DNA of 64,000 bases, from positions 40,483-104,482 of the forward strand of contig JAEULH010000068.1 in the NCBI GenBank assembly GCA_016793925.1, read 5' to 3'. The position numbers were made by a program, and so were the translations under genes. A model generated the notes under the pieces. The model was not told the origin of the DNA. It made no database searches and saw nothing but the letters and a program-made list of their open reading frames with translations. Positions within the stretch are counted from its first letter, which is position 1. Each line of letters begins with the position of its first letter. Positions 1-64,000 of this stretch are shown piece by piece. Source of the DNA: Rhodospirillales bacterium (GTDB lineage: Bacteria > Pseudomonadota > Alphaproteobacteria > Rhodospirillales > Defluviicoccaceae).

Positions 1-1196
1 GGCGAGCGCCTGTGCAGCCTTGACCGATGGCGCTCGCGCGGTCACGCCGAGAACCCGCCCGCCGGTCGCGATAACGTCGCCGTTCTCGAGCGCCGTGGAG
101 GCATGGAAGATCATGACGTCGTCGCCGACAGCGGCGGCGTCCGTCAGGCCGCGGATGTGCGAGCCTGGCGCGAAGTGGCCAGGATAGCCACGCGTCGCAA
201 GCACCACGACGAGCGCGGCATCGTCGTGCCAGCGAAGGCTCACATCGCGCAGACGGCCATGAGCACAGGCGGCAAGCGCTGCGAGGAGGTCCGACTTCAG
301 CCGGAGCAGCAGCGGCTGGCACTCCGGATCTCCGAAGCGAGCGTTGAACTCGAGCACCTTTGGGCCATCCGTCGTCACCATGACGCCGGCATATAGGACA
401 CCTTTGTAGGGCCGATCCTCGGCCTTCAGCGCGTCTACCGTGGGGCGGACGATGGTCTCCATGACGGCCCGGGTCAGGGATTCGTCCAGCACCGGCGCCG
501 GCGAGTAGGCGCCCATGCCCCCGGTGTTCGGCCCCTCGTCACCGTCGTAGGCGGCCTTATGGTCCTGGGCCGAAGCCAACGGTACGATATCGTTTCCGTC
601 GACCAGGACGAAGAAGCTGACCTCCTCGCCCTGCAGACATTCCTCGATGATCACCTCGCTGCCGGCTTTGCCGAAAGCCGCCTCGATCATGATATGATCG
701 ACCGCGGCGAACGCTTCGTTCTCGTTGTGGCAGATGATGACCCCTTTTCCCGCGGCCAGCCCGTCGGCCTTGACGACGATGGGCGCGCCGTGGCGGTGGA
801 TGAACTCCTTGGCGGCGTCGGGTTCGTCAAAGCGGCCATAGGCCGCTGTCGGGATGCCGTAGCGCGCGCACAGGTCCTTCATGAAGCCCTTGGACCCCTC
901 GATCATGGCCGCCTTGGCCGAAGGACCGAAGACCGCGAGCCCGGCCGCCTCGCAGAGATCGGCGAGGCCGGCAACCAGCGGCGCTTCAGGACCGATTACC
1001 ACCAGATCGACGGCATGGCTGATCGCGAAATCGACGATTTCCTTGAGCCGGTCGGGTGAGAGCGGGATACACTCCGCGAGGGCTGCGATGCCGGCGTTGC
1101 CCGGCGCGCAGTAGAGGCGGTCGCACAGCGGCGACTTGGCAATGGCCCAGCACAGCGCGTGCTCCCTTCCACCGGATCCAATGACCAAAACTTTCA
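1..1196 (-). CDS. purD: phosphoribosylamine--glycine ligase, C-terminus runs off the window start
   Basis: Manual reverse-complement translation from the ATG at 1196-1194 gives [24 protein letters not shown]...[12 protein letters not shown]...[13 protein letters not shown], which are PurD/ATP-grasp signatures. The frame stays open to position 1. It is absent from the ORF track because no stop lies in the window. Confidence 0.9.
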
Positions 1197-1218
1197 TGAG
1201 AGGTTCCCCAGCGCTGGC

Positions 1219-2652
1219 ATGAAAGCCGATCCTACCACTGGCTCCGTTTCGGACAACCCGCCCGTCCTCACGGTCAGCGCTTTATCTCTGGCGTTGAAGC
1301 ATCATGTGGAGACGGGGTTCTCCCGGGTCCGGGTGCGCGGCGAAATCTCGGGCTTCAAGCTCGCCGGGTCCGGACATGTCTACTTTACGCTCAAGGATGC
1401 CGACGCGGTCATCGACGCCGTCTGTTGGCGGACGACAGCGCAGCGCCTGTCGGTCCGACCCGGCGACGGCATGGACGTGATCGTCTGCGGCCGACTGACC
1501 ACGTTCCCCAGTCGATCGAAGTACCAGCTTGTCGTCGATACGATCGATCTCGCGGGCGAAGGAGCGCTCCTCAAGCTGCTCGACGATCGACGCAAGGCAT
1601 TGGCGGCGGAAGGGCTGTTCAGCGAAGACCGCAAGCGGCCACTTCCGTTTCTGCCGGGAGTGATCGGGATCGTCACTTCGCCGACCGGAGCGGTGATCCG
1701 CGACATGTTGCACCGCTTCGCCGATCGGTTCCCGCGCCGCGTTCTGCTCTGGCCGGTTCAGGTGCAAGGTCAGGGAGCGGCCGAGCAGATCGCTTTGGCT
1801 ATCGCCGGCTTCAACGAAGTGCCCTTGAGCGGACCCGTCCCTCGCCCGGAGGTGATAATTGTCGCGCGCGGCGGCGGCAGCCTCGAAGATCTCTGGGCGT
1901 TCAACGAGGAGATCGTCGTTCGGGCTGCGGCTGCGAGCGTCATCCCGCTGATTTCCGCGGTCGGTCACGAGACCGACGTCACCCTCCTCGACTTTGCGGC
2001 GGATCGGCGGGCGCCGACGCCCACAGCTGCGGCCGAAATCGCCGTGCCCGTGCGCCTGGACCTGCTGAACCAAGTGCAGGCGACCGAGTTGCGGTTGACC
2101 GGGGCGATCTTGCGCTCCCTTGCCGAGCGTCGGACGCTGGTCGACGGCTTGCGTCGCGGCCTGCCGCAGCCGCACCATCTCCTTGAAGCCGCCTGTCAAC
2201 GTCTCGACGATCGCGCGGAGCGGCTGACCGCCTGTTTCAACGCTCACATCGGTCGCCTTGACCGCAACCTCCATCACCTTGCAGCGCGGCTCGCCAGTCC
2301 CCTCCGGCGCCTGGAGCGCGACCGCGACCGCCTTGCGGCGGAGATGAGGGTGCTGCGTTCGGCGCTGGAAGTCATGATAGGTGATCGCGGCCACCGACTG
2401 GCGCGTGCCAGCGACCTTCTCGAAGGGTGTTCGTATGAGCGCACCCTGCGCCGTGGCTATGTCCTCGCCTATGGCGCCGGCGGCCGGCTCATCGGCACGA
2501 TTGATGCGATTGCGCCGGGCGATCGGCTCAATCTTCGCTTCAAGGATGGCGAGGCTGCCGTTCGCGTCGACGCCCGCTCCGGCGGCCGGCCACGAGCGCC
2601 CTCGCCACGCAGGTCGTCGACCCGCAGCGATGATCAGGGTCGGCTCCTGTAG
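1219..2652 (+). CDS. xseA: exodeoxyribonuclease VII large subunit
   Basis: Track ORF 1159..2652. Contains RVRVRGEISGFKLAGSGHVYFTLKD (OB-fold region) and IVTSPTGAVIRD...ARGGGSLEDLWAFNEE, typical of XseA. The ATG at 1219 is preferred because it is divergent from the purD start. Confidence 0.9.
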   Translation: MKADPTTGSVSDNPPVLTVSALSLALKHHVETGFSRVRVRGEISGFKLAGSGHVYFTLKDADAVIDAVCWRTTAQRLSVRPGDGMDVIVCGRLTTFPSRSKYQLVVDTIDLAGEGALLKLLDDRRKALAAEGLFSEDRKRPLPFLPGVIGIVTSPTGAVIRDMLHRFADRFPRRVLLWPVQVQGQGAAEQIALAIAGFNEVPLSGPVPRPEVIIVARGGGSLEDLWAFNEEIVVRAAAASVIPLISAVGHETDVTLLDFAADRRAPTPTAAAEIAVPVRLDLLNQVQATELRLTGAILRSLAERRTLVDGLRRGLPQPHHLLEAACQRLDDRAERLTACFNAHIGRLDRNLHHLAARLASPLRRLERDRDRLAAEMRVLRSALEVMIGDRGHRLARASDLLEGCSYERTLRRGYVLAYGAGGRLIGTIDAIAPGDRLNLRFKDGEAAVRVDARSGGRPRAPSPRRSSTRSDDQGRLL

Positions 2653-2705
2653 GTGCTCCTGTAGGCACTCCGCTCGTACCGACTCGCCGCCGACAGGCGA
2701 CGGTG

Positions 2706-3026
2706 CTACCGGCCGACCGCGCCCCGGTAAAGCATTCCGAGCTCCCGATAGGCGCCGAGACTGCGAGACAACGCCGCCAGCGTCGGGTCGCCCGTCGGGT
2801 CGCAGTTCTGCAAGGCGGCAAGACGCGTGCGGCGCGCGGCGATCGATCCGACCAGCTCGCGTGCGGCACGATTGATCTCTCGGCCGAATGCACGCCGCCG
2901 CCATGCACCGGCATCGCCCCCGGCCACAACTTCATCCAGCGCATTGGCCGGAAGCGGCCCATCATGGCGCAGGAAGAGTGTCTCAACCGATTCGAGCAAC
3001 GACGGGTGACGCGAGGCGGTGCGCAT
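2706..3026 (-). CDS. hypothetical protein (106 aa), co-directional with and downstream of the repressor gene
   Basis: Track ORF with plausible helical composition and an ATG start 5 nt from an AT-rich island. No family recognised. Confidence 0.35.
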   Translation of the reverse strand: MRTASRHPSLLESVETLFLRHDGPLPANALDEVVAGGDAGAWRRRAFGREINRAARELVGSIAARRTRLAALQNCDPTGDPTLAALSRSLGAYRELGMLYRGAVGR

Positions 3027-3085
3027 CGCTTATAGGATTATATTCTTGTGTAAATGTCAAGCGTCGGTCGCCGCGGCCTGCCCGG

Positions 3086-3748
3086 CTATTGGCTGGCCCA
3101 GATTATCCGCGCAAGCCACTCGACGTTCTCGACGGCGATAACCCGATCTTCGTGCTCCGGATTGAGCGAATCCAACTCGATCCTGTGCGCCGTGCGACGT
3201 CGCAGAAGCTTGGCCATGACTTCGCCTTCGCGAGTCTTCAAGACAACCCGGTCGCCGCGACGGGTACTGGCCGTGGGAGAGACGATGATGACGTCGCCGT
3301 CCCGGTAGAGCGGCTCCATGCTGTCCCCACTGATTTCGAGAGCATAGGCATGGGGGTCGCTCGCGTCTGGAAACAGAATTTCATCCCAGCCTGATCCGAC
3401 CGGGTAGCCCGCGTCGTCGAAGTATCCTTCCGTACCGGCCTGCGCCAGTCCGATAAGGGGAACCTTCTGAAAGGTATTCGATCCAGCAGTACCATCCAGA
3501 AGAGCGACGAATTCACCGATATGGGCTCCGCTTGCCTGAAGAACCTTGGCTATGCTTTCTGTACTCGGCCACCGAAGCTTTCCATCCTTCGTCACGCGCT
3601 TGCTTTTATTGAACGTCGTCGGGTCGAGACCGGCTCTTTTGGCCAGGCCCGAGGGCGACATGCCGCGCTGGTTCGCGAGAAGGTCGATAGCCCGCCAGAT
3701 TTCGGAATGCTCGAGCATGGGAACATTGTCATACGAGCTGTAGCGCAA
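3086..3748 (-). CDS. CI/LexA-like repressor: N-terminal HTH plus C-terminal S24 autopeptidase
   Basis: HTH region MSPSGLAKRAGLDPTTFNKSK. Candidate Ala-Gly cleavage site in PLIGLAQAGTEG. Catalytic-type Ser in ISGDSMEPLYRDGD and Lys in GEVMAKLL. Confidence 0.85.
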   Translation of the reverse strand: MRYSSYDNVPMLEHSEIWRAIDLLANQRGMSPSGLAKRAGLDPTTFNKSKRVTKDGKLRWPSTESIAKVLQASGAHIGEFVALLDGTAGSNTFQKVPLIGLAQAGTEGYFDDAGYPVGSGWDEILFPDASDPHAYALEISGDSMEPLYRDGDVIIVSPTASTRRGDRVVLKTREGEVMAKLLRRRTAHRIELDSLNPEHEDRVIAVENVEWLARIIWASQ

Positions 3749-3777
3749 CGCACTAGGAATATATTGCCTACTTACCC

Positions 3778-3805
3778 TTGACGATGGCGTGTAGTCCTAT
3801 ATGAT
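3778..3805 (+). promoter_or_regulatory. putative sigma70-type promoter TTGACG-N16-TATGAT reading rightward into the phage genes
   Basis: TTGACG at 3778-3783 and TATGAT at 3800-3805 with a 16-nt spacer, in the divergent region between the repressor gene and ORF 3847. Confidence 0.4.
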
Positions 3806-3812
3806 GATGCAT

Positions 3813-3827
3813 GTTCGCTTAACGTTC
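3813..3827 (+). promoter_or_regulatory. candidate alphaproteobacterial LexA (SOS) box GTTCGCTTAACGTTC
   Basis: Exact GTTC-N7-GTTC direct repeat. It starts about 8 nt after the putative -10 and ends 20 nt before the ATG at 3847. Confidence 0.5.
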
Positions 3828-3846
3828 TGGGGGGAACGTATCGAAG

Positions 3847-4212
3847 ATGCGTCGTCATCCGTACTGTCCGAAGTCCTATCCCGAATACCCGGCAACCGCG
3901 TTCGAAAACGCCGAAGAGGCGTGGTTCTGGTTCATCCGCTGCCAACAGATGCGTCGCGATGGCGCCAAACTCGACGGCGATCTGGACACGACGGCCCGAC
4001 CCTGCGATCCGGACGATGTCTATCGCGCCGCCGACAGGCTGGTACGCAATGGCACGATCCGCTCGGCACACATCAAGGTTCTGGTTCACTATGGTCACCT
4101 TCAGCGCACGCCGGATCCGCGCTGTGCCGAACAGGTCAAGGCGACGCAGTTTTGGTCCGAGGCGATTGACCGTCTTTCGAGCCCTTTGCGGGCGAAAGGG
4201 ATCATTCGGTGA
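3847..4212 (+). CDS. hypothetical phage protein (121 aa), first gene of the rightward operon
   Basis: Track ORF. Its stop overlaps the next start (GTGA at 4209-4212), suggesting translational coupling. No family recognised. Confidence 0.55.
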   Translation: MRRHPYCPKSYPEYPATAFENAEEAWFWFIRCQQMRRDGAKLDGDLDTTARPCDPDDVYRAADRLVRNGTIRSAHIKVLVHYGHLQRTPDPRCAEQVKATQFWSEAIDRLSSPLRAKGIIR

Positions 4213-4622
4213 CCGCAGGAACCGGCTCCGCAATTCCGGCCGTAGTCGTCTTCGCAGGCGGCACGACCTTGCGTTGGCTCCGCGTTCTGCGGCCGGGCTT
4301 CCGCCATTGTTTCATTGCCGTCGCATCGGGCGGGGGCTGGGTTATCCTCGATCCTCTTTCCCACATGACCAGTATCGCGGTCGTCGAAGGCTACTCTGCC
4401 GATCAGCTTGCCGACTGGTATGAAAGCCATGGGCTGAAGACGGTCAAGACGACGCTCCGCGAGGCGCCCGCCAGAATGGCGCCCTTCGCGCCCGCCACCT
4501 GTGTCGAGGCGGTCAAGCGGGTGCTGGGGATCCACGCCTGGTCCGTCATGACGCCACGGCAGCTCTATGACTATCTTCTGAATAATAAGACAATAAGCAT
4601 TGACATAGGTATATGGACCTGA
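4209..4622 (+). CDS. hypothetical phage protein (137 aa); possible permuted NlpC/P60-LRAT-like hydrolase fold (speculative)
   Basis: GTG start coupled to the upstream gene. The residue order FRHCFIAV...GGGWVILD...ATCVEAV resembles the His / polar residue / C-terminal Cys layout of LRAT-like papain-fold enzymes (HWAIYVG..GYVIH...NCEHFV). This is pattern-level only. Confidence 0.5.
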   Translation: MTAGTGSAIPAVVVFAGGTTLRWLRVLRPGFRHCFIAVASGGGWVILDPLSHMTSIAVVEGYSADQLADWYESHGLKTVKTTLREAPARMAPFAPATCVEAVKRVLGIHAWSVMTPRQLYDYLLNNKTISIDIGIWT

Positions 4623-4628
4623 TAGGGT
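4600..4628 (+). promoter_or_regulatory. putative promoter TTGACA-N17-TAGGGT upstream of the portal gene
   Basis: TTGACA at 4600-4605 and TAGGGT at 4623-4628, in a short AT-rich island at the end of ORF 4209..4622. Confidence 0.3.
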
Positions 4629-4781
4629 ACGCCTGTCGCTCGGGACTGGTGTGTCCGAACTCGCCCTGACAGAAACTGCCACCCCGCGACGCAGATTTCC
4701 CGATATAGGCCGCTTGAAGGAGACCGCCGCGATGTTTGACGCGCCGAAGTCGGTCCTGTGCCTGACCGCTCAGGATAGGCG

Positions 4782-6323
4782 ATGACCTCATCCCGGCTCG
4801 ATCCGAGGGGCATCCTTGAGCGTTATGCGCGGGCACGCCAACGCCGCGCAACCTGGGAGGCGCACTGGCAGGAATGCTATGATTTTGCCCTTCCCCAGCG
4901 CGACAGCATCATCCGGAGAGGACGTCCGGGCGAGAAGAGAACCGAAAAGCTCTTCGATGCGACAGCGCCGGATGCGGTCGATCAGCTCGCAGCCAGCCTG
5001 ATGGCGCAGTTGACGCCGCCGTGGTCGACATGGTTCGGCTTCTGCGCGGGCCCGGATGCCGATCCGGCCCTGCGCAGGGTCTTGGCGCCGGACCTCGAGC
5101 GGATGAGCCGGATCGTCCAGGCTCACTTCGACCGCTCGAACTTCGTGGTCGAACTGCACCAGTGCTATCTCGACCTTGTCACCGCCGGCACTGCATGTCT
5201 GATGTTCGAGGAAGCGGGAACAGGCGAAGAGTCCGCTTTTCGCTTCACCGCCGTTCCCCTTTCCCAGGTCGTGCTGGAGGAGGGAGCGTCCGGTCGTCTC
5301 GACACGACCTTCCGCCGGAGCCAACTGAGCCCGGCGCATGTGCTTGCTCGGTTTCCAGACGCTCGCGACGCCGAGCATCTCGCGGACCTGGTGCGCGAGA
5401 AGTCCGACGCCAGCCTCAACGTCGTCGAGGCCGTCGTGCCGGACGGCCGAGGCTATGCGTATCTGGCGGTCGCGGAGAACGGGCAGGCGCCTGACGGCAA
5501 GGTGATGGTGCTGGGCGAAGGGCGCTTCTTGTCTTCGCCGTTTATCAGTTTTCGCTGGTCCAAGGCTCCCGGCGAGGCATACGGCCGGTCGCCGGTGATG
5601 AAGGCGCTGCCTGACATCAAGACCGCGAACAAGGTCGTCGAATTGGTTCTGAAGAATGCGTCGATCGCAGTCACGGGAATCTGGCAGGTCGACGACGACG
5701 GGGTGATAAACCCGGCGAATATCAAGCTCGTTCCCGGCGCCGTCATTCCAAAGGCCATTGGCTCGGCCGGCCTGACACCGCTCGAGGCGCCCGGCCGCTT
5801 TGACGTCTCCGAGCTTGTCCTCGATCAGGTCCATGCCCGCATCCGCAAGGCCATGCTGGTCGACCAGCTTGGACCGGTGAACGGTCCGCGCATGACGGCC
5901 ACCGAGGTGCTGGCGCGAGCGGCCGAAATGGCTCGGCTGCTCGGCGCCACCTACGGCCGCCTGCAGTCTGAACTGCTGGCGCCCCTCGTCGTCCGGGCGC
6001 GAATGATCCTGGCTCGGCGCGGCGAGATCCCCGATTTGCCGCTCGATCACCGAATGGTTGCACTTGAACATCGCTCACCGCAGGCGCGCCACCAGGCCCA
6101 GCAGAGCGTTCAGAACACAATGCTCTGGCTGGACACCGTCCGCGCGCTGGGCACGGAAGCCATGCTTGCCGTCGACCAGACGGCGGCCGCCCGCTGGCTT
6201 GCGCAGGCGCTGGGGGTCCCTGGCGAACTTGTGCGCGAGCCTGGCGAGGGACTTTCGTTGTCTGAGACCGCCATTTCGTCTCCTTCCGACGCGCATGTCG
6301 CGTCCGCAGGAGGGTGGAGATGA
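4782..6323 (+). CDS. phage portal (head-to-tail connector) protein, T7 gp8 family
   Basis: Several blocks align to my remembered T7 gp8 sequence: LERYARARQRRATWEAHWQECYDFALP ~ YERLKNDRAPYETRAQNCAQYTIP; VDQLAASLMAQL ~ LNNLASKLMLAL; GEAYGRSPVMKALPDIK ~ GESYGRSYIEEYLGDLR; RMTATEVLARAAEM...SELLAPLV ~ RVTAEEIRYVASEL...QELQLPLV. Confidence 0.9.
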   Translation: MTSSRLDPRGILERYARARQRRATWEAHWQECYDFALPQRDSIIRRGRPGEKRTEKLFDATAPDAVDQLAASLMAQLTPPWSTWFGFCAGPDADPALRRVLAPDLERMSRIVQAHFDRSNFVVELHQCYLDLVTAGTACLMFEEAGTGEESAFRFTAVPLSQVVLEEGASGRLDTTFRRSQLSPAHVLARFPDARDAEHLADLVREKSDASLNVVEAVVPDGRGYAYLAVAENGQAPDGKVMVLGEGRFLSSPFISFRWSKAPGEAYGRSPVMKALPDIKTANKVVELVLKNASIAVTGIWQVDDDGVINPANIKLVPGAVIPKAIGSAGLTPLEAPGRFDVSELVLDQVHARIRKAMLVDQLGPVNGPRMTATEVLARAAEMARLLGATYGRLQSELLAPLVVRARMILARRGEIPDLPLDHRMVALEHRSPQARHQAQQSVQNTMLWLDTVRALGTEAMLAVDQTAAARWLAQALGVPGELVREPGEGLSLSETAISSPSDAHVASAGGWR

Positions 6324-6631
6324 GCGAATTCGACTGGTCACCTGGCGCGGAGACGCAGCTTCCGCCTGCGAACGCGGATTGCGCTGCGCAAACCGATGGC
6401 GAGATGGCTGCAGCATATGCGCGCTGTTTCTCGACGCCGGACGGACAGCGTGTTCTTGCCCATTTGCGCCGCCGGACCTTCGCCCGCATCTGCGGCCCCG
6501 ATGCGCCTGAAGCGCTGCTGCGTCACGCAGAAGGCCAGAGACAACTCGTTGCCAGCATTGTCGCCCTCGCCAAGAGAGGCGGCTGGGCGACGCTCTCGAT
6601 TGAAGGCGAGCCTGGAGAGATCGAAGCATGA
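6320..6631 (+). CDS. small conserved phage protein between portal and scaffold (Bbp19-like position; name from memory, unverified)
   Basis: The ATG at 6320 overlaps the portal stop (ATGA) and follows AGGAGG at 6308-6313. The stop overlaps the next ATG (6628). Confidence 0.6.
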   Translation: MSEFDWSPGAETQLPPANADCAAQTDGEMAAAYARCFSTPDGQRVLAHLRRRTFARICGPDAPEALLRHAEGQRQLVASIVALAKRGGWATLSIEGEPGEIEA

Positions 6632-7368
6632 GCGAAAGCAACACCCGTCACGATGAGCAAGCGATTGATCCCGCATCGGTCTCTGCCACCGAGACGTTCG
6701 CGCCACAGGACACACAGCAGCCCGCGCCCGACCATGCGGTTCGGCGTTCTCTGCCGGATCGCTTTCTGGACGACATCACCGGCGACGTGCGAACGGAAGC
6801 GCTTGTTGATGCCTATCTCGACCTTCAGGCCCAACTCGCCGAACTGCCGCTTCGAGAGATACCGAAAAGCCCTGACGACTACGAAATCGAGGTTCGTACA
6901 GACCTGTTTGCGAGCGATGCCGAGGTAAACCGGAAGCTGCATGAGGCCGGTTTCGACCAGAACCAGGCTCAGCTCGTCTATGACCTCGCCGCTTCGCACC
7001 TGCTTCCTATGGTCGCCGAGGTCGCCTCGACATACGAGGCGGAGGGACAGATCGCGAAGCTCAAACAGGACTTCGGCGGCGACGAGCAGTGGCAGGAAGT
7101 TTCCAGGCAAATGCAGACCTGGGGGAAGCGCCATCTGCCCGCTGAAGCGTTCGGAATTCTGGCGACGACGCGTGAAGGCGTCCTGGCGATGCACAAGATG
7201 ATGGCAGGCGGGGAGCCGGCCTTGCTGGGCAACGCCGGCGAGGACAGGGCCGCGCCGACGGAAGCTGAGCTGAAGCAGATGATGCGCGATCCGCGATACT
7301 GGCGCGACCAGGATGCGGCCCTGGTGGAAAGGGTCCGCGAAGGGTTCCGGCAGATCTATGACAATTGA
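6628..7368 (+). CDS. putative capsid assembly/scaffolding protein
   Basis: Acidic, helical 246-aa protein located between the portal and major capsid genes, as T7 gp9 is. The call rests on position and composition. Confidence 0.6.
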   Translation: MSESNTRHDEQAIDPASVSATETFAPQDTQQPAPDHAVRRSLPDRFLDDITGDVRTEALVDAYLDLQAQLAELPLREIPKSPDDYEIEVRTDLFASDAEVNRKLHEAGFDQNQAQLVYDLAASHLLPMVAEVASTYEAEGQIAKLKQDFGGDEQWQEVSRQMQTWGKRHLPAEAFGILATTREGVLAMHKMMAGGEPALLGNAGEDRAAPTEAELKQMMRDPRYWRDQDAALVERVREGFRQIYDN

Positions 7369-7404
7369 GGGGTGAGCGCGTCTGGTCGCGCCGCTCCCCC
7401 CGGG

Positions 7405-7430
7405 GGCGTCGGCTGCCGGCAGCCGACGCC
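7405..7430 (+). terminator. 26-nt perfect palindrome GGCGTCGGCTGCCGGCAGCCGACGCC (attenuator or RNA-processing hairpin candidate)
   Basis: Perfect inverted repeat 37 nt after the scaffold stop, followed by CTGTCTTCC, which is only a weak U tract. Confidence 0.35.
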
Positions 7431-7568
7431 CTGTCTTCCACCGCAGGCGCGCAATCCATGCGACCTGTGAAGGCCAACGTCCGCAGCCGCTGGCCGCAGC
7501 CGTCCGTATAACCGACTCGGCTGTGCTAACGAATTTGACAAGAATCTACCGTTTCAGGAGATATCTAG

Positions 7569-8387
7569 TTGTCACTAAGCATAACTCAATCATTCATAAA
7601 AAATTTCGAAGCACTGGTCCACATCAACTATCAGCAGATGGGAGCGAAGCTGCGGCCAACTGTCCGCACGAAGGACAACGTGATCGGCGCGTCGACTACG
7701 TTCCAGAGAGTCGGCAAAGGCACGGCGAGCACGAAAGCCCGTCACGGCAAGGTTCCGGTCATGAACGTCGACCATGCCCCGGTCGAATGCGTCCTACAGG
7801 ACTTCTATGCCGGCGACTGGATTGATCGGCTCGACGAGTTGAAGACGAATATCAACGAACAACAGGTTGTCGCCAAGGCCGGCGCTTACGCACTGGGACG
7901 CAAGACCGACGAGCTCATCATCGCTCAGTTCGCCGGGGCTACGGCTTCGGTCGGCGTCGACACCGACGGCCTGACAAAGACAAAGGCGCTCGCCGCGTTC
8001 GAAACCTTGGGGGAGGTCGATGTCCCCGACGACGGCCAGCGTTTTGCAGTTGTCGGCTGGAAACAGTGGAGCGAGTTGCTCAACATTCCCGAGTTCGGCA
8101 ATGCCGACTATGTGGGCGACGACGAACTCCCGTGGAAGGGTTCGCAGGCCAAGCGCTGGCTCGGCACGCTCTGGATCCCGCATTCGGGGTTGCCGCTCGA
8201 GGCCGGCGTCCGCTCGTGCTTCTGGTACCACAAGACGGCAGTGGCACATGCGTGCGGTTCCGATGTGCAGACCGACATTTCCTGGCACGGCGACCGCGCC
8301 GCTCATTTCGTCAACAACATGATGAGCCAGGGCGCATGCCTTATCGACGCCGCCGGCGTCGTCAAGATGCCTTGTCGCGAAGCCTAG
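7569..8387 (+). CDS. phage major capsid protein
   Basis: TTG start 8 nt after AGGAG (7556-7560). The 272-aa ORF directly follows the scaffold gene. The N-terminus MSLSITQSFIKNFEALVHINYQQMGAKLR resembles capsid proteins of BPP-1/T7-order prophages as I remember them. Confidence 0.75.
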   Translation: MSLSITQSFIKNFEALVHINYQQMGAKLRPTVRTKDNVIGASTTFQRVGKGTASTKARHGKVPVMNVDHAPVECVLQDFYAGDWIDRLDELKTNINEQQVVAKAGAYALGRKTDELIIAQFAGATASVGVDTDGLTKTKALAAFETLGEVDVPDDGQRFAVVGWKQWSELLNIPEFGNADYVGDDELPWKGSQAKRWLGTLWIPHSGLPLEAGVRSCFWYHKTAVAHACGSDVQTDISWHGDRAAHFVNNMMSQGACLIDAAGVVKMPCREA

Positions 8388-8403
8388 ACTGCGGAGAGCG
8401 AAG

Positions 8404-8673
8404 ATGTCGTATAACGCAAATGATCTGAGCGTCCTGGCCTACGCCAACGGGTTTACGCTGTGGCACTACCGGACGACCGACGTCGCGAGTTCTGTGGATA
8501 ATCAAGGTTACTTCGACGAAGCGGGCGATGTGTTCCGGAGCGGCGATATGATCCTGGCCAACACCGGCACGGGCGGCACCTCCGCGGCCGGCCTGTTCCT
8601 GGTGAGCAGCGCCGCCGCCGGCATGGTCGATGTCGCCGACCTTCTCGCGGTCGGCACCACGAACACCGATTGA
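8404..8673 (+). CDS. small head-associated phage protein (89 aa; possible decoration/cement protein)
   Basis: Immediately follows the capsid gene. The motif NDLSVLAYANGFTLWHYRT recurs in similar prophage modules in my memory. Function is unverified. Confidence 0.55.
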   Translation: MSYNANDLSVLAYANGFTLWHYRTTDVASSVDNQGYFDEAGDVFRSGDMILANTGTGGTSAAGLFLVSSAAAGMVDVADLLAVGTTNTD

Positions 8674-8819
8674 CGCTTCAATCGCTTGGTCCCCGCAGGC
8701 GCTGTTGAAGCGAATACGCGAACGCGAAGAGCGCGTCTGTCCATTGGCGCCTTCCTGCCGAAGCTGACAAGAAGCCTTTCGCTTCCACCCCTCGCGATGT
8801 TTCGAGAGGATCGCCAGTC

Positions 8820-9388
8820 ATGGCTATGAGCCGGATCGATTTGTGCTCGCGCGCACTTCTCAAGATCGGGGCCAACGTTATCAGTTCGCTTGACGAAAGA
8901 ACTGCCGAAGCCGATGTCGCCAACAATCTTTACGACTATATTTGCGACGCCCTTCTGTCGGCACACCCTGGCACTTTTGTACCACGCAACGGAAACTTGC
9001 CGCACTCTCTGAGGAAGCCGTTGTTGATCACGAGAACATGTTCGCGCTCCCGGCCGATTGCCTCCGCGTGTTGTCGGCGGGTCCCAGCGGCAGCGGCGCC
9101 GGCCTCGTCTACCGGCTGTTCAACGGAAAGCTTCATGCGGATGCTGCGGAGGTCACGCTGACCTACATTTATCGCGCTTCAGAGACCGATTTCCCGCCCT
9201 TCTTCGACAAGGTTCTGATCGCGCACCTGGCCGCGGAATTTTGCATTCCGCTCACCGACAGCACGTCGCGTTGGGAAAGCCTCCGGAAGGCAGCGGAAGA
9301 CGAACTGAAACAGGCCAAACTGATCAACGCGCAGGAAGTGACACCGGCCTGCATCGACGATTTCGTGCTTGTGGAGACTCGCTACTGA
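8820..9388 (+). pseudogene. head-tail adaptor (T7 gp11-size) interrupted by a -1 frame change near 8966-8971
   Basis: The N-terminal 50 aa (MAMSRIDLCSRALLKIGANVISSLDERTAEADVANNLYDYICDALLSAHP) are in frame 0. The continuation WHFCTTQRKLAALSEEAVVDHENMFALPADCL... runs to 9388 in the frame of track ORF 8942. The join lies at a CCC run. Confidence 0.6.
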
Positions 9389-11286
9389 TGGCTCGGGTGA
9401 GAGTAGCCAGGACCAACTTTTCCGCCGGCGAAGTTTCCTCCCGTCTCCTCGGCCGCACCGACTTGCGGGCCTTCGAGAACGGCGCCGCCCTGTTGCGAAA
9501 CGTCATCATCCACCCGACGGGAGGCGTCAGCCGCCGTCCCGGTTTGCGCTTCATCGACGTCGCGAAAGGGCCGGGCCGTCTTGTTGCAGCCGAATTCAAG
9601 AGCGGCGAAGTCTACCTCCTTGTCTTCTCCCACTTCGCCGTCGACGTCTACCGCGACGACGTCAGGATAGCCGGAGCTGCCACCCCGTGGACGCTCGCTC
9701 AACTGGCTCAACTGAACTGGGTGCAGACCACGGATTCGCTCCTGGTCGTCCATCCCGATGTGCCGCCCCAGGAAATCACACGACGTGACGCAACCAACTG
9801 GATCATCGCGGAGTGGAGCTTTTCCGAGAAAGGCGGACGAAAGCTTATCCCGCACCGCAAGATCGCCCCGGAGCAGACGACGCTGAACCCAAGTGGCACA
9901 AGCGGGAACATCGCAATCCTCGCGTCGGACGAGGTCTTCGCGCCCGATCACGTGGGCATTCGGCTTCGCTTGAACAACCGCGAGGTCGCCGTTACCGAGG
10001 TCGTATCCGCAACCGAGATCCGCGCCGACGTAAAGCAATCGCTGACTTCCACGCAGCCAACCGAAGACTGGACCGAGGAAGCCTTTTCGGCGGTGCGCGG
10101 TTGGCCTGCAGCCGTTTGTTTCCATCAGGATCGCCTTGTTATCGGCGGCTCCAGGGATCTGCCCAATCGCCTGTGGTTGTCAAGAACGGCGCGTCTGTTC
10201 GACTTCGATATGGGCGACGGCCTCGACGACGAGGCCATGGAGTTTGCGATCCTCTCCGATCGCGTCAGCGCCATTCGGGCGGTGTTCTCCGGTCGACATC
10301 TTCAGGTTTTCACGTCCGGCGCCGAGTGGATGGTGAGCGGCGAGCCGCTGACCCCAAGCAACATTCAGCTTCATCGGCAGACACGTATTGGCTCCATTGC
10401 AGCGCGCACGGTGCCGCCGAAAGATGTCGACGGCGCGACGGTGTTTGTCGCGCGCTCCGGAAAGCAGATCCGCGAGTTTCTGTTCACCGATACCGAGCAG
10501 GCCTATCAGGCCAATGATCTGGCGTTGCTATCGGATCATCTGATCGAAGAACCGGTCGACATGGATCTTGATCAGGTCGAGCGGCTTCTGCACGTGGTCA
10601 TGGCCGACGGCACGATGGCGACGTTGACCGTTTACCGCAACGAGCAGGTCAGCGCCTGGACTTTGCAGGAAACCGCCGGTGCGTTCCGCTCGGTCGCCGC
10701 GGTCGGCAAGGAAACGTTCGTTCTCGTCGAACGGGTTGGCGGCATCTTCATTGAGGCCTTTGACAGTCGGCTCAGCGTCGATGCCGGTATCCTTGCTTCG
10801 GCATCCACCGCTCAGGCAACCTGGGGTGGCCTGAACCATCTCGACGGTCTCGAAGTAAAGATTGTCGCGGACGGCGCGGTGCACCCCGACGTCGTGGTTT
10901 CCCTGGGCAGCATTATGCTGTCCGCGGAGGCGTGCGAAATCTCCGCCGGCCTCGCGTTCACGCATGTCATCGAGCCGTTGCCGGCGGTGATGCCAGGCAC
11001 GGATGGCGGGGGACTGGGGCGCCGGGTCAGACCCGTTGCCCTTACATTTCGCTTCCTCGAAACGGCAGCTCTGTACATCGACACCGGCCGCGGCATCGTC
11101 GACCACCCTTTTCCTCGACGCGGCACAAGCCCGCTCGGTACCCAGGCTGCTTCGTTCACCGGCGATCAATGCCTGCGCGCCTACGGATGGCGTGGCGACC
11201 TGAGCAGAAGCGTTTGGCGGATTGCACAAAGTGAACCGCTTCCCTTCACGCTGCTGTCGGTCACGACAGAGATGAGCGCCAATTAA
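9388..11286 (+). CDS. tail tubular/nozzle protein (T7 gp12-like by size and position)
   Basis: The ATG at 9388 overlaps the upstream TGA. The 633-aa ORF begins MARVRVARTNFSAGEVSSRLLGRTDLRAFENGA and follows the adaptor gene as in T7. Confidence 0.65.
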   Translation: MARVRVARTNFSAGEVSSRLLGRTDLRAFENGAALLRNVIIHPTGGVSRRPGLRFIDVAKGPGRLVAAEFKSGEVYLLVFSHFAVDVYRDDVRIAGAATPWTLAQLAQLNWVQTTDSLLVVHPDVPPQEITRRDATNWIIAEWSFSEKGGRKLIPHRKIAPEQTTLNPSGTSGNIAILASDEVFAPDHVGIRLRLNNREVAVTEVVSATEIRADVKQSLTSTQPTEDWTEEAFSAVRGWPAAVCFHQDRLVIGGSRDLPNRLWLSRTARLFDFDMGDGLDDEAMEFAILSDRVSAIRAVFSGRHLQVFTSGAEWMVSGEPLTPSNIQLHRQTRIGSIAARTVPPKDVDGATVFVARSGKQIREFLFTDTEQAYQANDLALLSDHLIEEPVDMDLDQVERLLHVVMADGTMATLTVYRNEQVSAWTLQETAGAFRSVAAVGKETFVLVERVGGIFIEAFDSRLSVDAGILASASTAQATWGGLNHLDGLEVKIVADGAVHPDVVVSLGSIMLSAEACEISAGLAFTHVIEPLPAVMPGTDGGGLGRRVRPVALTFRFLETAALYIDTGRGIVDHPFPRRGTSPLGTQAASFTGDQCLRAYGWRGDLSRSVWRIAQSEPLPFTLLSVTTEMSAN

Positions 11287-11388
11287 GGTTGCGCCGCCCG
11301 GCGACCGCGCCGCGGACGCGTCATCAAGTTCCGCCGCACTCCGCCAGCCAGCGGTTACAGCATCCCGCCACACATAGGAGTTTGCAAG

Positions 11389-11838
11389 ATGGGGGGCTTC
11401 GTCCCAGCCGCAGCGCTGAGCGCCGTGCAGATGAGCATCAGCGCCGCGCAACAGGAACGTCAAGCGGATGCCGCACGGGGCGCCGCGAAAGCAGAAGCCA
11501 GGTCGAAAATTGCGCAGATCAATGCGGCGAAAGCCGCCGAGGATCGCTTGCGGAACGAACGGCTGCGGCGCGCCCAGGCGAGTCAACGGGCCCAGTTCGG
11601 CTCTGCGGGCATTGCTTCCGGAGGATCGGCGCAAGCCGTGCTCGCCGGGTTGTCCAAGGAAGCGGCGCTGACGGCGGCCGAGCAAAACCGCCTGAACGCG
11701 CTTCGCATCGGCCAGATCAACCAGCAGCTCGACTGGCAGCGTCGCAAGAACCTGCTCGAGCTTTCGAACTACAAGTCAACGGCGGCGTTTGACCTGATGA
11801 AGCAGTCAGCGAGCAACGCCAACCTGTTGTCAAATTGA
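11389..11838 (+). CDS. Ala/Gln/Arg-rich coiled-coil phage protein (T7 gp13-size internal/assembly protein candidate)
   Basis: 149-aa ORF preceded by TAGGAG. Called on position after the nozzle gene. Confidence 0.5.
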   Translation: MGGFVPAAALSAVQMSISAAQQERQADAARGAAKAEARSKIAQINAAKAAEDRLRNERLRRAQASQRAQFGSAGIASGGSAQAVLAGLSKEAALTAAEQNRLNALRIGQINQQLDWQRRKNLLELSNYKSTAAFDLMKQSASNANLLSN

Positions 11839-11871
11839 TCCCAATCATATTAGAGCAAAGAGAACTGAATC

Positions 11872-12078
11872 ATGACGGACACAAAGCCGTGGTTTTTGTC
11901 GAAGGGTTTTGTTGGACCTCTGATCGCTGTTGTTGCAATAGCGCTGGAAAACATGGATATCATCGCACTCGACTCTAACAGTGTATCAGACATCGTCTTT
12001 CAAATGATCGCTCTCGCCGGAGCCGCGTTTGGAATGATCGGTCGTGCAGTGGCTGACAAGCGCCTGACGAAGATGTAG
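11872..12078 (+). CDS. putative class II holin (68 aa, two predicted TM helices, basic C-terminus)
   Basis: Hydrophobic stretches GFVGPLIAVVAIAL and IVFQMIALAGAAFGMIG, with a tail RAVADKRLTKM. It occupies the T7 gp17.5 position. Local GC is low. Confidence 0.5.
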   Translation: MTDTKPWFLSKGFVGPLIAVVAIALENMDIIALDSNSVSDIVFQMIALAGAAFGMIGRAVADKRLTKM

Positions 12079-12106
12079 CGGCGGCGCCATTCGAAAGCAC
12101 GATCTC

Positions 12107-12637
12107 ATGTCCATTGACCTTGAAAAGCGAATCGATCGCCTGGAGGCCGTTCAGGACCGCGTCTTCGGCAAACTGGATGAACTGCACGTCGAGTTTGTCA
12201 CGCTCTCGTCCAAAGTGGGCAACGGACTGGTGATGTCGTCCCAGGCCCATGGCTGCGAAATAGAGCAACTCAAAGCGGCGCACAAAATCCTTTCGGACGA
12301 AGTAGTACTTCGGTCGAAGGAGTTTGAGGTCAGGCATGTTCGCTTGGCTGCAGATCTCAAGCTGCTTGAAAGCAACATCATGAAGGACTTTGAGCAGCTC
12401 AAGCTTGCAATTCCCCAGGAGATACGGGCAGAAGGCACCGCGTTCATCGAAAACCTGCGCAAGCATCGAGAAGAAGAACGTCTGGAGCGTCTCGCCATCG
12501 AAAGAGAACGACGGGCAGAAATTGCCAAGCTCGCTGTAGAGCGAAAGATTTATATCATTCTCGGCGCCATAGCTATAACTCTCGGTGCACCTCTGATTAT
12601 CCGTGCGATTGACAGCATTTTAAGCAAACTTTCGTAG
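12107..12637 (+). CDS. coiled-coil protein with a single C-terminal TM anchor (176 aa), function unknown
   Basis: Heptad-rich, charged N-terminal ~150 aa followed by IYIILGAIAITLGAPLIIRAI. GC is lower than in the flanks. Confidence 0.55.
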   Translation: MSIDLEKRIDRLEAVQDRVFGKLDELHVEFVTLSSKVGNGLVMSSQAHGCEIEQLKAAHKILSDEVVLRSKEFEVRHVRLAADLKLLESNIMKDFEQLKLAIPQEIRAEGTAFIENLRKHREEERLERLAIERERRAEIAKLAVERKIYIILGAIAITLGAPLIIRAIDSILSKLS

Positions 12638-12641
12638 CACA

Positions 12642-12974
12642 ATGAAGGAGAATAGCTTCGCAAGACGCTCCGATGTTGTCTTGGTCGAAAAAGATGCACC
12701 CCGAAAGTCTTACACTGCCGACATCAGCGCTGATCTCCCCCTTCTGCTACATCATGCCTATCAGGCCTATCGCACCCGCGTTCTGGCGGGATTTCCCGCC
12801 GATGCAAAGGAATTCACCAGCGCGCAGGCGGCATGTCGAGCGGCGCTCGCTCACGTCATGCTGCTGCTGAGGCTCGAAGAGCGGGTTGCGAGGATCCAGT
12901 GCGGTCGCACCTTTGAAGAAGTCGACGGCCTGCAGGAATTGATTGCGCAGGCCCGCGTCGCTCTCGACCAATGA
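12642..12974 (+). CDS. hypothetical soluble helical protein (110 aa); small-terminase position in the T7 order
   Basis: Track ORF. Position-only inference. Confidence 0.4.
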   Translation: MKENSFARRSDVVLVEKDAPRKSYTADISADLPLLLHHAYQAYRTRVLAGFPADAKEFTSAQAACRAALAHVMLLLRLEERVARIQCGRTFEEVDGLQELIAQARVALDQ

Positions 12975-13010
12975 AGTTCCGAATGTTTTTTAATAAGATC
13001 GGTGTAAGAA

Positions 13011-13358
13011 ATGCCGCGCTATTTGTTTTTATGTGTCGGTTTATTCCTTCCGGCAATTTTCGTTGCCGGGTGTTCGACCGCTGAAAAGGCTCGCAGCTTC
13101 GCCGACGCAGCGGTGGCGGTGCAGCAAGAGCTCGGCCTGGAGGCGCTACGTCAAGCTGAGATCGAGCGACAGAGGCTGCGCAGTGCGCGCTGCTATAGCC
13201 CGGCGCTAACGCCGGCGGCTGTAAGCGCCGCTGCGGAGGACGCTGAGCTTGGTCAGGACTGGGTCGAGGAACTGCTGCGCGACTGCCCGCAGTTCTCGAC
13301 ATTTGTGTCAAACCTCGTCGTCAGCAGGGCCGCCAGCGTCGGCATGACGCTTCCGTAG
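13011..13358 (+). CDS. putative lipoprotein (115 aa); o-spanin position in the T7 order
   Basis: Signal peptide plus lipobox: MPRYLFLCVGLFLPAIFVAGC. Confidence 0.6.
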   Translation: MPRYLFLCVGLFLPAIFVAGCSTAEKARSFADAAVAVQQELGLEALRQAEIERQRLRSARCYSPALTPAAVSAAAEDAELGQDWVEELLRDCPQFSTFVSNLVVSRAASVGMTLP

Positions 13359-13366
13359 GCGCGTCC

Positions 13367-14902
13367 ATGCCAGAGGACCTCGTTCACCCGGCACGCGCTT
13401 CGAGCGCGTGCCGAGCGACGTTTTCCGAATTCATATGGATCTGGAACCACTCGCAGGACATGCCGACGCCAGATGTGCATCTACGAATGGCGCGGTGGCT
13501 GTTCGAGCGTTGGTCAAGCGGCGACCGCGAACTGCTGCTCTTGGCCTTTCGCAGCTCCGGCAAGTCAACGCTGGTCGGTTTGTTCTGCGCCTGGCTGCTG
13601 CTTCAGGACGCAAACCTTCGGATCCTGGTTCTTGCCGGCGACCTTCCCCTGGCGAAGAAGATGGTGAGGAACGTCCGGCGGTTGATCGAAAGCCATCCGC
13701 TAACCGGCGGGCTGCGAGCGCGTCGCTCCGATCAGTGGGCGGGGGACCAGTTTACGGTCGTTCGTCGTTTGGAACTGCGCGATCCGTCCATGCTCGCCAA
13801 GGGCATTTCTGCCAACATTACCGGCCTGCGGGCCGATGCCATCGTCTACGACGACGTGGAGGTGCCAAAAACATCGGATACGCCTGATAAAAGGGAGGCT
13901 CTGCGCGAACGCCTACGTGAAGCGGAATTTGTTCTTACGCCGGGAGGCCTGAGGCTATACATTGGCACGCCCCACACATATTATAGTATCTATAACATAG
14001 AATTGAACGGAGAACTGGGCGAAAGCGAAGCATTTCTTTCCGGCTACAAGCGTCTTGAAATCCCGATTCTGGACCATCGCCAGCAGAGCGCTTGGCCCGA
14101 GCGGTTCTCGCTCGATCGCATCGGCGACATGCTGTCAAAGGCGGGTCCGGCGAAATTCGAAAGCCAAATGCTGCTCAAGGCACGCCCGCCTTCCGATTTG
14201 CGGCTCGATCCGGAGCGGCTGCGCGTCTACCACGACGACCTGATCTACAGCGAGAGCAACAGGACGGCGAGCCTCACGCTCGGCGGCCGACGCCTTGTTT
14301 CGGCCTCGTGCTGGTGGGATCCGGCCTACGGCGCGCCGGAAAAAGGCGATGCCAATGCCGTTGCGGCGGTCTTTACCGATGAAACCGGGGGCTACTGGCT
14401 GCACAGGGTCCAGTATCTGACCCACGACGTCCGATTGCTCGACAACGTCGACGAAGCGACGCAGTTGTGCCGTCAGGTGGCGTCGCTCCTTCGTGATTTG
14501 CATCTGCCGGCTATCGTCGTGGAGACCAACGGCATCGGCCGCTTTCTTGCCGGGTTGTTACGACAGCAAATCGGATGGGCCGGCCTGCGCTGTTCGGTTC
14601 TGGAGCAAGTCTCTCGGACGAACAAAGACCTGCGCATCCTGGAGGCGTTCGATGCTGTTCTCGCAGCCCGGCGCCTCTCCGTTCATGACAGCGTCTTGCG
14701 TTCGCCCTTCATTCAGGAAATGCGCGAGTGGCGGCCTGGCGCGCGACGCTGCCGTGACGACGGACTCGATGCGGTTGCCGGGTGCTTGCTGAGTGAACCG
14801 GTTCGTCTGCCGCGCTTGGCGGCGGCGCCGCCGCGCGAAGTGAGCCGGGGCGCTTGGCGCGGCTTCGGACCCTTTCGGGCTGAAGGCGATTTTTCGCCGT
14901 AG
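13367..14902 (+). CDS. terminase large subunit (T7 gp19-like)
   Basis: Walker A-like LAFRSSGKSTLV, Walker B-like ADAIVYDDVE, and a nuclease-type C-terminal half. It is the last gene of the module, as in T7. Confidence 0.85.
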   Translation: MPEDLVHPARASSACRATFSEFIWIWNHSQDMPTPDVHLRMARWLFERWSSGDRELLLLAFRSSGKSTLVGLFCAWLLLQDANLRILVLAGDLPLAKKMVRNVRRLIESHPLTGGLRARRSDQWAGDQFTVVRRLELRDPSMLAKGISANITGLRADAIVYDDVEVPKTSDTPDKREALRERLREAEFVLTPGGLRLYIGTPHTYYSIYNIELNGELGESEAFLSGYKRLEIPILDHRQQSAWPERFSLDRIGDMLSKAGPAKFESQMLLKARPPSDLRLDPERLRVYHDDLIYSESNRTASLTLGGRRLVSASCWWDPAYGAPEKGDANAVAAVFTDETGGYWLHRVQYLTHDVRLLDNVDEATQLCRQVASLLRDLHLPAIVVETNGIGRFLAGLLRQQIGWAGLRCSVLEQVSRTNKDLRILEAFDAVLAARRLSVHDSVLRSPFIQEMREWRPGARRCRDDGLDAVAGCLLSEPVRLPRLAAAPPREVSRGAWRGFGPFRAEGDFSP

Positions 14903-15134
14903 CGGCAGATGATTGCCCGATGCCGAGCAAAACTTGTGGTTCTTCTACTTTCGGTAGACGACTGCCTGGCAAAAACAGCAACATTTAGGAAACATACGAT
15001 ATATAGTGATACCGACGCTCATCGGGTGTATACATAGCGTTGAAGCGGCGGTGGCGGCTCAGGTGGCAGCCTCGAAAAGTGCCCAAGGCTGAGAATTGGC
15101 CACTGCTGCAATTCGGCAAACGCAGGACGCACCG

Positions 15135-15497
15135 ATGAGCAGCAGCGATTGGACACCTGAGCGTATAGCGGCGCTGATTGCCCTGTGGAACGAAGAGCTC
15201 CCCACCAGCGAGATTGGCCGGCGGCTGTGCATCACGAAGAATGCCGTCATCGGCAAGGTGCATCGGCTGGGGTTGCCCAAGCGACGATTGCCTCCGGAGA
15301 AGCCGGAAGCCGCTCAGGTCGTACGCCTTGGCGAGTTGCGCTCGGGGATGTGCAGTTGGCCGTTGGGCAACCCAGGGGACGACTCGTTCCACTTCTGTGG
15401 TGCCGAGACGATGACCGGAAAGCCTTACTGCAGCAGGCACTGCGACGTGGCCTATGTGAAAACCGCCAAGGATCGAGGCAAGACCACCGCCGCGTAG
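15135..15497 (+). CDS. short GcrA-family cell-cycle regulator homologue
   Basis: N-terminus WTPERIAALIALWNEELPTSEIGRRLCITKNAVIGKVHRLGLPKR and C-terminus CSWPLGNPGDDSFHFCGAETMTGKPYCSRH match GcrA family hallmarks. Alternative upstream start at 15096. Confidence 0.8.
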   Translation: MSSSDWTPERIAALIALWNEELPTSEIGRRLCITKNAVIGKVHRLGLPKRRLPPEKPEAAQVVRLGELRSGMCSWPLGNPGDDSFHFCGAETMTGKPYCSRHCDVAYVKTAKDRGKTTAA

Positions 15498-15733
15498 AAG
15501 CGCCGTCGACCTGCACTGGCGATCCGTTTACGCTCATACTTTACTGATTACGATTAAAAAGCGGCTGTGAGCCGACGTCAATAACATGACGTCCGGCTGC
15601 ACGGCCTTTGGCGCTTGTTGTACTACAATTAAACTGCGGAATTCTGCCGTTTCTTGACCAGAAAGAGGAGCGCCTATTCAACAATTATTGTGTGCTGTTT
15701 TTTCGACCGATTTTCAGAGAGGCTTTTATATTC

Positions 15734-17692
15734 ATGTTCACGACCAAGTCATTTCTTGCGCTGGCCATGGCTGTAGCACTGCCGGTCGCTCTTGAGAGCG
15801 CAGCATCCGCGGCGGCCATCGAACTTTCTCCTCCTCCGCCCCCGGCGTCGCCGGCCGTTTCGCCGTTGGACGCCAGCTTTCCCTTGTTCATCGAGTCCGG
15901 CAGCGACCAGGCCTATATCGACGCGGACGGCAACGTTTGGCGGGCCGACGTTGGCTTCGTCGGCGGCGCGATCACCGATCGTGGTGCGGTCGAAATCGAC
16001 GGAACCACAGACGACCGCATCTACCAGACCGAGCGCTATGGCCTGACGGGATATGCTGTCAAGGTCCCGAACGGCACGTACGGCGTCAGCCTGCACTTCG
16101 CCGAGACCTTCCAGGATATCGCCGGCAAGCGGATCTTCTCTGTCGAGGTGGAGGACCAAAAGATTGCCGATCTCGACGTCTTCGCCGAAGCCGACGGCAA
16201 GAACAAGGCTCTGGTGAAGACGTTCGACAACGTCATCGTCAGCGACGGCGAGTTGAACATCAACTTCACTGGCAAAAGCCCGATCGTCAACGGCATCGAG
16301 ATCGTCGACACGGCGCCGGCGCCGACGGTCGCGATGGACTTCGTTGGTGGTCCCGTTGCCGAAGACGCACCGGCTGGCTATCGCGTCGGAACCGTCACAG
16401 CCTCGTCAACAGGCGACTCCGCCTTCCATTACAGCTTGATCGACGACGCCGACGGTCGCTTCGTCATCGACGCCGAGAGTGGCGACCTTACGCTCGCAGC
16501 GGAAGGGGTGCTTGATTACGAGCTTGCGACCTCGCACAAGGTGGTTGTGTCGGCGACCGACGCAGAAGGCGTGAGCACGGAAGCCACCTTTACCATCGTG
16601 GTTCTCGATGTCGCGGAGCACACGACCGAGTTGCAGATTACGCATCTCGTTCCGGAAAATGCGCAGGCTGGCGCGACGGTCGGCGTCATTTCACCGATCG
16701 ACCCGCATGCGGCGCCAGGCGTCAGCTATTCCTTGAGCGATGACGCGGAAGGCCGGTTCACGATCGATGCCGCCAGTGGCAAGGTCGAAGTCGCCGAGGA
16801 TAACAGCCTGGATTATGAGGTCGCCCCGAGCCATGTGATCACGGTCTCCGCAAGCAATAGCGCCGGCCTCGTGCTCAACCAGTCATTCACGGTCGAGCTC
16901 GAAGACATCAACGAGCCGCCGACCTCAGTCAGCCTCAGCGCTCAGTCGGTCGAAGACAAGGCTCCGGGCGGCACGGTTGTCGGCGTTGCTTCGGCAACCG
17001 ATCCGGATGCGGGCGAGACTCTCACGTATGCGCTGACCGACGATGCGGATGGGCGCTTCGCCATCGACGCCGAGAGCGGTGTTGTCAGCGTCACGGCGGA
17101 CGCCGGGCTCGATCACGAGGCGGCGGCGAGCCATCGCATCGTGATTGCGGTGTCCGACACTGTCGGACACGTGCACAGCGAAGGCTTCACGATCACGGTC
17201 GAAGCGCCGACGGACTTGCCGTCGGGCGAACTCATCGAAGCCGGCAGCGAAACCGATTATGTCGACGAAACCGGTCGCCGCTGGGCAGCGGATACCGGCT
17301 TTGTCGACGGGCAGATCGTCGATCGCGGCGCCATCGAGATCGCCGGTACCGACAACGACCGGATCTATCAGACCGAGCGCTGGGGCGTTTCCGCCTATTC
17401 CCTACCGACGGCCAGCGGCATCTACACGGTCAAGCTCCACTTTGCCGAGACCTCGGACAAAGTGACCGTTGCCGGTAAGCGAGTGTTCTCGGTCGATGTC
17501 GAGGGACAGGCGCTGAACGACATCGACGTCTTTGCCGCCGCGGGCAATAACACGGCTCTTGTCAAAACCGTATCCAACGTCGTTGTCGACGATGGCCACC
17601 TGGACATTGCGTTCCAGCGGAAGTCGGGAGAGCCGATCATCGACGCCATCGAGATCGAACCGGTCCTGACCTGCGCGCCGAGCGCCCACTAG
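15734..17692 (+). CDS. secreted malectin - 3x cadherin-like - malectin protein
   Basis: Signal peptide MFTTKSFLALAMAVALPVALESAASAAA. Two malectin-like domains (nt ~15884-16306 and ~17228-17662; DRIYQTERYG/WG...LHFAET...KRIFSVEVE/KRVFSVDVE). Three ~95-aa repeats carry the DDADGRF.IDA.SG motif. Confidence 0.8.
   Translation: MFTTKSFLALAMAVALPVALESAASAAAIELSPPPPPASPAVSPLDASFPLFIESGSDQAYIDADGNVWRADVGFVGGAITDRGAVEIDGTTDDRIYQTERYGLTGYAVKVPNGTYGVSLHFAETFQDIAGKRIFSVEVEDQKIADLDVFAEADGKNKALVKTFDNVIVSDGELNINFTGKSPIVNGIEIVDTAPAPTVAMDFVGGPVAEDAPAGYRVGTVTASSTGDSAFHYSLIDDADGRFVIDAESGDLTLAAEGVLDYELATSHKVVVSATDAEGVSTEATFTIVVLDVAEHTTELQITHLVPENAQAGATVGVISPIDPHAAPGVSYSLSDDAEGRFTIDAASGKVEVAEDNSLDYEVAPSHVITVSASNSAGLVLNQSFTVELEDINEPPTSVSLSAQSVEDKAPGGTVVGVASATDPDAGETLTYALTDDADGRFAIDAESGVVSVTADAGLDHEAAASHRIVIAVSDTVGHVHSEGFTITVEAPTDLPSGELIEAGSETDYVDETGRRWAADTGFVDGQIVDRGAIEIAGTDNDRIYQTERWGVSAYSLPTASGIYTVKLHFAETSDKVTVAGKRVFSVDVEGQALNDIDVFAAAGNNTALVKTVSNVVVDDGHLDIAFQRKSGEPIIDAIEIEPVLTCAPSAH
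16328..17200 (+). repeat. three tandem cadherin-like coding repeats (~290 nt each)
   Basis: Repeats are VAEDAPAGYRVGTV...FTIVVLDV, VPENAQAGATVGVI...FTVELEDINEPP and SVEDKAPGGTVVGV...FTITVEAP. Confidence 0.75.
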
Positions 17693-17797
17693 TCCGGCTC
17701 CCACCAACAGACGCGCTTAAGGACGAGCGGGCTTACCCGATATGGCGGCCAGCCCGCTCGCGCCACCGCATTCACCACAAGGCGTGAGAGAAACGTA

Positions 17798-19891
17798 TTG
17801 ACAAAGACTCAGACCACTGCAGCCGTGCTTGCTGCAAGCGTCTTGGCGGCCGTTCTCGGTTCGCCGCCCGCACAAGCAAGGATCGATTTGCCAAGCAAAG
17901 CCGTCGTCGCGATGGTGTTCATGAATTGTCCGGACTACGTCGATCAGTGCCCGCCCAAGCTCAATGGCTACTCGGCGAGGGAGATGATTGACAACTACAA
18001 GGCGAGCGTCAAGGACATGGCGGACGCCGGCGTAAGGGTCGCCGCTATGGACACCTTCCCCGGCGCCGGAAGAGCTGCCCGCGTCGGCTACTTCGCGACA
18101 GCGGTCAAGGAATATAACAATGAACATCCGGGCACCGATTTCTGCCAGTTTCCCGTCTACGACCTCGCCGGCTGGAAGAGTGCCGATGTCATCGACGTGC
18201 TGAAGAAATCCGACGCGTCCGGCACGAACTGCGTCAAAGACGGCCAGCCTATTATCGGCGCCTGGAACACCAAGGTGTGCGATTCGAATTACTACCTCAG
18301 CAACGTCATAAACCCGATCAAGCAGGCCGGCTTGGGTACGCCCTACTTCTGGGGATATTTCCATCCCGGAGATATTAACGCGTTCAAAACGTCGGTCAGT
18401 AATTGCAAACAGCCGTTTGCCAAGGCAGGGGTGCCTTTCTCGTGGTTCCAGTTCTTCAGCGGGAACCCGGCCCACCACAAGAATCAGGAGAACATCAAGG
18501 CCGCCGCGGATCCGGCCGGCGTTCTTTTCGCACCCGGCATCCCGACGTCACGCGCAAGCAATTGCAGTGTGACCGGCGCCTGCGCGCCCAGCGCGAAAAC
18601 GAGCCGGCCGGCGTTCATGTATCACAACGGCTTCGAGGGCTTCGTCCGCGCCTGGCGCGCGGCTCTTCCTGGCGGCGCGCTCTCGCTGAAGGGGCCGAAG
18701 CCGATCGACTATGTCTGGCTGACGATGTGGAGCGACTACGGCGAGGACGCGCTGCACAGCCCGGCGTTGGATCCCGATCCTGCCCGACCGGCCTACCGGA
18801 AGGCGGCGACGCCGTTCCCCTTCTTCAGGTACAGCTACAGCGTCTCCAACTGGACACACCGGGGATTTTGGCGGCTGGACAAGGCGTTCAGCGAGTGGTT
18901 CCTGAGCGGCCGCAAGCCGGACACACAGACCGAATCGATCGAGTGGGCCTACCGGCAACATCCGGCGAACCTCCCGGCCCCGGCCGGTGACTTCTGCAAA
19001 TCCGCAACGCCCAGCGTCGTTGGCACCGCAGGCGGCGCATTGCCGCCGGACCGCGTCTACGTCACTTCACTGCTCAACGCGCCGGCCGATTTGTACGTCC
19101 AACTGGACGGCACCACGACAGGTCCCATTTCGTTGCCCGCCGGTCAGGCGTTCGCCAACGACCTCGCGGATATCCAGACCTGGGCCGACTACGGGCGTAA
19201 CAGGCTCGGCACGCCGCATTTTGTGCTTAAGCGAGACTTGAACGGTGACGGTCGTCGTGACGAAGTTGCCTGGGAAGGCGACGGGCTGCTTGAGATTACC
19301 GACCGCCCTTTGCAGTGGGACGGCAAGTCGGTGAGTCGCAACTTTAACCACTATGCGGATTATGCCGACCTCCCGGATACTGGCGAAGACTTCCCCGATC
19401 CGCCCGCCGACGACGACGGGCTGCCGCTGCGCATAAATGCCGGAAGCAGCGGCGATCTCAGTTCGGCCGGCCTGACCTGGGCCGCTGATCGCGGCTTTAT
19501 CGGTGGCGCCTCGGTTGATCGCGGTCCGATCGCCGTCGCCAATGCCGCAGACGAGCGGATCTACCGCACGGAACGTTGGGGTCTGGACGGTTATACCCTG
19601 CCGCTTCCCGTCGGCATGTACGCGGTCCGGCTTCACTTCGCCGAGACATCCGCAGGCGTGGTCGAGAGCGGCAAGCGCGTCTTCTCGGTCGATGTCGAAG
19701 GAAGACGCCTCGACAATCTCGACGTGTTCGCCGAAGCCGGTGGAGCACGAAAGGCGTTGGTCAAGACATTCGACAATGTCATCGTGCGCGATGGCGAGTT
19801 GGATATCGCCTTCGAGCGCAAGCTGGGCGAACCGATGATCGATGCTCTGGAGGTCGAGCCGTTGCTCGCCTGTCCGGCATCGGCACTGTAA
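17798..19891 (+). CDS. secreted GH71-like (alpha-1,3-glucanase-like) protein with a C-terminal malectin domain
   Basis: TTG start. Signal peptide MTKTQTTAAVLAASVLAAVLGSPPAQA. IDYVWLTMWSDYGEDALHSP and WAYRQHPANLPAP resemble fungal GH71 VEIVTWNDYGESHYIGP and WARLYPANANAP as I remember them. The third malectin copy is at nt ~19421-19888. Confidence 0.65.
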   Translation: MTKTQTTAAVLAASVLAAVLGSPPAQARIDLPSKAVVAMVFMNCPDYVDQCPPKLNGYSAREMIDNYKASVKDMADAGVRVAAMDTFPGAGRAARVGYFATAVKEYNNEHPGTDFCQFPVYDLAGWKSADVIDVLKKSDASGTNCVKDGQPIIGAWNTKVCDSNYYLSNVINPIKQAGLGTPYFWGYFHPGDINAFKTSVSNCKQPFAKAGVPFSWFQFFSGNPAHHKNQENIKAAADPAGVLFAPGIPTSRASNCSVTGACAPSAKTSRPAFMYHNGFEGFVRAWRAALPGGALSLKGPKPIDYVWLTMWSDYGEDALHSPALDPDPARPAYRKAATPFPFFRYSYSVSNWTHRGFWRLDKAFSEWFLSGRKPDTQTESIEWAYRQHPANLPAPAGDFCKSATPSVVGTAGGALPPDRVYVTSLLNAPADLYVQLDGTTTGPISLPAGQAFANDLADIQTWADYGRNRLGTPHFVLKRDLNGDGRRDEVAWEGDGLLEITDRPLQWDGKSVSRNFNHYADYADLPDTGEDFPDPPADDDGLPLRINAGSSGDLSSAGLTWAADRGFIGGASVDRGPIAVANAADERIYRTERWGLDGYTLPLPVGMYAVRLHFAETSAGVVESGKRVFSVDVEGRRLDNLDVFAEAGGARKALVKTFDNVIVRDGELDIAFERKLGEPMIDALEVEPLLACPASAL

Positions 19892-20105
19892 GGACTCGAG
19901 ATGACCCGCGCTTGGAGCCCACCGCGGCGACCTCCGGGCGCGGGCATCACGATTCGAAAAGCACGCATCCTGGCCGGTGGCGCCCGGCAATGGAGAGCAG
20001 GGCCGTTGGCGCTACTCGCTGATGAACGGGGGCCACACCCCCGCTGAAATCCGCCTGACCGAAACGTCTCGCCAAGCGCTCACCACAGCAGAAGATCGGT
20101 ACAGA

Positions 20106-21572
20106 TCACGCGGCAAGTGCGTGACGGGCGAGCTTCAGGTCGTCGACAAATCGAGCGTACTCGCGCTCCTTGGCGTCTTCGTCGGGCAGGCGGAGCAGGT
20201 AGGACGGATGCACCGTAATGAGCGTCTTCTGTTTCTGGCGGAGCTCAAAGAGCCGGCCGCGCTCGCGGCCGATCTTCACCTCGCGGGAAAACACCCCGCG
20301 ACCAGCGGTCGCGCCCATGGCGACAATCACTTGCGGCGCCACAGCCTCGATCTCGGCATCGAGCCAGTAACGGCAGGCATCGATTTCGAATATGCTGGGC
20401 TTCTGATGGAGCCGACGCGTCCCGCGTATGACGTACTTGAAGTGCTTGACCGCATTGCTGACGTAGACCGTCTTTCGCTCGATCCCGGCGTCGTTCAGAG
20501 CCCGGTCGAGCACGGCGCCGGCGGGGCCGACGAACGGCCGCCCGGAGACGTCTTCCTTGTCCCCCGGCTGCTCACCGACCAGCATGAGCGGGGCGTCCGC
20601 CGGTCCTTCGCCGAAAACCGTCTGAGTCGCAGGCTCCCATAACGGACACCGCGTGCAATGCGCCGCCGCCCGCCTAAGCTGGTCGAGGCTGGCTGCCGGC
20701 ATGGTATCTTCCTCCCTGTTGGCGCCGACCCGAGGCCGCACCGGCGCGAGAGGGTGGCGCTGCTTTGGAAGTGCAGTGGGTGGCGCCTCAAGCATAAGCC
20801 GGGTGCGTCGACCGGCCTCCGCCGCCAGCGGTCGGATCAGCGCGGCCTCGGGCAGGTTTTTCCAGTATTTCACCGGCATCTGCGCTTTCATCGCCGCTGT
20901 ATTGAGCCGCGCCGGGTTGAAAATGCTGGCGTAGTAGGTTCGCCAATAGGCCTCCAGGGCATCATCGGTCGGAACGACGTTTTTGCTGGCGCCGGGGCCG
21001 TACGACAGCGCCGCAAGATCCCAGTGGGCGCTCGCCTCCGGGGTCAAGATCGACCACCGCATGGAAGCGAAGCGCTCGGCGAAGAACGGCGCCGTCTCCG
21101 TCAGGATGTGATGATCCGGCTCAAACCAGGCGATGTAGAAGTCGTCGCTTCCAGCGTCCTTGATTTCCCGAAACCGTAAGAACGCCTTCATCTTGTGGAT
21201 GTCTCGACGCACAGCATGGACCATCGACTCGACGCGGCGGACCTGCGGGTCGGGGGCGATCTCGAGCAGGTGACGCTCGCCGTGCGCCATCCGCCAAACC
21301 ATCTCGTAGAGCAGGGAGAAGCGGTCGGATGCGCTATGGAGTACGACGCGGCGCGCAAGATCGAGAAAGCGGCGCGGCACGCGAAACGCATCATTCTCCG
21401 CGGTACCTGCGCATCGCGAACCGTTCGCGTTAGCCGTGGCGAACAGGTCGGGGGCGCTATCGTCCACGCGAAATGTGACGGTGTCGGGCGGGTGCCCAGC
21501 GGCGAGAAGCCGGCGCGCGTGAGTCCGCCAGCCGACGAAGTCGGAATTCCCCGAGAGCCTCACCTCAATCAT
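20106..21572 (-). CDS. DUF4130-type domain fused to a UdgX-like family-4 uracil-DNA glycosylase domain
   Basis: The C-terminal half has HCTRCPLW (Fe-S Cys), VFGEGP...LVGEQPGDKED..GRPFVGPAG, and NAVKHFKYVIRGTRRLHQKPS (the KRRIH-type loop of M. smegmatis UdgX). The N-terminal half matches the usual partner domain of the radical-SAM gene next door. Confidence 0.85.
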   Translation of the reverse strand: MIEVRLSGNSDFVGWRTHARRLLAAGHPPDTVTFRVDDSAPDLFATANANGSRCAGTAENDAFRVPRRFLDLARRVVLHSASDRFSLLYEMVWRMAHGERHLLEIAPDPQVRRVESMVHAVRRDIHKMKAFLRFREIKDAGSDDFYIAWFEPDHHILTETAPFFAERFASMRWSILTPEASAHWDLAALSYGPGASKNVVPTDDALEAYWRTYYASIFNPARLNTAAMKAQMPVKYWKNLPEAALIRPLAAEAGRRTRLMLEAPPTALPKQRHPLAPVRPRVGANREEDTMPAASLDQLRRAAAHCTRCPLWEPATQTVFGEGPADAPLMLVGEQPGDKEDVSGRPFVGPAGAVLDRALNDAGIERKTVYVSNAVKHFKYVIRGTRRLHQKPSIFEIDACRYWLDAEIEAVAPQVIVAMGATAGRGVFSREVKIGRERGRLFELRQKQKTLITVHPSYLLRLPDEDAKEREYARFVDDLKLARHALAA

Positions 21573-22792
21573 GTTTCGAAAAGTTCGAGTTGGCGTGGCG
21601 TATGCGCAATGCGGGCCGGCAGATCCTCGGCGCGGAGGTCATTGTTTCGCGGGCGATAGTCAGACGCGATGATGAACGGCATGACTTTGCGCAGGGCGAC
21701 GCGCAGGCGTCCCAGATCCTCGAGCCGGACAGCGGCGCGCCGGCGCGTGGCGAGAATCCGCGCAACCGAACGCACGCCCAGCCCTGGCACACGCAGCAAG
21801 CTCTCACGATCGGCGCGATTGACATCGACGGGGAAGCGCTCGCGGTGAGTCAGCGCCCAGGCGAGCTTCGGATCGACGGCGAGATCGAGCATGTCGTCGA
21901 CGCACGAAGCCACAATCTCTTCCAGCTGAAAGTCGTAGTAGCGTAATAGCCAGTCGGCCTGATAGAGCCGGTGTTCGCGAACCAAGGGTGCGGCGTCAAG
22001 CGGCAGTCGTGCATGAGGGTCGGGTATCGGGCTGAACGCCGAATAATAAACCCGGCGCAAGCCGTAAGAAGCGTATAGCCGGGCACTGGCCTGAAGAATG
22101 GCGCGGTCGCTGGCCTTATCGGCGCCTACAATCATCTGCGTGCTTTGACCGGCCGGGGCGAAGGGCGGTGCCTTGCGCTCGGCCCTGGCTTCATCGATGC
22201 GCTGGCGAAGATCGCCCATCTGCCCGCGGATCGCGCGCGCGTTCTTCTCCGGTGCAAGGTCGCTCAGGCCCGCGTCCGTCGGCATCTCGATGTTGACGCT
22301 CAGGCGATCGGCATGAAGCCCGGCAGCGGCGACGGCCTCGGAGGACGCGCCAGGCACTGCCTTCAGGTGTATGTAGCCGCGAAAACCGTGATCGAGCCGA
22401 AGCTTGCGGGCGACCGCCGCAAGCTGCTCCATCGTATAGTCCGGATCACGAATGATGCCGGAGCTCAAAAACAATCCCTCAATGTAGTTTCGCTTGTAGA
22501 ATGCCAGCGTCAGGTCGACCACCTCATCGACGCTGAAACGCGCGCGGCGGACATTGCTCGACCTTCGGTTGACGCAATAGAGGCAGTCGAACGTGCAAAC
22601 GTTCGTCAGCAGAAGCTTCAGCAGCGAGATGCAGCGGCCATCCGGGGCGTAGCTGTGGCATATCCCCATCCGAGCGGTCGAGCCGATGCCCCCGGTCGCA
22701 GCCGCCGAGCGCGCGGGTGCGCCGCTTGACGCGCAGGAGGCGTCATATTTCGCGGCGTCAGCGAGGATCGCGAGCTTGTCGCGCAGCTCCAT
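21569..22792 (-). CDS. putative DNA modification/repair radical SAM protein
   Basis: LAILADAAKYDASCASSG, then CTFDCLYCVNRR (CxxxCxxC). The stop overlaps the downstream gene start (ATGA). The ATG at 22792 is preferred because the LexA box lies inside the longer track ORF. Confidence 0.85.
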   Translation of the reverse strand: MELRDKLAILADAAKYDASCASSGAPARSAAATGGIGSTARMGICHSYAPDGRCISLLKLLLTNVCTFDCLYCVNRRSSNVRRARFSVDEVVDLTLAFYKRNYIEGLFLSSGIIRDPDYTMEQLAAVARKLRLDHGFRGYIHLKAVPGASSEAVAAAGLHADRLSVNIEMPTDAGLSDLAPEKNARAIRGQMGDLRQRIDEARAERKAPPFAPAGQSTQMIVGADKASDRAILQASARLYASYGLRRVYYSAFSPIPDPHARLPLDAAPLVREHRLYQADWLLRYYDFQLEEIVASCVDDMLDLAVDPKLAWALTHRERFPVDVNRADRESLLRVPGLGVRSVARILATRRRAAVRLEDLGRLRVALRKVMPFIIASDYRPRNNDLRAEDLPARIAHTPRQLELFET

Positions 22793-22823
22793 GTTTTCAT
22801 CAACCCGCTCGACCACATCGTTT

Positions 22824-22838
22824 GTTCCAGATTTGTTC
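22824..22838 (-). promoter_or_regulatory. candidate alphaproteobacterial LexA (SOS) box (GTTCCAGATTTGTTC on the + strand)
   Basis: Exact GTTC-N7-GTTC, 32-46 nt upstream of the radical-SAM ATG. Confidence 0.55.
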
Positions 22839-22951
22839 TGGATCGCTGCAATGCAAGGGGTCAATGCAAAACGATGGCGGCTCTCGCGCCAAGCGCTTTT
22901 GCACGCCGCCGCCAGGCCCGACGCCCGCCAACGATCAGCCGCAATCCGCCA

Positions 22952-23530
22952 TCAGTAAGGCACGCCGCCGGAGCGGGCTGCCCTCAGCGCATTTGCGTAC
23001 CACTCCAGCTCGTCGAGAAAGCGGCCGACCCGCCGCTCATGGGCTTTTTCGCGTGCCGTGCCATCCTCGTCGAACTGCGCACCGATCTTCGCAACCGGGT
23101 ACAGCGAAGGGATCGAAGGCATGCCAAGCTCGGCCAGCGTCGCCCGTAGCTGAACGGCGGCGCGCACACCGCCGAACGTCCCCGCCGAGTAGCAGGCGAT
23201 GGCGGACGGCCGCCAGAACCACTCCTCGAGAAAGTGGTCGAGCAGATTTTTCAGCGCCGGGGGTATGCCGTGGTTGTACTCGCCGCTGACGATGAGAAAG
23301 CCGTCTGCGCGGCGCAGGTAGGCTGCCACCTCCTCCAGGGGGGCCGGCGCCTCGCCATCCGGATATTCCTTGTACATGCGGTCGAGCAGCGGCAGGCGCA
23401 GCTCAAGCGGATCGAGCAGGTGAGCCGCATGACCGCGGGCTTCGACCTGACGAACCAGAAAGCGTGCAAGCTTGATGCCCTGCCGAGCGCTTCGCACGGA
23501 GCCGTAGACGATGACGATATCGAGCGGCAT
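22952..23530 (-). CDS. NADPH-dependent FMN reductase family protein
   Basis: MPLDIVIVYGSVRSARQGIKLARFL...FLIVSGEYNHGIPPALKN is typical of the flavodoxin-like FMN reductase family. The start was set at the internal ATG 23530. Confidence 0.8.
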   Translation of the reverse strand: MPLDIVIVYGSVRSARQGIKLARFLVRQVEARGHAAHLLDPLELRLPLLDRMYKEYPDGEAPAPLEEVAAYLRRADGFLIVSGEYNHGIPPALKNLLDHFLEEWFWRPSAIACYSAGTFGGVRAAVQLRATLAELGMPSIPSLYPVAKIGAQFDEDGTAREKAHERRVGRFLDELEWYANALRAARSGGVPY

Positions 23531-23766
23531 GGCGAACGACTCCTGTGCTGGTGGCCGGCAGCGCCTCGGCGACGTAGGGGCGAGCTTAAAGAGGCTCCGC
23601 AAGCATTGCACCAGCCGAAGCGGGATGACATGGTGAACGCCGTACGCCGCCGCTTGTTGGCGTGTCGTGCGACCATAAGTCTGATCCATTGCCGATTGAG
23701 CTGCTGGCGCTGTCGCCTCCGGGTGGCGGACCATGTGCTGCCGTACGGAACCGGAAGGAGATTTGC

Positions 23767-24102
23767 GTGAGCATCGGCATTAACACCGCCGCCGGAGAGA
23801 AGCTGACCTCATACGCCGAGCGTATGGAGCGGCTCCTCGACGACATCGACGCGCTCAAGGACGACTTGAAGGACCTCAAATCCCAGATCAAGGGCGACGG
23901 CTACAACGTCCCGGCGCTGACCCGGCTGGTCGCCATAAGGCGGAACAAGCGTCGCGCCGACCTCGAGGCTGAGCTTCTGAACGACCTTATCCTTTACGCC
24001 CACGCGACCGGAACGCCTCTCGACATCGCGTTTGGCGACGATGAGCCGAGGGAAACACCACCAGCGCCGGTAATGGCCGACGATCCGGTACAAGACGACT
24101 GA
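23767..24102 (+). CDS. gapR: DUF2312/GapR-family nucleoid-associated protein with an acidic C-terminal extension
   Basis: GEKLTSYAERMERLLDDIDALKDDLKDLKSQIKGDGYNVPALTRLVAIRRNKRRADLEAELLNDLILYAHATG matches the GapR pattern. GTG start at 23767. Confidence 0.75.
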   Translation: MSIGINTAAGEKLTSYAERMERLLDDIDALKDDLKDLKSQIKGDGYNVPALTRLVAIRRNKRRADLEAELLNDLILYAHATGTPLDIAFGDDEPRETPPAPVMADDPVQDD

Positions 24103-24157
24103 GCTGATCGAGGCGACCGGCCGTCGCCCGGTAGAGGGAATGCCACCACCATAGAGC

Positions 24158-24430
24158 GTGACAGCCGTCACTGTCACGCGCGTTCCGTTAAGCCATTGTC
24201 AACGTCTGGCGGCACTGGCAGCAATGGAGGGCACCATGGTGGCACAAGCGCACGACGTGTGGCCCAAGGAACAAACCGAAGTCGAGGGCATCAGCTACGA
24301 ACAAGAGGCACTCGGCACGGACGAGCGGCCGGTTGCCGATCTCAGCCGGCTCGAACTGCCGCTTTGCTTCGCATCGGCTGTCCTGACACTGGTCGGCATC
24401 GGTTCGGCTCTGCAGCGCATCTTCTCATAG
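24158..24430 (+). CDS. possible small C-terminally anchored membrane protein
   Basis: Track ORF only, with a hydrophobic tail LPLCFASAVLTLVGIGSAL. No family recognised, and it may not be expressed. Confidence 0.25.
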   Translation: MTAVTVTRVPLSHCQRLAALAAMEGTMVAQAHDVWPKEQTEVEGISYEQEALGTDERPVADLSRLELPLCFASAVLTLVGIGSALQRIFS

Positions 24431-24472
24431 ATCCCGTCGGGGTGCCCGGGCGGAAAAAATGCCGTCACCTTG

Positions 24473-25960
24473 CTAATGTCGCCAGAAACGCGGCGACAAC
24501 AGCGCCAACACCGTAAAGAATTCGAGCCGGCCGAGAAGCATGGCGCCAGATAGAAGCCACTTCGCCGAGTCCGGCAGGGACGAGAAGTTGCCGGCCGGGC
24601 CGATGATCGGGCCCAGGCCGGGACCGACGTTGCCAAGCGCGGTCGCCGCGCCGCTGACGCAGGTGACGAGATCCAGCCCCGTCATGGCGAGCAGAATGCT
24701 CAACACGGCGGTCGTGATCAGGTACAGCCCCATGAAGAGCAACACGCCCGCGACGACGTCGCTGGCGACGGTCCTGCCGTTGTAGGTGGCAGCAAAGGTA
24801 CCATGCGGGAAGATAAGGCGCTGGATGTAGACCTTCAGCGCCAGGCCAAGGATGTCGAAACGGAATGCCTTGATGCCGCCGGCGGTTGAGCCGGTGCATC
24901 CGCCCACGAAGGTGAGGAGAAAGAACAGCACCTGGGCAAAATTCCCCCAGAGAGTGTAGTCGTTGGCGGCAAAGCCCGTGGTGGTAATCACCGAAATCGT
25001 GTTGAACACGGACAGGCGAAGTGCGTCGCCGACGTTAAGGTTGTCCGTGAACCACAGCCAGCCCGTAAGGCCGAGCGCGACGGCAACGACGAAGCGGAGG
25101 TAGCTTCGCACCTGCTCGTCACGGAGGAGGAAGAAGCGGCCGCGGCGTTGCGCCATGCGGACATAAAGCAGGAACGGCAAGCTTCCGAGCAACATGAATA
25201 GCGAAATGATCCACTCGATGGCGGGACTGCGGAAGTAGCCGACGGAATTATCGGAGGTCGAATAGCCGCCAGTAGAAAGCGTCGTCATGGCGTGGACCGC
25301 AGCCTCTAGCCACGTCATCCCCGCCAGATGCAAGGAGCCCATGCAGACGATGGTCATGCCGAGATAGACCAGAAGCAACATCGCCGCGAAGCGCCCCGCC
25401 TGAGGCACGGCCTTGTCGGAGCGTTCGGAGGATTCCAATCGGAACAGTTGCATCCCGCCGATCTGCAGGAACGGCAGCATGGCGAGGCCGACGACGATAA
25501 ACCCGATGCCGCCGATCCATTGAAGCAGGCCGCGCCACAGCAGAATGCCGGGCGGTGCGGTGTCCAGTCCGGCCAGTACCGTCGAACCGGTCGTGGTCAG
25601 GCCGGACATGGTCTCGAAGAAGGCGTCGGTGAAGTTCATCCCGAGACCGGAAAACATCAGCGGCAGCGAGCCGGCGACGGTTGCGCACAACCAGACGCCG
25701 GTCGTCAGGATGAAGCCCTGGCGGATGCTGAGGTGCAGACGCGCCCCGCTCGTCGTCAGCAGCAGCGAAACTCCGGCGAACACGGTAACGCCGGCCGAGA
25801 CGGAAAAAACCTTCCAGTCGGGACTTGAGTAGGCGCCGTCGACCATAGCCGGCACGATCATCAGCGCGCCCAGCGCAGTGACGAACCAGCCGATGATATG
25901 GATGACCGGAACCAGCGCGAGGTTTTCGGGTGCCCGCCCGGTGCGGCTCACTGCAGCCAT
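24473..25960 (-). CDS. trkH: TrkH-family potassium uptake protein
   Basis: 495-aa polytopic membrane protein with repeated pore-loop motifs (TTTGS, STGGYS, TTTGFA, STAGGIK). Confidence 0.9.
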   Translation of the reverse strand: MAAVSRTGRAPENLALVPVIHIIGWFVTALGALMIVPAMVDGAYSSPDWKVFSVSAGVTVFAGVSLLLTTSGARLHLSIRQGFILTTGVWLCATVAGSLPLMFSGLGMNFTDAFFETMSGLTTTGSTVLAGLDTAPPGILLWRGLLQWIGGIGFIVVGLAMLPFLQIGGMQLFRLESSERSDKAVPQAGRFAAMLLLVYLGMTIVCMGSLHLAGMTWLEAAVHAMTTLSTGGYSTSDNSVGYFRSPAIEWIISLFMLLGSLPFLLYVRMAQRRGRFFLLRDEQVRSYLRFVVAVALGLTGWLWFTDNLNVGDALRLSVFNTISVITTTGFAANDYTLWGNFAQVLFFLLTFVGGCTGSTAGGIKAFRFDILGLALKVYIQRLIFPHGTFAATYNGRTVASDVVAGVLLFMGLYLITTAVLSILLAMTGLDLVTCVSGAATALGNVGPGLGPIIGPAGNFSSLPDSAKWLLSGAMLLGRLEFFTVLALLSPRFWRH

Positions 25961-26044
25961 AGCCGTCCCAGCTTTGGCGAATGAGCCTCTCCGGTGAGAC
26001 GGCGATGCGTCTGCATAAGCGGCGCCACGCTCGCCGCCGGCGCC

Positions 26045-26410
26045 TCAGGAGCTTCGCTTGATCATCGGGCCGAGCGGCCGACCCGCGAAAATATGCACGT
26101 GGAAGTGAGCCACCTCCTGATTGGCGTCGCGGCCGATGTTGGCGAGGATGCGATAGCCGTTGTCGACGACGCCAAGCCTGCGCGCCGTTTCGGCCACAGC
26201 GACGAAGAAGCCGCCGACCTCGTCGGCCGGCGCCGCAGTCGTGAAGTCGTCGAGCGAGACGTACGGACCCTTCGGGATCACCAGGACGTGCACCGGCGTT
26301 TGCGGGCGGATATCTTCAAAAGCCAGCGCAACCTCGTTCTCGTAGACCTTCTTGCACGGGATTTCGCCACGGAGAATCCTGGCGAAGATGTTGTCGTTGT
26401 CGTAGGCCAT
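26045..26410 (-). CDS. HIT-family nucleotide hydrolase
   Basis: CIF-type N-terminus DNIFARILRGEIPCKKVYE and the histidine triad HFHVHIF. Confidence 0.85.
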   Translation of the reverse strand: MAYDNDNIFARILRGEIPCKKVYENEVALAFEDIRPQTPVHVLVIPKGPYVSLDDFTTAAPADEVGGFFVAVAETARRLGVVDNGYRILANIGRDANQEVAHFHVHIFAGRPLGPMIKRSS

Positions 26411-26411
26411 G

Positions 26412-26768
26412 TCATCCACTCCCTTGCTCCGGCCGTCCGCCGCTTCCGCGCGCCGCCTTCTCGGCAATCCCCGAGATGCCCTGCCGTCGCCCGAGTTCGG
26501 CCCAGACCTCGGTCGGCCCAAGCCCTGCATCGGCCCATAGGACAAGCAAGTGATAGAGGAGGTCGGCGCTCTCGGAGGCGATACGCCCGGGTTCGCTCAG
26601 CGCCGCAACCACCACTTCGACAGCTTCCTCGCCGAGTTTGCGGGCGATCTTGCCGCGCCCTTCTTCAAACAGGCGCGCAGTATAGGAGGTCTGCGCGTCA
26701 CCGCCGCGTCGCTCCTCGATGACCGCAAACAGCGCCTCGAGAATACGAGCATCCTCTTCAGCCGCCAT
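26412..26768 (-). CDS. hisE: phosphoribosyl-ATP pyrophosphatase
   Basis: [29 protein letters not shown]...[13 protein letters not shown]. Confidence 0.9.
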
Positions 26769-27543
26769 CGATCGCAGATCCCGCGTCTACGCGCACGGCA
26801 ATACCGGCGCGGCGAAGATGGGCCTTGGCTTCGGCAATCGTAAACGTGCCGAAGTGAAAGATCGAAGCGGCGAGAACGGCCGAGGCATGAGCGTCGCGCA
26901 CGCCCGCGACGAGATGGTCGAGTGAACCGACGCCGCCCGAGGCAATCACCGGAACGCGCACCGCGTCGGCGATTGCGCGGGTCAGCGGAATGTCGAAGCC
27001 GACCTGCGTGCCGTCACGATCCATGGACGTGACCAGCAGCTCACCGGCGCCGTAGTCAACCATCCGCTTTGCCCAGGCGATGGCGTCGATCCCGGTCGCG
27101 GCGCGCCCACCATGGGTGAAGATCTCGAATCGGCCCGGGGCGGCCGTCTTTGCGTCGACCGAGACGACTATGCACTGACTTCCGAACTTTTCGGCTGCTT
27201 CAGCAACGAACTCCGGCATCTTGACGGCCGCCGTGTTGATCGAAACCTTGTCGGCGCCGGCGAGCAGAAGCCGGCGAATGTCCTCGATCGTACGCACGCC
27301 GCCGCCGACCGTCAGCGGCATAAAGCACTGCTCCGCCGTCCGCCGGACAACGTCGAGGATGGTGTCGCGGTTCTCGTGGCTCGCCGTGATATCGAGAAAG
27401 CAAAGCTCGTCGGCGCCGGCGGCATCGTAAACACGAGCCTGCTCGACCGGGTCGCCGGCGTCGACCAGATCGACGAAGCGCACGCCCTTGACGACGCGGC
27501 CGCCTTCGACGTCGAGGCAGGGAATGATCCGGACCTTAAGCAT
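26758..27543 (-). CDS. hisF: imidazole glycerol phosphate synthase cyclase subunit
   Basis: [23 protein letters not shown]...ASIFHFG. Confidence 0.95.
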
Positions 27544-28312
27544 TGCCGTGCGCCCCCACCGAATCGGTCCCCTCCGCGCGATCGTCTTGCATGAGCAGCG
27601 CCACCGCCGCCGCCGGGTCGATCCGGCCGTCATAGAGTGCCCGGCCACATATCACGCCGGCGATATCGCCTTGTGTCGACGCGGCCTTGAGGGCCCGCAG
27701 ATCGTCCATTGCGGATATCCCGCCGGAGGCGATCACCGGCGGACGAACCGCCCGCGCCATTGCGAGGGTCGCTTCGACGTTGGGACCACTCAGGGCGCCG
27801 TCGCGGCTGATATCGGTGTAGATGATCGCGGCGACGCCGTCGTCCTCGAACCGGCGGGCGAGATCGAGCGCGGAAATGCCGCCGGGCTCCGACCAGCCCG
27901 CGACCGCGGCCTCGCCGTCGCGAGCGTCGATGCCGACCGCGATGCGTCCGGGGAAGGCGCGGCAGGCCGCGCCGACCAGCGCCGGATTGCGCACCGCGAC
28001 AGTGCCGAGCACGACCCGGCTGACGCCGTTTTCCAGCCAGCGCTCGATCGTTGCCATCTCGCGAATGCCGCCGCCCAGTTGCACCGGGATGTCAATCGCT
28101 CGGACGATCTCCGCCACCGCCGCCGCATTGATCGGCTTGCCGGCGAAGGCGCCGTTCAGATCGACAACGTGCAGCCATTGGCAACCGGCGGCGGCGAAGG
28201 CGCGCGCCTGCGCCGCCGGATCGGCGTTGAACACCGTAGCCGTGGCCATCTCGCCCCGCAGCAGGCGAACACAGGCGCCGTCCTTCAGGTCGATGGCGGG
28301 ATAGAAGATCAT
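27536..28312 (-). CDS. hisA: ProFAR isomerase
   Basis: [22 protein letters not shown]...HVVDLNGA. Confidence 0.95.
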
Positions 28313-28953
28313 GGCCGCCACGCAAGGAAATTACCGATCAGCCGCAGCCCCACGGCCTGGCTCTTCTCGGGATGGAACTGGGTGCCCACCAGGTTGTCGC
28401 GACCGATGACCGCCGAGACGGGGCCGCCGTAGTCGACGGTTGCGAGAAGATGATCGGGATTGGCACAGACAAAGCCAAAGCTGTGGACGAAGTAGGCATG
28501 TGCGCCGGAGCCGATGCCGCCCAAGAGCGGATGGTCGGACCGGATCAGCTCGAGCTCGTTCCAACCCATGTGTGGAACCTTCAGCGCAGGGTCGGCGGGC
28601 GCGAGCGCGGCAACCTCGCCGCCAATCCAGCCGAAACCGGGATGATCGCCATGCTCGCGGCCGATGTCGGCAAGAAGTTGCATGCCGACGCAGATACCGA
28701 GAAAGGGGCGGCCGCGCTCGATCACGTTGCGCCGAAGCGCTTCGACCATGCCCGGCAACGCCTCCAGCCCACGGCGACAGTCGGCGAAGGCGCCGACGCC
28801 CGGCAGGACGATGTGCCCGGCGCGGTCGAGGTCGTCCGGATCGGCGGTCACCCGGACCTCGGCGGCGAGTTCGGCCTCGCGCACCGCCCGCTCGAAGGCC
28901 TTGGCGGCGGAACGCAAGTTGCCCGAGCCGTAATCGACGATCGCTACGATCAT
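28309..28953 (-). CDS. hisH: imidazole glycerol phosphate synthase glutaminase subunit
   Basis: [15 protein letters not shown]...GICVGMQLL...QFHPEKS. Confidence 0.95.
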
Positions 28954-29342
28954 GACGCGTAGTCCGCGGTGAGCTGAGGGTGGCGCTCGAAGAAGCGGTG
29001 CTCGGCGGCGTCGCCGTCGGCGGCAGCGACGATGTCGCTTTGGATGAAGCCGCGGCGTTCCAGGGTCCAGCGCTTCAAATCGTTGCCGATCACCCCCAGG
29101 AGAACGGCAAGTCCCATCGAGATACTCGTCTGGGTAACGACGCTGGCGTTCAGCCAGCTCATGAGCGCGCCCGCGAGCGCTTCGGCGATGACGATGCCGA
29201 GCGCAACCAGCCACAGTCGGCTCCACAGCGCCCAGACTGCAGAGAACAGGAAAGCCGGCCAGGAAAAGCCTTCCTTGACGACGACGATGTCGCGGTCGGG
29301 ATCAAGACCGTGGCGGCGTGTGTGGATCGTGAAAACCTTCAT
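28950..29342 (-). CDS. DUF2628-type small membrane protein embedded in the his operon
   Basis: MKVFTIHTRR...VKEGFSWPAFLFSAVWALWSRLW. It sits between hisB and hisH, as in many alphaproteobacteria. Confidence 0.7.
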   Translation of the reverse strand: MKVFTIHTRRHGLDPDRDIVVVKEGFSWPAFLFSAVWALWSRLWLVALGIVIAEALAGALMSWLNASVVTQTSISMGLAVLLGVIGNDLKRWTLERRGFIQSDIVAAADGDAAEHRFFERHPQLTADYAS

Positions 29343-29386
29343 CGCACTGGTGGATCTTTCCCTTCCGGCCGATCCGTTTCGGCTAT

Positions 29387-29986
29387 TCAAAGAGAGCCGC
29401 CAAGAACGCCCTTGGTGGACGGCACGGCCTCGGCCTTGCGCGGATCGATCTCGACGGCTTCGCGCAGGGCCCGCGCCAACCCCTTGAAACAGGCTTCGCA
29501 GATATGATGGCTGTTTTCGCCGTACAGCGTCTCGACGTGCAGCGTCAGACCGGCGTTCTGTGAGAAGGCCTGGAACCACTCCTTGACCATCTCGGTATCG
29601 AGCGCGCCGAGCATCGGCTGATTGAACGCGACCTTCCAGATCAGGTACGGCCGGTTCGAGGCGTCGACCACCACCCGCGTCAACGTCTCGTCCATCGCCG
29701 TCAGGGCCTGACCGTAGCGCCGAATGCCACGCCGCTCGCCCAGCGCCTGCGCCACCGCTTGGCCGACGACGATGCCCACGTCCTCGGTCGTATGATGGCT
29801 GTCGATGTGCAGGTCGCCCTCGGCCTTGACGGTCAGGTCGAGAAGGCTGTGGCGGGCGAGCTGGGCCAGCATGTGGTCGAGAAAGCCGATGCCGGTGGCG
29901 ATGTCGTAGCGCCCGGAGCCATCCAGATCGACCGCCACCTTCACCTGCGTTTCGTTCGTCGCCCGCTCGATGCTTGCCGTGCGCAT
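29387..29986 (-). CDS. hisB: imidazoleglycerol-phosphate dehydratase
   Basis: [16 protein letters not shown]...GFLDHML...[11 protein letters not shown]...ENSHHICEA. Confidence 0.95.
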
Positions 29987-30175
29987 AGGCTCTCCATTGC
30001 CATCTTGAGGCGGTTTTAGCAGCATTCCGCGGCGTTCGTCACCGCCGCTCATCGCGACCGACCGGCGGCCGGCGCGCGGGAGCGCAACTTGACCTGCCCC
30101 GTCGCGCCGCCTACATCGTCCAAGCATTCCATACCGGCGCCGGACGCGTCGATCTCCATCCGGAAAGCGTTTCCT

Positions 30176-30724
30176 ATGAAGTCCTTTGACGAGCGCTCGT
30201 GGCACGGCACAACCATCCTCGCCGTTCGCAAGGACGGGCAGGTGGTCATCGCCGGCGACGGCCAGGTCACCCTCGGCAATACGATCGTAAAGGCGAACGC
30301 ACGCAAGGTCCGCCGGATCGGCGACGGCGCCGTGCTCGCCGGCTTTGCCGGAGCCACGGCCGACGCATTCACCCTGTTCGAGCGACTGGAAGCCAAGCTG
30401 GAGCAGTATCCGGGACAGCTCACCCGGGCCTGCGTCGAATTGGCGAAGGACTGGCGGACGGATCGCTACCTGCGCCGTCTTGAGGCGATGATGGCCGTCG
30501 CCGATGCTCAGGCCTCCCTGGTGCTGACGGGCACCGGCGACGTGCTCGAACCGGAGTACGGGCTGATCGGGATCGGCTCCGGCGGGAACTACGCCCTGGC
30601 GGCGGCACGGGCGATGATCGACCGCCCGGACATGGACGCCGTCGCGATTGCGCGGCGATCGCTGGAGATCGCGGCCGACATCTGCGTCTTTACCAACCGC
30701 AATATCCTGATCGAGAGCCTATGA
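30176..30724 (+). CDS. hslV: ATP-dependent protease subunit HslV
   Basis: [26 protein letters not shown]...[13 protein letters not shown]. Confidence 0.95.
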
Positions 30725-32034
30725 CCAGCTTCACCCCCCGCGAGATCGTTTCCGAGCTGGACCGCTACATCGTCGGCCAGAACGACGCCAAGCGCGCGGT
30801 CGCGATCGCGCTGCGCAACCGCTGGCGCCGCCAACAGCTCGAGGACGGCATGCGTCAGGAAGTGTTGCCCAAGAACATCCTCATGATCGGCCCGACCGGC
30901 GTCGGCAAGACCGAAATCGCACGGCGGCTGGCCAACCTGGCGCAGGCGCCGTTCCTCAAGGTCGAAGCGACCAAGTTCACCGAGATCGGCTATGTCGGTC
31001 GAGACGTCGAGCAGATCGTCCGCGACCTGCTCGAGATCGCGGTGCACATGACCCGCGAGCGGTTGCGCAAGGAGGTGAGCGCCCGCGCCGAACTCGCCGC
31101 CGAGGATCGGGTGCTGACGGCACTGGTCGGCGAGAAGGCCAGCCCCGAGACCCGCGATCGCTTCCGCCGGATGCTGCGCGCCGGCGAACTTGCCGACCGG
31201 GAAGTCGAGATCCAGGTCACCGAGAGCAGCGGGCTGCAATTGCCGACGTTCGACATCCCCGGCATGCCGGGCGCGCAGATGGGCATGCTCAACATCAACG
31301 AGATGCTGGGCAAGGCCTTCGGCGGCCCGCCGACCAAGACCAAGAAGATGTCGGTCGCGGATTCCTACGAGGTTCTGGTCGGCCAGGAGGCCGACAAGCT
31401 TCTCGACGAGGATCGGATCGTCAAGGAGGCGATCGAGGCGGTTGAAAACGACGGCATCGTCTTCCTCGACGAAATCGACAAGATCACCGCCCGTTCCGAA
31501 CGGGTCGGCGCCGACGTCAGTCGGGAAGGCGTGCAGCGCGATCTGCTGCCCCTGATCGAGGGCACCATCGTCGCGACGAAGCGCGGCAACGTCCGCACCG
31601 ACCATATCCTGTTCATCGCCAGCGGCGCGTTTCACGTGGCCAAGCCGGCCGACATGCTTCCGGAGTTGCAGGGTCGACTGCCGATCCGCGTCGAGCTGAA
31701 GGCCCTGACCCGCGACGACTTCGTCCGCATCCTGACCGAGCCCGAGGCAAGCCTGATCAAGCAGTACAAGGCGCTGATGGCGACGGAGGAGGTGACCATC
31801 GCCTTCACCGACGACGCGGTGGAGGAGATCGCGACCCTGGCAGCCGAGATCAATCAGGGCGTGGAGAACATCGGCGCACGCCGGCTGCAGACGGTGATGG
31901 AGAAGCTGGTCGAGGAGATCAGCTTTTCGGCCTCCGAGCGCGGCGGCGAGACCATCGAGATCACCGCCGCGGACGTTCGGACTCGCGTTGGCGAACTGGC
32001 CAAAAACGCCGATCTGACCAGGTTCATCCTGTAA
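30721..32034 (+). CDS. hslU: ATP-dependent protease ATPase subunit HslU
   Basis: [32 protein letters not shown]...[17 protein letters not shown]. Confidence 0.95.
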
Positions 32035-32038
32035 CCCG

Positions 32039-32641
32039 CTACCGCTCCTCGCGCTGTCGGCGGAGCAGGACGTAGAGCGCGCCCTCGCCGCCGTGAGCGG
32101 GCGCGGCGTGGGAGAAGGCGAGGATGCGCGTACGGTTTCCCGACTGGTTGAGCCAGTGGGGGACGTTGGCCCGCAGCACGCCGACTGAGCCGTCCGCCCG
32201 ATAGCCCTTGCCGGTGATGACCAGCACGCAGCGCTTACCCGCCCCGTGCGCATCGGCGAGGAAACGGTTCAGCGCCGCATGGGCCTCGCTCTGGGTCATG
32301 TTGTGCAGATCGATCCGGCGCTCGGGCGCGATCAGTCCGCGGCGCAGCCGCGCCAGGGTGCGCTTGTCGATCCCTGGGGCAACGCCCGGCGCCAGTTCCG
32401 GCGGCGCGGCGCGGCTGAGACGAACAGGCGGTGGCGGCAGCGGAGCGGCCGATGCATGATCCGGCTGGCCCGGCGTGGCGGCGCGCGCGGACGGCCGGCC
32501 GTGCACCTCCCTCCCGACAGCCCCGACAGGCGCCGGCGGCGCCGGTTCCCGCTTCTTGAGAGGCGTAATCCCCTCGGTCACCCGCCGCCACAGTTCCCGA
32601 TCGGGCGCCTCGTCGTCGCCGTTCCTATCCTTCGCCGGCAT
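32039..32641 (-). CDS. Smr-domain protein
   Basis: C-terminal IDLHNMTQSEAHAALNRFL...VLVITGKG...GVLRANVPHWL. Confidence 0.8.
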   Translation of the reverse strand: MPAKDRNGDDEAPDRELWRRVTEGITPLKKREPAPPAPVGAVGREVHGRPSARAATPGQPDHASAAPLPPPPVRLSRAAPPELAPGVAPGIDKRTLARLRRGLIAPERRIDLHNMTQSEAHAALNRFLADAHGAGKRCVLVITGKGYRADGSVGVLRANVPHWLNQSGNRTRILAFSHAAPAHGGEGALYVLLRRQREER

Positions 32642-32656
32642 CGGCTTCGTGCGCGG

Positions 32657-33358
32657 TCATGACGTCTCCGCCGACGACGACGCCCCGTCGACCAGGATGA
32701 TGTGCAGCCGCCGCGGCCCATGGGCGCCGAGGAGCAGGGTCTGTTCGATGTCGGCCGTGCGCGAGGGTCCGGTAATCCAGTTGACGACCCGCGGCATAAC
32801 GCCCGCGCCAGCGCGCGCGCGCAGCCGCGCCCAGGTGTCTTCGTAACTGCCGACGATCCGATCGACGAAAAGAATCGCGACGTGGTAGTCGGGAAGGAAG
32901 TTCAGCGTCGTCGGGCTCTCCGGCCCGGACAGCAGCACCAGTGTTCCGCTCTCGGCGACGCCGGCGAAACTTCCGGTCAGGGAAACCGCGTCGTGGTCGT
33001 CGGCTTTGCCGGTCGCGATTTGCAGGAGCGGTTCGCGATCCCACGGAATGGCGGCCAGGTCCGGATCGGGCGCAACCTTCACCACTGCCGGCAGGTTCGC
33101 AGCCTGCAGATAGGCGCGAACCCGCTCGGGCACGGAGGCAAGGTCGGCGACGCGCTCGGTGGTCGCATTGACCCGCTCGGCTTCGAACACGAACCGCTCC
33201 AGGGCGTCGGTGCCCTGACTGCGGCCGCGCTCCGGGATCACGTTGGCTTTCGGATTGGTAAGGCGGGCTGCGACCGCCGCGGCGGCGACATCTGCCGGCT
33301 CACGCCGGTCGAGCGCGCGCCGGATCGAACCGAGGATCGTCTCGCGGGCGTCGCTCAT
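32657..33358 (-). CDS. lutC: LUD-domain lactate utilisation protein C
   Basis: MSDARETILGSIRRAL...GVAESGTLVL...PDYHVAILF. It is coupled to lutB (ATGA-type overlap). Confidence 0.8.
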   Translation of the reverse strand: MSDARETILGSIRRALDRREPADVAAAAVAARLTNPKANVIPERGRSQGTDALERFVFEAERVNATTERVADLASVPERVRAYLQAANLPAVVKVAPDPDLAAIPWDREPLLQIATGKADDHDAVSLTGSFAGVAESGTLVLLSGPESPTTLNFLPDYHVAILFVDRIVGSYEDTWARLRARAGAGVMPRVVNWITGPSRTADIEQTLLLGAHGPRRLHIILVDGASSSAETS

Positions 33359-34788
33359 TGTCGCCGACCCCCACGCTCCGACCACATCTGCTGGAAGGTC
33401 TTGCCGGCCGGCGCCGGCAGGTCGCGCGTCCCTGTCCATCCATCGGCAAACGGCAGCCGGCGAAACCGGCCGCCGTTCCGCTTCAGCCGACCGATGCGGC
33501 CGAGGCCGCCGACCCCGAGGCTCATCGCCAACCTGTACAGGGCCGGGCGGCGGGCGAGGAACGCCCAGCCGCTCAAACCGTAGCGGACGGCCGCCGGCGA
33601 ATTCCGCGCCCGGTACTGACGATCGCGCAACTGGCGCAACATCCGCGGCAACGGGATCTGCATCGGGCAGACCTCTTCGCAGCGACCGCACAGGGTCGAG
33701 GCGTTGGGCAGGTTGCCGGCCTCTTCAATGCCGATCAGGTTGGGAATCAGCACGGCACCCATCGGCCCCGAGTAGACCCAGCCGTAGGCGTGGCCGCCGA
33801 TGGCCGCGTAGATCGGGCAGTGATTGATGCAGGCGCCGCAACGGATGCAGCGCAACATCTCGCGGAACTCGTTGCCGAGCATTTCGGTGCGGCCGTTGTC
33901 GAGCAGCAGCACATGCACCTCGCTCGGGCCGTCGAGGTCGCCGCCGCGTCGCGGCCCGGTGGTGAACGTGGTGTAGACCGAAAGATCCTGACCCGTCGCC
34001 GAGCGGGCGAGGACCCGCAGAATGGTCGTCGCATCCTCCAGCGTCGGCACGACCTTCTCGAGGCTGGCGATCACGATCTGCACCCGCGGCAGTGTCTGCG
34101 TGAGATCGCCGTTGCCTTCGTTCGTCACCAGCACGACCGACCCGGTCTCGGCAACCAGCATGTTGGCGCCGGTGATGCCGAGTTCCGCGGCAAGAAACTC
34201 CTGGCGCAGGACGGCACGCGCCTCGGCCAGCATGACCTCCGGCTCCTCCAGCGGCCGCGTCTCCGGGTAGTCGCGGTGGTGACTGCGGAAGGCGTCGGCG
34301 ACCTGGTCCTTGGACAGATGCACGGCCGGGGCGATGATGTGACTGGGCGGCTCGTGTCGAAGCTGGATGATGTATTCGCCGAGGTCGGTTTCGACCGGTC
34401 GAATGCCCTCGGCTTCAAGAAACTCGTTGATGCCGATTTCCTCGCCGATCATCGACTTGCCTTTGGCCACCGTCCGCGCGCCGCTGTCGCGGCAAATCTC
34501 GAGGACTCTCTGGCGGGCGGCTTCGGCGTCCGTGCACCAGTGAACCCGTGTCCCGTTGGCCTCGGCCCTCTCCGTGAAGCGCTCGAGGTAGAGGTCGAGG
34601 TTGGCGATCGCGTGGTCCTTGATCTCGCGCGCGGCCTCCCGCAGCGCGTCGAACTCCGGCATTCGATCGACCGCGGCGCGCCGCTTGACCGGGAAACCTT
34701 CCTTGAAACGACCCAGGGAGTGCTGCAGCTTTGCGTCGTGGAGAGCGCGATGGGCGTTGTCGACGAACGAATGCGCGGTAGAATCCAC
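33355..34788 (-). CDS. lutB: iron-sulfur lactate utilisation protein B
   Basis: CIRCGACINHCP and CGRCEEVCP ferredoxin motifs plus a LUD domain. Confidence 0.85.
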   Translation of the reverse strand: MDSTAHSFVDNAHRALHDAKLQHSLGRFKEGFPVKRRAAVDRMPEFDALREAAREIKDHAIANLDLYLERFTERAEANGTRVHWCTDAEAARQRVLEICRDSGARTVAKGKSMIGEEIGINEFLEAEGIRPVETDLGEYIIQLRHEPPSHIIAPAVHLSKDQVADAFRSHHRDYPETRPLEEPEVMLAEARAVLRQEFLAAELGITGANMLVAETGSVVLVTNEGNGDLTQTLPRVQIVIASLEKVVPTLEDATTILRVLARSATGQDLSVYTTFTTGPRRGGDLDGPSEVHVLLLDNGRTEMLGNEFREMLRCIRCGACINHCPIYAAIGGHAYGWVYSGPMGAVLIPNLIGIEEAGNLPNASTLCGRCEEVCPMQIPLPRMLRQLRDRQYRARNSPAAVRYGLSGWAFLARRPALYRLAMSLGVGGLGRIGRLKRNGGRFRRLPFADGWTGTRDLPAPAGKTFQQMWSERGGRRQ

Positions 34789-34879
34789 GGACGTAACCCT
34801 CCCGGTGGCGTTCGCGCCGGCTTGGCCGCCGGCTGATTGTCAACCCACGACCGGACGCGGTGGGCCCGCGCCGCGGTCG

Positions 34880-35704
34880 TCAGGCGATCTTGGTTTTGGC
34901 CTGCGACGTCTCGCTCTCGCCGATCGGCGGTGCGTCCGCGCAGGTTCCGGCAAGGACTTCGGCCACATGGCGGACGTGCACGTCCAGTCCCCGCCGCTGC
35001 AGCCGGCCGGCCATGTTCATCAAACAGCCCATGTCGCCGCCGATAAGATGGTCGGCGCCGGTCGCGGCGATGGCATCGACCTTGACGTCGACCATCTTCT
35101 CGGAAATTTCCGGGTACTTGACGCAGAACAACCCGCCGAACCCGCAGCAGGCTTCGGCCTCGTCCATCTCCCGCAGCTCCAGTCCCTGGATCCCGGACAA
35201 GAGAGCGCGCGGCTGCTCGCGAATGCCGAGCTCGCGCAGGCCGGAACAGGAGTCGTGGTAGGCGGTGGCAGCCTCCAGGCGACCCGCGATGGGACCCGTC
35301 TTCATCACATCGCTGAGAAAGGTCGTCAGTTCGAAGGTGCGCCGGGCAAGGTCCCGGGCGCGGTCGAGCCAAGCCGGCTCGTCGGCGAACATTTCAGGAT
35401 AGTGGACCTTGATGGTCCCGCCACAGGAGCCGGAAGGCAGCACGACATAGTCGATGCGCGCGAACGCGTCGATGACGCCGCGGGCGAGGGCCTTGGCATC
35501 CGCCACATCGCCGGCGTTGTAGGCCGGCTGGCCGCAGCACGTCTGCGCCGCTGGCACAACCACGTCGCATCCGGCCTGTTCGAGAAGCTTCACCGCGGCA
35601 AAGCCGACGGCCGGCCGCATCAGATCAACAAGGCAGGTGACAAACAGGCCGACGGTTGGGCGGTGCTCCGGCATGTCATGAGAATGCAGCGCAATCCCAG
35701 TCAT
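34880..35704 (-). CDS. lutA: (Fe-S)-binding CCG-domain lactate utilisation protein A
   Basis: VGLFVTCLVDLMRP...QTCCGQPAYN...CCGFGGLF. An alternative start lies at 35674. Confidence 0.85.
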   Translation of the reverse strand: MTGIALHSHDMPEHRPTVGLFVTCLVDLMRPAVGFAAVKLLEQAGCDVVVPAAQTCCGQPAYNAGDVADAKALARGVIDAFARIDYVVLPSGSCGGTIKVHYPEMFADEPAWLDRARDLARRTFELTTFLSDVMKTGPIAGRLEAATAYHDSCSGLRELGIREQPRALLSGIQGLELREMDEAEACCGFGGLFCVKYPEISEKMVDVKVDAIAATGADHLIGGDMGCLMNMAGRLQRRGLDVHVRHVAEVLAGTCADAPPIGESETSQAKTKIA

Positions 35705-35720
35705 GACAATATCATTTGGT

Positions 35721-36926
35721 TCATCTCGCCGAGAGCGCCTGCCCCGTGGCTCCCTTTGCCGCCGGCGCGCGCGGCAGCAGAAGATAGTAGCGGCCGGTTT
35801 GCTTCATCGCGCCGGCGCGATCGCCTGCCGCCGCCCCGGACCCCCAGAACAGATCGCCGCGAACCGGCCCCTTGATCGCGCCGCCGGTATCCTGCGCCAC
35901 CACCAGCCGGCGCAGCGGCGTTGGCGCCAGCGGATCCGTCGTCTCCAGCCACAACGGCGCACCAAGCGGAATAAAGGCCGGGTCGACGGCCAAACTCCGC
36001 TCCGGCGTAAGGACGATGTTTTGCGCTCCGACCGGCCCCGGTCCGTCGATGCGCCGGAAGAACACGAAAGACGGGTTCTTCGCCATCACCTCGGCGGCCT
36101 CCTGCGGATGCTCGCTCAGCCAGGTGCGGATCGCATGCATCGACATCTGCTCTTCCGAGATGGCACCGCGGCGAATCAACTCTCGGCCGATGGCGTAATA
36201 GGGGCGCCCGTTCTTGCCGGCATAGCCGAGGCGGATGACCCGTCCATCGTCCATGATGACCCGACCCGATCCCTGGATATGCAGGAAAAAGGCGTCGACG
36301 GCGCTGTCGACCCAGATCATCTCCAGGTCGCGGCCGGACAACGCCCCGCGCTCGATCTCGGCTCGCGTCGGAACCGGCACGACCGAGCGGCCGGCGAGCT
36401 GTCCTACGAGTTGCTGGCCCTTCAGGTCCTCGCGAAACGCGCCAAGGTCGACGGTGACGAGATTGTCCGGCAGCCGGAAGATCGGCGTCTGGTAGGGCCC
36501 GCCGCGGTGCTCCGCCCCGCGCAATTCCGGCTCGTAGTAGCCGGTGAACAGGCCCGTCGGATTGCCGTTGTCGGTTGCCAGCGCCGGCGTGAAGTTCTGC
36601 TCGAAGAACAGCCGGGCGGCGTCCCCCTGACCGAGCGGCACGGCGGCGGCGGCAGCGCACACCGAATTCAGGGCCTCGCGACCGACGCCGAGCCGCGCCC
36701 ACGCTTCGCCGACGGCGCCGGCCTGCAACCGCGAGCATGAGACGAGAAACGCGGCCAGGGCCCGGTCGTGATCGTCGTCGGCCCAACCCGCCAAGGAACT
36801 GAACGGTGCCGGCTCGAGACGAAGCGCCGGCGGCGGCGGCGCGCATCCCACGACGAGAAGCATCAGCGCTGCGCCCGCAAGGATGGCGCTCGCACCATTT
36901 CGCAAAGCGTTCATGCGGCGCGCCAT
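35721..36926 (-). CDS. mltA: membrane-bound lytic murein transglycosylase A
   Basis: Lipoprotein signal LMLLVVGC, plus MltA/3D-domain blocks (FFLHIQGSG, AQDTGGAIKG). Confidence 0.85.
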   Translation of the reverse strand: MARRMNALRNGASAILAGAALMLLVVGCAPPPPALRLEPAPFSSLAGWADDDHDRALAAFLVSCSRLQAGAVGEAWARLGVGREALNSVCAAAAAVPLGQGDAARLFFEQNFTPALATDNGNPTGLFTGYYEPELRGAEHRGGPYQTPIFRLPDNLVTVDLGAFREDLKGQQLVGQLAGRSVVPVPTRAEIERGALSGRDLEMIWVDSAVDAFFLHIQGSGRVIMDDGRVIRLGYAGKNGRPYYAIGRELIRRGAISEEQMSMHAIRTWLSEHPQEAAEVMAKNPSFVFFRRIDGPGPVGAQNIVLTPERSLAVDPAFIPLGAPLWLETTDPLAPTPLRRLVVAQDTGGAIKGPVRGDLFWGSGAAAGDRAGAMKQTGRYYLLLPRAPAAKGATGQALSAR

Positions 36927-36967
36927 GGTCGACCTGCAGGTGATGGGCGAACCGGCGCCGCCAGCCG

Positions 36968-37642
36968 CTACTCGCTCGAGCCGGTCGCGACCAGCGTCCA
37001 GTTGGGATCCGGGCTGCGCGTGTCGCGGGCAAACGTCCAGACGTCGCTCACGGTGGCGACACGATCGGGATCGCCGTCGACGATTTTCCCCGCCCCATCG
37101 CGGGTGACCGTCACCTGTTCGCTGGTAAAGCGAACGGAGATATGCGCCATTCTTCCGACCATGGTGGCGTCCTCGATCTCGGCTTTCTGGATGCCGACGA
37201 GAGTCGTCTCCAGCGTCTCTCCGGCTGCCGCGCGATCAGCGATCGAACTGGAGAAATTGGCGAAGACCTCCGGGCTCAACAGCGGTTTCAAGCTCGCGAC
37301 ATCGCCGGCTACGTAGGCCGTCAGGATCATCTCGAAGGCGACCTTGGCGCCCGAGAGGAATTCCTTCTCCTCGAACCGCGCGTCGGCGATCTTGATCTGG
37401 GTCAGGCCGCCCTGAGGCGTTGCGGAAGCGATGTCGGCCGGCAACGGGGCGCTTTCGCCCCTTTCGGGCAGGCGAACCACATCCTTTTCCGGAGCCTCCT
37501 TCTGTGGCTGGGACCGGAACGGGTCCTGCGCTGGACCCTGATGGCCGTCCCTGCGTCCCAGGACGCTGCGCAGCCGCAGGATCAAAAACGCCGCCACGAG
37601 CGCGAAGAGGATGATGTCGATGAATTGAAAGCCGCCGCCCAT
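36968..37642 (-). CDS. Tim44-like domain protein
   Basis: N-terminal TM helix, then FLSGAKVAFEMILTAY...WTFARD, typical of bacterial Tim44-like proteins. Confidence 0.8.
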   Translation of the reverse strand: MGGGFQFIDIILFALVAAFLILRLRSVLGRRDGHQGPAQDPFRSQPQKEAPEKDVVRLPERGESAPLPADIASATPQGGLTQIKIADARFEEKEFLSGAKVAFEMILTAYVAGDVASLKPLLSPEVFANFSSSIADRAAAGETLETTLVGIQKAEIEDATMVGRMAHISVRFTSEQVTVTRDGAGKIVDGDPDRVATVSDVWTFARDTRSPDPNWTLVATGSSE

Positions 37643-37806
37643 GTCATTTCCTAGCTTCGTAACAAAGGGTTAAAGGCACCTCATCCGTCGCGCCGGACAA
37701 ACAACAACGGCCTTCTGTGGATCCTGCGTCCGCCCAACCCATTGCTTTTCAATTTACAGCGCTTTTCTCCTTGATGAGATGGACCTCAACGCGCCGGGAG
37801 GCAACG

Positions 37807-38424
37807 ATGGGTTTAGTTCTGTTTGGCGTGATGATAGTCGTTCCGATCCTGGAGATCGCGGTCTTCATCGTCGTCGGCCGTTTCATCGGCCTGTGGCCAA
37901 CGCTGGCCGGGATCCTTGCCACCGCTCTGATCGGAACAGCGATCATTCGCCACCAGGGCGTCGGCATCATCGCCAAGGCCAGGCAGACAATCAACGCCGG
38001 TGAAGCCCCGGTCGGCGCAGTCCTCGAAGGCCTGGCGTTGCTGGTCGCCGGCGCGCTCCTGGTCACGCCGGGGTTCGTGACCGACACGCTCGGCTTCCTC
38101 CTGCTCATCCCGCCGCTGCGCCAAGCGGTCGCGGCATCGCTCGTTGCGCGGGCGGTCCGGCGGGCGGAAGTCCGGGTGCAGGCATCGCGAACCGGGCCCG
38201 GCGGCAATACGGACCCGAGGACGCGCGGCGGCCCGGGCGCCACGCCGCCCGGAGCCGGCGTGACCATCGAGGGCGAGTGGCAGGACCTCACCGAGACGGG
38301 GCCGGAGGACCACCAACACGATTCCGGCGATCCGGAGCCCGGGCGCGGCTGGGGCCGCTCCGGCGAGCGGAGAGGCGGGGAGGACGGCGATCCGCCGGCG
38401 CGCATGCGAACCCCCGAGGCTTAA
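37807..38424 (+). CDS. fxsA: FxsA-family membrane protein with a long Pro/Gly/Arg-rich tail
   Basis: PILEIAVFIVVGRFIGLWPTL...LLVTPGFVTDTLGFLLLIPPLR. Confidence 0.8.
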   Translation: MGLVLFGVMIVVPILEIAVFIVVGRFIGLWPTLAGILATALIGTAIIRHQGVGIIAKARQTINAGEAPVGAVLEGLALLVAGALLVTPGFVTDTLGFLLLIPPLRQAVAASLVARAVRRAEVRVQASRTGPGGNTDPRTRGGPGATPPGAGVTIEGEWQDLTETGPEDHQHDSGDPEPGRGWGRSGERRGGEDGDPPARMRTPEA

Positions 38425-38502
38425 GACCATCGCTTGCTCGCACGTTGTGCTCCAACCCGATCCATGTTAGCCAGCGCCGAGCCATAAAATCTTTCGGGAG
38501 CG

Positions 38503-39036
38503 ATGATGAGCGACGAGACCAGCGCAGAGGGCGGAGCGGACGCGGCGACGAAAGGCAACGGCGAGGACGCCACGGTGCCGCCGCTGATTGTCAACGCCCA
38601 ATACATCAAGGATCTGTCGTTCGAGGCGCCGAACACGCCGGCCGTCTTCACGCAGATGCAGCAGGCGCAGCCGGACATCACCGTCAACGTCGACGTCCAG
38701 GCGCGACCGCTCGAGGCGCCCGTCTACGAGGTCCTGCTCAACGTCCGCGCCGACTGCAAGTCGGGGGAGACGCAGGCCTTCCTGGTCGAGCTGTCCTACG
38801 GCGGCGTTTTTACGCTGAACGTTCCGCAGGCCGACGTCCATCCGGTGCTGCTGATCGAGTGCCCCCGGCTCCTCTTTCCGTTCGCCCGCCAGATCGTCTC
38901 GATGACAACCATCAATGGCGGGTTCCTGCCGCTGATGCTGGGGCCGATCGATTTCGCGAGCCTCTATCAGCGCCAGCTTCACGACGCGGAAATCGCCCGC
39001 GCCCCGGCGCCGCCGGCCGGCGCGTCTTCGGCCTGA
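38503..39036 (+). CDS. secB: protein-export chaperone SecB
   Basis: IVNAQYIKDLSFEAPN...CPRLLFPFARQIVSMTTINGGFLPLML. Confidence 0.9.
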   Translation: MMSDETSAEGGADAATKGNGEDATVPPLIVNAQYIKDLSFEAPNTPAVFTQMQQAQPDITVNVDVQARPLEAPVYEVLLNVRADCKSGETQAFLVELSYGGVFTLNVPQADVHPVLLIECPRLLFPFARQIVSMTTINGGFLPLMLGPIDFASLYQRQLHDAEIARAPAPPAGASSA

Positions 39037-39039
39037 GGC

Positions 39040-39753
39040 CTACGCTTCCTCAAGCCGTCTTGCCTCACCGACCCTGCTGGAGCGCGCAAGCGACCACAAG
39101 GCCTCGGGCAACCGGGCGATGAAGGCGGCGTGAGCCGCAGCCTCGCCGGGCGTCGGCTGGATCAGCAGCGGCCTGCGGGCCGCCGACGCAACCGGACCGG
39201 TCCGACGCACGGGCAGGACGCTCGCCAGCGTCAGCCTGGGCTGTCGGCCGCCGATCAGCTCGAGGTAGACGGCGGCGAGGAGCTGCGAATCCTTCAGCGC
39301 CCCGTGCACCGACCGATCGCTGATGTCGATTTCATAGCGTCGGCAGAGCGCATCGAGGCTCGCCGGCGCGCCCGGAAACATCTGCCGCGCCTTCGTCAGG
39401 GTGCAGACGGCGCGTTCGGCGGCGATGGGACGACGGCCACAGCGCGCGAGTTCGGCGTTGAGGAAGCCGACATCGAAGGCGGCGTTGTGGATGATCAGCG
39501 GGTCGCCGCCGATGAAGTCCATCAAGCCGTCGGCCACCGCGACGAAGAGCGGCTTTTCGGCGAGGAATGCGTCGGACAGGCCGTGAACGGCGAAGGCCCC
39601 GGTCGGCATCGGCCGCTCGGGGTTGACATACGCGTGGTAGACCTGCCCGGTCGGAATGTGGTTGACGAGCTCGACGCAGCCGATCTCGACGACCCGATGC
39701 CCTGCGGCCGGATCAATGCCCGTCGTTTCCGTATCGAGAACGATCTCGCGCAT
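39040..39753 (-). CDS. dnaQ: DNA polymerase III epsilon (proofreading) subunit
   Basis: MREIVLDTETTGIDP (Exo I), IIHNAAFDVGFL (Exo II), HGALKDSQLLAAVYLEL (Exo III). Confidence 0.9.
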   Translation of the reverse strand: MREIVLDTETTGIDPAAGHRVVEIGCVELVNHIPTGQVYHAYVNPERPMPTGAFAVHGLSDAFLAEKPLFVAVADGLMDFIGGDPLIIHNAAFDVGFLNAELARCGRRPIAAERAVCTLTKARQMFPGAPASLDALCRRYEIDISDRSVHGALKDSQLLAAVYLELIGGRQPRLTLASVLPVRRTGPVASAARRPLLIQPTPGEAAAHAAFIARLPEALWSLARSSRVGEARRLEEA

Positions 39754-40358
39754 GGCTCCCGCCCGGCCCTCCCCTCTTGCAGCCTGCACACGATAGCGCC
39801 GACGGCGCGCATGGAACAGGCCCGTCCGAGGCCCGTCGGGATGACGAAGTCGGCCCGTCGTCGTTTCTCGCGATCCGGCATCTGCCTGGCGAGGGTCGCG
39901 TCGATCCGCGCCTCGTCGAGACCGGCGCGCTGACGCAGTCGCTGGCGCTGGACGAACGCCGGCGCCGAGACCACCGCCACGGCGTCACAGACGCGGTGGC
40001 CGCCCGATTCGAACAACAGCGGGACGTCGAGAACCACGAGCGGCGTTCGCGCGCGCCTTGCCCGGCTCAGGAACCGGCGCCGGTCGGCGTAGACCAGCGG
40101 GTGGACGATCGCCTCGAGCCGACGCAGCGCCGCCTGCTCGGCGAAGACCTGCGCCCCCAGCGCCGCCCGCTGCACCGCCCCGTCGACGACCACGCCGGGA
40201 AACGCACGCGCAATCGCCCCGACCGCACCGCCGCCGCGGGCGAGCAGACGATGAACGACGGCGTCGGCGTCCCAGACCGGCACGCCCCGTTGGCGAAACA
40301 TCGCCGCGGCCGTCGACTTGCCCATGGCGATGGAGCCGGTGAGGCCGAGGACGATCAC
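39522..40358 (-). CDS. coaE: dephospho-CoA kinase with an unusual ~75-aa 3' extension overlapping dnaQ
   Basis: GTG start 5 nt after the maf stop. VIVLGLTGSIAMGKST P-loop. The frame has no stop until 39522, which is 232 nt inside dnaQ in another frame. Confidence 0.8.
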   Translation of the reverse strand: MIVLGLTGSIAMGKSTAAAMFRQRGVPVWDADAVVHRLLARGGGAVGAIARAFPGVVVDGAVQRAALGAQVFAEQAALRRLEAIVHPLVYADRRRFLSRARRARTPLVVLDVPLLFESGGHRVCDAVAVVSAPAFVQRQRLRQRAGLDEARIDATLARQMPDREKRRRADFVIPTGLGRACSMRAVGAIVCRLQEGRAGREPCARSFSIRKRRALIRPQGIGSSRSAASSSSTTFRPGRSTTRMSTPSGRCRPGPSPFTACPTHSSPKSRSSSRWPTA

Positions 40359-40363
40359 CGGCG

Positions 40364-41002
40364 TCAGTCCGCCACCGCGCCGCAGCGACGCAGGCAGGCG
40401 AGCAGGGGCAGCAACGGCAGACCGAGGATCGTGAACATGTCGCCCTCGACCGCGTCGAAGAGCTGAATGCCCGGTCCCTCGAACCGATAACCGGCAACCG
40501 TATCCAGCGCCGCCGCGCCGGCGCGATCGAGGTAGTCGGCCAGGACGTCGTCGGAAAATGCGCGCATGCTCATGACCGCAACGTCGACATGGGTCCACGC
40601 GCAGCGGCCTTCTAGCGCCACCGCCACCGCCGAGACCAGACGGTGGCGACGCCCGCGCAGGATCCTCAGGTTGCGCTCGGCCTCGGCCAGATCGGCCGGC
40701 TTTTCGAACCACTGGCCATCGCATTCGAGCATCTGGTCGGCGCCGACAACCAGCGCGTCCGGATGGACCCCGGCCACCGCCGCCGCCTTGGCTTCGGCCA
40801 ACGCCGTCGCCACCTCCTCGGCGCTTCGGCTCGCCGCGCGCATGGCGATGCGCACCGCCGCCTCATCGACGTCCGCGGGCGCGGCATCATAGGCCAGACC
40901 CGCGTCGCTCAGCAGCCGCTGGCGGGTCCGGCTCGCCGATGCCAGCACCAGCCGCGGCGATGCGGACCGCGGGCCGCACGCGGATGACGGACCGGCCGTC
41001 AT
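40364..41002 (-). CDS. maf: Maf-family nucleoside triphosphate pyrophosphatase
   Basis: LVLASASRTRQRLL...VVGADQ...AGGYRFEG-type block (VAGYRFEGPGIQL). Confidence 0.85.
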   Translation of the reverse strand: MTAGPSSACGPRSASPRLVLASASRTRQRLLSDAGLAYDAAPADVDEAAVRIAMRAASRSAEEVATALAEAKAAAVAGVHPDALVVGADQMLECDGQWFEKPADLAEAERNLRILRGRRHRLVSAVAVALEGRCAWTHVDVAVMSMRAFSDDVLADYLDRAGAAALDTVAGYRFEGPGIQLFDAVEGDMFTILGLPLLPLLACLRRCGAVAD

Positions 41003-41221
41003 GGGGAAGGCGCTGCATGCTGCCGGCGTCGCCCGGCCGCCCGCGCCTTGTCCGGCCGCAAACAGCGGGATGACATGCGGACAAGTTGGGGATCGCCGCG
41101 CCCGCCCCGTCGCCGGCGTTCAACCGCGTGCGCCAGCACCACGAGGATCCCGCGCCTGTCCGGCTGTTGACAAAACCCCGCATCATCGCCCTGGGCCGTG
41201 GACGCCAGGCGCAGCATGCAG

Positions 41222-41430
41222 TTATCCTCGTCTCCCAGGGCAGGGTCCAACGCCTTCATCGACAACGCTCCTGGCATCGATCCGCCGCGTTACCCACATG
41301 CTTGTTCAAGCCGATGGCGGCCACGGCATCTGCGACGGCATGTTTATCCACACGCACTAATCCCCGGCTTTCCCCGCCCTACTACAACAACTACCTTTTC
41401 TCTTAAAGAAAGAGTCTTGTAGTGACCTTC
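41222..41430. other. candidate chromosomal replication origin core (DnaA-box cluster plus AT-rich tract)
   Basis: TTATCCTCG at 41222-41230, TTACCCACA at 41290-41298 and a perfect TTATCCACA at 41344-41352. These are followed by the relatively AT-rich CTACTACAACAACTACCTTTTCTCTTAAAGAAAGAGTCTTGTAGTG (~41381-41426). The cluster lies in the maf-hemE gap. Confidence 0.5.
41344..41352 (+). promoter_or_regulatory. perfect consensus DnaA box TTATCCACA
   Basis: Exact 9-mer read directly from the sequence. Confidence 0.65.
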
Positions 41431-41453
41431 GTCGAAGCGGTGGAAATCCCGTC

Positions 41454-42506
41454 ATGAGCGCCGGCGCTCCGCTCAAGGGTCTGCTCGCAGCCTTCGGATC
41501 CGCCACGATACCGGAACGGCCGCCGTTCTGGTTTCTCCGCCAGGCCGGCCGCTATCTTCCGGAGTACCAGCGGCTGCGCCGCGAGGCGCCGGACTTCCTG
41601 AGCTTTTGCTACGAGCCGGCGCTGTGCGTCGAGGCGGCGCTGCAACCGCTGCGCCGGTTTCGGATGGACGCGGCGATCCTGTTCAGCGATATCCTCGTGA
41701 TCCCCGACGCGCTTGGCCAGCGCGTTGCCTTCGTCGAAGGACACGGGCCGCGGCTTGAGCCGCTGCGCGACGCCGATGCGATCGCCGCGCTCGACCTCGA
41801 CCGCCTGGATGCGCACCTGGAGCCGGTCTATGCGGCCGTCGCCGGGACGGCTGCGGCACTGCCGCCGCAGACCGCCCTGATCGGGTTCGCCGGCGCGCCG
41901 TGGACGTTGGCTCTGTACATGATCGAGGGTCACGGTGGGACGGCCGGTGAGCGCGCGCGGGCGATGGCCTGGCGGGCGCCGGAGACGTTTGCCGTTCTGA
42001 TCGGGCGGCTGGTCGAGGCGATCGCCCGCTTCGTCTGTCGCCAGATCGATCACGGCGTCGAGGTCGTCCAGCTCTTCGACAGCTGGGCCGGGCTCCTTCC
42101 CGAGAGCCAGTTCCGCACCTGGGTTATCGGCCCGACCGCTGCCGTTGTCCGCCGCATCAAGGATCATGCCCCGGACGTCCCCGTGATCGGGTTCCCCCGC
42201 GGTGCGGGCGCCGCCTATGCGGCCTATGCCCGCGAGACCGGTGTCGACGCGGTCGGGCTCGACGCCGGCGTGCCGGCCGTCTGGGCGAGGGCGGCGCTGA
42301 AGCCGCTCGCGACGGTTCAGGGCAACCTGGACAACCTCCTCGCCCAGGCCGGCGGCGACGCGCTCGAGGACGAGACCTTGCGGATCCTGTCCGCGCTCGG
42401 ACCGGAGCGCTTCATCTTCAACCTTGGCCACGGCGTGTTGCCCGATACGCCGCCCGAGCACATCGCCCGCATCGCCGAGACGATCATGGCCTGGAAGCCC
42501 GCGTGA
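41454..42506 (+). CDS. hemE: uroporphyrinogen decarboxylase
   Basis: PPFWFLRQAGRYLPEYQRLR...AAILFSDILVIPDALG. Confidence 0.95.
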   Translation: MSAGAPLKGLLAAFGSATIPERPPFWFLRQAGRYLPEYQRLRREAPDFLSFCYEPALCVEAALQPLRRFRMDAAILFSDILVIPDALGQRVAFVEGHGPRLEPLRDADAIAALDLDRLDAHLEPVYAAVAGTAAALPPQTALIGFAGAPWTLALYMIEGHGGTAGERARAMAWRAPETFAVLIGRLVEAIARFVCRQIDHGVEVVQLFDSWAGLLPESQFRTWVIGPTAAVVRRIKDHAPDVPVIGFPRGAGAAYAAYARETGVDAVGLDAGVPAVWARAALKPLATVQGNLDNLLAQAGGDALEDETLRILSALGPERFIFNLGHGVLPDTPPEHIARIAETIMAWKPA

Positions 42507-43600
42507 GCACGACCGAGCGGCGGATCGCGGTCGTCCTGTTCAACCTCGGCGGCCCCGACCGGCTCGAAGCGGTTCGGCCGTTCCTGGCCAATCTCTTCGC
42601 CGACCCGGCGATTATCGGCTTGCCGGCATTGCTCCGTCGACCGCTGGCTTGGTTCATCGCCCGCCGGCGGGCGCCGATCGCCCGCGAGATCTATGCACGG
42701 ATCGGCGGCGGCTCGCCGCTACTGCCGCTGACCGAAGAGCAGGGGGCGGCGCTGGCGGCTGCCTTGGCCCGGCGCGGTCATGGCGCGGCACGGACGTTCG
42801 TCGCGATGCGCTACTGGCATCCGATGAGCGAGGCGACGGCGGCGGCCGTCGCCCGCTGGCGCCCGGAGGAAATCGTCCTCTTGCCGCTCTATCCGCAGTT
42901 CTCCACGACCACGACCGGGTCGTCGCTGTCGGCCTGGGCCGCAGCGGCGAGGCGCGCCGGTCTTGACGCGCCGACGCGGGCCATCTGCTGCTATCCGACC
43001 AACCCCGGCTTCATTGCCGCGATCGCCGCGGCGACCGGCGCGGCGTTGGACGAGGCGGCGGCGCTGGGCGGCGAGGCGCGGCTGCTGTTTTCCGCCCACG
43101 GCTTGCCCGAACGCGTCATCGCCCGCGGCGACCCGTACCAGGCGCAGGTCGAGGCGACGGTGGCGGCGGTCATGGCCCGGCTGGGCGAGGCGGACCACGA
43201 CCACGCCATCTGCTACCAGAGCCGGGTCGGCCCCTTGCAATGGATCGGCCCGGCGATCGAAGACGAGTTGCGGCGCGCCGCCGACGACGGCGTCGCCACC
43301 GTGATCGTCGTGCCGACGGCCTTCGTTTCCGAGCACTCCGAAACCCTGGTCGAGCTCGACATCGAGTACCGCGCGCTGGCTGCGAGCCTGGGCATCGCCA
43401 ACTTTATCCGGGTTGCGACGGTCGGCACCGCGGGCGCGTTCATCGAGGGGCTGGCCGAGCTTGTGATCGGTGCGCTAGAAAGATCGGGGGGTGTGGCGAG
43501 CGGCTGCGGCAAGCGCTGGTGCGCGCCGGCCCTTGCCGGATGCCCGACTCGAACGCTGCCTTCCCGGGGCGAGGCGACGGACACGGAAAAGCCGCGATGA
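42503..43600 (+). CDS. hemH: ferrochelatase
   Basis: IAVVLFNLGGPD...LPLYPQFSTTTTGSS...LLFSAHGLP...AFVSEHSETL. Confidence 0.9.
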   Translation: MSTTERRIAVVLFNLGGPDRLEAVRPFLANLFADPAIIGLPALLRRPLAWFIARRRAPIAREIYARIGGGSPLLPLTEEQGAALAAALARRGHGAARTFVAMRYWHPMSEATAAAVARWRPEEIVLLPLYPQFSTTTTGSSLSAWAAAARRAGLDAPTRAICCYPTNPGFIAAIAAATGAALDEAAALGGEARLLFSAHGLPERVIARGDPYQAQVEATVAAVMARLGEADHDHAICYQSRVGPLQWIGPAIEDELRRAADDGVATVIVVPTAFVSEHSETLVELDIEYRALAASLGIANFIRVATVGTAGAFIEGLAELVIGALERSGGVASGCGKRWCAPALAGCPTRTLPSRGEATDTEKPR

Positions 43601-44034
43601 TGGATGGATATCTCTGGGCGCGCGCCCTGCATGTCATCAGCTTTATCTCCTGGATGGCCGGCCTGCTCTACCTGCCACGGCTGTACGTCTACCACTGCCG
43701 GCAGGCACCGGGTTCCGAGGCGTCCGAGACCTTCAAGGTGATGGAGCGACGGCTGCTGCGGGCGATCATGAACCCGGCCATGATCGCCACCTTCGTCTTC
43801 GGCGGGATTTTGATCTGGTACCTGGGTTCGGAGGCATGGACCATGGGCTGGCTGCACGCCAAGCTTGCGCTTGTCGTCGCAATGGCCGTGATCCACGGCT
43901 ACCTCGCAAAGTGGCGCAAGGACTTCGCCGCGGACCGCAACCAGCGGTCGGAAACGTTCTATCGCGTTATCAACGAAGTGCCGACGATCCTTATGATCGC
44001 GATCGTCATTCTGGCGGTGCTTAAGCCTTTTTGA
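43597..44034 (+). CDS. hemJ: protoporphyrinogen oxidase HemJ (UPF0093/CopD-like membrane protein)
   Basis: The ATG overlaps the hemH stop. LWARALHVISFISWMAGLLYLPRLYVYH...LHAKLALVV. Confidence 0.8.
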   Translation: MMDGYLWARALHVISFISWMAGLLYLPRLYVYHCRQAPGSEASETFKVMERRLLRAIMNPAMIATFVFGGILIWYLGSEAWTMGWLHAKLALVVAMAVIHGYLAKWRKDFAADRNQRSETFYRVINEVPTILMIAIVILAVLKPF

Positions 44035-44252
44035 GCGCGCCAGCGTTTTAAATGGCGTTTGACAGGGTCTGGCAACCTGATCCATTGTAGAAGCCGTGTA
44101 GTCCTTTCCTCCGTTTTCGTTCCACGCACGGCAGATCAGTCTCCCCCGGCTCGTCCGATTGCCGCTGCCGGTTGTGCCGGCCTCCCTGTCGACGCCTCCC
44201 GGAACCCGCTCGAGCGCCAGTCCCGTCCCCATCTTACGAAGAAGCGTAAGCA

Positions 44253-45509
<1,257 letters not shown>

Positions 45510-45524
45510 CCCCGGCCACGGCGG

Positions 45525-46502
45525 TCAGGGCAGAAGCACCGTCGAGCCGGTTGTCTTGCGCGCCTCGAGATCGCGATGGGCCTCGGCCGCGTCGGCCAGC
45601 GGGTACGTCCGGTTGACGTGGATCTTGACCGCGCCGCTGCGGACCACGTCGAACAACTCGCCGGCCGTCTTGCGCAAATCCTTCGGATCGGCGGTGTAGG
45701 TCATCAGCGTCGGTCGGGTCAAAAACAGCGAGCCCTTCGCCGACAGCAGGGCGGGTTCGAAGGTTGGCACCGGCCCCGAGGCGTTGCCGAACGACACCAT
45801 CATCCCCATCGGTCGCAGGCAATCGAGAGAGTTCATGAACGTCGACGCGCCGATCCCGTCGTAGACGACGGCGACGCCGCGGCCGTCGGTAATGCTTTTC
45901 ACCGCGGCAACGAAATCCTCGCGGGTGTAAACGATCGGGTGAGCGCAGCCGTTCGCCTTGGCCAGCGCCGCCTTCTCGTCGTTGCCGACCGTGCCGATGA
46001 CGGTCGCGCCGAGATGAGCGGCCCACTGGCAGGCGATCAGGCCGACCCCACCGGCCGCGGCGTGGATGAGCACGGCGTCGCCCGGCTCGACGCGGTAGGT
46101 CCGGCGAAGCAGATATTGCGCCGTCATCCCCTGCAGCATCATCGCCGCAGCCTGCCGGTCGGCGATTTCGTCGGGAAGCGCGACAACGCGGTCGGCCGGC
46201 ATCAACCGCACCTCTGCATAGGCCCCGACCGGACCGCCGGCGTAGGCGACGCGATCGCCGGGCTTCAGCCCGGTGACGCCTTCGCCGACGGCATCGACCA
46301 CGGCCGCTGCCTCGAGCCCGATGCCGCTCGGGAGCGAGGGCACCGGATAAAGGCCGGTGCGGTGATAGACGTCGATGAAGTTCAGGCCGACGGCGGTCTG
46401 GCGGAGCCGGGTCTGGCCAGGTCCGGGTTCGCCGACATCGACCTCTTCCCAGCGCAGGACTTCGGGGCCGCCTGTCTCGTGAATTCGGATCGCCTTGCTC
46501 AT
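45525..46502 (-). CDS. qor: NADPH:quinone oxidoreductase (zeta-crystallin type MDR)
   Basis: MSKAIRIHETGGPEVLRWEEV...AAAGGVGLIACQWA. Confidence 0.85.
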   Translation of the reverse strand: MSKAIRIHETGGPEVLRWEEVDVGEPGPGQTRLRQTAVGLNFIDVYHRTGLYPVPSLPSGIGLEAAAVVDAVGEGVTGLKPGDRVAYAGGPVGAYAEVRLMPADRVVALPDEIADRQAAAMMLQGMTAQYLLRRTYRVEPGDAVLIHAAAGGVGLIACQWAAHLGATVIGTVGNDEKAALAKANGCAHPIVYTREDFVAAVKSITDGRGVAVVYDGIGASTFMNSLDCLRPMGMMVSFGNASGPVPTFEPALLSAKGSLFLTRPTLMTYTADPKDLRKTAGELFDVVRSGAVKIHVNRTYPLADAAEAHRDLEARKTTGSTVLLP

Positions 46503-47011
46503 CACGCTGTTCCTTCCTGCCTGCGTCTTCGGGAATGGACGCCACGATGCGCCTCTGCAGGCTTTGTGACTATGCCTTCGAGGGCAAGCAGCGCCGCCTT
46601 GGTCGCGATCCCGTCGCCCCCGGAGTAGCCGCACAATGCGCCGCCGGCGCCGACGACTCTATGACATGGGATGATGATCGGGATCGGATTGCGGGCGCAG
46701 GCGCCGGCCACCGCTCGCGGCGCGGTGCCGAGGGCGCGCGCGAGCTCGCCATAGGTGAGGGTGGTTCCCCACGGAATTTCGCACAGGTGTTGCCAGACCC
46801 GGCGATGGAAGGCGCCGCCGGCCGGGTTGACCGGGACGGTGAAGGTCATCGGCGCGCCGCCGAGGTAGGCTTGCAGCTCCGCCACCGCCTGCTCAAGTCC
46901 GGCACCCGGCGCGGCCGTCGCCGCCCGGCCCCAGTCGAGCGCGACCACCGCTGCGTCCTCCACAAACACGGTGAGCATGCCGAAGGGGGAAGAGAGCGAG
47001 GCGTGTGCCAT
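46502..47011 (-). CDS. ogt: methylated-DNA--protein-cysteine methyltransferase
   Basis: Active-site IPCHRVVGAGG motif and TYGELARAL. Confidence 0.85.
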   Translation of the reverse strand: MAHASLSSPFGMLTVFVEDAAVVALDWGRAATAAPGAGLEQAVAELQAYLGGAPMTFTVPVNPAGGAFHRRVWQHLCEIPWGTTLTYGELARALGTAPRAVAGACARNPIPIIIPCHRVVGAGGALCGYSGGDGIATKAALLALEGIVTKPAEAHRGVHSRRRRQEGTA

Positions 47012-47014
47012 CGC

Positions 47015-49060
47015 CTACATCGCCGCGGCAGGCGCGGCGTCCGCCAACCGCGCGAGGAGCTCTGCCGGCGTCGTCGACGGAGGGCCGCAGGTCTGGCCGG
47101 TGCAGACGTAGGCGGTGGCGGCGCCGTCGATGGCAGGCTTCCCGGCCGCAGGATGGCCGGCGGGCAAGTCGCCATCGGCCTCGACGCTCATGACGAAGCG
47201 GACCGCGCTCGGCGACTGCAGGGCGGTACTGCGGAAAGCCGACGCAACCGGGTCGCCGGGATCGTGAACGATGACCACCTGGCTGGCGGCGACGAGGATC
47301 TCGTACGCTGTCATCAGCCCGGGGACACCGAGCAGATATTGCGGGTTGCTGCCGGAGAAGACCTGCACGGCCGCGTCCGCGGCGTCACGGTAGGCGACCG
47401 TGCCGGTGGCAAAAAACAATCCCGCCAGGACCTCGATCATGGTCCCGTTTCCGGAAGGGACGGCATTGTCGAAGGCGGCCTTGGGACGGGTGATGACGTC
47501 GGTCGTATCGTCGGCCGAGGTGAAGTAGCCGCCGGCACTGCGGTCGCGAAAGTGCCGGTCGGCCACGGCCACCCAGGCTTCGGCCTGGTCGAGGTAGGCG
47601 CGTTCGCCGGTGACCTGGAACAGGCTGAGCGCCGCGCGGCTCATGTTGGCGTAGTCCTCCAGCACCCCGGGATGGCGGGCAATCCCGGCGCGCCAGACGT
47701 GGCGGAGGCGCTGGCCGTCGCTCATCCGGGTCGTGACGAAGCGGAACGCCGCGGCGGCCGCCTCGATCCACCCCGGCTGTTCGAAGACGGCGCCCGCTCC
47801 CGCGAGCGCGGCGATGGTCAGCCCGTTCCAGTCGGCGAGCACCTTGTCGTCGCGACCCGGCGCGACCCGCCGGCGGCGGACGGCGAGAAGGCGTTCCCGG
47901 CAACGGGCGAGAACGGCCTCGTCGTTGGCCAGGCCCGCCGCGCCGATCCGGTTGAGGATGCATTGACCCTCCCAGTTGCCGCCGGGGCGGACATCGTAGG
48001 CGGCCTTGAACGCCGCCGCATCGCCGCCGAGGATCGCGTCGATTTCCGCTTCGCTCCAGACGTAGTACTTGCCCTCTTCGCCTTCGCTGTCGGCGTCGAG
48101 GGCGCTCGCAAAGGCGAAGCTGCCACCGTCCGGCGCATCGACCCGCATCTCCGTCATCAGCCAGTCGACGGTTTCGGCGATGCGCCGGGCATAGAGGGGG
48201 GTGCGGGTTTCGAGCCACACCTCGGTCAGGAGGTCGACGAGCAGGGCGTTGTCGTAGAGCATCTTTTCGAAATGGGGAACGAGCCAGATCTCGTCGGTCG
48301 CGTAGCGGGCGAAGCCGCCGGCGAGATGGTCGTAGATGCCGCCCTGGCAGATCGCGTCGAGCGTCGTCGTCACGGCCTCGCCGAGGGCTGTTTCGCCGCT
48401 ACGCTTGTACGCGCGCCAGAGAAAGCGAAAGAAGGTCGGCTGCGGGAACTTGGGCGCGCCGCTGGTGCCGCCCTTGTGGGCGTCGACCAGGCGCAGGGCA
48501 AATTGCGCCGCCTCGTCGAGCGTCTGCATGGTGAGCCCGGTCCCCGGCTCCGGCGACTGCATCTTGGACAAGCCGGCGCGCAGGGCGGTGACATTGGTCT
48601 CGACCTTCGCCCGGTCCGAGCGGTAGGCGTCGGCGATCGCCTGGAGCAACTGGGGAAAGCCGGGACGGCCGTAACGCGGCGTCGGCGGGAAGTAGGTTCC
48701 GCCCCAAAAAGGTTCGCCGTCCGGGGTAAGAAACATCGTCAGCGGCCAGCCCCCCCGCTCGCCCATCAGCGCCAGCGCCGACTGGTAGATGCCGTCGATG
48801 TCCGGGCGTTCCTCGCGATCGACCTTCACGCTGACGAACCGCTCGTTCATCAACCGGGCGATCTCGTCGCTTTCGAAGCTCTCGTGGGCCATGACATGGC
48901 ACCAATGACAGGCGGCATAGCCCACCGACAGCAGGATCGGCTTGTCCTCGCGCCGGGCTTCGGCGAGAGCGTCCGGGCCCCACGGCCGCCAGTGCACGGG
49001 GTTGTCCTTGTGCTGGAGCAGGTAGGGGCTGATTTCCTGGGCGAGGAGGTTGCGCGACAT
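47015..49060 (-). CDS. thioredoxin-domain (DUF255/YyaL-like) protein
   Basis: [18 protein letters not shown]...[20 protein letters not shown]. The start is set at the internal ATG 49060. Confidence 0.85.
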
Positions 49061-49225
49061 GGGCAGACGTTCCCGGCGCTGGAGGCTGTCGTTGACGCGC
49101 TGCCCGTTGCGTCGAGCGGCACGCTGCCTTAGGTTGGGCGCAGCGGCACGGCGTACAAGCCCGCATCCCCGCGGTTGCGGTGCAAACGGCGGGCGAACGG
49201 TGGCCACGACAGTCAGGTTGAGCCC

Positions 49226-49480
49226 ATGAAAATCCATATCGACGTCGATTGCACGCCCGAAGAGGCACGGACGATGTTCGGTCTTCCCGACGTCAAGCCG
49301 ATGCAGAACGCACTGATGGCTCAGATCGAAGAGCGGATGAAAAAGACGCTTTCGGCCATGGAGCCGGAGGCCTTGTTCAGCATGTGGCTGCCGGCCGGCG
49401 TCCAGGGCTTCGAGCAGTGGCAGAAGTTTGTGTGGTCGCGGCTGACCGGCGGCAAGGACGAGGAAAGCGCGGAGCGGTGA
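49226..49480 (+). CDS. small conserved protein (DUF6489-like, from memory)
   Basis: [23 protein letters not shown]... The stop overlaps the GTG of the next gene (GTGA). Confidence 0.55.
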
Positions 49481-49815
49481 GCGCGGGTGCCGGCGACGAG
49501 CCGTATTTCCGCTGCCACGTCTTTTGTTGCGTCAACGAACGCCCCGAGAACCATCCGCAAGGCTCGTGTGCGCGAAAAGGCTCGGTGCGCCTGCGCAACT
49601 ACATGAAGGCGCGGGCCAAGGAACTGGGCCTTGACGACGTGCGGATCAATGCGGCGGGGTGCCTGGACCGGTGCGCGCTCGGGCCGACGATGGTGATCTA
49701 TCCGGAGGGCGTCTGGTACCACTACGAGACGCGCGACGACGTCGACGAGATCCTCCAGCGCCATCTGATCGACGGCGAGCGGGTTGAACGCCTCGCGCTC
49801 CGCCGCGACGCCTGA
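49477..49815 (+). CDS. (2Fe-2S) ferredoxin-domain protein
   Basis: [10 protein letters not shown]...GSCARKG...[21 protein letters not shown]. Confidence 0.75.
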
Positions 49816-49868
49816 GCGCGCCTGCGGCCGCTCGCCTGCCCACTGACCGCGCGGCTGCTCCCCTTTCG

Positions 49869-51206
49869 ATGACGGACCAGACGATCTTCGCCCTCGCCTC
49901 CGGTCGGGGCCGCGCCGGCATTGCGGTCGTCCGCGTTTCGGGGCCCGATGCTGCCGCCGCCCTTGCGCGCATCGCCGGCCGCCTGCCGCCGCCGCGCCGG
50001 GCGCATCTCGCTCGGTTGAGCGATGGCGACGGCGAAGTTCTCGACGAGGGTCTGGTGCTGTGGTTTCCGGCGCCGGGCAGCTTTACCGGGGAGGACACGG
50101 CAGAGCTTCACCTCCATGGCGGCCGCGCGGTCACAGACGGCGTGCTGGCGGTGCTCGGCCGCTGTCCGGGATTGCGGCCGGCCGAGCCCGGTGAATTCAG
50201 CCGGCGGGCCTTCGCGAACGGCAAGCTCGACCTGACTGCGGCCGAAGGCCTGGCTGACCTGGTTGCGGCCGAGACCGCGGCGCAGCGGCGTCAGGCCTTG
50301 CGGCAGATGGGCGGGGCGCTGGCACGCTTGTACGAAGGCTGGCGGCAACGCCTGGTCGGCGCCCTGGCGCAGGTCGAGGCCGCCATCGACTTCGCCGACG
50401 AGGACATCCCCGACGACCTGGAAAAGCGCGTGCGGGCAACGGCCGCGGGGCTGGCGGCCGAGGTCGGCGCGCACCTGGCCGACGGCCGCCGCGGCGAGCG
50501 GCTGCGCGAGGGAATTGACATTGCGATCGTCGGGCCGCCCAACGCCGGCAAGTCGAGTCTGCTGAACGCGCTGGTCGGTCGCGCCGCCGCAATCGTCTCG
50601 CCGCACCCGGGCACCACCCGCGACGTCATCGAGGTCGCGCTCGACCTCGGCGGCTACCCCGTGGTGCTCGCCGACACCGCCGGGCTGCGCGTACCCGTCG
50701 AGGCGATCGAGTCCGAAGGCATCGCCCGGGCTCGGCGGTGGGCGGGCGAAGCGGATGTGCGCCTGGTTGTCCTCGACGGTGCCGTGTGGCCTCGGAGCGA
50801 TGCCGAGGCGCTGGCCTTGGCGAACGGCGACGACGTGGTGGTTGTCAACAAGGCGGATCTTTTCGCCCCGGCTGCGGCGGAGAAATACCTGCAGGTGGTA
50901 GGCCGTGAGGCCTTGGCGGTGTCGGCACGCACCGGCGCCGGCCTGGACACGCTGGTCCGCGCCCTGGAGACCAAGGTCGCAACGCGGTTCGATGCGACGG
51001 CGGTGCCGGCCTTGACCCGCGCCCGCCATCGGCAAGCGCTGGAGCGGTGCCGGGACGCGCTCGAGCAGGCGGTGTGGGGCGGCGGGGCGGAATTGGTGGC
51101 GGAGGATCTGCGTTGCGCCGCGGAGGCCCTGGGCAGGATCACGGGACGGGTCGACGTCGAGGAAATCCTGGACAGGATTTTCCGGGAATTCTGTATCGGC
51201 AAGTAG
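49869..51206 (+). CDS. mnmE: tRNA modification GTPase MnmE
   Basis: TIFALASGRGRAGIAVVRVSG...GPPNAGKSSLLN...C-terminal FCIGK. Confidence 0.95.
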   Translation: MTDQTIFALASGRGRAGIAVVRVSGPDAAAALARIAGRLPPPRRAHLARLSDGDGEVLDEGLVLWFPAPGSFTGEDTAELHLHGGRAVTDGVLAVLGRCPGLRPAEPGEFSRRAFANGKLDLTAAEGLADLVAAETAAQRRQALRQMGGALARLYEGWRQRLVGALAQVEAAIDFADEDIPDDLEKRVRATAAGLAAEVGAHLADGRRGERLREGIDIAIVGPPNAGKSSLLNALVGRAAAIVSPHPGTTRDVIEVALDLGGYPVVLADTAGLRVPVEAIESEGIARARRWAGEADVRLVVLDGAVWPRSDAEALALANGDDVVVVNKADLFAPAAAEKYLQVVGREALAVSARTGAGLDTLVRALETKVATRFDATAVPALTRARHRQALERCRDALEQAVWGGGAELVAEDLRCAAEALGRITGRVDVEEILDRIFREFCIGK

Positions 51207-51207
51207 C

Positions 51208-51223
51208 TGTTTCACGTGAAACA
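51208..51223. promoter_or_regulatory. parS centromere site (perfect TGTTTCACGTGAAACA)
   Basis: 16-bp perfect palindrome identical to the canonical ParB-binding parS consensus. It lies 2 nt after the mnmE stop. Confidence 0.85.
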
Positions 51224-51278
51224 CGCGCCGCGGACCCCTTTTTGACAGGATTGACCCCGGCCTATAGAGTCCCGCGCC

Positions 51279-53156
51279 ATGGAAAGCTTCGACGTCATTG
51301 TTATCGGTGGTGGGCACGCCGGCTGCGAAGCGGCGGCGGCCTCGGCGCGCCTCGGCGCCCGCACACTGCTGCTCACGCACAACACTTCGACCATCGGCGA
51401 GATGTCGTGCAATCCGGCGATCGGTGGGCTTGCCAAGGGCCAACTCGTACGCGAGATCGATGCGCTCGATGGCCTGATGGGGCGAGCCATCGATTGTGCC
51501 GGCATCCAGTTCCGGGTGCTGAACGCAAGCAAGGGCCCCGCCGTGCGGGGGCCGCGGGCGCAGGCGGACCGGCGGCTGTACCGCCAGGCCATGCAGGCGC
51601 TTCTCGCCGCGCAGGAAAACCTGACGATCCGCGCTGGCACGGCCGAGGATCTCGCCTACGACGCGGGCGGGCGCATCGCCGGCGTGTGCACCGGCGACGG
51701 AGGGACGCTGAACGCCGGCACCGTGGTCATTACCACCGGGACATTCCTCCGCGGCGTCATCCACATCGGCGAGACGCAGACGCCGGCCGGGCGCTTCGGC
51801 GAGCGTCCGGCGACGGCTCTGAGCGACGGTTTCGCTCGGCTCGGCCTGGCGCTCGGCCGGCTGAAGACCGGGACCCCGCCGCGGCTCGACGGGCGGACGA
51901 TCGACTGGGCAGGGCTTACGGCGCAGGCCGGCGACCGCCCGCCTCGGCCGTTTTCGTTCCTCACCGACCGGATCGTAACGCCTCAAGTCCTCTGTCACGT
52001 GACCGAGACGACGGGGGCTACCCATGCAATCATTCGCGCCAATCTCGACCGGGCGCCGCTGTATTCGGGCCAGATCGAGAGCGTCGGACCGCGCTACTGC
52101 CCGTCCATCGAGGACAAGGTGGTGCGCTTCGCGGACCGCGACCGCCACCAGATCTTCCTCGAGCCCGAGGGCCTCGACGACGACACCGTCTACCCGAACG
52201 GGATCTCCACCTCGCTGCCGGCGGAGGTCCAGCGCGCCCTGGTCGCCAGCATTCCCGGCCTCGAGCACGCCCGCATCCTTCGACCCGGCTACGCCATCGA
52301 ATACGATTTCGTCGACCCGCGCGAGCTGACGCCCGGCCTCGAAGTGTTGCGCGCACCGGGGCTGTTCCTTGCCGGCCAGATCAACGGAACGACCGGCTAC
52401 GAGGAAGCGGCCGGTCAGGGACTAGTGGCGGGGGCCAACGCCGCGCTGAAAGCCGGCGGCGGCGCCAGCTTCAGCCTCGGACGGACCGAGGCCTATATCG
52501 GCGTCATGATCGACGATCTGGTGACCCTCGGGACGGCAGAGCCGTACCGCATGTTCACCTCCCGCGCCGAGTACCGGTTGTCGCTGCGAGCCGACAACGC
52601 CGATCGTCGCCTCACCGGGATCGGCATCGACGTGGGCCTGGTCGGAAGCGAGCGCCGGCGCGCGTTTGCCGCAAAGAGCGAGGCCCTGGCCACGGCGGCG
52701 GCGCGTCTCGGCGCGCTGGCGGCCGACACCTCGGTGTTCGCGACGCTGGGTCTCGCCGTCAGCGACGACGGCAGGAAGCGCACGGCACGCGATCTCCTGG
52801 CGTGCGGTGATGTATCCGTGCACCGGCTCGCTCAGGTCTGGCCTGACCTGGGGGACATCTCCGCGGTGATTGCGGAGCAGCTCGAAATCGACGCCCGCTA
52901 CGACGGCTATCTCAGGCGGCAGGAAAGCGACGTACAAGCCGTCCGCCGTGATCAGGCCCTGGCGTTGCCGGGCGATCTCGACTACAGCGGCATTTCCGGG
53001 CTGTCGAACGAGGTCGTCGCCAAGCTGAGCGCCGCGCGTCCGGCGAACCTGGCGGCGGCGGCGAGGCTCAGCGGCGTCACGCCCGCGGCGCTGACGATCC
53101 TGCTCGGCCACGTCCGACGCTCGGCGGCGGACGAGCGTCCGCGCCGCAGCGCCTGA
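51279..53156 (+). CDS. mnmG: tRNA uridine 5-carboxymethylaminomethyl modification enzyme MnmG
   Basis: [16 protein letters not shown]...MSCNPAIGG. Confidence 0.95.
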
Positions 53157-53170
53157 GCGCCGACGGCGGC

Positions 53171-53186
53171 TGTTTCACGTGAAACA
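53171..53186. promoter_or_regulatory. parS centromere site (perfect TGTTTCACGTGAAACA)
   Basis: Second identical 16-mer, 15 nt after the mnmG stop. It contains the predicted GTG start of rsmG (53179). Confidence 0.85.
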
Positions 53187-53838
53187 TGCGCGGCCTCTGG
53201 CGCCCGAACAATTCGCCGCGCTCACCGGCGCGACGCCGACCACCATGGAGCGCCTTCGCACCTATCTGGCGCTCCTGCACAAGTGGCAGCGGCGAATCAA
53301 CCTCGTGGCCGCGTCGACCCTGGCAGATCCGTGGCGCCGCCACCTGCTCGACTCGGCCCAACTGGTTCGGTTGCTGCCACCGGCGAACCTGGCCACCGCT
53401 GCGTCCACTGCCAGCACGCCCGGGCCGTCGATCGCCGACCTCGGCAGCGGCGCCGGCTTTCCCGGCCTGGTCCTCGCGGTGTTCGGCGTCGGACCGGTCC
53501 GGCTGATCGACAGCGATTCGCGCAAGTGCGGCTTTCTGCGCGAGGCGATTCGCGCAACCGAAGCCCCGGCCGAGGTGGAAGCGGCGCGCATCGAAGCGCT
53601 TCCACCGCTGGGCGCTGCGGTCGTCACCGCCCGCGCCTGCGCACCCCTGTCCGCGTTGCTGGGCCATGCGGCTCGCCATCTGGCAACGGATGGCGTCGGG
53701 CTGTTTCTGAAGGGGCGAACGGCTGGCGCGGAATTGACGGAGGCTGAGAAAACATGGAAGATGAGCGTATCGCTCATTCCCAGCATGTCGGACCCTTCGG
53801 GCAGCGTTGTTCGAGTACAAGCGATCCGCCCGCGATGA
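53179..53838 (+). CDS. rsmG: 16S rRNA (guanine527-N7)-methyltransferase
   Basis: LLHKWQRRINLV...RHLLDS...DLGSGAGFPGLVLA. The exact start is uncertain (GTG 53179 or a later ATG). Confidence 0.9.
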   Translation: MKHARPLAPEQFAALTGATPTTMERLRTYLALLHKWQRRINLVAASTLADPWRRHLLDSAQLVRLLPPANLATAASTASTPGPSIADLGSGAGFPGLVLAVFGVGPVRLIDSDSRKCGFLREAIRATEAPAEVEAARIEALPPLGAAVVTARACAPLSALLGHAARHLATDGVGLFLKGRTAGAELTEAEKTWKMSVSLIPSMSDPSGSVVRVQAIRPR

Positions 53839-53878
53839 CGGATAGCCCAATGAAAAGCCCAATGAAGAGAGCGATCCG

Positions 53879-54691
53879 ATGACGGCCCCGACGGCCTCTT
53901 GCGGAACCTGTCGCATCGTCGCCATCGCCAACCAGAAGGGCGGCGTCGGCAAAACGACGACGGCCATCAATCTGGGAACGGCGCTTGCGGCGATCCACAA
54001 GCAGGTTCTGGTCATCGATCTCGACCCGCAGGGCAACGCCTCGACCGGCCTCGGCATTCCGGTCGCGGATCGCCATCCGAACACCTACGACGTCCTCAGC
54101 GGCGAGGTGCCCGTCGGCGCGGCGTGCCTCCAAACCCTTGTTCCCGGACTGCACGTCGTCCCGGCCGGCGTCGATTTGTCCGGCGCCGAGGTCGAACTGG
54201 TGAGCTCCAAGCGGCGCGAGTACGTGCTCAAAACGGCGCTCGGTCGAACCCTTTCGACCTACGACTACGTCCTCATCGACTGTCCGCCGGCGCTCGGCCT
54301 GCTGACCATCAACGCTCTGGTCGCGGCCGACGCGGTGCTCGTGCCGTTGCAGTGCGAATTCTTCGCGCTGGAGGGCATCAGCCACCTGCTGCGCACGATC
54401 GAGCGGGTCAAGAAGACGTTGAACCCGACACTGGGCATCCAAGGCATCGTTCTGACCATGTACGACAAACGCAACAGACTGTCCGAGCTGGTCGCGGGGG
54501 ATGTCCGCGCCCATTTCGGCGAGCGGGTCTACGAGACGGTCATTCCCCGCAACGTGCGCGTTTCCGAAGCGCCCTCCCATGGCCGTCCGGTCCTGATCTA
54601 CGACACGAACTGCGCCGGATCGCTGGCCTATCTCGCTTTGGCGAGCGAGATCCTGCGCCGTGAGAAGCGTGCAGCGGCGGAGGTGGCATGA
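53879..54691 (+). CDS. parA: chromosome partitioning ATPase ParA
   Basis: IVAIANQKGGVGKTTTAINLGTALA. Confidence 0.95.
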   Translation: MTAPTASCGTCRIVAIANQKGGVGKTTTAINLGTALAAIHKQVLVIDLDPQGNASTGLGIPVADRHPNTYDVLSGEVPVGAACLQTLVPGLHVVPAGVDLSGAEVELVSSKRREYVLKTALGRTLSTYDYVLIDCPPALGLLTINALVAADAVLVPLQCEFFALEGISHLLRTIERVKKTLNPTLGIQGIVLTMYDKRNRLSELVAGDVRAHFGERVYETVIPRNVRVSEAPSHGRPVLIYDTNCAGSLAYLALASEILRREKRAAAEVA

Positions 54692-55755
54692 TCGGCTCCG
54701 AAGGCAAGCGGCGCAACCTGGGGCGCGGACTTTCGGCCCTGCTCGGCGACGAGGAGAGCGACTACGCCCGGCTGGATCAGCTTCGCGCCTCCAAGACGGT
54801 CTCCGTAGCGCAGCTCCGTCCGGGCCGGTTTCAGCCGCGTCGGATCATGCGCGAGGACGGTCTGGAGGAGCTCGCCCGCTCGATCGCCGATCGCGGCGTG
54901 CTCCAGCCGCTGCTGGTGCGGCGGCATCCCGAAGAGGAGGACGCCTACGAGATCATCGCCGGCGAGCGCCGGTGGCGCGCCGCACAGCGCGCGCAGGTGC
55001 ACGAGGTTCCGGTCGTCGTCAAGGAACTGTCCGACGGCGAGGCGCTCGAGATCGCCCTGGTCGAGAACATCCAGCGGCAGGATCTTTCACCCCTGGAGGA
55101 GGCGGAAGGCTATCGCCGCCTGATGGAGGAGTTCGCCCACAGCCAGGACGACCTTGCCCGCAGCGTCGGCAAGAGCCGCAGCCATGTCGCCAACATGATG
55201 CGTCTGCTCAGCCTGCCCGACCCGGTTAAGGAGTTGGTCGACGAGGGCGCACTCTCGGCCGGGCATGCCCGAGCGCTCGTCGCTGCGGACGATCCGGAAG
55301 CGGCGGCGCGACTGGTGGTCAAGCGCGGCCTGAACGTCCGCCAGACCGAGAACCTGGTCAAGGCGACGCGGGCGGCACAGGTGCGGCGGCCGGCGGCGGA
55401 AAAGGACGCCGACACGCTGGCCCTGGAACGCGATCTCAGCGCCCTCCTCGGCATGGCTGTGGGCATTCGCTTTCGCGGCAGCGCCGGCACCCTCACCCTG
55501 CACTACCGCTCCCTCGAACAACTCGACGATATTCTGCATCGGCTCAGTCATGGCGCGCGCGGCGGCGAAGCCCGGGCGCCCGCAGCGGACGGCGAGCGAA
55601 AAGACGAGGCAGGCGAGGCACGCGACCAACGGGCGGCGGCGGATGATGCCGGCGCCGAGCCTGACCCGGATGCCGACGAAGTCGAGGCGGTCGGAGCGAA
55701 TGACGGCGCGGTGGCGGCGGAGGGCGACGACCGGACAGAGGCGTCGCCGAGCTAG
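54688..55755 (+). CDS. parB: chromosome partitioning protein ParB
   Basis: LGRGLSALLG...GERRWRAA...ENIQRQDLSPLEEA...GKSRSHVANMMRLL. Confidence 0.95.
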   Translation: MIGSEGKRRNLGRGLSALLGDEESDYARLDQLRASKTVSVAQLRPGRFQPRRIMREDGLEELARSIADRGVLQPLLVRRHPEEEDAYEIIAGERRWRAAQRAQVHEVPVVVKELSDGEALEIALVENIQRQDLSPLEEAEGYRRLMEEFAHSQDDLARSVGKSRSHVANMMRLLSLPDPVKELVDEGALSAGHARALVAADDPEAAARLVVKRGLNVRQTENLVKATRAAQVRRPAAEKDADTLALERDLSALLGMAVGIRFRGSAGTLTLHYRSLEQLDDILHRLSHGARGGEARAPAADGERKDEAGEARDQRAAADDAGAEPDPDADEVEAVGANDGAVAAEGDDRTEASPS

Positions 55756-56868
55756 TCAGGTCTTGCAGCGCTCCATGCTGGACGACGGGCGCTCCGCCGC
55801 GACCTGCGCGATTCGCCACAGCATGCGGGTGGCGATGGCCTGGGCGGGCGCACCGGTTGCCTTGCAGGCAAGCTCCGCCTCGAGGACGAGACGAAGCGCT
55901 TCGCCGAGGCGGGGAAGGGTCCAGATGCGCAGTTGGGTGCGAAACGCCGTCTGCGCCTTGTAGAAGACCGGCGGACGAAGAGCGGCCATGGCCTGCTCGG
56001 CGCTCCGCCCGGCCGCGACCAGTCCGGCGGCGAGATGGAGGCGTTGGAGGTGGCGGGCGGCGGCGCGGATGACGCTGACCGGCTGGACCGCCGAGGCGAA
56101 CGCCAGCTCAAGCGCGCGGTCGAGACTGACGACGTCACCGGCCGCGGCGGCCATGGCGATGGCGTCCAGCGACGACTCGCGGCTGTCGCCGATGCAGGCA
56201 ACGACGTCGGCGAGCTGGACCGTCCGCCGCGCCCTCTGCTCGGCGCTCTCCGCATCGCCTCGGCCGCGACCAACGGGGCCGCCGTTCGAAGCGCCGATGT
56301 AAACGATCAGCTTTTCGATTTCGCCGCGTGTCAGTGCGCGGTCGCCACCGAGATGGGCGACGAGGTAGGCCATGGCCTCGTCCGTGATGCTGAGGCGCGC
56401 GTCCGCGAGCATCGCCGCTGCGAGGCGCTGCACACCGGCCTCGTCATCGCTGTAACAGGGTATCGCGATCGCGCTCTTCGCGCCCTCGAACACGGATCGC
56501 AAAGCCGACCGCTTGCCCAGATCGCCGGCCTCGACGATCAGCAGCGAGCCGGCCCGGGGCCGCGCGAAGGCGTTGCCGATCGGTTCCGCAGCCGCGTCGG
56601 TCGCCTCGCGAAGGCGAACCGCACGGGCGCCGCCTGCGAGCGAAAGCGAGGCCATCTCGTCGGACAGACGCGCCGGGTCCTCGCGGACGTTGGCCATGGA
56701 GACTTCGCTCAGGCGGAACGGATCGGGCGGATCGCCGGCAACGGCGCGACTGAGGGCATCGGCGCGCTCGCGCACCAGACCGCGATCGGGTCCATAGATG
56801 AGGACGGCGCAGACGGCCGGGTCGGGGCGGCGGAGAAAGGCCTCCAGCCGCCCGGCCGCCAATTTCAT
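55756..56868 (-). CDS. holA: DNA polymerase III delta subunit
   Basis: LIYGPDRGLVRERA... at the N-terminus. Size and position next to lptE and leuS fit holA. Confidence 0.85.
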   Translation of the reverse strand: MKLAAGRLEAFLRRPDPAVCAVLIYGPDRGLVRERADALSRAVAGDPPDPFRLSEVSMANVREDPARLSDEMASLSLAGGARAVRLREATDAAAEPIGNAFARPRAGSLLIVEAGDLGKRSALRSVFEGAKSAIAIPCYSDDEAGVQRLAAAMLADARLSITDEAMAYLVAHLGGDRALTRGEIEKLIVYIGASNGGPVGRGRGDAESAEQRARRTVQLADVVACIGDSRESSLDAIAMAAAAGDVVSLDRALELAFASAVQPVSVIRAAARHLQRLHLAAGLVAAGRSAEQAMAALRPPVFYKAQTAFRTQLRIWTLPRLGEALRLVLEAELACKATGAPAQAIATRMLWRIAQVAAERPSSSMERCKT

Positions 56869-57491
56869 TTCGGCGCACCGTATTGCGGCTGCGGCGTCTC
56901 GAGCGTACCGGGGACGCTCGGCATCGGCGCCGGCCCCGGTCCGGGGGCCGAGGGCGCGCCCGCGTCGCGCCCCGCGAGATAGGCGCTGACCCGCGAGCGG
57001 ATGTCTTCGGCAATGCTCCGCGCCGCCCGCTCGCGCGCGGCGTTCTGCGCCGTCAGCGTCGAGAAACTGGCGTTGACGATGTTGTAGCTGCTGACCGCCC
57101 GCGCCCGGCTGTTCATGACCGCCTTGCCTTTGTTGAGGTCGACCAGCGCGAAGGTTGCGTTCAGGCGCAGGTTGGCGCGCGTTGCGAAGCCCGAGCGCTC
57201 GACTGCAAGCTCGCTGATCCGCTCGATGAGCTGGACATCGAGGCGATAGGTTGCGGTCCGCTCGTCGACGGTCGGGGCCAGCAGAAAGAGCAGATCGTTG
57301 CGGAGGAGTTGGCCGACGCGATCGGGGATGGGCGCGACGGAAACGCTGGCCAGTTCCGTGCTGATGCCGGGTTCGTCCGGCTCGCTGCCGCCGCTCATAT
57401 AAAGCGGGTGGAAGCCGCAGCCGAGAAGACAGGCGACAATGCCGCCGACAACGACGACGCGGATGCCGTGACGCCGCTCAAACGACCACAT
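56865..57491 (-). CDS. lptE: LPS-assembly lipoprotein LptE
   Basis: Lipobox [14 protein letters not shown]. Conserved leuS-lptE-holA order. Confidence 0.75.
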
Positions 57492-60057
57492 TGACGATGC
57501 GGTTCGGAACGACGACGACCTTGCGTGGCGGCCGCCCGTTCAACGCGTTGATCACGCCCGGCAGCGCCAACGCGGCGGCGCGACTGGTCTCCTCGTCGCC
57601 GCCGGCGGCGATCTCGATCGTGCCGCGGAGTTTGCCGTTGACCTGGACGCCGAGCCTGACCGTGTCGTCGACGAGGTAGGCGGGGTCGGCGACGGGCCAC
57701 GGCTGGTCGACGAGAAGCCCGTCGTTGCCCAGCTTCTGCCACAGCGCCTCGGCGAGATGGGGCATGACCGGTCCGATCAGCTTGACCAGGACCGTGAACG
57801 ACAGGCGACGGGCGCGGGCGGCCGAGGCGTCGCTGGCGTCGAAGTCGGCCAGTGCGTTGGTCAGTTCCCGCAGCCGCGCCACGGCACGGTTGAAGCCGAA
57901 CTTCTCCAGATCGTCCGTGACCCGCGCAACGGTTCGATGGGTCTCGCGGAGGATGGCGAGCGCGGCGCCGGTTTCGCCGGCGCCGGAGCCGGCGTCCGCG
58001 CCCACCGCGGCAAGCGGCAGCGTGTTGTCGGCGATGATCCGCCACAGCCGATTGACGTAGCGCCAGGCGCCCTCGACCCCGGCGTCCGTCCACTCCAAAT
58101 CCCGCTCCGGCGGGCTGTCGGACATCATGAACAGCCGCGCCGTATCGGCGCCGTAGGTGGCGATGATCGCCTCCGGGTCGACGACGTTGCGCTTGGACTT
58201 GCTCATCGATTCCGAACGGCCGACGCTGACCGGGGCGCCGGTTCGGGCGTGGACGACCCCGTTCGCGGTCCTCGCGACCTCGTCCGGGAAGAGCCACTTG
58301 CCCTCTTCGTCCTTGTAGGTCTCGTGGCAAACCATGCCCTGGGTGAAGAGGCCGCTGAACGGTTCTTCGACCCCGAGGTAGCCGGCACGAACCATCGCCC
58401 GGGCGAAGAAGCGCGAATAGAGAAGGTGGAGAATGGCGTGCTCGATGCCGCCGATGTACTGGTCGACGGGCAGCCAGTAGTCGGCTTCGCCCCGATCCAC
58501 CGGCTCGTCGGCGCGCGGCGAGCAATAGCGGGCGTAATACCAGGACGAGTCGACGAAGGTGTCCATCGTGTCGGTCTCGCGCCGGGCTTCGCCGCCGCAG
58601 GTCGGACAGGCCACGTGCTTCCAACTCGGATGATCGGCGAGCGGGTTGCCGGGGGTGTCGAACCGCACATCGTCGGGAAGAACCACCGGCAGCTCGTCTT
58701 CCGGCACCGGAACGATGCCGCACGTCGCGCAGTGAATGACCGGGATGGGACAACCCCAGTAGCGCTGGCGGGAGATGCCCCAATCGCGCAGCCTGTAGGT
58801 AACGGCGACCTCGCCCAGCCCGGCCTCGCCGAGCCGCCGCGCAACCTCGGCCTTGGCCTCATCGACGCCCATGCCATCGAGGAACGCGGAATTGATCAGT
58901 GTGCCATTGCCGACATAGGCCTCGTCGCCGATGCCCGGCCCGGCGAGGAAGTCGGCCGCGTCGACGCCCTCGGGCAGGATCACCGGGAGGACCGCGAGGT
59001 CGTACTTGCGGGCGAAGTCGAGGTCGCGCTGATCGTGCGCCGGACAGCCGAAGATCGCGCCGGTGCCGTAGTCCATGAGCACGAAGTTGGCGACGTAGAT
59101 CGGCAGGCTTTGGCCTGCCACGAACGGGTGACGGGCGCGCAGGCCGGTGTCGAACCCGCGCTTTTCCGCCGTCTCGATCGCCTCCTCGCTGGTGCCCAGC
59201 CGACTGCACTCGGCGATGAACGCGGCCAGGTCCGCATTGTCCGCGGCGAGGGCCGTGGCCAGCGGATGATTAGGGGAAATTGCGCAGAACGAGGCGCCGA
59301 AGAGCGTGTCGTGGCGGGTGGTGAAGACCTCGAGCGGCTCGCTTTGACCTTCGACGACAAAGCGAATGCGCGCGCCTTCGGATCGGCCGATCCAGTTCTG
59401 TTGCATCAGCCGGACCCGCTCCGGCCACCGGTCGAGGATGGCGAGATCGTCGAGCAGCGCCTGCGCATCGGCAGTAATGCGCAAGAACCACTGGCTCAGC
59501 TTGCGCCGCTCGATCAATGCTCCCGACCGCCAGCCGCGGCCGTCGATCACCTGCTCGTTGGCGAGAACGGTGTTGTCGACCGGATCCCAGTTCACCCACG
59601 ACTCGCGGCGGTAGGCCAGGCCGTCGCGGAGGAATGCGAGGAACATGGCCTGCTGGTGGCGATAGTAGCCGGGATGGCAGGTGGCGATCTCCCGCGCCCA
59701 GTCGATCGACAGCCCCATCGACTGGAGTTGCCGGCGCATGGTGGCGATATTGCCATAGGTCCATTCCGCCGGGCTGGTGCCGCGCTCGATGGCGGCGTTC
59801 TCCGCCGGCAGGCCGAAAGCGTCCCATCCCATGGGATGAAGGACGTTATAGCCGCAGGCCCGCTTGTAGCGGGCGACGACGTCGCCCAGCGTATAGTTGC
59901 GCACGTGCCCCATGTGGATGCGCCCGGACGGATACGGGAACATTTCAAGAACGTAGTACTTGGGACGCGACGGGTCGGCGGCGACGCCGAACACGTTCCG
60001 CTCGCGCCATGTGGCCTGCCAGGACGTCTCGGACTGCTTGAAATTGTAGCGCGTCAT
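57478..60057 (-). CDS. leuS: leucine--tRNA ligase
   Basis: [17 protein letters not shown] (HIGH motif) and SMSKSKRN (KMSKS motif). Confidence 0.95.
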
Positions 60058-60170
60058 CGCCGTACTTCGAGATTGCGTGAACCACGCCGGCCGTCTCGAC
60101 CTGTTCGCTCAAACACGGGCGGCCGAACGCGTCGGGACGAAACGGGATGCGGGAGCGTCCCGAGGCGAAG

Positions 60171-60749
60171 CTACTGCTCCATGGTGTCGAATCGCAACTG
60201 CCGGGCCCGGGTGAGAATGGCGTCCTCGATTCCGCTTGCGGTCTGGACAGGCACGCTCGCGTCCTGCCAGTCGCCTTGGTCTTCATGCACCTGGCGAAAT
60301 ACCGCGACCCGGACGCCATCGGCGCGCAGCGCCCGGCCCATGATGTAGACGTTGACCTTGAACCGCTCGTTCGGCGCTTCCGGCATCGCGTACCAGTCGG
60401 TAATGATCACCCCGCCGAAAGGATCCGCCGACGCGACCGGCATGAACGCGACGGTGTCGAGCGACGCGCGCCAGAGAAAGCTGTTGACGCCGATGCCGCC
60501 GCCGCTGTCTTCGTTCTCGCGCGTGCTTTTGCCGGTGCCGAAACTTAGCCCGCTTGAGCCGAAGATCGAGTCCGTACTCTGATAAGGGTTTCGCTTCCCC
60601 GACTTCGGATCGACATCGGGATACTCGTTTTCGGTCTTGGTATTGACGTTGCCGCAGGCAGCGAGCAGAAACCCGCCCAGACCCAGCGCGATGACGACCC
60701 GGACGCACCGTCCGAGACCCGGCCGCACAGCATGTCGCTTCGGTTGCAT
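60171..60749 (-). CDS. DUF3576-type lipoprotein
   Basis: Lipobox GGFLLAACG, plus FLWRASLDTVAFMP...ITDWY...RFKVNVYI. Confidence 0.7.
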   Translation of the reverse strand: MQPKRHAVRPGLGRCVRVVIALGLGGFLLAACGNVNTKTENEYPDVDPKSGKRNPYQSTDSIFGSSGLSFGTGKSTRENEDSGGGIGVNSFLWRASLDTVAFMPVASADPFGGVIITDWYAMPEAPNERFKVNVYIMGRALRADGVRVAVFRQVHEDQGDWQDASVPVQTASGIEDAILTRARQLRFDTMEQ

Positions 60750-60985
60750 GCCCTGCTGGTACCCCTCACCCCGGATCGTGTCAACAGTCGCCTTCGTGGC
60801 ATGAATGTGGCGTCTGCACCACAGTGCTGAATAATAAGCACAGTACTCCCGGCGATGGTCTTGAAGCCTCAACCCCATCATGCCTTGATGATCCTGTTTC
60901 AAGTGGCGGACGCAACGCCCGAGGTGGCCGCCGACAACTCCCGATTGCTACGGGAGAGCTCCAAATGCAAACAGCGAGGGTCGCA

Positions 60986-62137
60986 ATGAAAAAGCTACTA
61001 TACGGCACCACCGCACTGGCGACGATGGGCATCGTCGCAGGCATGGCGACGGATGCGTCGGCCGCCGAGAAGCTTAAACTCGGACTGGGCGGCTACATGC
61101 AGCAATGGGTCGTCTTCAGCAACCAGAATATCAACCTGCCTGCCGGAAGTAACAACTACAACGCCGTTGACCAGAAGCATAACAGCGAAGTCTGCTTCAT
61201 CGGCGAAACGACACTGGATAACGGTCTGACCTTCGGCGTCAATGTCCAGCTCGAAGCGAACACGGACACTGGCGACCAGATCGACGAATCCTACATGTAT
61301 GTTTCGAGCCCGAGCATGGGCCGGCTGATCCTCGGCGACGAGAACAACGCCGGCTACCTCCTGCACGTAACGGCGCCGGACGGCGGCGTCAGCCTCGACT
61401 CGGGCGACCTGCTCAATATCGAAGCTTTCGTCATCCCGACCGTCTCGACGTTCGACACGGCGGTCGGCACGACATATTTGCGCTTTTACGATAACGACTC
61501 CGGCAAGATCACCTACATCACGCCGCGGTTCGCCGGCTTCCAGCTCGGCGGCTCGTACATCCCGAACTTCGAAGGCGGCGGCGACGACAACAGCTCGCTG
61601 CGTGCGTGCGGCCGATGCAACGGCTTCTACGATGGCTGGGCCGGCGGCGCCAACTACACGGCCGACTTCGGCGGCTTCGGTCTCCAGCTCTCGGCCGGCG
61701 CAATGACCGCGAAGGCCAATGCGGGCCCGAACACCGACAATCTGTTCGCATGGTCGCTGGGTGGCCAGGGGTCGATCGCGGGCTTCTCCGCGGGCTTCGG
61801 CTTCGCCAAGGGTGAACAGGGCCGCGGCGGTTCCGGCTCGGCGGCTGCCGGCACGAGCCAGATCAACAGCACCGGCTGGACGGTCGGCGCGGCTTATGAG
61901 ATTGGTCCGTACAAGGTCGGCGTCGACTACATGCGCGGCGTCGGCAACCCGAATACCGTCGGCGCCGACACGAGCGGCAATCAGCGGTTGGATCAGGCTG
62001 TCCTGAGCGGCACCTACACCCTCGGGCCGGGGATCCGGCTGGTTGGTGGCGTCTTCTGGTTCAACGGCGAAAGCGAAGGCAATACGTCAGAGAACGACGG
62101 CTACGGCTTCGCCACCGGCTTCAAGCTCGGCTTCTAG
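60986..62137 (+). CDS. outer-membrane porin (intact copy)
   Basis: Signal peptide MKKLLYGTTALATMGIVAGMATDASAA, alternating beta-strand pattern, and a C-terminal GFATGFKLGF ending in Phe. Confidence 0.8.
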   Translation: MKKLLYGTTALATMGIVAGMATDASAAEKLKLGLGGYMQQWVVFSNQNINLPAGSNNYNAVDQKHNSEVCFIGETTLDNGLTFGVNVQLEANTDTGDQIDESYMYVSSPSMGRLILGDENNAGYLLHVTAPDGGVSLDSGDLLNIEAFVIPTVSTFDTAVGTTYLRFYDNDSGKITYITPRFAGFQLGGSYIPNFEGGGDDNSSLRACGRCNGFYDGWAGGANYTADFGGFGLQLSAGAMTAKANAGPNTDNLFAWSLGGQGSIAGFSAGFGFAKGEQGRGGSGSAAAGTSQINSTGWTVGAAYEIGPYKVGVDYMRGVGNPNTVGADTSGNQRLDQAVLSGTYTLGPGIRLVGGVFWFNGESEGNTSENDGYGFATGFKLGF

Positions 62138-62167
62138 CCGCCACTCGACGCATCGCGTATCTTCTGC

Positions 62168-62200
62168 AAAAGGGGCGGCGACTGCCGCCCCTTTTTCTTT
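62168..62200 (+). terminator. Rho-independent terminator
   Basis: GGGGCGGC-gact-GCCGCCCC followed by TTTTTCTTT. Confidence 0.75.
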
Positions 62201-62416
62201 GTGTTATCGCTGTCTGCGGTTTCCACGCACGGTCATATTGTGGCGGACGAGTCACATTGCTGGAAAAGGAGCACAGTCACACCCTGCGGTACTTGATGCG
62301 TCCATGCCGCTATGCGTTGATGGCCGGTTGAAAGGTGGGGACGCACGGCCCAAGCATTCATGAAAAACATCTCCCGATAGCCCAGGGAGAGGTCCAGTGC
62401 AGCAGGGAGGATTACA

Positions 62417-63567
62417 ATGAAGAAGCTACTCTACGGCACCACCGCGCTCGCGACGGCCGGCATCGTTGCCGGCATGGCGACGGATGCGTCGGCCTCCGAG
62501 AAGCTTAAACTCGGACTGGGCGGCTACATGCAGCAATGGGTCGTCTTCAGCAACCAGAATATCGACCTGCCTCCCGGGAGCGGCAGCAACAACTACAACG
62601 CCGTCGACCAGAAGCATAACAGCGAAGTCTGCTTCATCGGCGAGACGACGCTGGACAACGGACCTTCGGCGTCAACGTCCAGCTCGAGGCCAACACGCAA
62701 GATGGCGACCAGATCGACGAATCCTACCTCTACGTCTCCGAGCCGAGCCTGGGCCGGCTGATCCTGGGCGACGAGAACAACGCCGGCTACCTCCTGCACG
62801 TAACCGCGCCGGACGGCGGCGTCAGCCTTGACTCGGGCGACCTTGTCAGCATTGACGCCTTTTACATCCCCGTCGTCGGCACGTTCGACACCGCGATTGC
62901 AACCACGTATCTGCGTTTCTTCGATAACGACTCCGGCAAGATCACCTACATCACGCCGCGGTTCGCCGGCTTCCAGCTCGGCGGCTCGTACATCCCGAAC
63001 TTCGAAGGCGGCGGCGACGACAACAGTTCGCTGCGTGCATGCGGCCGATGCAACGGCTTCTACGACGGCTGGGCCGGCGGCGGCAACTACACGGCCGACT
63101 TCGGCGGCTTCGGCCTGCAGTTGTCCGCGGGCGCGATGACGGCGAAGGCCAATGCGGGTCCGGACACCGACAACCTCTTTGCCTGGTCGCTGGGCGGCCA
63201 GGGATCGATCGGCGGCTTCACCGCCGGCTTCGGCTTCGCCAGAGGCGAACAGGGTCGCGGCGGCACCGGCGGCGGTTCGATCATTCAGATCAACAGCACC
63301 GGTTGGACGGTTGGCGGCACCTACGAGGTCGGGCCATACAAGGTCGGCGTCACCTACCAGCGCGGCGAAGGCAACCCCAACACCTCGACGGCGATCGATA
63401 CCTCCGGAAAGCAGCACCTGGATCAGGCGGTCCTCAGCGGCACCTACACCCTCGGGCCGGGGGTCCGGCTGGTCGGCGGCGTCTTCTGGTTCGATGGCGA
63501 AAGCGAAGGCAACACCACCAAAAATGACGGCTACGGCTTCGCCACCGGCTTCAAGCTTGGATTCTAG
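62417..63567 (+). pseudogene. porin paralogue disrupted by a 4-nt deletion (frame change near 62660)
   Basis: Copy 1 reads AACGGTCTGACCTTCGGC where copy 2 reads AACGGACCTTCGGC. Downstream homology continues without stops in the -1 frame to 63567 and ends GFATGFKLGF. Confidence 0.7.
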
Positions 63568-63597
63568 CCGCGACTCGACATACTCACATTTCCTTTG

Positions 63598-63630
63598 GAA
63601 AGGGGCGGCGCTTGCCGCTCCTTCCTCATT
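63598..63630 (+). terminator. degenerate copy of the porin terminator
   Basis: GGGGCGGC-gctt-GCCGCTCC, followed by TTCCTCATT. It has one stem mismatch and a weak U tract. Confidence 0.3.
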
Positions 63631-63651
63631 CAGGCCCGTCGCCCTGATCGG

Positions 63652-64000
63652 ATGCGTATTCTCTGGCTCGCCTCCTACCCGAAATCCGGCAACACCTGGC
63701 TGCGCGCGTTTCTCGCCAACTATCTCAAGAACGGCGCCGCGCCCGAGGACATCAACGCCCTGCCGATGTTCGCGCTGGGCGACATGCGGATCGAGCCCTA
63801 TCTGCGCGCCTCCGGCAAGACCGCGGCGGAGCTTTCGCGCGCGGACATCAACCGCCTGCGCCCGCAGGTCCACCGCGATCTCGCCGCCGCCGGGCCGGGC
63901 CTCGTTCCGGTCAAGTCGCACAGCGTCATCGCCACGATCGACGGCGTCCCGACGATCACGCCCGAGGCCACCTTCGGCGCGATCTATGTCATCCGCAATC
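63652..64000 (+). CDS. sulfotransferase-family protein, runs off the window end
   Basis: Manual translation gives MRILWLASYPKSGNTWLRAFL (5'-PSB motif) ...KSH...IYVIRN (start of the 3'-PB motif). No stop before 64000. Confidence 0.75.
   Translation, partial: MRILWLASYPKSGNTWLRAFLANYLKNGAAPEDINALPMFALGDMRIEPYLRASGKTAAELSRADINRLRPQVHRDLAAAGPGLVPVKSHSVIATIDGVPTITPEATFGAIYVIRN

Follow-up and report, generated by a model that had tools for sequence, protein, structure and literature searches.

A podovirus-like particle locus, probably domesticated and SOS-inducible, as a gene transfer agent candidate in the order Rhodospirillales

We identified, within the analysed stretch of 64,000 nucleotides (the window), what is probably one copy of an ancient, domesticated and SOS-inducible podovirus-like particle locus, a candidate gene transfer agent (GTA). 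Mostly vertical inheritance of this putative locus within the order Rhodospirillales is the best explanation. The particle-gene block (positions 3086-14902, defined by ORF calls and profile searches) runs from an S24 repressor gene through two genes for small conserved proteins, followed by those for the portal, a Bbp19-like protein, the scaffold, the capsid, the adaptor, the nozzle and a gp14-like protein, then four small genes and finally the gene of a T7-type large terminase, terL (Table 1). The initial annotation of this DNA had offered three readings, namely a decaying prophage, a domesticated particle-forming locus (podovirus-type, GTA-like) and a capsid-forming satellite, and the choice among them was made by tests of presence, synteny and dN/dS.

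Table 1. Features of the particle locus and its neighbours (positions in the window)
Feature	Position	Strand	Evidence and remarks
xseA	1159-2652		profile search
S24 (CI/LexA-like) autoproteolytic repressor	3086-3748	-	Pfam Peptidase_S24 2.7e-24; weak HTH_26; phrog_4 transcriptional repressor 2e-28
Control region	3754-3827	+	inverted repeat, sigma-70-type promoter, SOS box
p121	3847-4212	+	first operon gene; conserved helical protein
p135	4209-4622	+	conserved phage-derived protein; invariant RHC and CVE motifs
Portal, T7 gp8 type, 513 aa	4782-6323	+	PF12236 E 1.7e-135; phrog_332
Bbp19-like small protein	6314-6631	+	PF25181 1.8e-17; conserved in 82 loci
Scaffolding protein, T7 gp9 type	6628-7368	+	PF05396 6.7e-17
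Scaffold-capsid spacer	7404-7516	+	perfect 28-nt palindrome 7404-7431; conserved pre-capsid motif
Major capsid protein, 272 aa, TTG start	7569-8387	+	PF19821 1.9e-79; phrog_3437
89-aa protein after capsid	8404-8673	+	phrog_18004 9.6e-21; conserved in 56 loci
Adaptor / tail tubular protein A, T7 gp11 type	8820-9388	+	phrog_394; 1-nt deletion between 8968 and 8969
Nozzle / tail tubular protein B, T7 gp12 type, 632 aa	9388-11286	+	phrog_376 3.2e-140
Candidate gp14-like internal virion protein, 149 aa	11389-11838	+	weak PF24072 matches of orthologues
68-aa holin-like protein, two hydrophobic segments	11872-12078	+	segments read from sequence
176-aa coiled-coil protein, C-terminal membrane segment	12107-12637	+	window and L001 only
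110-aa protein, T7 gene 18 position	12642-12974	+	phrog_31793 (unknown function) 4e-8
115-aa lipoprotein, signal peptide ending in VAGC lipobox	13011-13358	+	read from sequence
Large terminase, T7 gp19 type, 511 aa	13367-14902	+	NF033889 termin_lrg_T7 6e-124; phrog_38
GcrA-like gene	15096-15497	+	PF07750 3e-29; right-hand neighbour, not a structural part
Radical SAM gene	21569-22864	-	profile search

The search of profiles ORF by ORF bore out the T7-like gene order seen earlier, with matches for the portal, scaffold, capsid, nozzle and large terminase among others, and it confirmed the S24 repressor, the GcrA-like gene, xseA and the radical SAM gene as neighbours. Two of the earlier descriptions needed correction: the adaptor is not a single ORF, and the protein described as “gp13-size” is the counterpart of proteins which, in relatives L082 and L086, weakly match T7 gp14 (PF24072, T7_gp14; tblastn identity of 41%). 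The portal is 100% identical to a protein of an NCBI Rhodospirillales MAG (P0001), and the terminase, scoring 414 bits against the termin_lrg_T7 cut-off of 150 (NCBIfam), retains both the Walker A (SSGKST) and Walker B (IVYDDVE) motifs. The 89-aa protein is possibly a decoration or head protein. Among the small genes, that of the 68-aa protein (42% identity to L083 p96) gave no family match in profile searches; the gene of the 176-aa protein, which lies in the kilobase of lowest GC content (0.54), is probably a recent insertion; the 110-aa protein occurs in compact-form loci and not in the full form L086; and the lipoprotein is 52% identical to L083 p177.

The conserved unit comprises the divergent S24 gene, the control region and one same-strand block, p121-p135-(p70)-portal-Bbp19-like-scaffold-capsid-p89-adaptor-nozzle-gp14-like-terL. 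The genes of p121 and p135 had been left out of the initial annotation. The former protein, found in 75 loci (39-60% identity; invariant motifs AEEAW.W and RPC.P.D), has no match in Pfam, PHROG, NCBIfam, PADLOC or PDB, and its AF2 model (pLDDT 64, four helices) gave none in a fold search; it is possibly a regulator or a small terminase. The start of p135 (79 loci) overlaps the p121 stop (ATGA), and a natural fusion of the two proteins is known (P0244). The p135 AF2 model (pLDDT 85.5) has no PDB match at E<0.1, but BFVD yielded matches to uncharacterised Caudovirales proteins (E 2.5e-8, TM 0.7). No small terminase was identified among the proteins of the locus.

Divergently oriented S24 genes were found some 1.3 kb ahead of the portal gene in 74 of the compared loci (56-80% identity). 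The ORF in the window opens at TTG 3748, with the ATG at 3718 as the likely start, and the product carries the Ala-Gly site, the GDSM serine and the AK lysine. Identity with LexA itself was considered and rejected (TIGR00498, 34 bits versus a cut-off of 111). Within the control region, an imperfect inverted repeat (TAGGAATATATTGCCTA, 3754-3770) is followed by the sigma-70-type promoter TTGACG-16-TATGAT (3778-3805), the top match (10/12) of a 13-kb scan, whose spacer holds a second CCTA arm, and by an alphaproteobacterial SOS (LexA) box (GTTCGCTTAACGTTC, 3813-3827; consensus from PMC9578287). Alignment of the 58 intergenic regions of similar length, out of 73 loci, revealed conserved YAGGA and TTGAC columns; these elements occur in 71 and 63 of the 73 loci, respectively, and the strict TAGG..CCTA palindrome in just 18. 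The exact GTTC-N7-GTTC box was found in 28 of the 73 (versus 0.0035 expected per region), and in none of the scanned loci of the Defluviicoccus group. A box of the same type precedes the neighbouring radical-SAM/UDG repair cassette, which indicates that the motif is in use in this genome. Further downstream, the motif CC(A/G)(C/T/G)AACC, represented in the window by CCGTATAACCGAC (7504-7516), was present upstream of the capsid gene in 44 of 58 loci, at a median distance of 62 nt from its start, and is kept even where host genes part the scaffold from the capsid. We infer that it is a late promoter or a regulatory site.

Rhodospirillales genomes of at least 563 species contain the S24-to-terL block. 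Portal homologues (56-85% identity) likewise come from 563 or more species-level genomes, and the top 80 include representatives of Defluviicoccus, Azospirillum, Magnetospirillum, Paramagnetospirillum, Terasakiella and Telmatospirillum. Capsid homologues (71-88% identity, nearly all of 272 aa) come from Azospirillum (including Azospirillum argentinense), Shumkonia, Varunaivibrio, Telmatospirillum and Caenispirillum, and all the genera checked belong to this order. The order of genes from repressor to nozzle is preserved in almost all loci. Many have ubiD-lysS on the left and a gcrA-like gene on the right, a synteny which holds across families; in Azospirillum, the flanks are collinear in 6/6 species. 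The GcrA-like gene, which falls below the NCBIfam GcrA cut-off (94 versus 280 bits), lies 3' of terL, with or without an intervening endolysin gene, in the window and in 13 distinct fetched loci. It is a conserved neighbour, and the description of the module as “stranded” was mistaken, since the repressor and control region belong to the conserved unit. Host genes have moreover settled within the cluster (GGDEF-EAL and PRC in Azospirillum, msbA-kdtA-lpxK in Magnetospirillum WYHS-4), which points to long residence.

Such an order-wide cluster, with its conserved control region, is difficult to reconcile with a plain prophage remnant in neutral decay, the default reading of the initial annotation. 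The NG86 dN/dS values for portal, capsid, adaptor, nozzle and terL are 0.01-0.2, far from 1 (window versus nearest relatives, 0.05-0.22; closer pairs, 0.01-0.1), and for the same pairs of genomes lysS and ubiD gave 0.03-0.11; purifying selection therefore acts on the module genes with the same strength as on the neighbouring housekeeping genes. Each large gene is intact in more than 85% of its copies (full length: portal 81/86, capsid 55/58, adaptor 49/52, nozzle 43/49). The remnant reading can draw on the reduced state of the window copy, which lacks fibre, endolysin, p70 and ejection genes, and on the nearest relative L081, in which the nozzle gene is split and the xseA call shortened; split genes, however, while seen in several relatives, concentrate in long-read MAGs. 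Its other argument is the adaptor gene, which is split over two frames (8820-9161 and 8942-9388) by the deletion after a CCC run (8966-8968). A single gap (CACCC-TGG) appears when the DNA is aligned with that of three relatives, and the stitched 189-aa protein matches residues 3-187 of the 190 of phrog_394 (5e-47), 189 aa being the length in 4/4 loci where the gene was called. Since the 140 codons past this point stay open and are 71% identical to those of the relative, either the frameshift arose very recently or it is a sequencing error. Neutral decay is largely refuted for the family as a whole, and we regard it as a most improbable account of the locus, which is not strain-specific, even though this copy is reduced and carries one frameshift.

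A second alternative is an element that is still mobile, spreads horizontally and only seems conserved because it is widespread: either a temperate podovirus reduced to a minimum, or a satellite that forms its own capsid and tail and relies on helper or host functions to replicate and integrate. Repressors of the CI-like type with an SOS-type switch, such as the one encoded here, are typical of temperate phages, and IMG/VR lists the loci as proviruses (mostly of about 18 kb in isolates). The flanking genes vary among most species of the Magnetospirillum group and in L003 and L014, and the copy of “Terasakiella PR1” is nested among Magnetospirillum copies in the portal tree, so some relocation or transfer has occurred; fibre genes have also been swapped between lineages. 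Against this stand the synteny and the inserted housekeeping genes described above, and the co-divergence of module and host. The module dS is about equal to that of flanking lysS and ubiD (L011-L013: portal 0.52 versus lysS 0.66), pairwise identities of module and flanking genes are correlated (Pearson r 0.67-0.97), Azospirillum and the Magnetospirillum group are both recovered in the NJ tree of the portal, where Defluviicoccus shares one clade with related MAGs, and GC3 matches that of the host flank (mean difference of -0.02 over 15 loci; 0.74 versus 0.73 in the window).

The gene content argues in the same direction. In line with the initial annotation, genes for an integrase, replication, proteins of gp15/16 size, a fibre and an endolysin are all missing from the window; nor does it contain tRNA genes, Rfam matches or att repeats (direct repeats are chance-level 14-nt matches only). 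Neither the window nor the six Pfam-annotated relatives have an element-borne integrase, excisionase, primase or other replication gene, or an att repeat, the sole integrase-like gene being that of L085, in an insertion truncating the portal gene. The examined copies lack their own integrase, excisionase, replication genes, RNA polymerase and gp15/gp16-size ejection proteins. The satellite reading is unsupported on these grounds, the more so because the locus encodes its own short tail, and a mobile element of either kind seems improbable. The reading of a domesticated particle-forming locus gains support from its order-wide, syntenic distribution, purifying selection and host codon composition.

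In the fuller relatives, terL is preceded by genes for tail fibres or a spike and followed by those for a TM protein, an endolysin and a 3TM holin. Carriers of full clusters are Varunaivibrio sulfuroxidans, Azospirillum spp., Phaeospirillum molischianum and Shumkonia mesophila. In the compact sub-lineage, which includes the window, small membrane protein and lipoprotein genes replace the fibres and the cluster has no fibre gene; the fibre, endolysin, holin and p70 genes of the fuller relatives were not found anywhere in the 64 kb. The window copy, which combines the loss of p70 and endolysin with the 1-nt adaptor deletion, may be impaired or dependent on genes located elsewhere; an assembly error is another possible source of the deletion.

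The predicted mode of action is as follows. In undamaged cells, the S24 repressor would bind the TAGGA/CCTA repeats and silence the sigma-70-type promoter, which in this lineage would likewise be repressed by LexA at its box. DNA damage would activate RecA and lead to self-cleavage of both repressors; the operon would then be transcribed, with the pre-capsid element probably driving or boosting late expression. Proheads would form on portal and scaffold and, since the locus can neither excise nor replicate, the T7-type terminase would pack cellular DNA. Adaptor and nozzle would seal the head to yield a short-tailed particle, released by lysis of the producer cell, and such particles would serve as a gene transfer agent.

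What purifying selection and vertical inheritance show, however, is usefulness and not purpose, and a domesticated, conserved locus might instead serve SOS-induced altruistic lysis that releases DNA or particles, interference with podoviruses, or production of a killer particle. In the interference variant, DNA or proteins of related infecting podoviruses would be diverted. The absence of gp15/16-type ejection proteins throughout fits these roles, and a compact sub-lineage that is under selection (dN/dS of 0.04-0.09 for L011-L013) without a fibre gene is awkward for an adsorbing particle. Yet the co-conservation of portal, scaffold, capsid, adaptor, nozzle and a terminase with intact ATPase motifs favours a complete, DNA-filled particle; the fibres and spikes of the fuller forms are lineage-specific (LamG/DUF7483 in one, pectate-lyase-like in another), as expected if adsorption matters; and there were 0 matches to PADLOC defence families among the small proteins. 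We therefore consider a role other than gene transfer unlikely, although less so than continued mobility.

The closest cultured phage is the pelagiphage Hodr (34 kb). Homologues of the Bbp19-like protein and, after its capsid gene, of the 89-aa protein are present in this phage, and the nozzles are 28-38% identical over two aligned segments. In contrast to the element, Hodr has early genes and, after the gene at the gp14 position, encodes proteins of 783 and 1247 aa; none of its early, replication or gp15/16-size genes occurs in the window. The capsid is equal in length and 46% identical to that of this 34-kb phage, so the capacity of the head may exceed the 11-15 kb of the locus. Such a capacity would depart from the classical GTA criterion. 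A further point against the GTA reading is that T7-type terminases normally require specific concatemer ends.

To conclude, the locus is a good candidate for a new, undescribed GTA family. The large clusters of the RcGTA type are absent from Rhodospirillales (PMC5721377), and the novelty earlier claimed for a T7-order particle locus has to be qualified, since a podovirus-like GTA, FpGTA of Faecalibacterium, has been reported in the meantime (PMC12946183). Given the lack of gp15/16-type proteins, we propose that the DNA delivered by these putative particles would get no further than the periplasm, much as with RcGTA.

Profile searches agreed with the gene map of the initial annotation from the portal through to the large terminase (see the table), in which p121 and p135, encoded between the repressor and the portal, had been left undescribed (these and other proteins are named by their length in amino acids). 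The portal, scaffold, adaptor, nozzle and large terminase belong to T7-type families and follow the class III order; the terminase carries the Walker A (SSGKST) and Walker B (IVYDDVE) motifs. The adaptor gene is indeed present, but it is not uninterrupted as first read. DNA alignment revealed CC-TGG at 8966-8971 of the window versus CC(G/C) TGG in the relatives, and the stitched product has the conserved length of 189 aa and matches a tail-protein profile from end to end. Since this 1-nt deletion directly follows a run of three Cs, and the 140 codons downstream of it are still open, it is either very recent or an assembly error. No Rfam match, tRNA or att site was found at the borders of the element in the window and repeats there do not exceed chance, which bears out the earlier observation that tRNAs and flanking repeats are missing.

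Features of the window copy of the element and its immediate flanks
Feature	Position	Family or profile match	Remark
xseA	1159-2652		left flank
S24 repressor	3086-3748		minus strand, divergent; left of the particle genes
p121	3847-4212		between repressor and portal; conserved
p135	4209-4622		between repressor and portal; conserved
portal	4782-6323	PF12236, E 1.7e-135
Bbp19-like protein	6314-6631	PF25181
scaffold, T7-type	6628-7368	PF05396
capsid	7569-8387	PF19821
89-aa protein (p89)	8404-8673	phrog_18004
adaptor	8820-9388	phrog_394
nozzle	9388-11286	phrog_376, E 3e-140
gp14-like protein	11389-11838	weak PF24072 matches in relatives
four small genes	11872-13358
large terminase	13367-14902	NCBIfam termin_lrg_T7 (NF033889), 414 bits vs cut-off 150
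GcrA-like gene	15096-15497		right of the terminase

Several local features of this copy deserve mention. The capsid gene starts (at 7569) with TTG, a weak start codon and a surprising one for the structural protein made in the largest amount; the same codon is used in three of the related loci fetched from other genomes (L001, L002 and L040), and ATG in most. The scaffold-capsid spacer contains a perfect 28-nt palindrome, GGGCGTCGGCTGCCGGCAGCCGACGCCC (7404-7431), with no T-run after it, which may form a hairpin for processing or stability or else serve as a binding site. The protein p176 (12107-12637), with a coiled coil and a C-terminal membrane segment, is encoded in the lowest-GC kilobase of the region (0.54); it was found solely in the window and in L001, and looks like a recent insertion into the cluster. 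Beyond the GcrA-like gene lie the genes of two large secreted malectin-domain proteins (15608-17692 and 17798-19891), which share a similar C-terminal malectin module, one having cadherin repeats and the other a GH71 domain. A related gene follows the gcrA-like gene of the nearest relative, L081 (20915 onward). The malectin genes are not part of the phage-derived unit.

The portal of the window is identical to a protein of a Rhodospirillales MAG at NCBI, and has thousands of relatives (65-85% identity) on long chromosomal contigs. Scanning of one genome per species yielded at least 563 confirmed loci, the best 80 of which come from Defluviicoccus, Azospirillum, Magnetospirillum, Paramagnetospirillum, Phaeospirillum and Terasakiella, and also from Telmatospirillum, Thalassospiraceae, Magnetovibrio and many MAGs. 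Capsid homologues with 71-88% identity, nearly all of 272 aa, occur in Shumkonia, Varunaivibrio, Caenispirillum and Azospirillum argentinense. All of the named genera checked belong to the Rhodospirillales, in several families (NCBI taxonomy); a few MAGs bear the label of another phylum, probably through misbinning. This species-level distribution across the order refutes the initial description of the module as stranded, and likewise a strain-specific island. The top match in the phage collection was MT838907.1, a 5-kb “Bacteriophage sp.” record from human faeces (portal 55%, capsid 60%); this unannotated fragment is probably a gut alphaproteobacterial copy of the element and not a free phage.

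The order of genes is nearly universal among the fetched loci, as judged by tblastn with every window protein: repressor (minus strand), p121, p135, portal, Bbp19-like protein, scaffold, capsid, p89, adaptor, nozzle, gp14-like protein and terminase. On the basis of the Pfam-annotated neighbourhoods of six relatives, two forms were defined. The fuller form (Varunaivibrio sulfuroxidans L086, Shumkonia L082 and Azospirillum L085) has a small gene, p70, ahead of the portal, and after the gp14-like gene either a pectate-lyase-type spike or a fibre, the latter having an N-terminus of the T7-fibre type and being accompanied by a LamG/DUF7483 protein; its terminase is followed by a TM protein and a Hydrolase_2 endolysin. 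At the end of the L086 element (20531-20818) a 3TM holin of the PF11351 “GTA_holin_3TM” family stands beside the endolysin. In the compact form (the window, L001/L081, L083 and the Defluviicoccus group) the interval from the gp14-like gene to the terminase contains just small genes, for membrane proteins, lipoproteins and proteins of unknown function; L083 retains an endolysin after the terminase. None of the fibre, endolysin, holin and p70 genes of the fuller relatives was found anywhere in the 64-kb window. Genes for an integrase, an excisionase, replication or an RNA polymerase that belong to the element were found neither in the window nor in the six annotated relatives; the sole integrase-like gene seen lies in L085, inside an insertion which truncates the portal of that strain. 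IMG/VR provirus calls in isolate genomes are mostly about 18 kb.

Estimation of dN/dS by the Nei-Gojobori method, for pairs with unsaturated dS, gave values of 0.01-0.2 for the portal, capsid, adaptor, nozzle and terminase genes, i.e. strong purifying selection, similar to that on the flank genes. In the L011-L013 comparison (Defluviicoccus) the ratios were 0.05 for the portal, 0.04 for the capsid, 0.09 for the adaptor, 0.08 for the nozzle and 0.08 for terL, versus 0.06 for lysS and 0.04 for ubiD in the flank, with dS alike in the two (0.3-0.6 in the module, 0.66-0.74 in the flank). Between the window and its nearest relatives dS is near saturation and dN is low (capsid 0.08-0.09, portal 0.14). 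Most copies are full-length (portal 81/86, capsid 55/58, adaptor 49/52, nozzle 43/49), and several of the broken ones come from long-read MAGs with multiple frameshifts. Split or stop-containing nozzle, capsid, adaptor and terminase genes cluster in L081, L006, L004, L005, L007 and L010, MAGs that are apparently long-read (the xseA call of L081 is shortened too); because of this clustering, many of the disruptions may be sequencing errors.

The locus has also, for the most part, been inherited with its hosts. Pairwise identities of the module genes track those of lysS, ubiD and the gcrA-like gene (Pearson correlation 0.67-0.97), and neighbour-joining trees of both portal and repressor recovered Azospirillum, the Magnetospirillum group and a Terasakiella pair, whereas the Defluviicoccus loci form one clade with related MAGs in the portal tree, but not in the repressor tree. 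Flank synteny is retained in many lineages: ubiD-lysS lies to the left of the repressor in the Defluviicoccus-group loci, Shumkonia, Thalassospiraceae and Magnetovibrio, the window and 13 distinct fetched loci have the gcrA-like gene after the terminase, and the flanks are collinear in all six of the Azospirillum species (6/6). GC3 is the same in module and flank (mean difference -0.02 over 15 loci; 0.74 vs 0.73 in the window). Host genes have entered the cluster: in Azospirillum argentinense (L085, 6739-9576) the scaffold and capsid genes are separated by the genes of a GGDEF-EAL sensor and a PRC-domain protein, and in Magnetospirillum WYHS-4 (L084, 12808-17489) msbA, DUF374, kdtA and lpxK come directly after the scaffold, a pattern indicative of long residence. 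As counter-evidence, the flanks differ among most species of the Magnetospirillum group and also in L003 and L014. Moreover, the portal and repressor of L031 (“Terasakiella sp. PR1”) nest in the Magnetospirillum group, far from other Terasakiella, which points either to a mislabelled record or to horizontal transfer. The variable flanks and the position of L031 thus indicate that some relocation or transfer of the locus has happened.

A plain decaying prophage, one of the three readings left open by the initial annotation, should be strain-specific, under relaxed selection and disrupted. The broken copies and the adaptor deletion are what such a reading would draw on; the locus is nevertheless spread across the order and strongly selected, and the window copy carries a single 1-nt deletion. 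We therefore consider it very probable that the family is a domesticated, selected locus. The window copy is of the compact form and has in addition lost p70 and the endolysin, gained the p176 insertion and acquired the adaptor frameshift. The copy could be impaired or could draw on genes elsewhere in the genome; alternatively, it may be intact, with the frameshift an assembly error. Strong selection is kept in the compact form as a whole.

The spacer of about 95 nt between the repressor and p121 is kept across the order in its length and in several blocks. In the window it contains TAGGAATATATTGCCTA at 3754-3770, followed by TTGACG-16-TATGAT (3778-3805), the best sigma-70-type promoter in the 13-kb region (10/12 matches), with a second CCTA arm within the promoter spacer. 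Between this promoter and the first gene lies GTTCGCTTAACGTTC (3813-3827), a sequence of the GTTC-N7-GTTC type reported as the SOS box of Caulobacter (PMC9578287). Exact GTTC-N7-GTTC is present in 28 of 73 loci, compared with 0.0035 expected per region, a YAGGA half-site in 71/73 and TTGAC in 63/73. A single strict operator palindrome for the repressor was rejected: the full TAGG-N8-10-CCTA occurs in just 18/73 loci, and it is the TAGGA half-site alone that is widespread. As read from its sequence, the repressor carries the Ala-Gly, Ser and Lys features expected of an S24 protein that cleaves itself. It matches phage CI-type repressor families, so that the main repressor of the locus is phage-derived, in combination with a LexA box in the window and in 28/73 loci. 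Repressor and LexA are predicted to bind these sites, and it is likely that the locus is SOS-controlled in this lineage.

A second exact SOS box, GTTCCAGATTTGTTC (22824-22838), lies just upstream of a radical-SAM gene (21569-22864, minus strand), which is followed by a DUF4130+UDG gene (20106-21572, minus strand); the two look like a LexA-controlled repair cassette situated about 7 kb from the phage-derived locus. Within the cluster, the motif CC(A/G)(C/T/G)AACC was detected upstream of the capsid gene in 44/58 loci, at a median distance of 62 nt from its start codon (7504-7516 in the window). It stays with the capsid gene where host genes separate the latter from the scaffold, and is probably a late promoter or a regulator site. 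As a general regulon signal it was discounted, being enriched before the capsid gene only and not before other genes.

Searches of Pfam, PHROGs, NCBIfam and PADLOC gave no function for p121 and p135, and sequence profile searches of the PDB returned nothing usable. The AF2 model of p135 is confident and matches solely uncharacterised phage proteins; its best hits in the PDB, two cysteine peptidases, are not significant (E 0.12-0.8). The model of p121 is weak and had no structural match. A natural p121-p135 fusion in a single reading frame exists in the metagenomic protein P0244 (272 aa), which suggests that the two proteins act together. No small terminase was recognised in the element, and p110 was ruled out as that of the family, since it is missing from the full-form relative L086. 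Among the small proteins of the element PADLOC found no match to a defence-system family.

The domesticated, gene transfer agent (GTA)-like reading, also proposed initially, agrees best with these data: the element combines a complete set of head, short-tail and packaging genes with no replication, integration or excision genes of its own, and it is inherited with the host lineage under purifying selection, with exceptions in the Magnetospirillum group; the production of particles is a prediction from the genes. In the mechanism that we propose, DNA damage would lead to cleavage of the S24 repressor and LexA and hence to expression of the operon. Proheads would form, the T7-type terminase would package cellular DNA, the adaptor and nozzle would finish the particle, and the holin and endolysin genes, where present, would release it. 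For want of gp15/16-type proteins, the particle would bring DNA no further than the periplasm, and entry would then rely on uptake functions of the recipient, a step which we presume by analogy with RcGTA. A GTA packages host DNA more or less at random, without favouring its own locus and usually in pieces too short to contain all of it; here the head capacity may exceed the size of the locus, because the capsid resembles that of a 34-kb phage. Damage-induced expression, packaging of cellular DNA and release, as predicted from gene content, would amount to the behaviour of a gene transfer agent. We put the chance that the family transfers host DNA at about even. The full proposal, i.e. a second, independently domesticated GTA of the Alphaproteobacteria that is of T7/pelagiphage type, SOS-switched, Rhodospirillales-wide and serves periplasmic delivery to kin for recombinational repair, is put forward tentatively, at somewhat below even odds.

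To our knowledge, just a handful of GTA lineages are known, and the experimentally studied alphaproteobacterial GTAs all derive from a single siphovirus-like ancestor. If our proposal is true, a second, unrelated order-wide locus would mean repeated domestication of phages for DNA packaging within one class, and a short-tailed architecture and an SOS-based switch would join the known repertoire. The matter is relevant to gene flow among plant-associated, magnetotactic and wastewater bacteria, and cultured carriers (Azospirillum, Magnetospirillum/Phaeospirillum, Defluviicoccus vanus, Varunaivibrio and Shumkonia) make the question testable. Prophage finders and IMG/VR count such loci as viruses, which inflates provirus counts. 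Mitomycin-C-induced particles with ~10 kb of DNA and no matching prophage have been described in Azospirillum lipoferum and strain B510, and were ascribed by their authors to HK97-type regions (PMC3899980, PMC2818188). A tie to the locus is attractive, since the latter looks SOS-inducible, and is mentioned as a lead only, not as evidence. The particles were, however, reportedly siphovirus-like.

The third initial reading was that of a capsid-forming satellite. Like capsid-forming PICIs and other satellites, the element is small and chromosomal, with its own capsid, portal and terminase under a repressor. Satellites, however, have an integrase, att sites, replication genes, helper-supplied tails and a patchy distribution, none of which applies to the element; it lacks an integrase, an att site and a tRNA, supplies an adaptor and nozzle of its own, and is syntenic and distributed by host lineage. 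The satellite reading is thus not supported.

With the class III region of T7 the element shares the order of portal, scaffold, capsid, adaptor, nozzle, internal protein, fibre and small genes, with the terminase last. It differs from T7 in lacking an RNA polymerase, genes of DNA metabolism, gp15/gp16 and a recognisable gp18 (an Autographivirales-type RNA polymerase, replication genes and gp15/gp16 were found neither in the 64-kb window nor in the annotated relatives), and in being chromosomal, vertically inherited and equipped with a temperate-type repressor. Among cultured phages the nearest to the element is Pelagibacter phage EXVC031P Hodr (34 kb; capsid 46%, portal 36% identity). Pelagiphages of the Hodr/HTVC010P type also have the adaptor, p89, scaffold, Bbp19-like protein and nozzle of the element, and Hodr shares with L086 the fibre N-terminus, endolysin (47%) and 3TM holin (46%). 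In contrast to the element, Hodr has early and replication genes, 783-aa and 1247-aa proteins at the gp15/gp16 position after the gp14-position gene, and a terminase with no match to the T7-type terminase of the element. It follows from this comparison that the element corresponds, in its predicted gene content, to an alphaproteobacterial podovirus reduced to its structural and lysis genes, with neither ejection-channel proteins nor any of the early region.

The concept of a podovirus-like GTA is not new, because FpGTA of Faecalibacterium prausnitzii, a GTA-like element with short-tailed phage proteins and reportedly the first of that morphology, precedes it (PMC12946183). Compared by its published description only, FpGTA is a precedent that differs in its Firmicute host, two operons, ~9 kb of packaged DNA and experimental support. 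The earlier claim of novelty thus falls for the concept, and appears to stand for this T7-order lineage, of which we found no description in the full-text literature searched (most subscription journals lie outside it). The lineage itself appears to be new, and so do its descent from T7/pelagiphage-type phages, its conservation throughout the order and its SOS switch.

RcGTA (Rhodobacter capsulatus, Caulobacter crescentus type) is of unrelated origin: it has an HK97-type head and a siphovirus tail, in place of which the element encodes a portal (PF12236), scaffold and terminase of T7 type, a capsid of the PF19821 family and a short tail made of adaptor and nozzle. All matches of the element were to T7/podovirus families and none to Rhodogtaviriformidae, apart from the L086 holin, the sole family in common. 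Large RcGTA-type clusters are confined to a clade which excludes the Rhodospirillales (Shakya et al., PMC5721377). The two systems are nevertheless alike in several respects: both are ~11-15 kb head, tail and packaging clusters that lack genes for replication and integration, both are passed on with the host lineage under purifying selection, and their accessory genes may sit elsewhere. Expression may be tied to host regulation in the element as it is in RcGTA, but the regulators differ: an S24 repressor and a LexA box would act in the element, and CtrA/GafA or RogA/GafYZ act in RcGTA-type systems.

Follow-up and report, generated by a model that had tools for sequence, protein, structure and literature searches.

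Does a phage-derived gene cluster of this alphaproteobacterial chromosome answer directly to the host regulator LexA and, if so, through which promoter? The question is raised by a stretch of 64 kb, hereafter the window (C18:40483-104482), belonging to a 3.31-Mb draft genome with 66.8% GC that was scanned as a whole. In the window, a gene for an S24-type repressor and the rightward genes of the phage-derived cluster point away from each other across a 128-nt spacer, and this spacer holds a direct repeat of the form bound by LexA in Alphaproteobacteria. The repeat may be an operator of host LexA, a site of some factor encoded by the cluster, or a chance match, and these readings predict different patterns of conservation at related loci.

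A LexA-type box overlaps the predicted start of promoter P1

The repeat, GTTCGCTTAACGTTC, lies on the + strand at 3813-3827 and is an exact GTTC-N7-GTTC. A promoter scan placed a rightward promoter, P1 (3778..3805, + strand), just upstream of it, with TTGACG as the -35 element (3778-3783), a spacer of 16 nt and TATGAT as the -10 element (3800-3805). P1 matches the consensus at 10 of 12 positions and is the sole sigma-70-like match of the consensus scan between 3000 and 5000; moreover, its TTGAC and cc.aTA blocks are conserved across loci in an alignment of 34 loci. The sequence match and the promoter scan thus bear out the preliminary description of the window, which had reported an exact repeat beyond a TTGACG-N16-TATGAT promoter.

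The box starts 7 nt past the -10 element of P1, so that the predicted start of transcription falls within it (about +1 to +15), and 19 nt separate its end from the ATG at 3847. In the window, its second GTTC is preceded by C, a position at which T is commoner. We predict a LexA-type operator at 3813..3827 (+ strand) from the motif itself, from its conserved position and from its occurrence in the lexA, radical-SAM/UdgX and imuAB promoters, as detailed below. A different use of the same nucleotides, namely an mRNA hairpin (ACGTTC-N6-GAACGT, 3822-3839) masking the ribosome-binding site, was considered and rejected: its folding is not significant (z = -1.1) and it is found in close relatives only.

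GTTC-N7-GTTC as the LexA motif of the lineage

The promoters in which GTTC-N7-GTTC stands identify it as the LexA motif of this lineage. ChIP-seq and MEME have established the same motif for LexA of Caulobacter, and a direct repeat with 7-nt spacing is the established alphaproteobacterial LexA site (PMC12700426). The lexA gene of the window's genome has GTTCTATTTTAGTTC in front of it, and an exact box precedes lexA at all 29 lexA loci examined, that is, in the window's genome and in 28 of 30 sampled relatives, which span most of the order's 13 sampled families; in most cases this box reads GTTCTAGTTTGGTTC. Directly upstream of imuA-imuB in this genome we found GTTCTTGTTATGTTC.

The window itself provides an internal positive control. 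A second promoter-proximal LexA-type box, GTTCCAGATTTGTTC (22824..22838, + strand), lies upstream of a radical-SAM/UdgX operon, which was identified by TIGR03916 (2.2e-165) and by a UdgX/TIGR03915 fusion gene (TIGR03914/03915). An exact box occupies the same place, with 4 different spacers, in 6 of the 6 genomes having this operon.

On the other hand, no box was found at recA, uvrA/ssb or uvrB in this genome, even with one mismatch allowed. The LexA regulon is therefore atypical here, and the RecA-LexA circuit is assumed in what follows. We also considered an element common to the recA upstream region and to 3723-3740 (CATTGTCA...TACGAGCTGT) and discarded it, since the genome has 10 copies of TACGAGCTGT, most of which encode Tyr-Glu-Leu, and TACGAGCTGT is unconserved at this place in related loci.

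Frequency of the motif in the window and in the genome

Exact-core counts with Markov controls were used in place of a LexA weight matrix, because the lexA-promoter sites are orthologous and nearly identical. With both strands counted, the window holds 4 exact sites, and shuffled versions of it hold 2.0 +/- 1.4; the preliminary estimate of about one chance motif per 64 kb was hence too low. The same description had counted two occurrences, both promoter-proximal. This is correct for 3813 and 22824 on the + strand, but the total is four, and the sites at 49537 and 59938 on the - strand are both intracoding, one in a 147-aa ORF and one in leuS.

Over the whole genome we counted 97 exact sites, assigned with crude gene calls that cover 85% of the genome. 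The non-coding class, defined as non-coding DNA plus the first 60 nt of genes, contains 37 sites against 22-25 expected from the Markov-1 and Markov-3 controls, and the coding class contains 60 against about 109 expected. Exact sites are thus over-represented where operators belong and avoided in genes. Nevertheless, about two thirds of the non-coding sites (about 24 of 37) are expected by chance, so the motif alone proves nothing. The chance of one exact site in a 128-nt spacer is about 0.5%, and far lower at a fixed position. A lone exact site in this spacer is thus unlikely by chance, without being decisive, and it is conservation that decides.

The box is conserved in position and strand at related cluster loci

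Related S24 loci fall into two contexts. In context A, the S24 gene has the divergent pair orf121-orf137 beside it, usually followed by genes for a T7-type portal, a Bbp19-like protein, a scaffold and a capsid. In context B, the S24 gene stands alone among ordinary genes, as in Rhodoplanes, Xanthobacter, Devosia, Rhizobium, Ensifer and Oceanicaulis. Of 34 distinct context-A control regions, 16-17 contain an exact GTTC-N7-GTTC, at a distance of 86-106 nt from the S24 start codon. In every case it is on the strand of orf121, and 15 different spacers occur. Another 4 context-A loci have a one-mismatch box at the same place. None of the context-B loci has a box.

The carriers belong to several alphaproteobacterial families and include the cultured Ferruginivarius sediminum WD2A32 (locus L022), a Thalassospiraceae MAG, a Methylocystaceae MAG, Rhodospirillales MAGs and members of the window's own family. 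Among them, pairwise identity is about 37% in the spacer of the box and 36-38% in the flanking 10 nt, so the region is mutationally saturated except for the two tetramers, the -35 and the -10. Conservation of position and strand, together with the restriction to context A, is the pattern expected of a selected operator that belongs to the rightward promoter. We rejected the idea that the S24 regulator itself binds the box, given that S24 genes without phage neighbours have no box but a palindrome of another kind.

Roughly half of the related loci are boxless (e.g., L005, L012, L015, L017-L020, L027 and L036), although LexA is present in these genomes and has the same motif there; the cluster can therefore dispense with LexA control. 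Where the box is present, its conservation supports the view that it is under selection as an operator of the host LexA type, and the site at 3813-3827 is very probably a genuine LexA binding site.

The divergent gene encodes an S24 regulator with intact cleavage residues

The gene to the left of the spacer (3086..3718, - strand) encodes a 210-aa protein with an HTH and a peptidase-S24 domain (Pfam Peptidase_S24, 2.4e-24), which probably belongs to the RogA family. It also matches a PHROG transcriptional repressor (2.6e-28) and, weakly, LexA (TIGR00498, 1.9e-08). In an alignment with LexA, the Ser of its GDSM motif and its Lys coincide with the catalytic Ser-Lys pair, and A94-G95, S133 and K170 are invariant in 39 diverse members of the family. 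The Pfam match, the LexA alignment and this invariance confirm the earlier view of the divergent gene as a CI/LexA-like S24 repressor with an Ala-Gly site and a Ser/Lys dyad. From the same residues, we consider that the regulator would probably undergo cleavage upon RecA activation.

The family is large (>8000 homologues of nearly constant length) and widely distributed, with matches in 356 species of the genome collection, among Rhodospirillales, Hyphomicrobiales and Caulobacterales as well as MAGs labelled Rhodobacterales. It is single copy in 75 of 121 Caulobacterales genomes. RogA has been described as a 213-aa HTH plus S24-like repressor of the GTA activators GafYZ, widespread in Alphaproteobacteria and without catalytic residues (PMC9632790). 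Several Caulobacterales members of the family likewise have neither Ser nor Lys; one of them, L172, is 213 aa long, has Asp for Ser and Arg for Lys, and comes from a 4.1-Mb genome. The Caulobacterales homologues fit the published RogA (213 aa, catalytic residues missing) in a comparison made by description only. On these grounds, the window's regulator is probably a catalytically intact member of the RogA family, and we infer its homology to CCNA_00080.

A second palindrome marks P1, P2 and the regulator's own promoter

The probable operator of the S24 regulator is a palindrome, AGG-N8-CCT. Of 84 distinct S24 genes, contexts A and B included, 46 have this palindrome in the 200 nt upstream, against 4.5 expected. 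The 34-locus alignment contains two further conserved blocks, gCAcTAGGAA.aTatt and TTGAc...gG......cc.aTA, both of which include this palindrome, with N9 instead of N8 in the window's O1 copy.

O1 (TAGGAATATATTGCCTA, 3754..3770) is a TAGG-N9-CCTA palindrome that adjoins the regulator's own promoter and is probably an autoregulatory operator; owing to its N9 spacing, this assignment is one by position and similarity only. O2 (TGGCGTGTAGTCCT, 3785..3798), an (A/T)GG-N8-CCT palindrome inside the P1 spacer, is likewise a probable operator of the S24 regulator. The window's O2 reads TGG-N8-CCT and thus has one mismatch (T for A). Across context A the palindrome lies exactly between the -35 and the -10 of P1, and it is an exact AGG-N8-CCT in L001, L007, L009 and L011.

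A candidate second promoter, P2 (4600..4628, + strand), can be read at the end of orf137, before the portal gene. It is composed of TTGACA, TAGG-N8-CCTG and ATAGGGT, includes an exact AGG-N8-CCT at 4607-4620 and has the same architecture as P1; no LexA box is found at P2. A TTGACATAGG-N8-CCTAGTA promoter stands at the P2 position in L001, L007, L008, L009 and L010. The palindrome AGG-N8-CCT also occurs elsewhere in the window's genome, as AGGTAAAAATACCT in front of a stand-alone tail-fibre-like gene that belongs to another contig (C35:33056-34771; phrog_1640, 1.4e-24).

The cluster as a vertically inherited element

The operon that would be gated by LexA begins with orf121 (3847..4212, + strand), which encodes a conserved four-helix protein according to the family alignment and an AF2 model (pLDDT 84). 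The second gene, orf137 (4209..4622, + strand; alignment, AF2 pLDDT 79), overlaps orf121 by 4 nt, and its family alignment shows invariant His33-Cys34 and Cys98. Neither protein matched a Pfam, NCBIfam or PHROG family, and their confident AF2 models gave no significant fold match in PDB or BFVD. The best fold matches of orf137, cysteine proteases among them, had E values of about 0.1 and are not significant.

Downstream, on the + strand, structural and packaging genes extend together over 4782..14902 as judged by Pfam and PHROG. They comprise a T7-type portal (4782-6323; Pfam Head-tail_con, 1.7e-135), a Bbp19-like protein (6314-6631; Bbp19, 1.8e-17), a scaffold (6628-7368; Pfam Phage_T7_Capsid, 6.7e-17), a capsid (7569-8387; Pfam Phage_capsid_2, 1.9e-79), a T7-type tail protein (9058-11286; phrog_376 tail, 6.8e-140) and the large terminase (13367-14902; phrog_38 terminase, 7.9e-76). 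A GcrA-like gene is also found in the cluster, downstream of orf121-orf137. In profile searches, non-exhaustive for integrase and replication genes, the region 3086-15497 contained regulatory, structural and packaging genes only.

A search of 31 genomes, the window's own and 30 relatives, found orf121 in 20 of them, with one copy in each. Its identity falls with kinship, from 63-83% within the genus to 43-55% within the family and 37-49% within the order, and the xseA-purD neighbourhood is common to the window and L001. Single copy, vertical inheritance, identity that tracks kinship and the shared xseA-purD neighbourhood led us to reject an ordinary or recently integrated prophage. Three genomes without a portal gene anywhere keep the trio S24-orf121-orf137, and one of them (L003) keeps the LexA box as well. 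Based on these comparisons, the cluster is better described as a vertically inherited, domesticated, single-copy, GTA-like element that derives from a T7/BPP-1-type podovirus and contains a separable regulatory module.

Discussion

Considering the results above, we regard it as likely that P1 is subject to dual repression by host LexA and by the RogA-type S24 regulator, and that P2 is repressed by the S24 regulator alone. P1 would be the early promoter of a chromosomally fixed, podovirus-derived particle cluster, held shut by the two repressors together. Host LexA would bind the direct repeat at 3813-3827 and, as the box covers the predicted start, bound LexA would block initiation or promoter escape. 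The S24 regulator would bind (A/T)GG-N8-CCT between the -35 and the -10 of P1, and also O1 in its own promoter region and P2. Upon DNA damage, RecA filaments would trigger self-cleavage of LexA, and the S24 regulator, with its invariant Ala-Gly, Ser and Lys, would probably be cleaved too. This would allow P1 to fire and orf121-orf137 to be expressed. P2 would drive the portal, capsid, tail and terminase genes and would depend on the S24 regulator alone, so that LexA would gate P1 only and orf121-orf137 would be the only genes under its direct control.

The assignment of proteins to sites, the RecA-dependent cleavage, the induction by damage and the roles of orf121 and orf137 are all deduced from sequence in this model. 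Within these bounds, conservation of the box, the motif of the lineage and the invariant Ala-Gly, Ser and Lys speak for the preliminary proposal that the cluster is wired to the SOS response twice, through host LexA and through its own repressor of the autocleavable type.

A different division of labour, possible although we hold it to be clearly less likely, would make LexA the sole SOS sensor: the S24 regulator would be poorly cleaved in vivo, and orf121 and/or orf137, once freed by cleavage of LexA, would inactivate it or activate P2, in the manner of Tum of coliphage 186 and the Gifsy antirepressors or of GafYZ below RogA. The box is indeed on P1 only, and P2 carries the S24-type palindrome alone. 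The trio of S24, orf121 and orf137 outlasts the portal gene in the three genomes mentioned above, with the box in one, and therefore behaves as a regulatory module. Antirepressors controlled by LexA are an established arrangement (PMC3121763), RogA works via a two-gene activator operon (PMC9632790, PMC11150451), and orf137 has its invariant His-Cys and Cys. However, the invariance of Ala-Gly, Ser and Lys in 39 diverse S24 members argues that self-cleavage is used, the S24-type palindrome in P1 implies that LexA cleavage alone should not open this promoter, and orf121 and orf137 are unlike any known antirepressor or activator. Such a relay and the dual repression of P1 are not mutually exclusive.

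It is improbable, in our opinion, that GTTC-N7-GTTC is bound by a factor of the cluster (the S24 regulator, orf121 or the GcrA-like protein) instead of LexA, its likeness to an SOS box being coincidence or mimicry. One would then readily understand why the box is found only where orf121 follows, in context A, and never before stand-alone S24 genes, and why about half of the cluster loci are boxless though LexA is present in their genomes. Yet the core is identical to the motif of lexA, radical-SAM/UdgX and imuAB in the same genomes, so LexA would be expected to bind it anyway; the S24 family has its own, different and strongly enriched palindrome; and a direct repeat with 7-nt spacing is the LexA site established in Alphaproteobacteria (PMC12700426). 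Least credible of all is a chance occurrence without function. Shuffled sequence does yield about 2 exact sites per 64 kb, and chance accounts for about 24 of the 37 non-coding sites of the genome. Chance would nonetheless have to explain why 16-17 of 34 distinct loci, which show 15 spacers and are about 36% identical in their flanks, have the exact core at one and the same offset and strand, where a 128-nt spacer has a site in about 0.5% of cases and a fixed position far less often. With protein identities of 57-91%, the loci are not recent copies of one another. Dual repression of P1 by LexA and the S24 regulator is the reading that we retain as likely.

The box resembles the operators of the Caulobacter, Rhodobacter and Rhizobium SOS regulons (PMC12700426) in its exact direct repeat, its 7-nt spacing and its overlap with a promoter. 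Here, in contrast, it is not a repair gene that would be controlled but the early operon of a particle cluster of phage origin, and recA, uvrA, ssb and uvrB are boxless in this genome.

The closest counterpart of the S24 regulator is found in the RogA-GafYZ system of the Caulobacter crescentus GTA (PMC9632790, PMC11150451), with which it has in common an HTH plus S24-fold regulator of about 210 aa that is widespread in Alphaproteobacteria. RogA represses a small two-gene operon upstream of phage-like structural genes, and the arrangement in the window appears alike. RogA binds the inverted repeats GGAA-N4-TTCC in its target promoter (PMC9632790), and the geometry of GG(AA)-N4-(TT)CC equals that of AGG-N8-CCT here, a likeness read from sequence alone. 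The Caulobacterales members of the family without catalytic Ser and Lys match what is reported for RogA, whereas the window's regulator keeps Ala-Gly, Ser and Lys, and its gene directly adjoins its own target. The structural genes are of the T7/BPP-1 podovirus type, unlike the HK97-type genes of RcGTA. A LexA box is added on the early promoter, and orf121 and orf137 are without detectable similarity to known families.

In CTXphi, PrstA is under dual repression by LexA and the phage repressor RstR. There, LexA acts at the rstR promoter (PMC3121763). By analogy, in both systems a single divergent control region would be under host LexA and a repressor encoded by the element, with induction needing LexA cleavage. 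CTXphi, however, is a filamentous phage of a gammaproteobacterium with a CTGT-N8-ACAG box, RstR is not a self-cleaving S24 protein, and LexA also activates rstR. A host LexA box on a small early gene or operon is also seen with the LexA-repressed antirepressors Tum of coliphage 186, AntC of N15 and GfoA/GftA of Gifsy (PMC3121763), as well as in the temperate element GIL01, where LexA acts with gp7 (PMC4551915). In these systems, the LexA-boxed early gene passes the SOS signal to the lytic genes of the element, and the element's own repressor is uncleavable or absent. Here, in contrast, the cleavage residues are kept and the repressor's probable operator shares the LexA-boxed promoter. With the lambda CI/LexA class (MEROPS S24), the window's regulator has in common an N-terminal HTH, the Ala-Gly site, the Ser-Lys dyad, divergent promoters and a very short repressor leader; it differs from this class in that its gene is single-copy and belongs to a host-wide family with 57-96% identity, members of which also occur without nearby phage genes.

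We tentatively extend these comparisons to a broader evolutionary scheme, which we put forward as a possibility. The cluster may be a second, independently domesticated alphaproteobacterial GTA, of podovirus (T7/BPP-1) type, in which LexA and an intact, RecA-sensitive RogA of the ancestral type would act as an AND gate. In this scheme orf121-orf137 would be LexA-gated switch proteins analogous to GafYZ or to an antirepressor, and Caulobacter RogA would be a degenerate descendant. Full-text searches of the literature turned up no account of a domesticated cluster of T7 type that is controlled by LexA or in the manner of RogA.

The LexA effect reported on RcGTA is indirect. If LexA binds the box described here, there would be a direct, sequence-defined link between the SOS response and a GTA-like element. 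The DNA-damage response would then act directly, through two repressors on one promoter, on a particle system of phage origin that is widespread in Alphaproteobacteria and fixed in the chromosome. LexA binding would also enlarge the LexA regulon, from which recA, uvrA and ssb appear to be missing in this lineage, by a conserved target outside DNA repair. No signal relieving RogA is named in PMC9632790 or PMC11150451. Since most members of the S24 family keep the self-cleavage residues, RecA-triggered cleavage may be the ancestral signal for RogA-type derepression, and the locus would, if LexA binds, offer a testable answer to the question of what relieves repression of the RogA type.

Discussion

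The regulatory S24 gene of the window (3086-3718, minus strand) belongs to a family in which the catalytic Ser and Lys are retained by most other lineages and missing from several Caulobacterales members (loci L172 and L174-L182, in G114, G104 and other genomes), which have often lost the Ala-Gly site too. With their lost catalytic residues, these Caulobacterales proteins match the published description of RogA, the Caulobacter GTA repressor. In the window and in related loci, a conserved block, CATGGGAACATTGTCTTA.A, adjoins the S24 start codon (3719-3745; TATAAGACAATGTTCCCATG on the S24 strand). The sequence suggests a -10 element just ~13 nt upstream of the ATG, and the repressor mRNA would therefore be nearly leaderless, as is that of lambda cI transcribed from PRM.

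A second promoter that shares the design of the rightward promoter P1 (TTGACA, TAGG-N8-CCT, then a -10) lies at 4600-4628, at the end of orf137 and upstream of the portal gene; close relatives have kept it, and it lacks a LexA box. The product of orf137 (4209-4622) carries His33-Cys34, Cys98 and Lys103, invariant across 18 homologues, and its best fold matches, none of them significant, include papain-like cysteine proteases. The protein may be a thiol enzyme. The cluster ends, downstream of the terminase gene, with a short GcrA-family gene (15096-15497; Pfam GcrA, 3.1e-29).

Allowing one mismatch, we found no GTTC-N7-GTTC upstream of recA (C29:44480-44990), in the ssb-uvrA spacer (C94:6650-6960) or upstream of uvrB (C42:31600-32000) in the window's own genome, G000, in contrast to lexA, imuAB and rSAM-UdgX, where the motif is present. 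The LexA regulon of this lineage seems to be reduced, with recA outside it. The coding DNA of G000 is strongly depleted of the motif, with 60 sites against ~109 expected under a Markov-3 model, which may reflect either selection against stray LexA sites or an effect of codon structure that this model misses.

Elsewhere in G000, a stand-alone gene for a 571-aa phage tail or tail-fibre-like protein (C35:32953-34771; phrog_1640, 1.4e-24) lies among ordinary genes, on a contig other than that of the window, with AGGTAAAAATACCT upstream. It has the appearance of a peripheral locus belonging to the cluster's regulon, as GTAs also have. At C25:84156-84390, a GTTC-N7-GTTC site with a GC-rich spacer and a AGGATAAAATTCCT palindrome, 145 nt apart, precede a 164-aa ORF without annotation; this may be a further co-regulated locus. 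A 655-aa ORF whose start coincides in part with GTTCGCGTGATGTTC lies at C106:29370-31343. Judged by eye alone, this ORF resembles a phage or plasmid primase and possibly belongs to another mobile element; it may represent a second LexA-controlled element.

The S24-orf121-orf137 trio is retained at L003, L012 and L016, in genomes (G031, G032 and G034, respectively) that contain no portal homologue anywhere, and L003 additionally keeps an exact LexA box. The regulatory module has outlived the structural genes.

Follow-up and report, generated by a model that had tools for sequence, protein, structure and literature searches.

An operon encoding a radical SAM protein of COG4277 and a glycosylase-like protein of COG1573 has already been linked to the bacterial SOS response. 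Where PMC8565304 treats this operon, SOS control is reported for Alphaproteobacteria, Verrucomicrobia and Bacteroidetes, with da Rocha 2008 cited for the Alphaproteobacteria and Erill 2016 for the Verrucomicrobia. Radical SAM and TIGR03915 genes also belong to the DNA-damage regulon of Acinetobacter (PMC12392091), and an AF3 model gives a high-confidence complex of DUF4130 with the radical SAM protein (bioRxiv 10.64898/2026.08.19.745780). RefSeq already names both genes in orthologous pairs. For the glycosylase half the reference is UdgX, which crosslinks covalently through His109 (PMC4787834, PMC10359453) and is recognized by motif A, GEQPG, and motif B, HPS(S/A)(L/V)(L/V)R, as defined in PMC10359453. 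The phrase 'radical SAM' was not found in the searched publications that name UdgX.

Two other SOS proteins resemble parts of this system. SplB (COG1533) is likewise a radical SAM enzyme with DNA as its substrate, and LexA controls it in several phyla (PMC8565304), but it belongs to another family and COG, has no DUF4130/UdgX partner and lacks a C-terminal QLxLF. SRAP/YedK (HMCES) is SOS-associated and bonds covalently to abasic sites in single-stranded DNA, which makes it a functional analog of the UdgX domain. Its fold and chemistry are unrelated, a Cys2 thiazolidine being formed by SRAP and a His-C1' bond by UdgX, and SRAP can undo the link that it has formed, a reversal not known for UdgX.

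The locus described here lies in a window of 64,000 nucleotides (the whole stretch of DNA that was analyzed) from a Rhodospirillales bacterium. [quoted passage not shown] The TIGR03914, TIGR03915 and TIGR03916 models are all matched well above their cut-offs, the locus being typical of these families, and RefSeq uses exactly their names for orthologous pairs. The SOS link of the operon is supported, yet already published, so that the locus counts as an ordinary representative of a known system.

Anatomy of the operon and its upstream region

The operon and its control region consist of the following features.

22851..22857, minus strand: putative −35-like element CTTGCAT, proposed from its place 12 nt upstream of the box
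22821..22842, minus strand: predicted LexA operator, an 11-nt direct repeat read on the gene strand as TCCAGAACAAA/TCTGGAACAAA (24.9 bits, conserved in orthologues)
21569..22792, minus strand: gene 1, radical SAM/helix-hairpin-helix protein of 407 aa, COG4277 (TIGR03916)
21572-21569, minus strand: ATGA stop/start overlap of gene 1 and gene 2
20106..21572, minus strand: gene 2, DUF4130-UdgX fusion of 488 aa (TIGR03915 and TIGR03914)

At 22824-22838 the plus strand reads GTTCCAGATTTGTTC, which on the minus strand of the genes is GAAC-AAATCTG-GAAC (22838..22824). It is the core of a direct repeat of 11-nt units, TTTGTTCCAGA/TTTGTTCTGGA, spaced by 11 nt, and has the direct-repeat form of alphaproteobacterial LexA sites. 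It lies within the 159-nt intergenic region immediately before the operon, 32-46 nt upstream of the ATG of gene 1 (22792-22790). The N-terminus of gene 1, MELRDKLAILADAAKYDASC, aligns with 29 homologues, so this ATG is the true start. Compared with the published COG4277-COG1573 operon there is no substantive difference, the box being found here as GAAC-AAATCTG-GAAC at −46. The exact GTTC-N7-GTTC that the first-pass annotation had placed 32-46 nt before the radical SAM start is therefore where it was said to be. The same annotation had read the two genes as a single unit overlapping by ATGA, and the stop codon of gene 1 and the start codon of gene 2 do share 21572-21569; the two genes are translationally coupled through this overlap. 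An FMN-reductase gene lies upstream on the same strand (22952-23530). The box was also considered as an element of that gene, an assignment that was rejected because it lies downstream of the stop codon.

The position of the promoter is less clear-cut. CTTGCAT precedes the box by 12 nt, which would place a −10 element within the AT-rich spacer of the operator, and in the same-genus relatives L083-L085 CTTGCA or CTTGCG is also found 12 nt from the box. As a consensus scan upstream of the operon returned no canonical sigma-70 promoter, we can only infer that operator and promoter overlap. A comparison of the operon's 5' region with Rfam gave no credible match to a riboswitch or small RNA.

Chance and conservation of the LexA box

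The match to this pattern could be a product of chance, in which case the operon would be constitutive or under another regulator. In the window the bare GAAC-N7-GAAC pattern occurs four times against 2.0 expected, which is not an enrichment, and it occurs 97 times genome-wide. At least one box of comparable score (22.6 bits, window position 59938) stands in coding sequence, that of leuS, which shows that chance can produce single sites; the lack of a canonical promoter in the scan also fits a fortuitous match. The score of the operon box points the other way. With a weight matrix built from sites of other organisms it reaches 24.9 bits and ranks fourth in the 3.3-Mb genome, where a third-order Markov model predicts just 0.17 sites of such score. 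The regulon context of the same genome includes its own lexA (TIGR00498, 166 bits), with GAACTAAAATAGAAC upstream, and imuA-imuB-dnaE2 and nrdJ, which are also preceded by a LexA-type box. No GAAC-N7-GAAC was found within 500 nt upstream of recA, and the regulon of this genome is in that respect not a textbook one.

The comparison of orthologous operons is decisive. An exact box is present at most 130 nt upstream in 60 of the 66 alphaproteobacterial orthologous loci (background 0.002 per 130 nt), and five of the remaining six carry a box with one mismatch. All eight relatives that own the operon have the box (six exact, two with one mismatch). In the three same-genus relatives it stands at −46/−47 although the flanks have diverged, and among the nearest relatives it is the sole conserved upstream element in a phylogenetic footprint. 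Orthologous operons of other phyla or classes carry the LexA motif of their own lineage at the same place, namely CTGT-N8-ACAG upstream of gammaproteobacterial loci and TGTTC-N4-GAACA upstream of a locus in Chthoniobacterales (Verrucomicrobia). Such cross-species conservation rules out a chance match for the box and, together with the SOS regulation reported for the orthologous operon in PMC8565304, leaves constitutive expression or a different regulator highly improbable. The first-pass annotation had taken the operator as support for a damage-inducible role and had named absence of the motif before related alphaproteobacterial orthologues as one observation that would speak against it. The opposite was found, and the predicted box is of the right form, intergenic and conserved.

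In view of these results the locus is best explained as a LexA-repressed (SOS) two-gene operon of a Rhodospirillales alphaproteobacterium, a reading to which we assign a probability of roughly 0.85 and in which LexA would bind the predicted operator and DNA damage would induce the genes. The anatomy of the operon, the family membership of its products, the conservation of the motif and the regulon context are established. In the undamaged cell, a LexA dimer on the direct repeat at 22821-22842 would block transcription, with the operator either overlapping the −10 region of the promoter or sitting just downstream of it. Upon damage, RecA-stimulated self-cleavage of LexA would release the operon, after which both cistrons would be translated, coupled through the ATGA overlap.

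The operon has a patchy distribution, being present in 8 of 41 relatives, and it was found on 164 plasmid or chromid records. This would be compatible with an anti-phage defense module that is damage-inducible only by coincidence, the more so since DNA-damage and defense regulons are intertwined in Moraxellaceae (PMC12392091). Yet neither protein had a PADLOC match (E ≤ 0.01), 146 of the 164 plasmid records are typed as non-mobilizable, several being replicons of about 0.3-4.6 Mb, and what consistently accompanies the operon is LexA boxes and the mutasome. A role in defense therefore seems very remote. With respect to the mutasome, the imuA-imuB-dnaE2 cassette adjoins the operon in 21 of 80 orthologous loci, as in Bradyrhizobium and Erythrobacter-type loci; here the operon does not adjoin it.

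The radical SAM protein and its glycosylase partner

Gene 1 scores 550.8 bits against TIGR03916 (cut-off 343.5). Four segments of the protein deserve attention.

22631..22735, minus strand: N-terminal segment with the extra invariant residues C20, C45, H46 and C54 (alignment)
22574..22597, minus strand: radical SAM cluster motif CTFDCLYC, C66-X3-C70-X2-C73, its three Cys invariant in 30 sequences
21752..21799, minus strand: predicted DNA-binding helix-hairpin-helix motif LLRVPGLGVRSVARIL, residues 332-347, conserved in the alignment
21578..21592, minus strand: C-terminal QLELF, residues 401-405 of 407, resembling the beta-sliding-clamp-binding motif QL[SD]LF

The invariant C20, C45, H46 and C54 make the N-terminal segment a candidate auxiliary metal or Fe-S site. 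The AF2 model has an overall pLDDT of 80, which is low at residues 20-44. The nearest folds found with Foldseek are HydE, HydG, ThiH, BioB and MiaB, and the top 50 also include RimO, LipA and RlmN; the similarity (TM-scores only about 0.33-0.41) is that of the generic radical SAM core. Judged from this model, the core is of the HydE/BioB/MiaB type and by fold not like spore photoproduct lyase (SPL). A search of gene 1 itself with Pfam gave Radical_SAM only (E ≤ 0.001), while precomputed matches to the families PF12836, PF14520 and PF00633 are available for its homologues.

The C-terminus offers a different indication. Q401 is invariant in the alignment, and a QLxLF-type motif is present in 87 of 120 homologues, most of the others having QxxLF or QLxLGL in a tail that is otherwise variable. 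The QLELF tail is predicted to be disordered (pLDDT <50) and resembles a clamp-binding pentapeptide in a flexible terminus, which makes it a putative one. This conserved tail is the one fresh and testable clue to the radical SAM enzyme.

The second gene combines two domains with the following features.

20844..21548, minus strand: TIGR03915/DUF4130 domain, residues 9-243 (222 bits, cut-off 112; PF13566, 1.2e-41)
20130..20840, minus strand: UdgX-family domain, residues 245-481 (TIGR03914, 312 bits, cut-off 190)
20562-20576, minus strand: motif A GEQPG of the UdgX domain, from residue 333
20406-20420, minus strand: R-loop TRRLH with His389, aligned to KRRIH of MsmUdgX
20190-20210, minus strand: motif B HPSYLLR of the UdgX domain, from residue 455

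Gene 2 also matches PF03167 (UDG). Its UdgX domain aligns with M. smegmatis UdgX 6ail at E = 2.5e-51 (phmmer), and the AF2 model (pLDDT 83) superimposes on UdgX structures with a TM-score of 0.89 and an rmsd of 1.5 Å at about 46% identity (Foldseek). When the full-length model was submitted to Foldseek only UDG matches were returned, with none for the DUF4130 domain. GEQPG, the R-loop His and HPSxLLR are common to gene 2 and the UdgX of M. smegmatis (Mycolicibacterium smegmatis; 6ail, 6ajo, 6iod). Unlike in that enzyme, the domain is here fused to DUF4130 and occupies the C-terminal part of the 488-aa protein, and the R-loop Lys is replaced by Thr. Across 29 fusions the R-loop His shows at least 90% conservation. 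The earlier annotation took the chemistry and substrate of the pair to be unknown; the biochemistry of the UdgX half has been well studied.

Two points count against the preferred explanation here: the R-loop in gene 2 is TRRLH, not KRRIH, and besides M. smegmatis UdgX only a few proteins have been shown to crosslink covalently.

The order radical SAM, then DUF4130-UdgX is conserved among orthologous loci, and the fusion is found in all 72 of the 72 orthologous loci that hold both parts. These properties bear on what the radical SAM protein could do. It could directly reverse a UV-induced pyrimidine lesion as SplB does, with the UDG domain as an accessory; UV damage would fit SOS induction, and the enzyme has putative DNA-binding helix-hairpin-helix motifs. 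However, no SPL entry is among the Foldseek top 50 of the radical SAM model, neither NCBIfam nor a PDB sequence search gave an SPL match, PMC8565304 treats SplB (COG1533) and COG4277 as distinct SOS genes, and the obligatory UdgX fusion favors uracil or abasic sites over thymine dimers. We consider an SPL-like reversal unlikely. A second option is that the pair modifies DNA by radical methylation or thiolation of bases or by conversion of uracil, with a mutagenic or protective effect linked to ImuABC/DnaE2. MiaB, RimO and RlmN among the near folds are methylthiotransferases or methylases, BioB and LipA insert sulfur, and the three additional invariant Cys are potential ligands of an auxiliary cluster of the kind those enzymes have; the adjacency to imuA-imuB-dnaE2 in part of the loci would fit as well. 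The low TM-scores to these folds weaken this argument, and no methyl-donor or sulfur-donor module was recognized by Pfam or NCBIfam. Modification of DNA is conceivable, with the odds clearly against it.

A possible role for the pair

The reading that we prefer, an SOS-controlled operon, can be developed into a model in which both products would act at the same damaged site. The radical SAM enzyme carries three invariant cysteines beyond its cluster motif, the C-terminal QLELF and a predicted helix-hairpin-helix module for DNA binding; in the second product a UdgX-type domain is joined to DUF4130, the presumed adaptor. Judged from its homologues, the UdgX-type domain would flip out and excise uracil, after which His389 would bond covalently to the abasic sugar. 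In the most likely model this domain would mark and shield uracil and sites of base loss in DNA that accumulates in gapped or single-stranded form during the SOS response. DUF4130 may hold the radical SAM enzyme at the site marked by UdgX, and the QLELF tail may dock it on the sliding clamp left at the gap; both the DUF4130-radical SAM contact and the docking on the clamp are predictions. The radical SAM enzyme could then act by radical chemistry on either the lesion or the link between protein and DNA. The full combination, in which the enzyme is a clamp client by virtue of QLxLF, is brought by DUF4130 to a uracil-derived abasic site in gapped or single-stranded DNA, where UdgX sits covalently trapped, and there runs an undescribed radical reaction, is a tentative proposal that we regard as rather doubtful.

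For the LexA regulon, the locus is a further well-supported member of a published SOS module and leaves existing knowledge unchanged. Its remaining value is a biochemical question, as this is among the most widespread LexA-controlled gene pairs without a known reaction. To our knowledge UdgX is the only glycosylase that crosslinks itself to DNA, and the operon joins a radical SAM enzyme to such a self-crosslinking glycosylase. The obligatory fusion, the three extra cysteines, the C-terminus that resembles a clamp-binding motif and the frequent adjacency to imuA-imuB-dnaE2 provide starting points for reconstitution in vitro. If the proposal is true, the outcome of the radical reaction could be release or conversion of the His-C1' bond between protein and DNA, or direct processing of the lesion, and the pair would be a self-contained 'mark, shield and resolve' pathway beside the ImuABC/DnaE2 mutasome.

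Operon layout and promoter region

The first-pass annotation had described a radical-SAM gene and a DUF4130-UdgX fusion gene as one transcription unit, overlapping by ATGA and preceded by GTTC-N7-GTTC 32-46 nt upstream of the radical-SAM start. All of this was borne out, and the pair is translationally coupled. The intergenic region is a gap of 159 nt on the minus strand, following the stop of a FMN-reductase-family gene, and includes CCAGAACAAATCTGGAACAAACG.

22952-23530, minus strand: FMN-reductase-family gene (PF03358)
22821-22842: 11-nt direct repeat with 11-nt spacing, TTTGTTCCAGA/TTTGTTCTGGA on the plus strand, with the box core as its centre
22838..22824, minus strand: box core GAAC-AAATCTG-GAAC (GTTC-N7-GTTC on the plus strand)
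21569..22792, minus strand: radical-SAM gene (TIGR03916/COG4277, 407 aa)
21572-21569, minus strand: ATGA, overlap of radical-SAM stop and fusion-gene start
20106..21572, minus strand: DUF4130-UdgX fusion gene (488 aa)
17798-19891, opposite strand: secreted GH71-like protein with malectin domain (PF03659, PF11721)

The radical-SAM frame could also begin with a TTG at 22864, but alignment with 29 homologues identifies the ATG at 22792 as the start, giving the N-terminus MELRDKLAILADAAKYDASC and hence the 32-46 nt distance of the box. Past the end of the fusion gene at 20106 lies the convergent GH71-like/malectin gene, which is unrelated to the operon and limits the transcription unit to exactly two genes.

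A consensus scan of the upstream region detected no canonical sigma-70 promoter, and a search of the leader against Rfam gave no RNA element. A CTTGCA hexamer precedes the box by 12 nt in this genome and likewise in three same-genus relatives. Should this hexamer serve as the -35 element, the -10 region would fall within the AT-rich operator spacer, and the operator would overlap the putative promoter. A -10 region inside the operator is the usual geometry of repression by occlusion. Just upstream of the box, at window positions 22849-22869, there is also an 8-nt direct repeat TTGCATTG, with two copies 13 nt apart, of which the proximal one includes the conserved -35-like hexamer.

Probable LexA control

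The bare 8-base pattern of the box is not enriched, with 4 occurrences in the window versus 2.0 expected and 97 in the genome. With a weight matrix derived solely from the sites that precede orthologues of other organisms, the box scores 24.9 bits and ranks fourth among all sites of the 3.3-Mb genome. Under a 3rd-order Markov model of this genome, 0.17 sites at this score are predicted per genome, versus 4 observed. That the box is a chance match is very improbable. A 22.6-bit LexA-type box within the coding sequence of leuS, in its 5' part (window 59938-59952), is probably such a match and a reminder of the false-positive level.

The same motif precedes the genome's own lexA (TIGR00498, 166 bits), the imuA-imuB-dnaE2 cassette, the B12-dependent ribonucleotide reductase gene nrdJ and a mmcB-like gene. 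No GAAC-N7-GAAC was found within 500 nt upstream of recA (contig C29, about 44700-45190), which either escapes direct LexA control or uses a degenerate site. High-scoring boxes upstream of rpoH (sigma-32; C47:60250, 25.6 bits) and mraZ (C2:7857, 19.5 bits) make these genes unusual candidates for SOS control. A 17.5-bit site, GTTCGCTTAACGTTC, lies at window 3813-3827, at the edge of a phage-particle-like gene cluster (2653-15500).

Conservation was examined in 80 orthologous loci from a species-representative genome collection, 66 of them alphaproteobacterial or unassigned. Absence of the motif upstream of related alphaproteobacterial orthologues, which the first-pass annotation had named as counting against its reading, was not what we found: in 60 of the 66 the 130 nt upstream contain an exact box, where the background for these loci is 0.002 per 130 nt, and five of the remaining six have a box with one mismatch. 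The operon occurs in 8 of 41 relatives, always with a box (six exact, two with one mismatch), at -46/-47 in three same-genus relatives, and in the upstream alignment of the nearest relatives the box is the sole conserved block. Beyond this group the upstream motif shifts, as judged from these loci, with each lineage's own LexA motif. CTGT-N8-ACAG precedes the orthologues in Woeseia, Pseudomonadales and another gamma locus, and GAACGATCGTTC that in one Burkholderiaceae locus. One Chthoniobacterales locus has TGTTC-N4-GAACA, which we take to be the published Verrucomicrobia LexA motif. The upstream regions of three Methylophilus loci (L005, L006, L009) carry no known LexA box; what they have in common is an inverted repeat rich in AT, TTGTAACA-N(13-15)-TGTTACAA, upstream of the radical-SAM gene, which may be the site for a different or non-canonical regulator.

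Judged from sequence, four independent lines (score, regulon context, conservation and lineage-specific motifs) indicate that this copy of the box is functional, and they support the earlier reading of a LexA operator in front of a damage-inducible DNA transaction.

In the survey of relatives' genomes G001-G040, all 16 other families of the order lacked the operon. Plasmid or chromid records that carry it number 164, chiefly from Rhodobacterales, Azospirillum and Agrobacterium. This patchy distribution suggests repeated gain and loss.

Encoded proteins and possible chemistry

The fusion protein consists of a TIGR03915/DUF4130 domain (residues 9-243) and a TIGR03914 'UdgX family uracil-DNA binding protein' domain (residues 245-481), and the fusion is obligatory (72/72 loci). 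The UdgX part aligns with Mycolicibacterium smegmatis UdgX at E = 2.5e-51, and its predicted model superimposes with TM 0.89, rmsd 1.5 A and about 46% identity. By the class-defining motif definitions (PMC10359453), motif A (GEQPG), motif B (HPSYLLR) and the R-loop histidine are all kept; the R-loop reads TRRLH with His389, whereas M. smegmatis UdgX has KRRIH with His109. In UdgX, uracil excision is followed by formation of a bond between this histidine and the C1' atom of the abasic sugar (PMC4787834, PMC13705206). The catalytic and crosslinking residues are conserved among orthologues.

The radical-SAM protein contains the cluster motif C66-X3-C70-X2-C73, a conserved putative helix-hairpin-helix motif LLRVPGLGVRSVARIL and, in its N-terminal 55 residues, further invariant C20, C45, C54 and H46. 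These features mark it as a radical-SAM protein that is predicted to bind DNA and has additional invariant cysteines. The PDB matches of its AlphaFold2 model (pLDDT 80) are confined to the generic radical-SAM core (TM about 0.33-0.41; HydE, HydG, ThiH, BioB, MiaB, RimO, LipA, RlmN). Spore photoproduct lyase is absent from the top 50 fold matches, and direct lesion reversal by an enzyme of that type, lacking fold support, is quite unlikely. An enzyme that modifies DNA instead of repairing it would be compatible with the MiaB/BioB-type neighbours and with the extra cysteines, yet we consider it doubtful. A defence function, for which PADLOC gave no match, is hardly credible. These three options compete over the chemistry only, and all are compatible with LexA control.

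The C-terminal QLELF opens with invariant Gln401. Of 120 homologues, 87 have a QLxLF-type motif and most others a QxxLF or QLxLGL variant, all within an otherwise variable, low-confidence tail. The beta-clamp-binding consensus was reportedly defined by Dalrymple in 2001 as QL[SD]LF, which the tail appears to match. A literature search found no paper combining 'radical SAM' with 'clamp-binding motif'. The imuA-imuB-dnaE2 mutasome adjoins the pair in 21 of 80 loci, either in a divergent arrangement with a single LexA box in common or, for Erythrobacter, with dnaE2 downstream. Both this and the QLELF tail are in keeping with the pair acting at stalled forks or gaps.

In the most likely mode of action, LexA would repress the operon until its RecA-mediated cleavage. 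Uracil would arise by fast cytosine deamination in the single-stranded DNA accumulating during SOS and by dUMP incorporation. The UdgX domain would excise it and then lock onto the abasic site, where DUF4130 would hold the radical-SAM enzyme, whose radical reaction would act either on the lesion or on the bond between protein and DNA.

Relation to known systems

In 2013 Aravind's group connected DUF4130, within the SOS network, with radical-SAM enzymes and with UDGs (PMC3765255). The SOS network inferred for Bacteroidetes includes a COG1573-COG4277 two-gene operon, described as encoding a putative excision repair system based on a UDG (PMC8565304). For SOS control of this operon in Alphaproteobacteria the same article cites da Rocha 2008, and for Verrucomicrobia Erill 2016. 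The Acinetobacter DdaA DNA-damage regulon includes radical-SAM and TIGR03915 genes (PMC12392091). A 2026 preprint predicts a DUF4130-radical SAM complex with high confidence and proposes radical-SAM-dependent modification of single-stranded nucleic acid (bioRxiv 10.64898/2026.08.19.745780). Orthologous pairs in RefSeq are annotated with NCBIfam names. Since the operon and its SOS link are thus in the literature, the first reading was right but no discovery; both the system and the way it is regulated have been described before, and this locus is typical of it. Concrete handles on the radical-SAM reaction are the three additional cysteines and the tail that resembles a clamp-binding motif.
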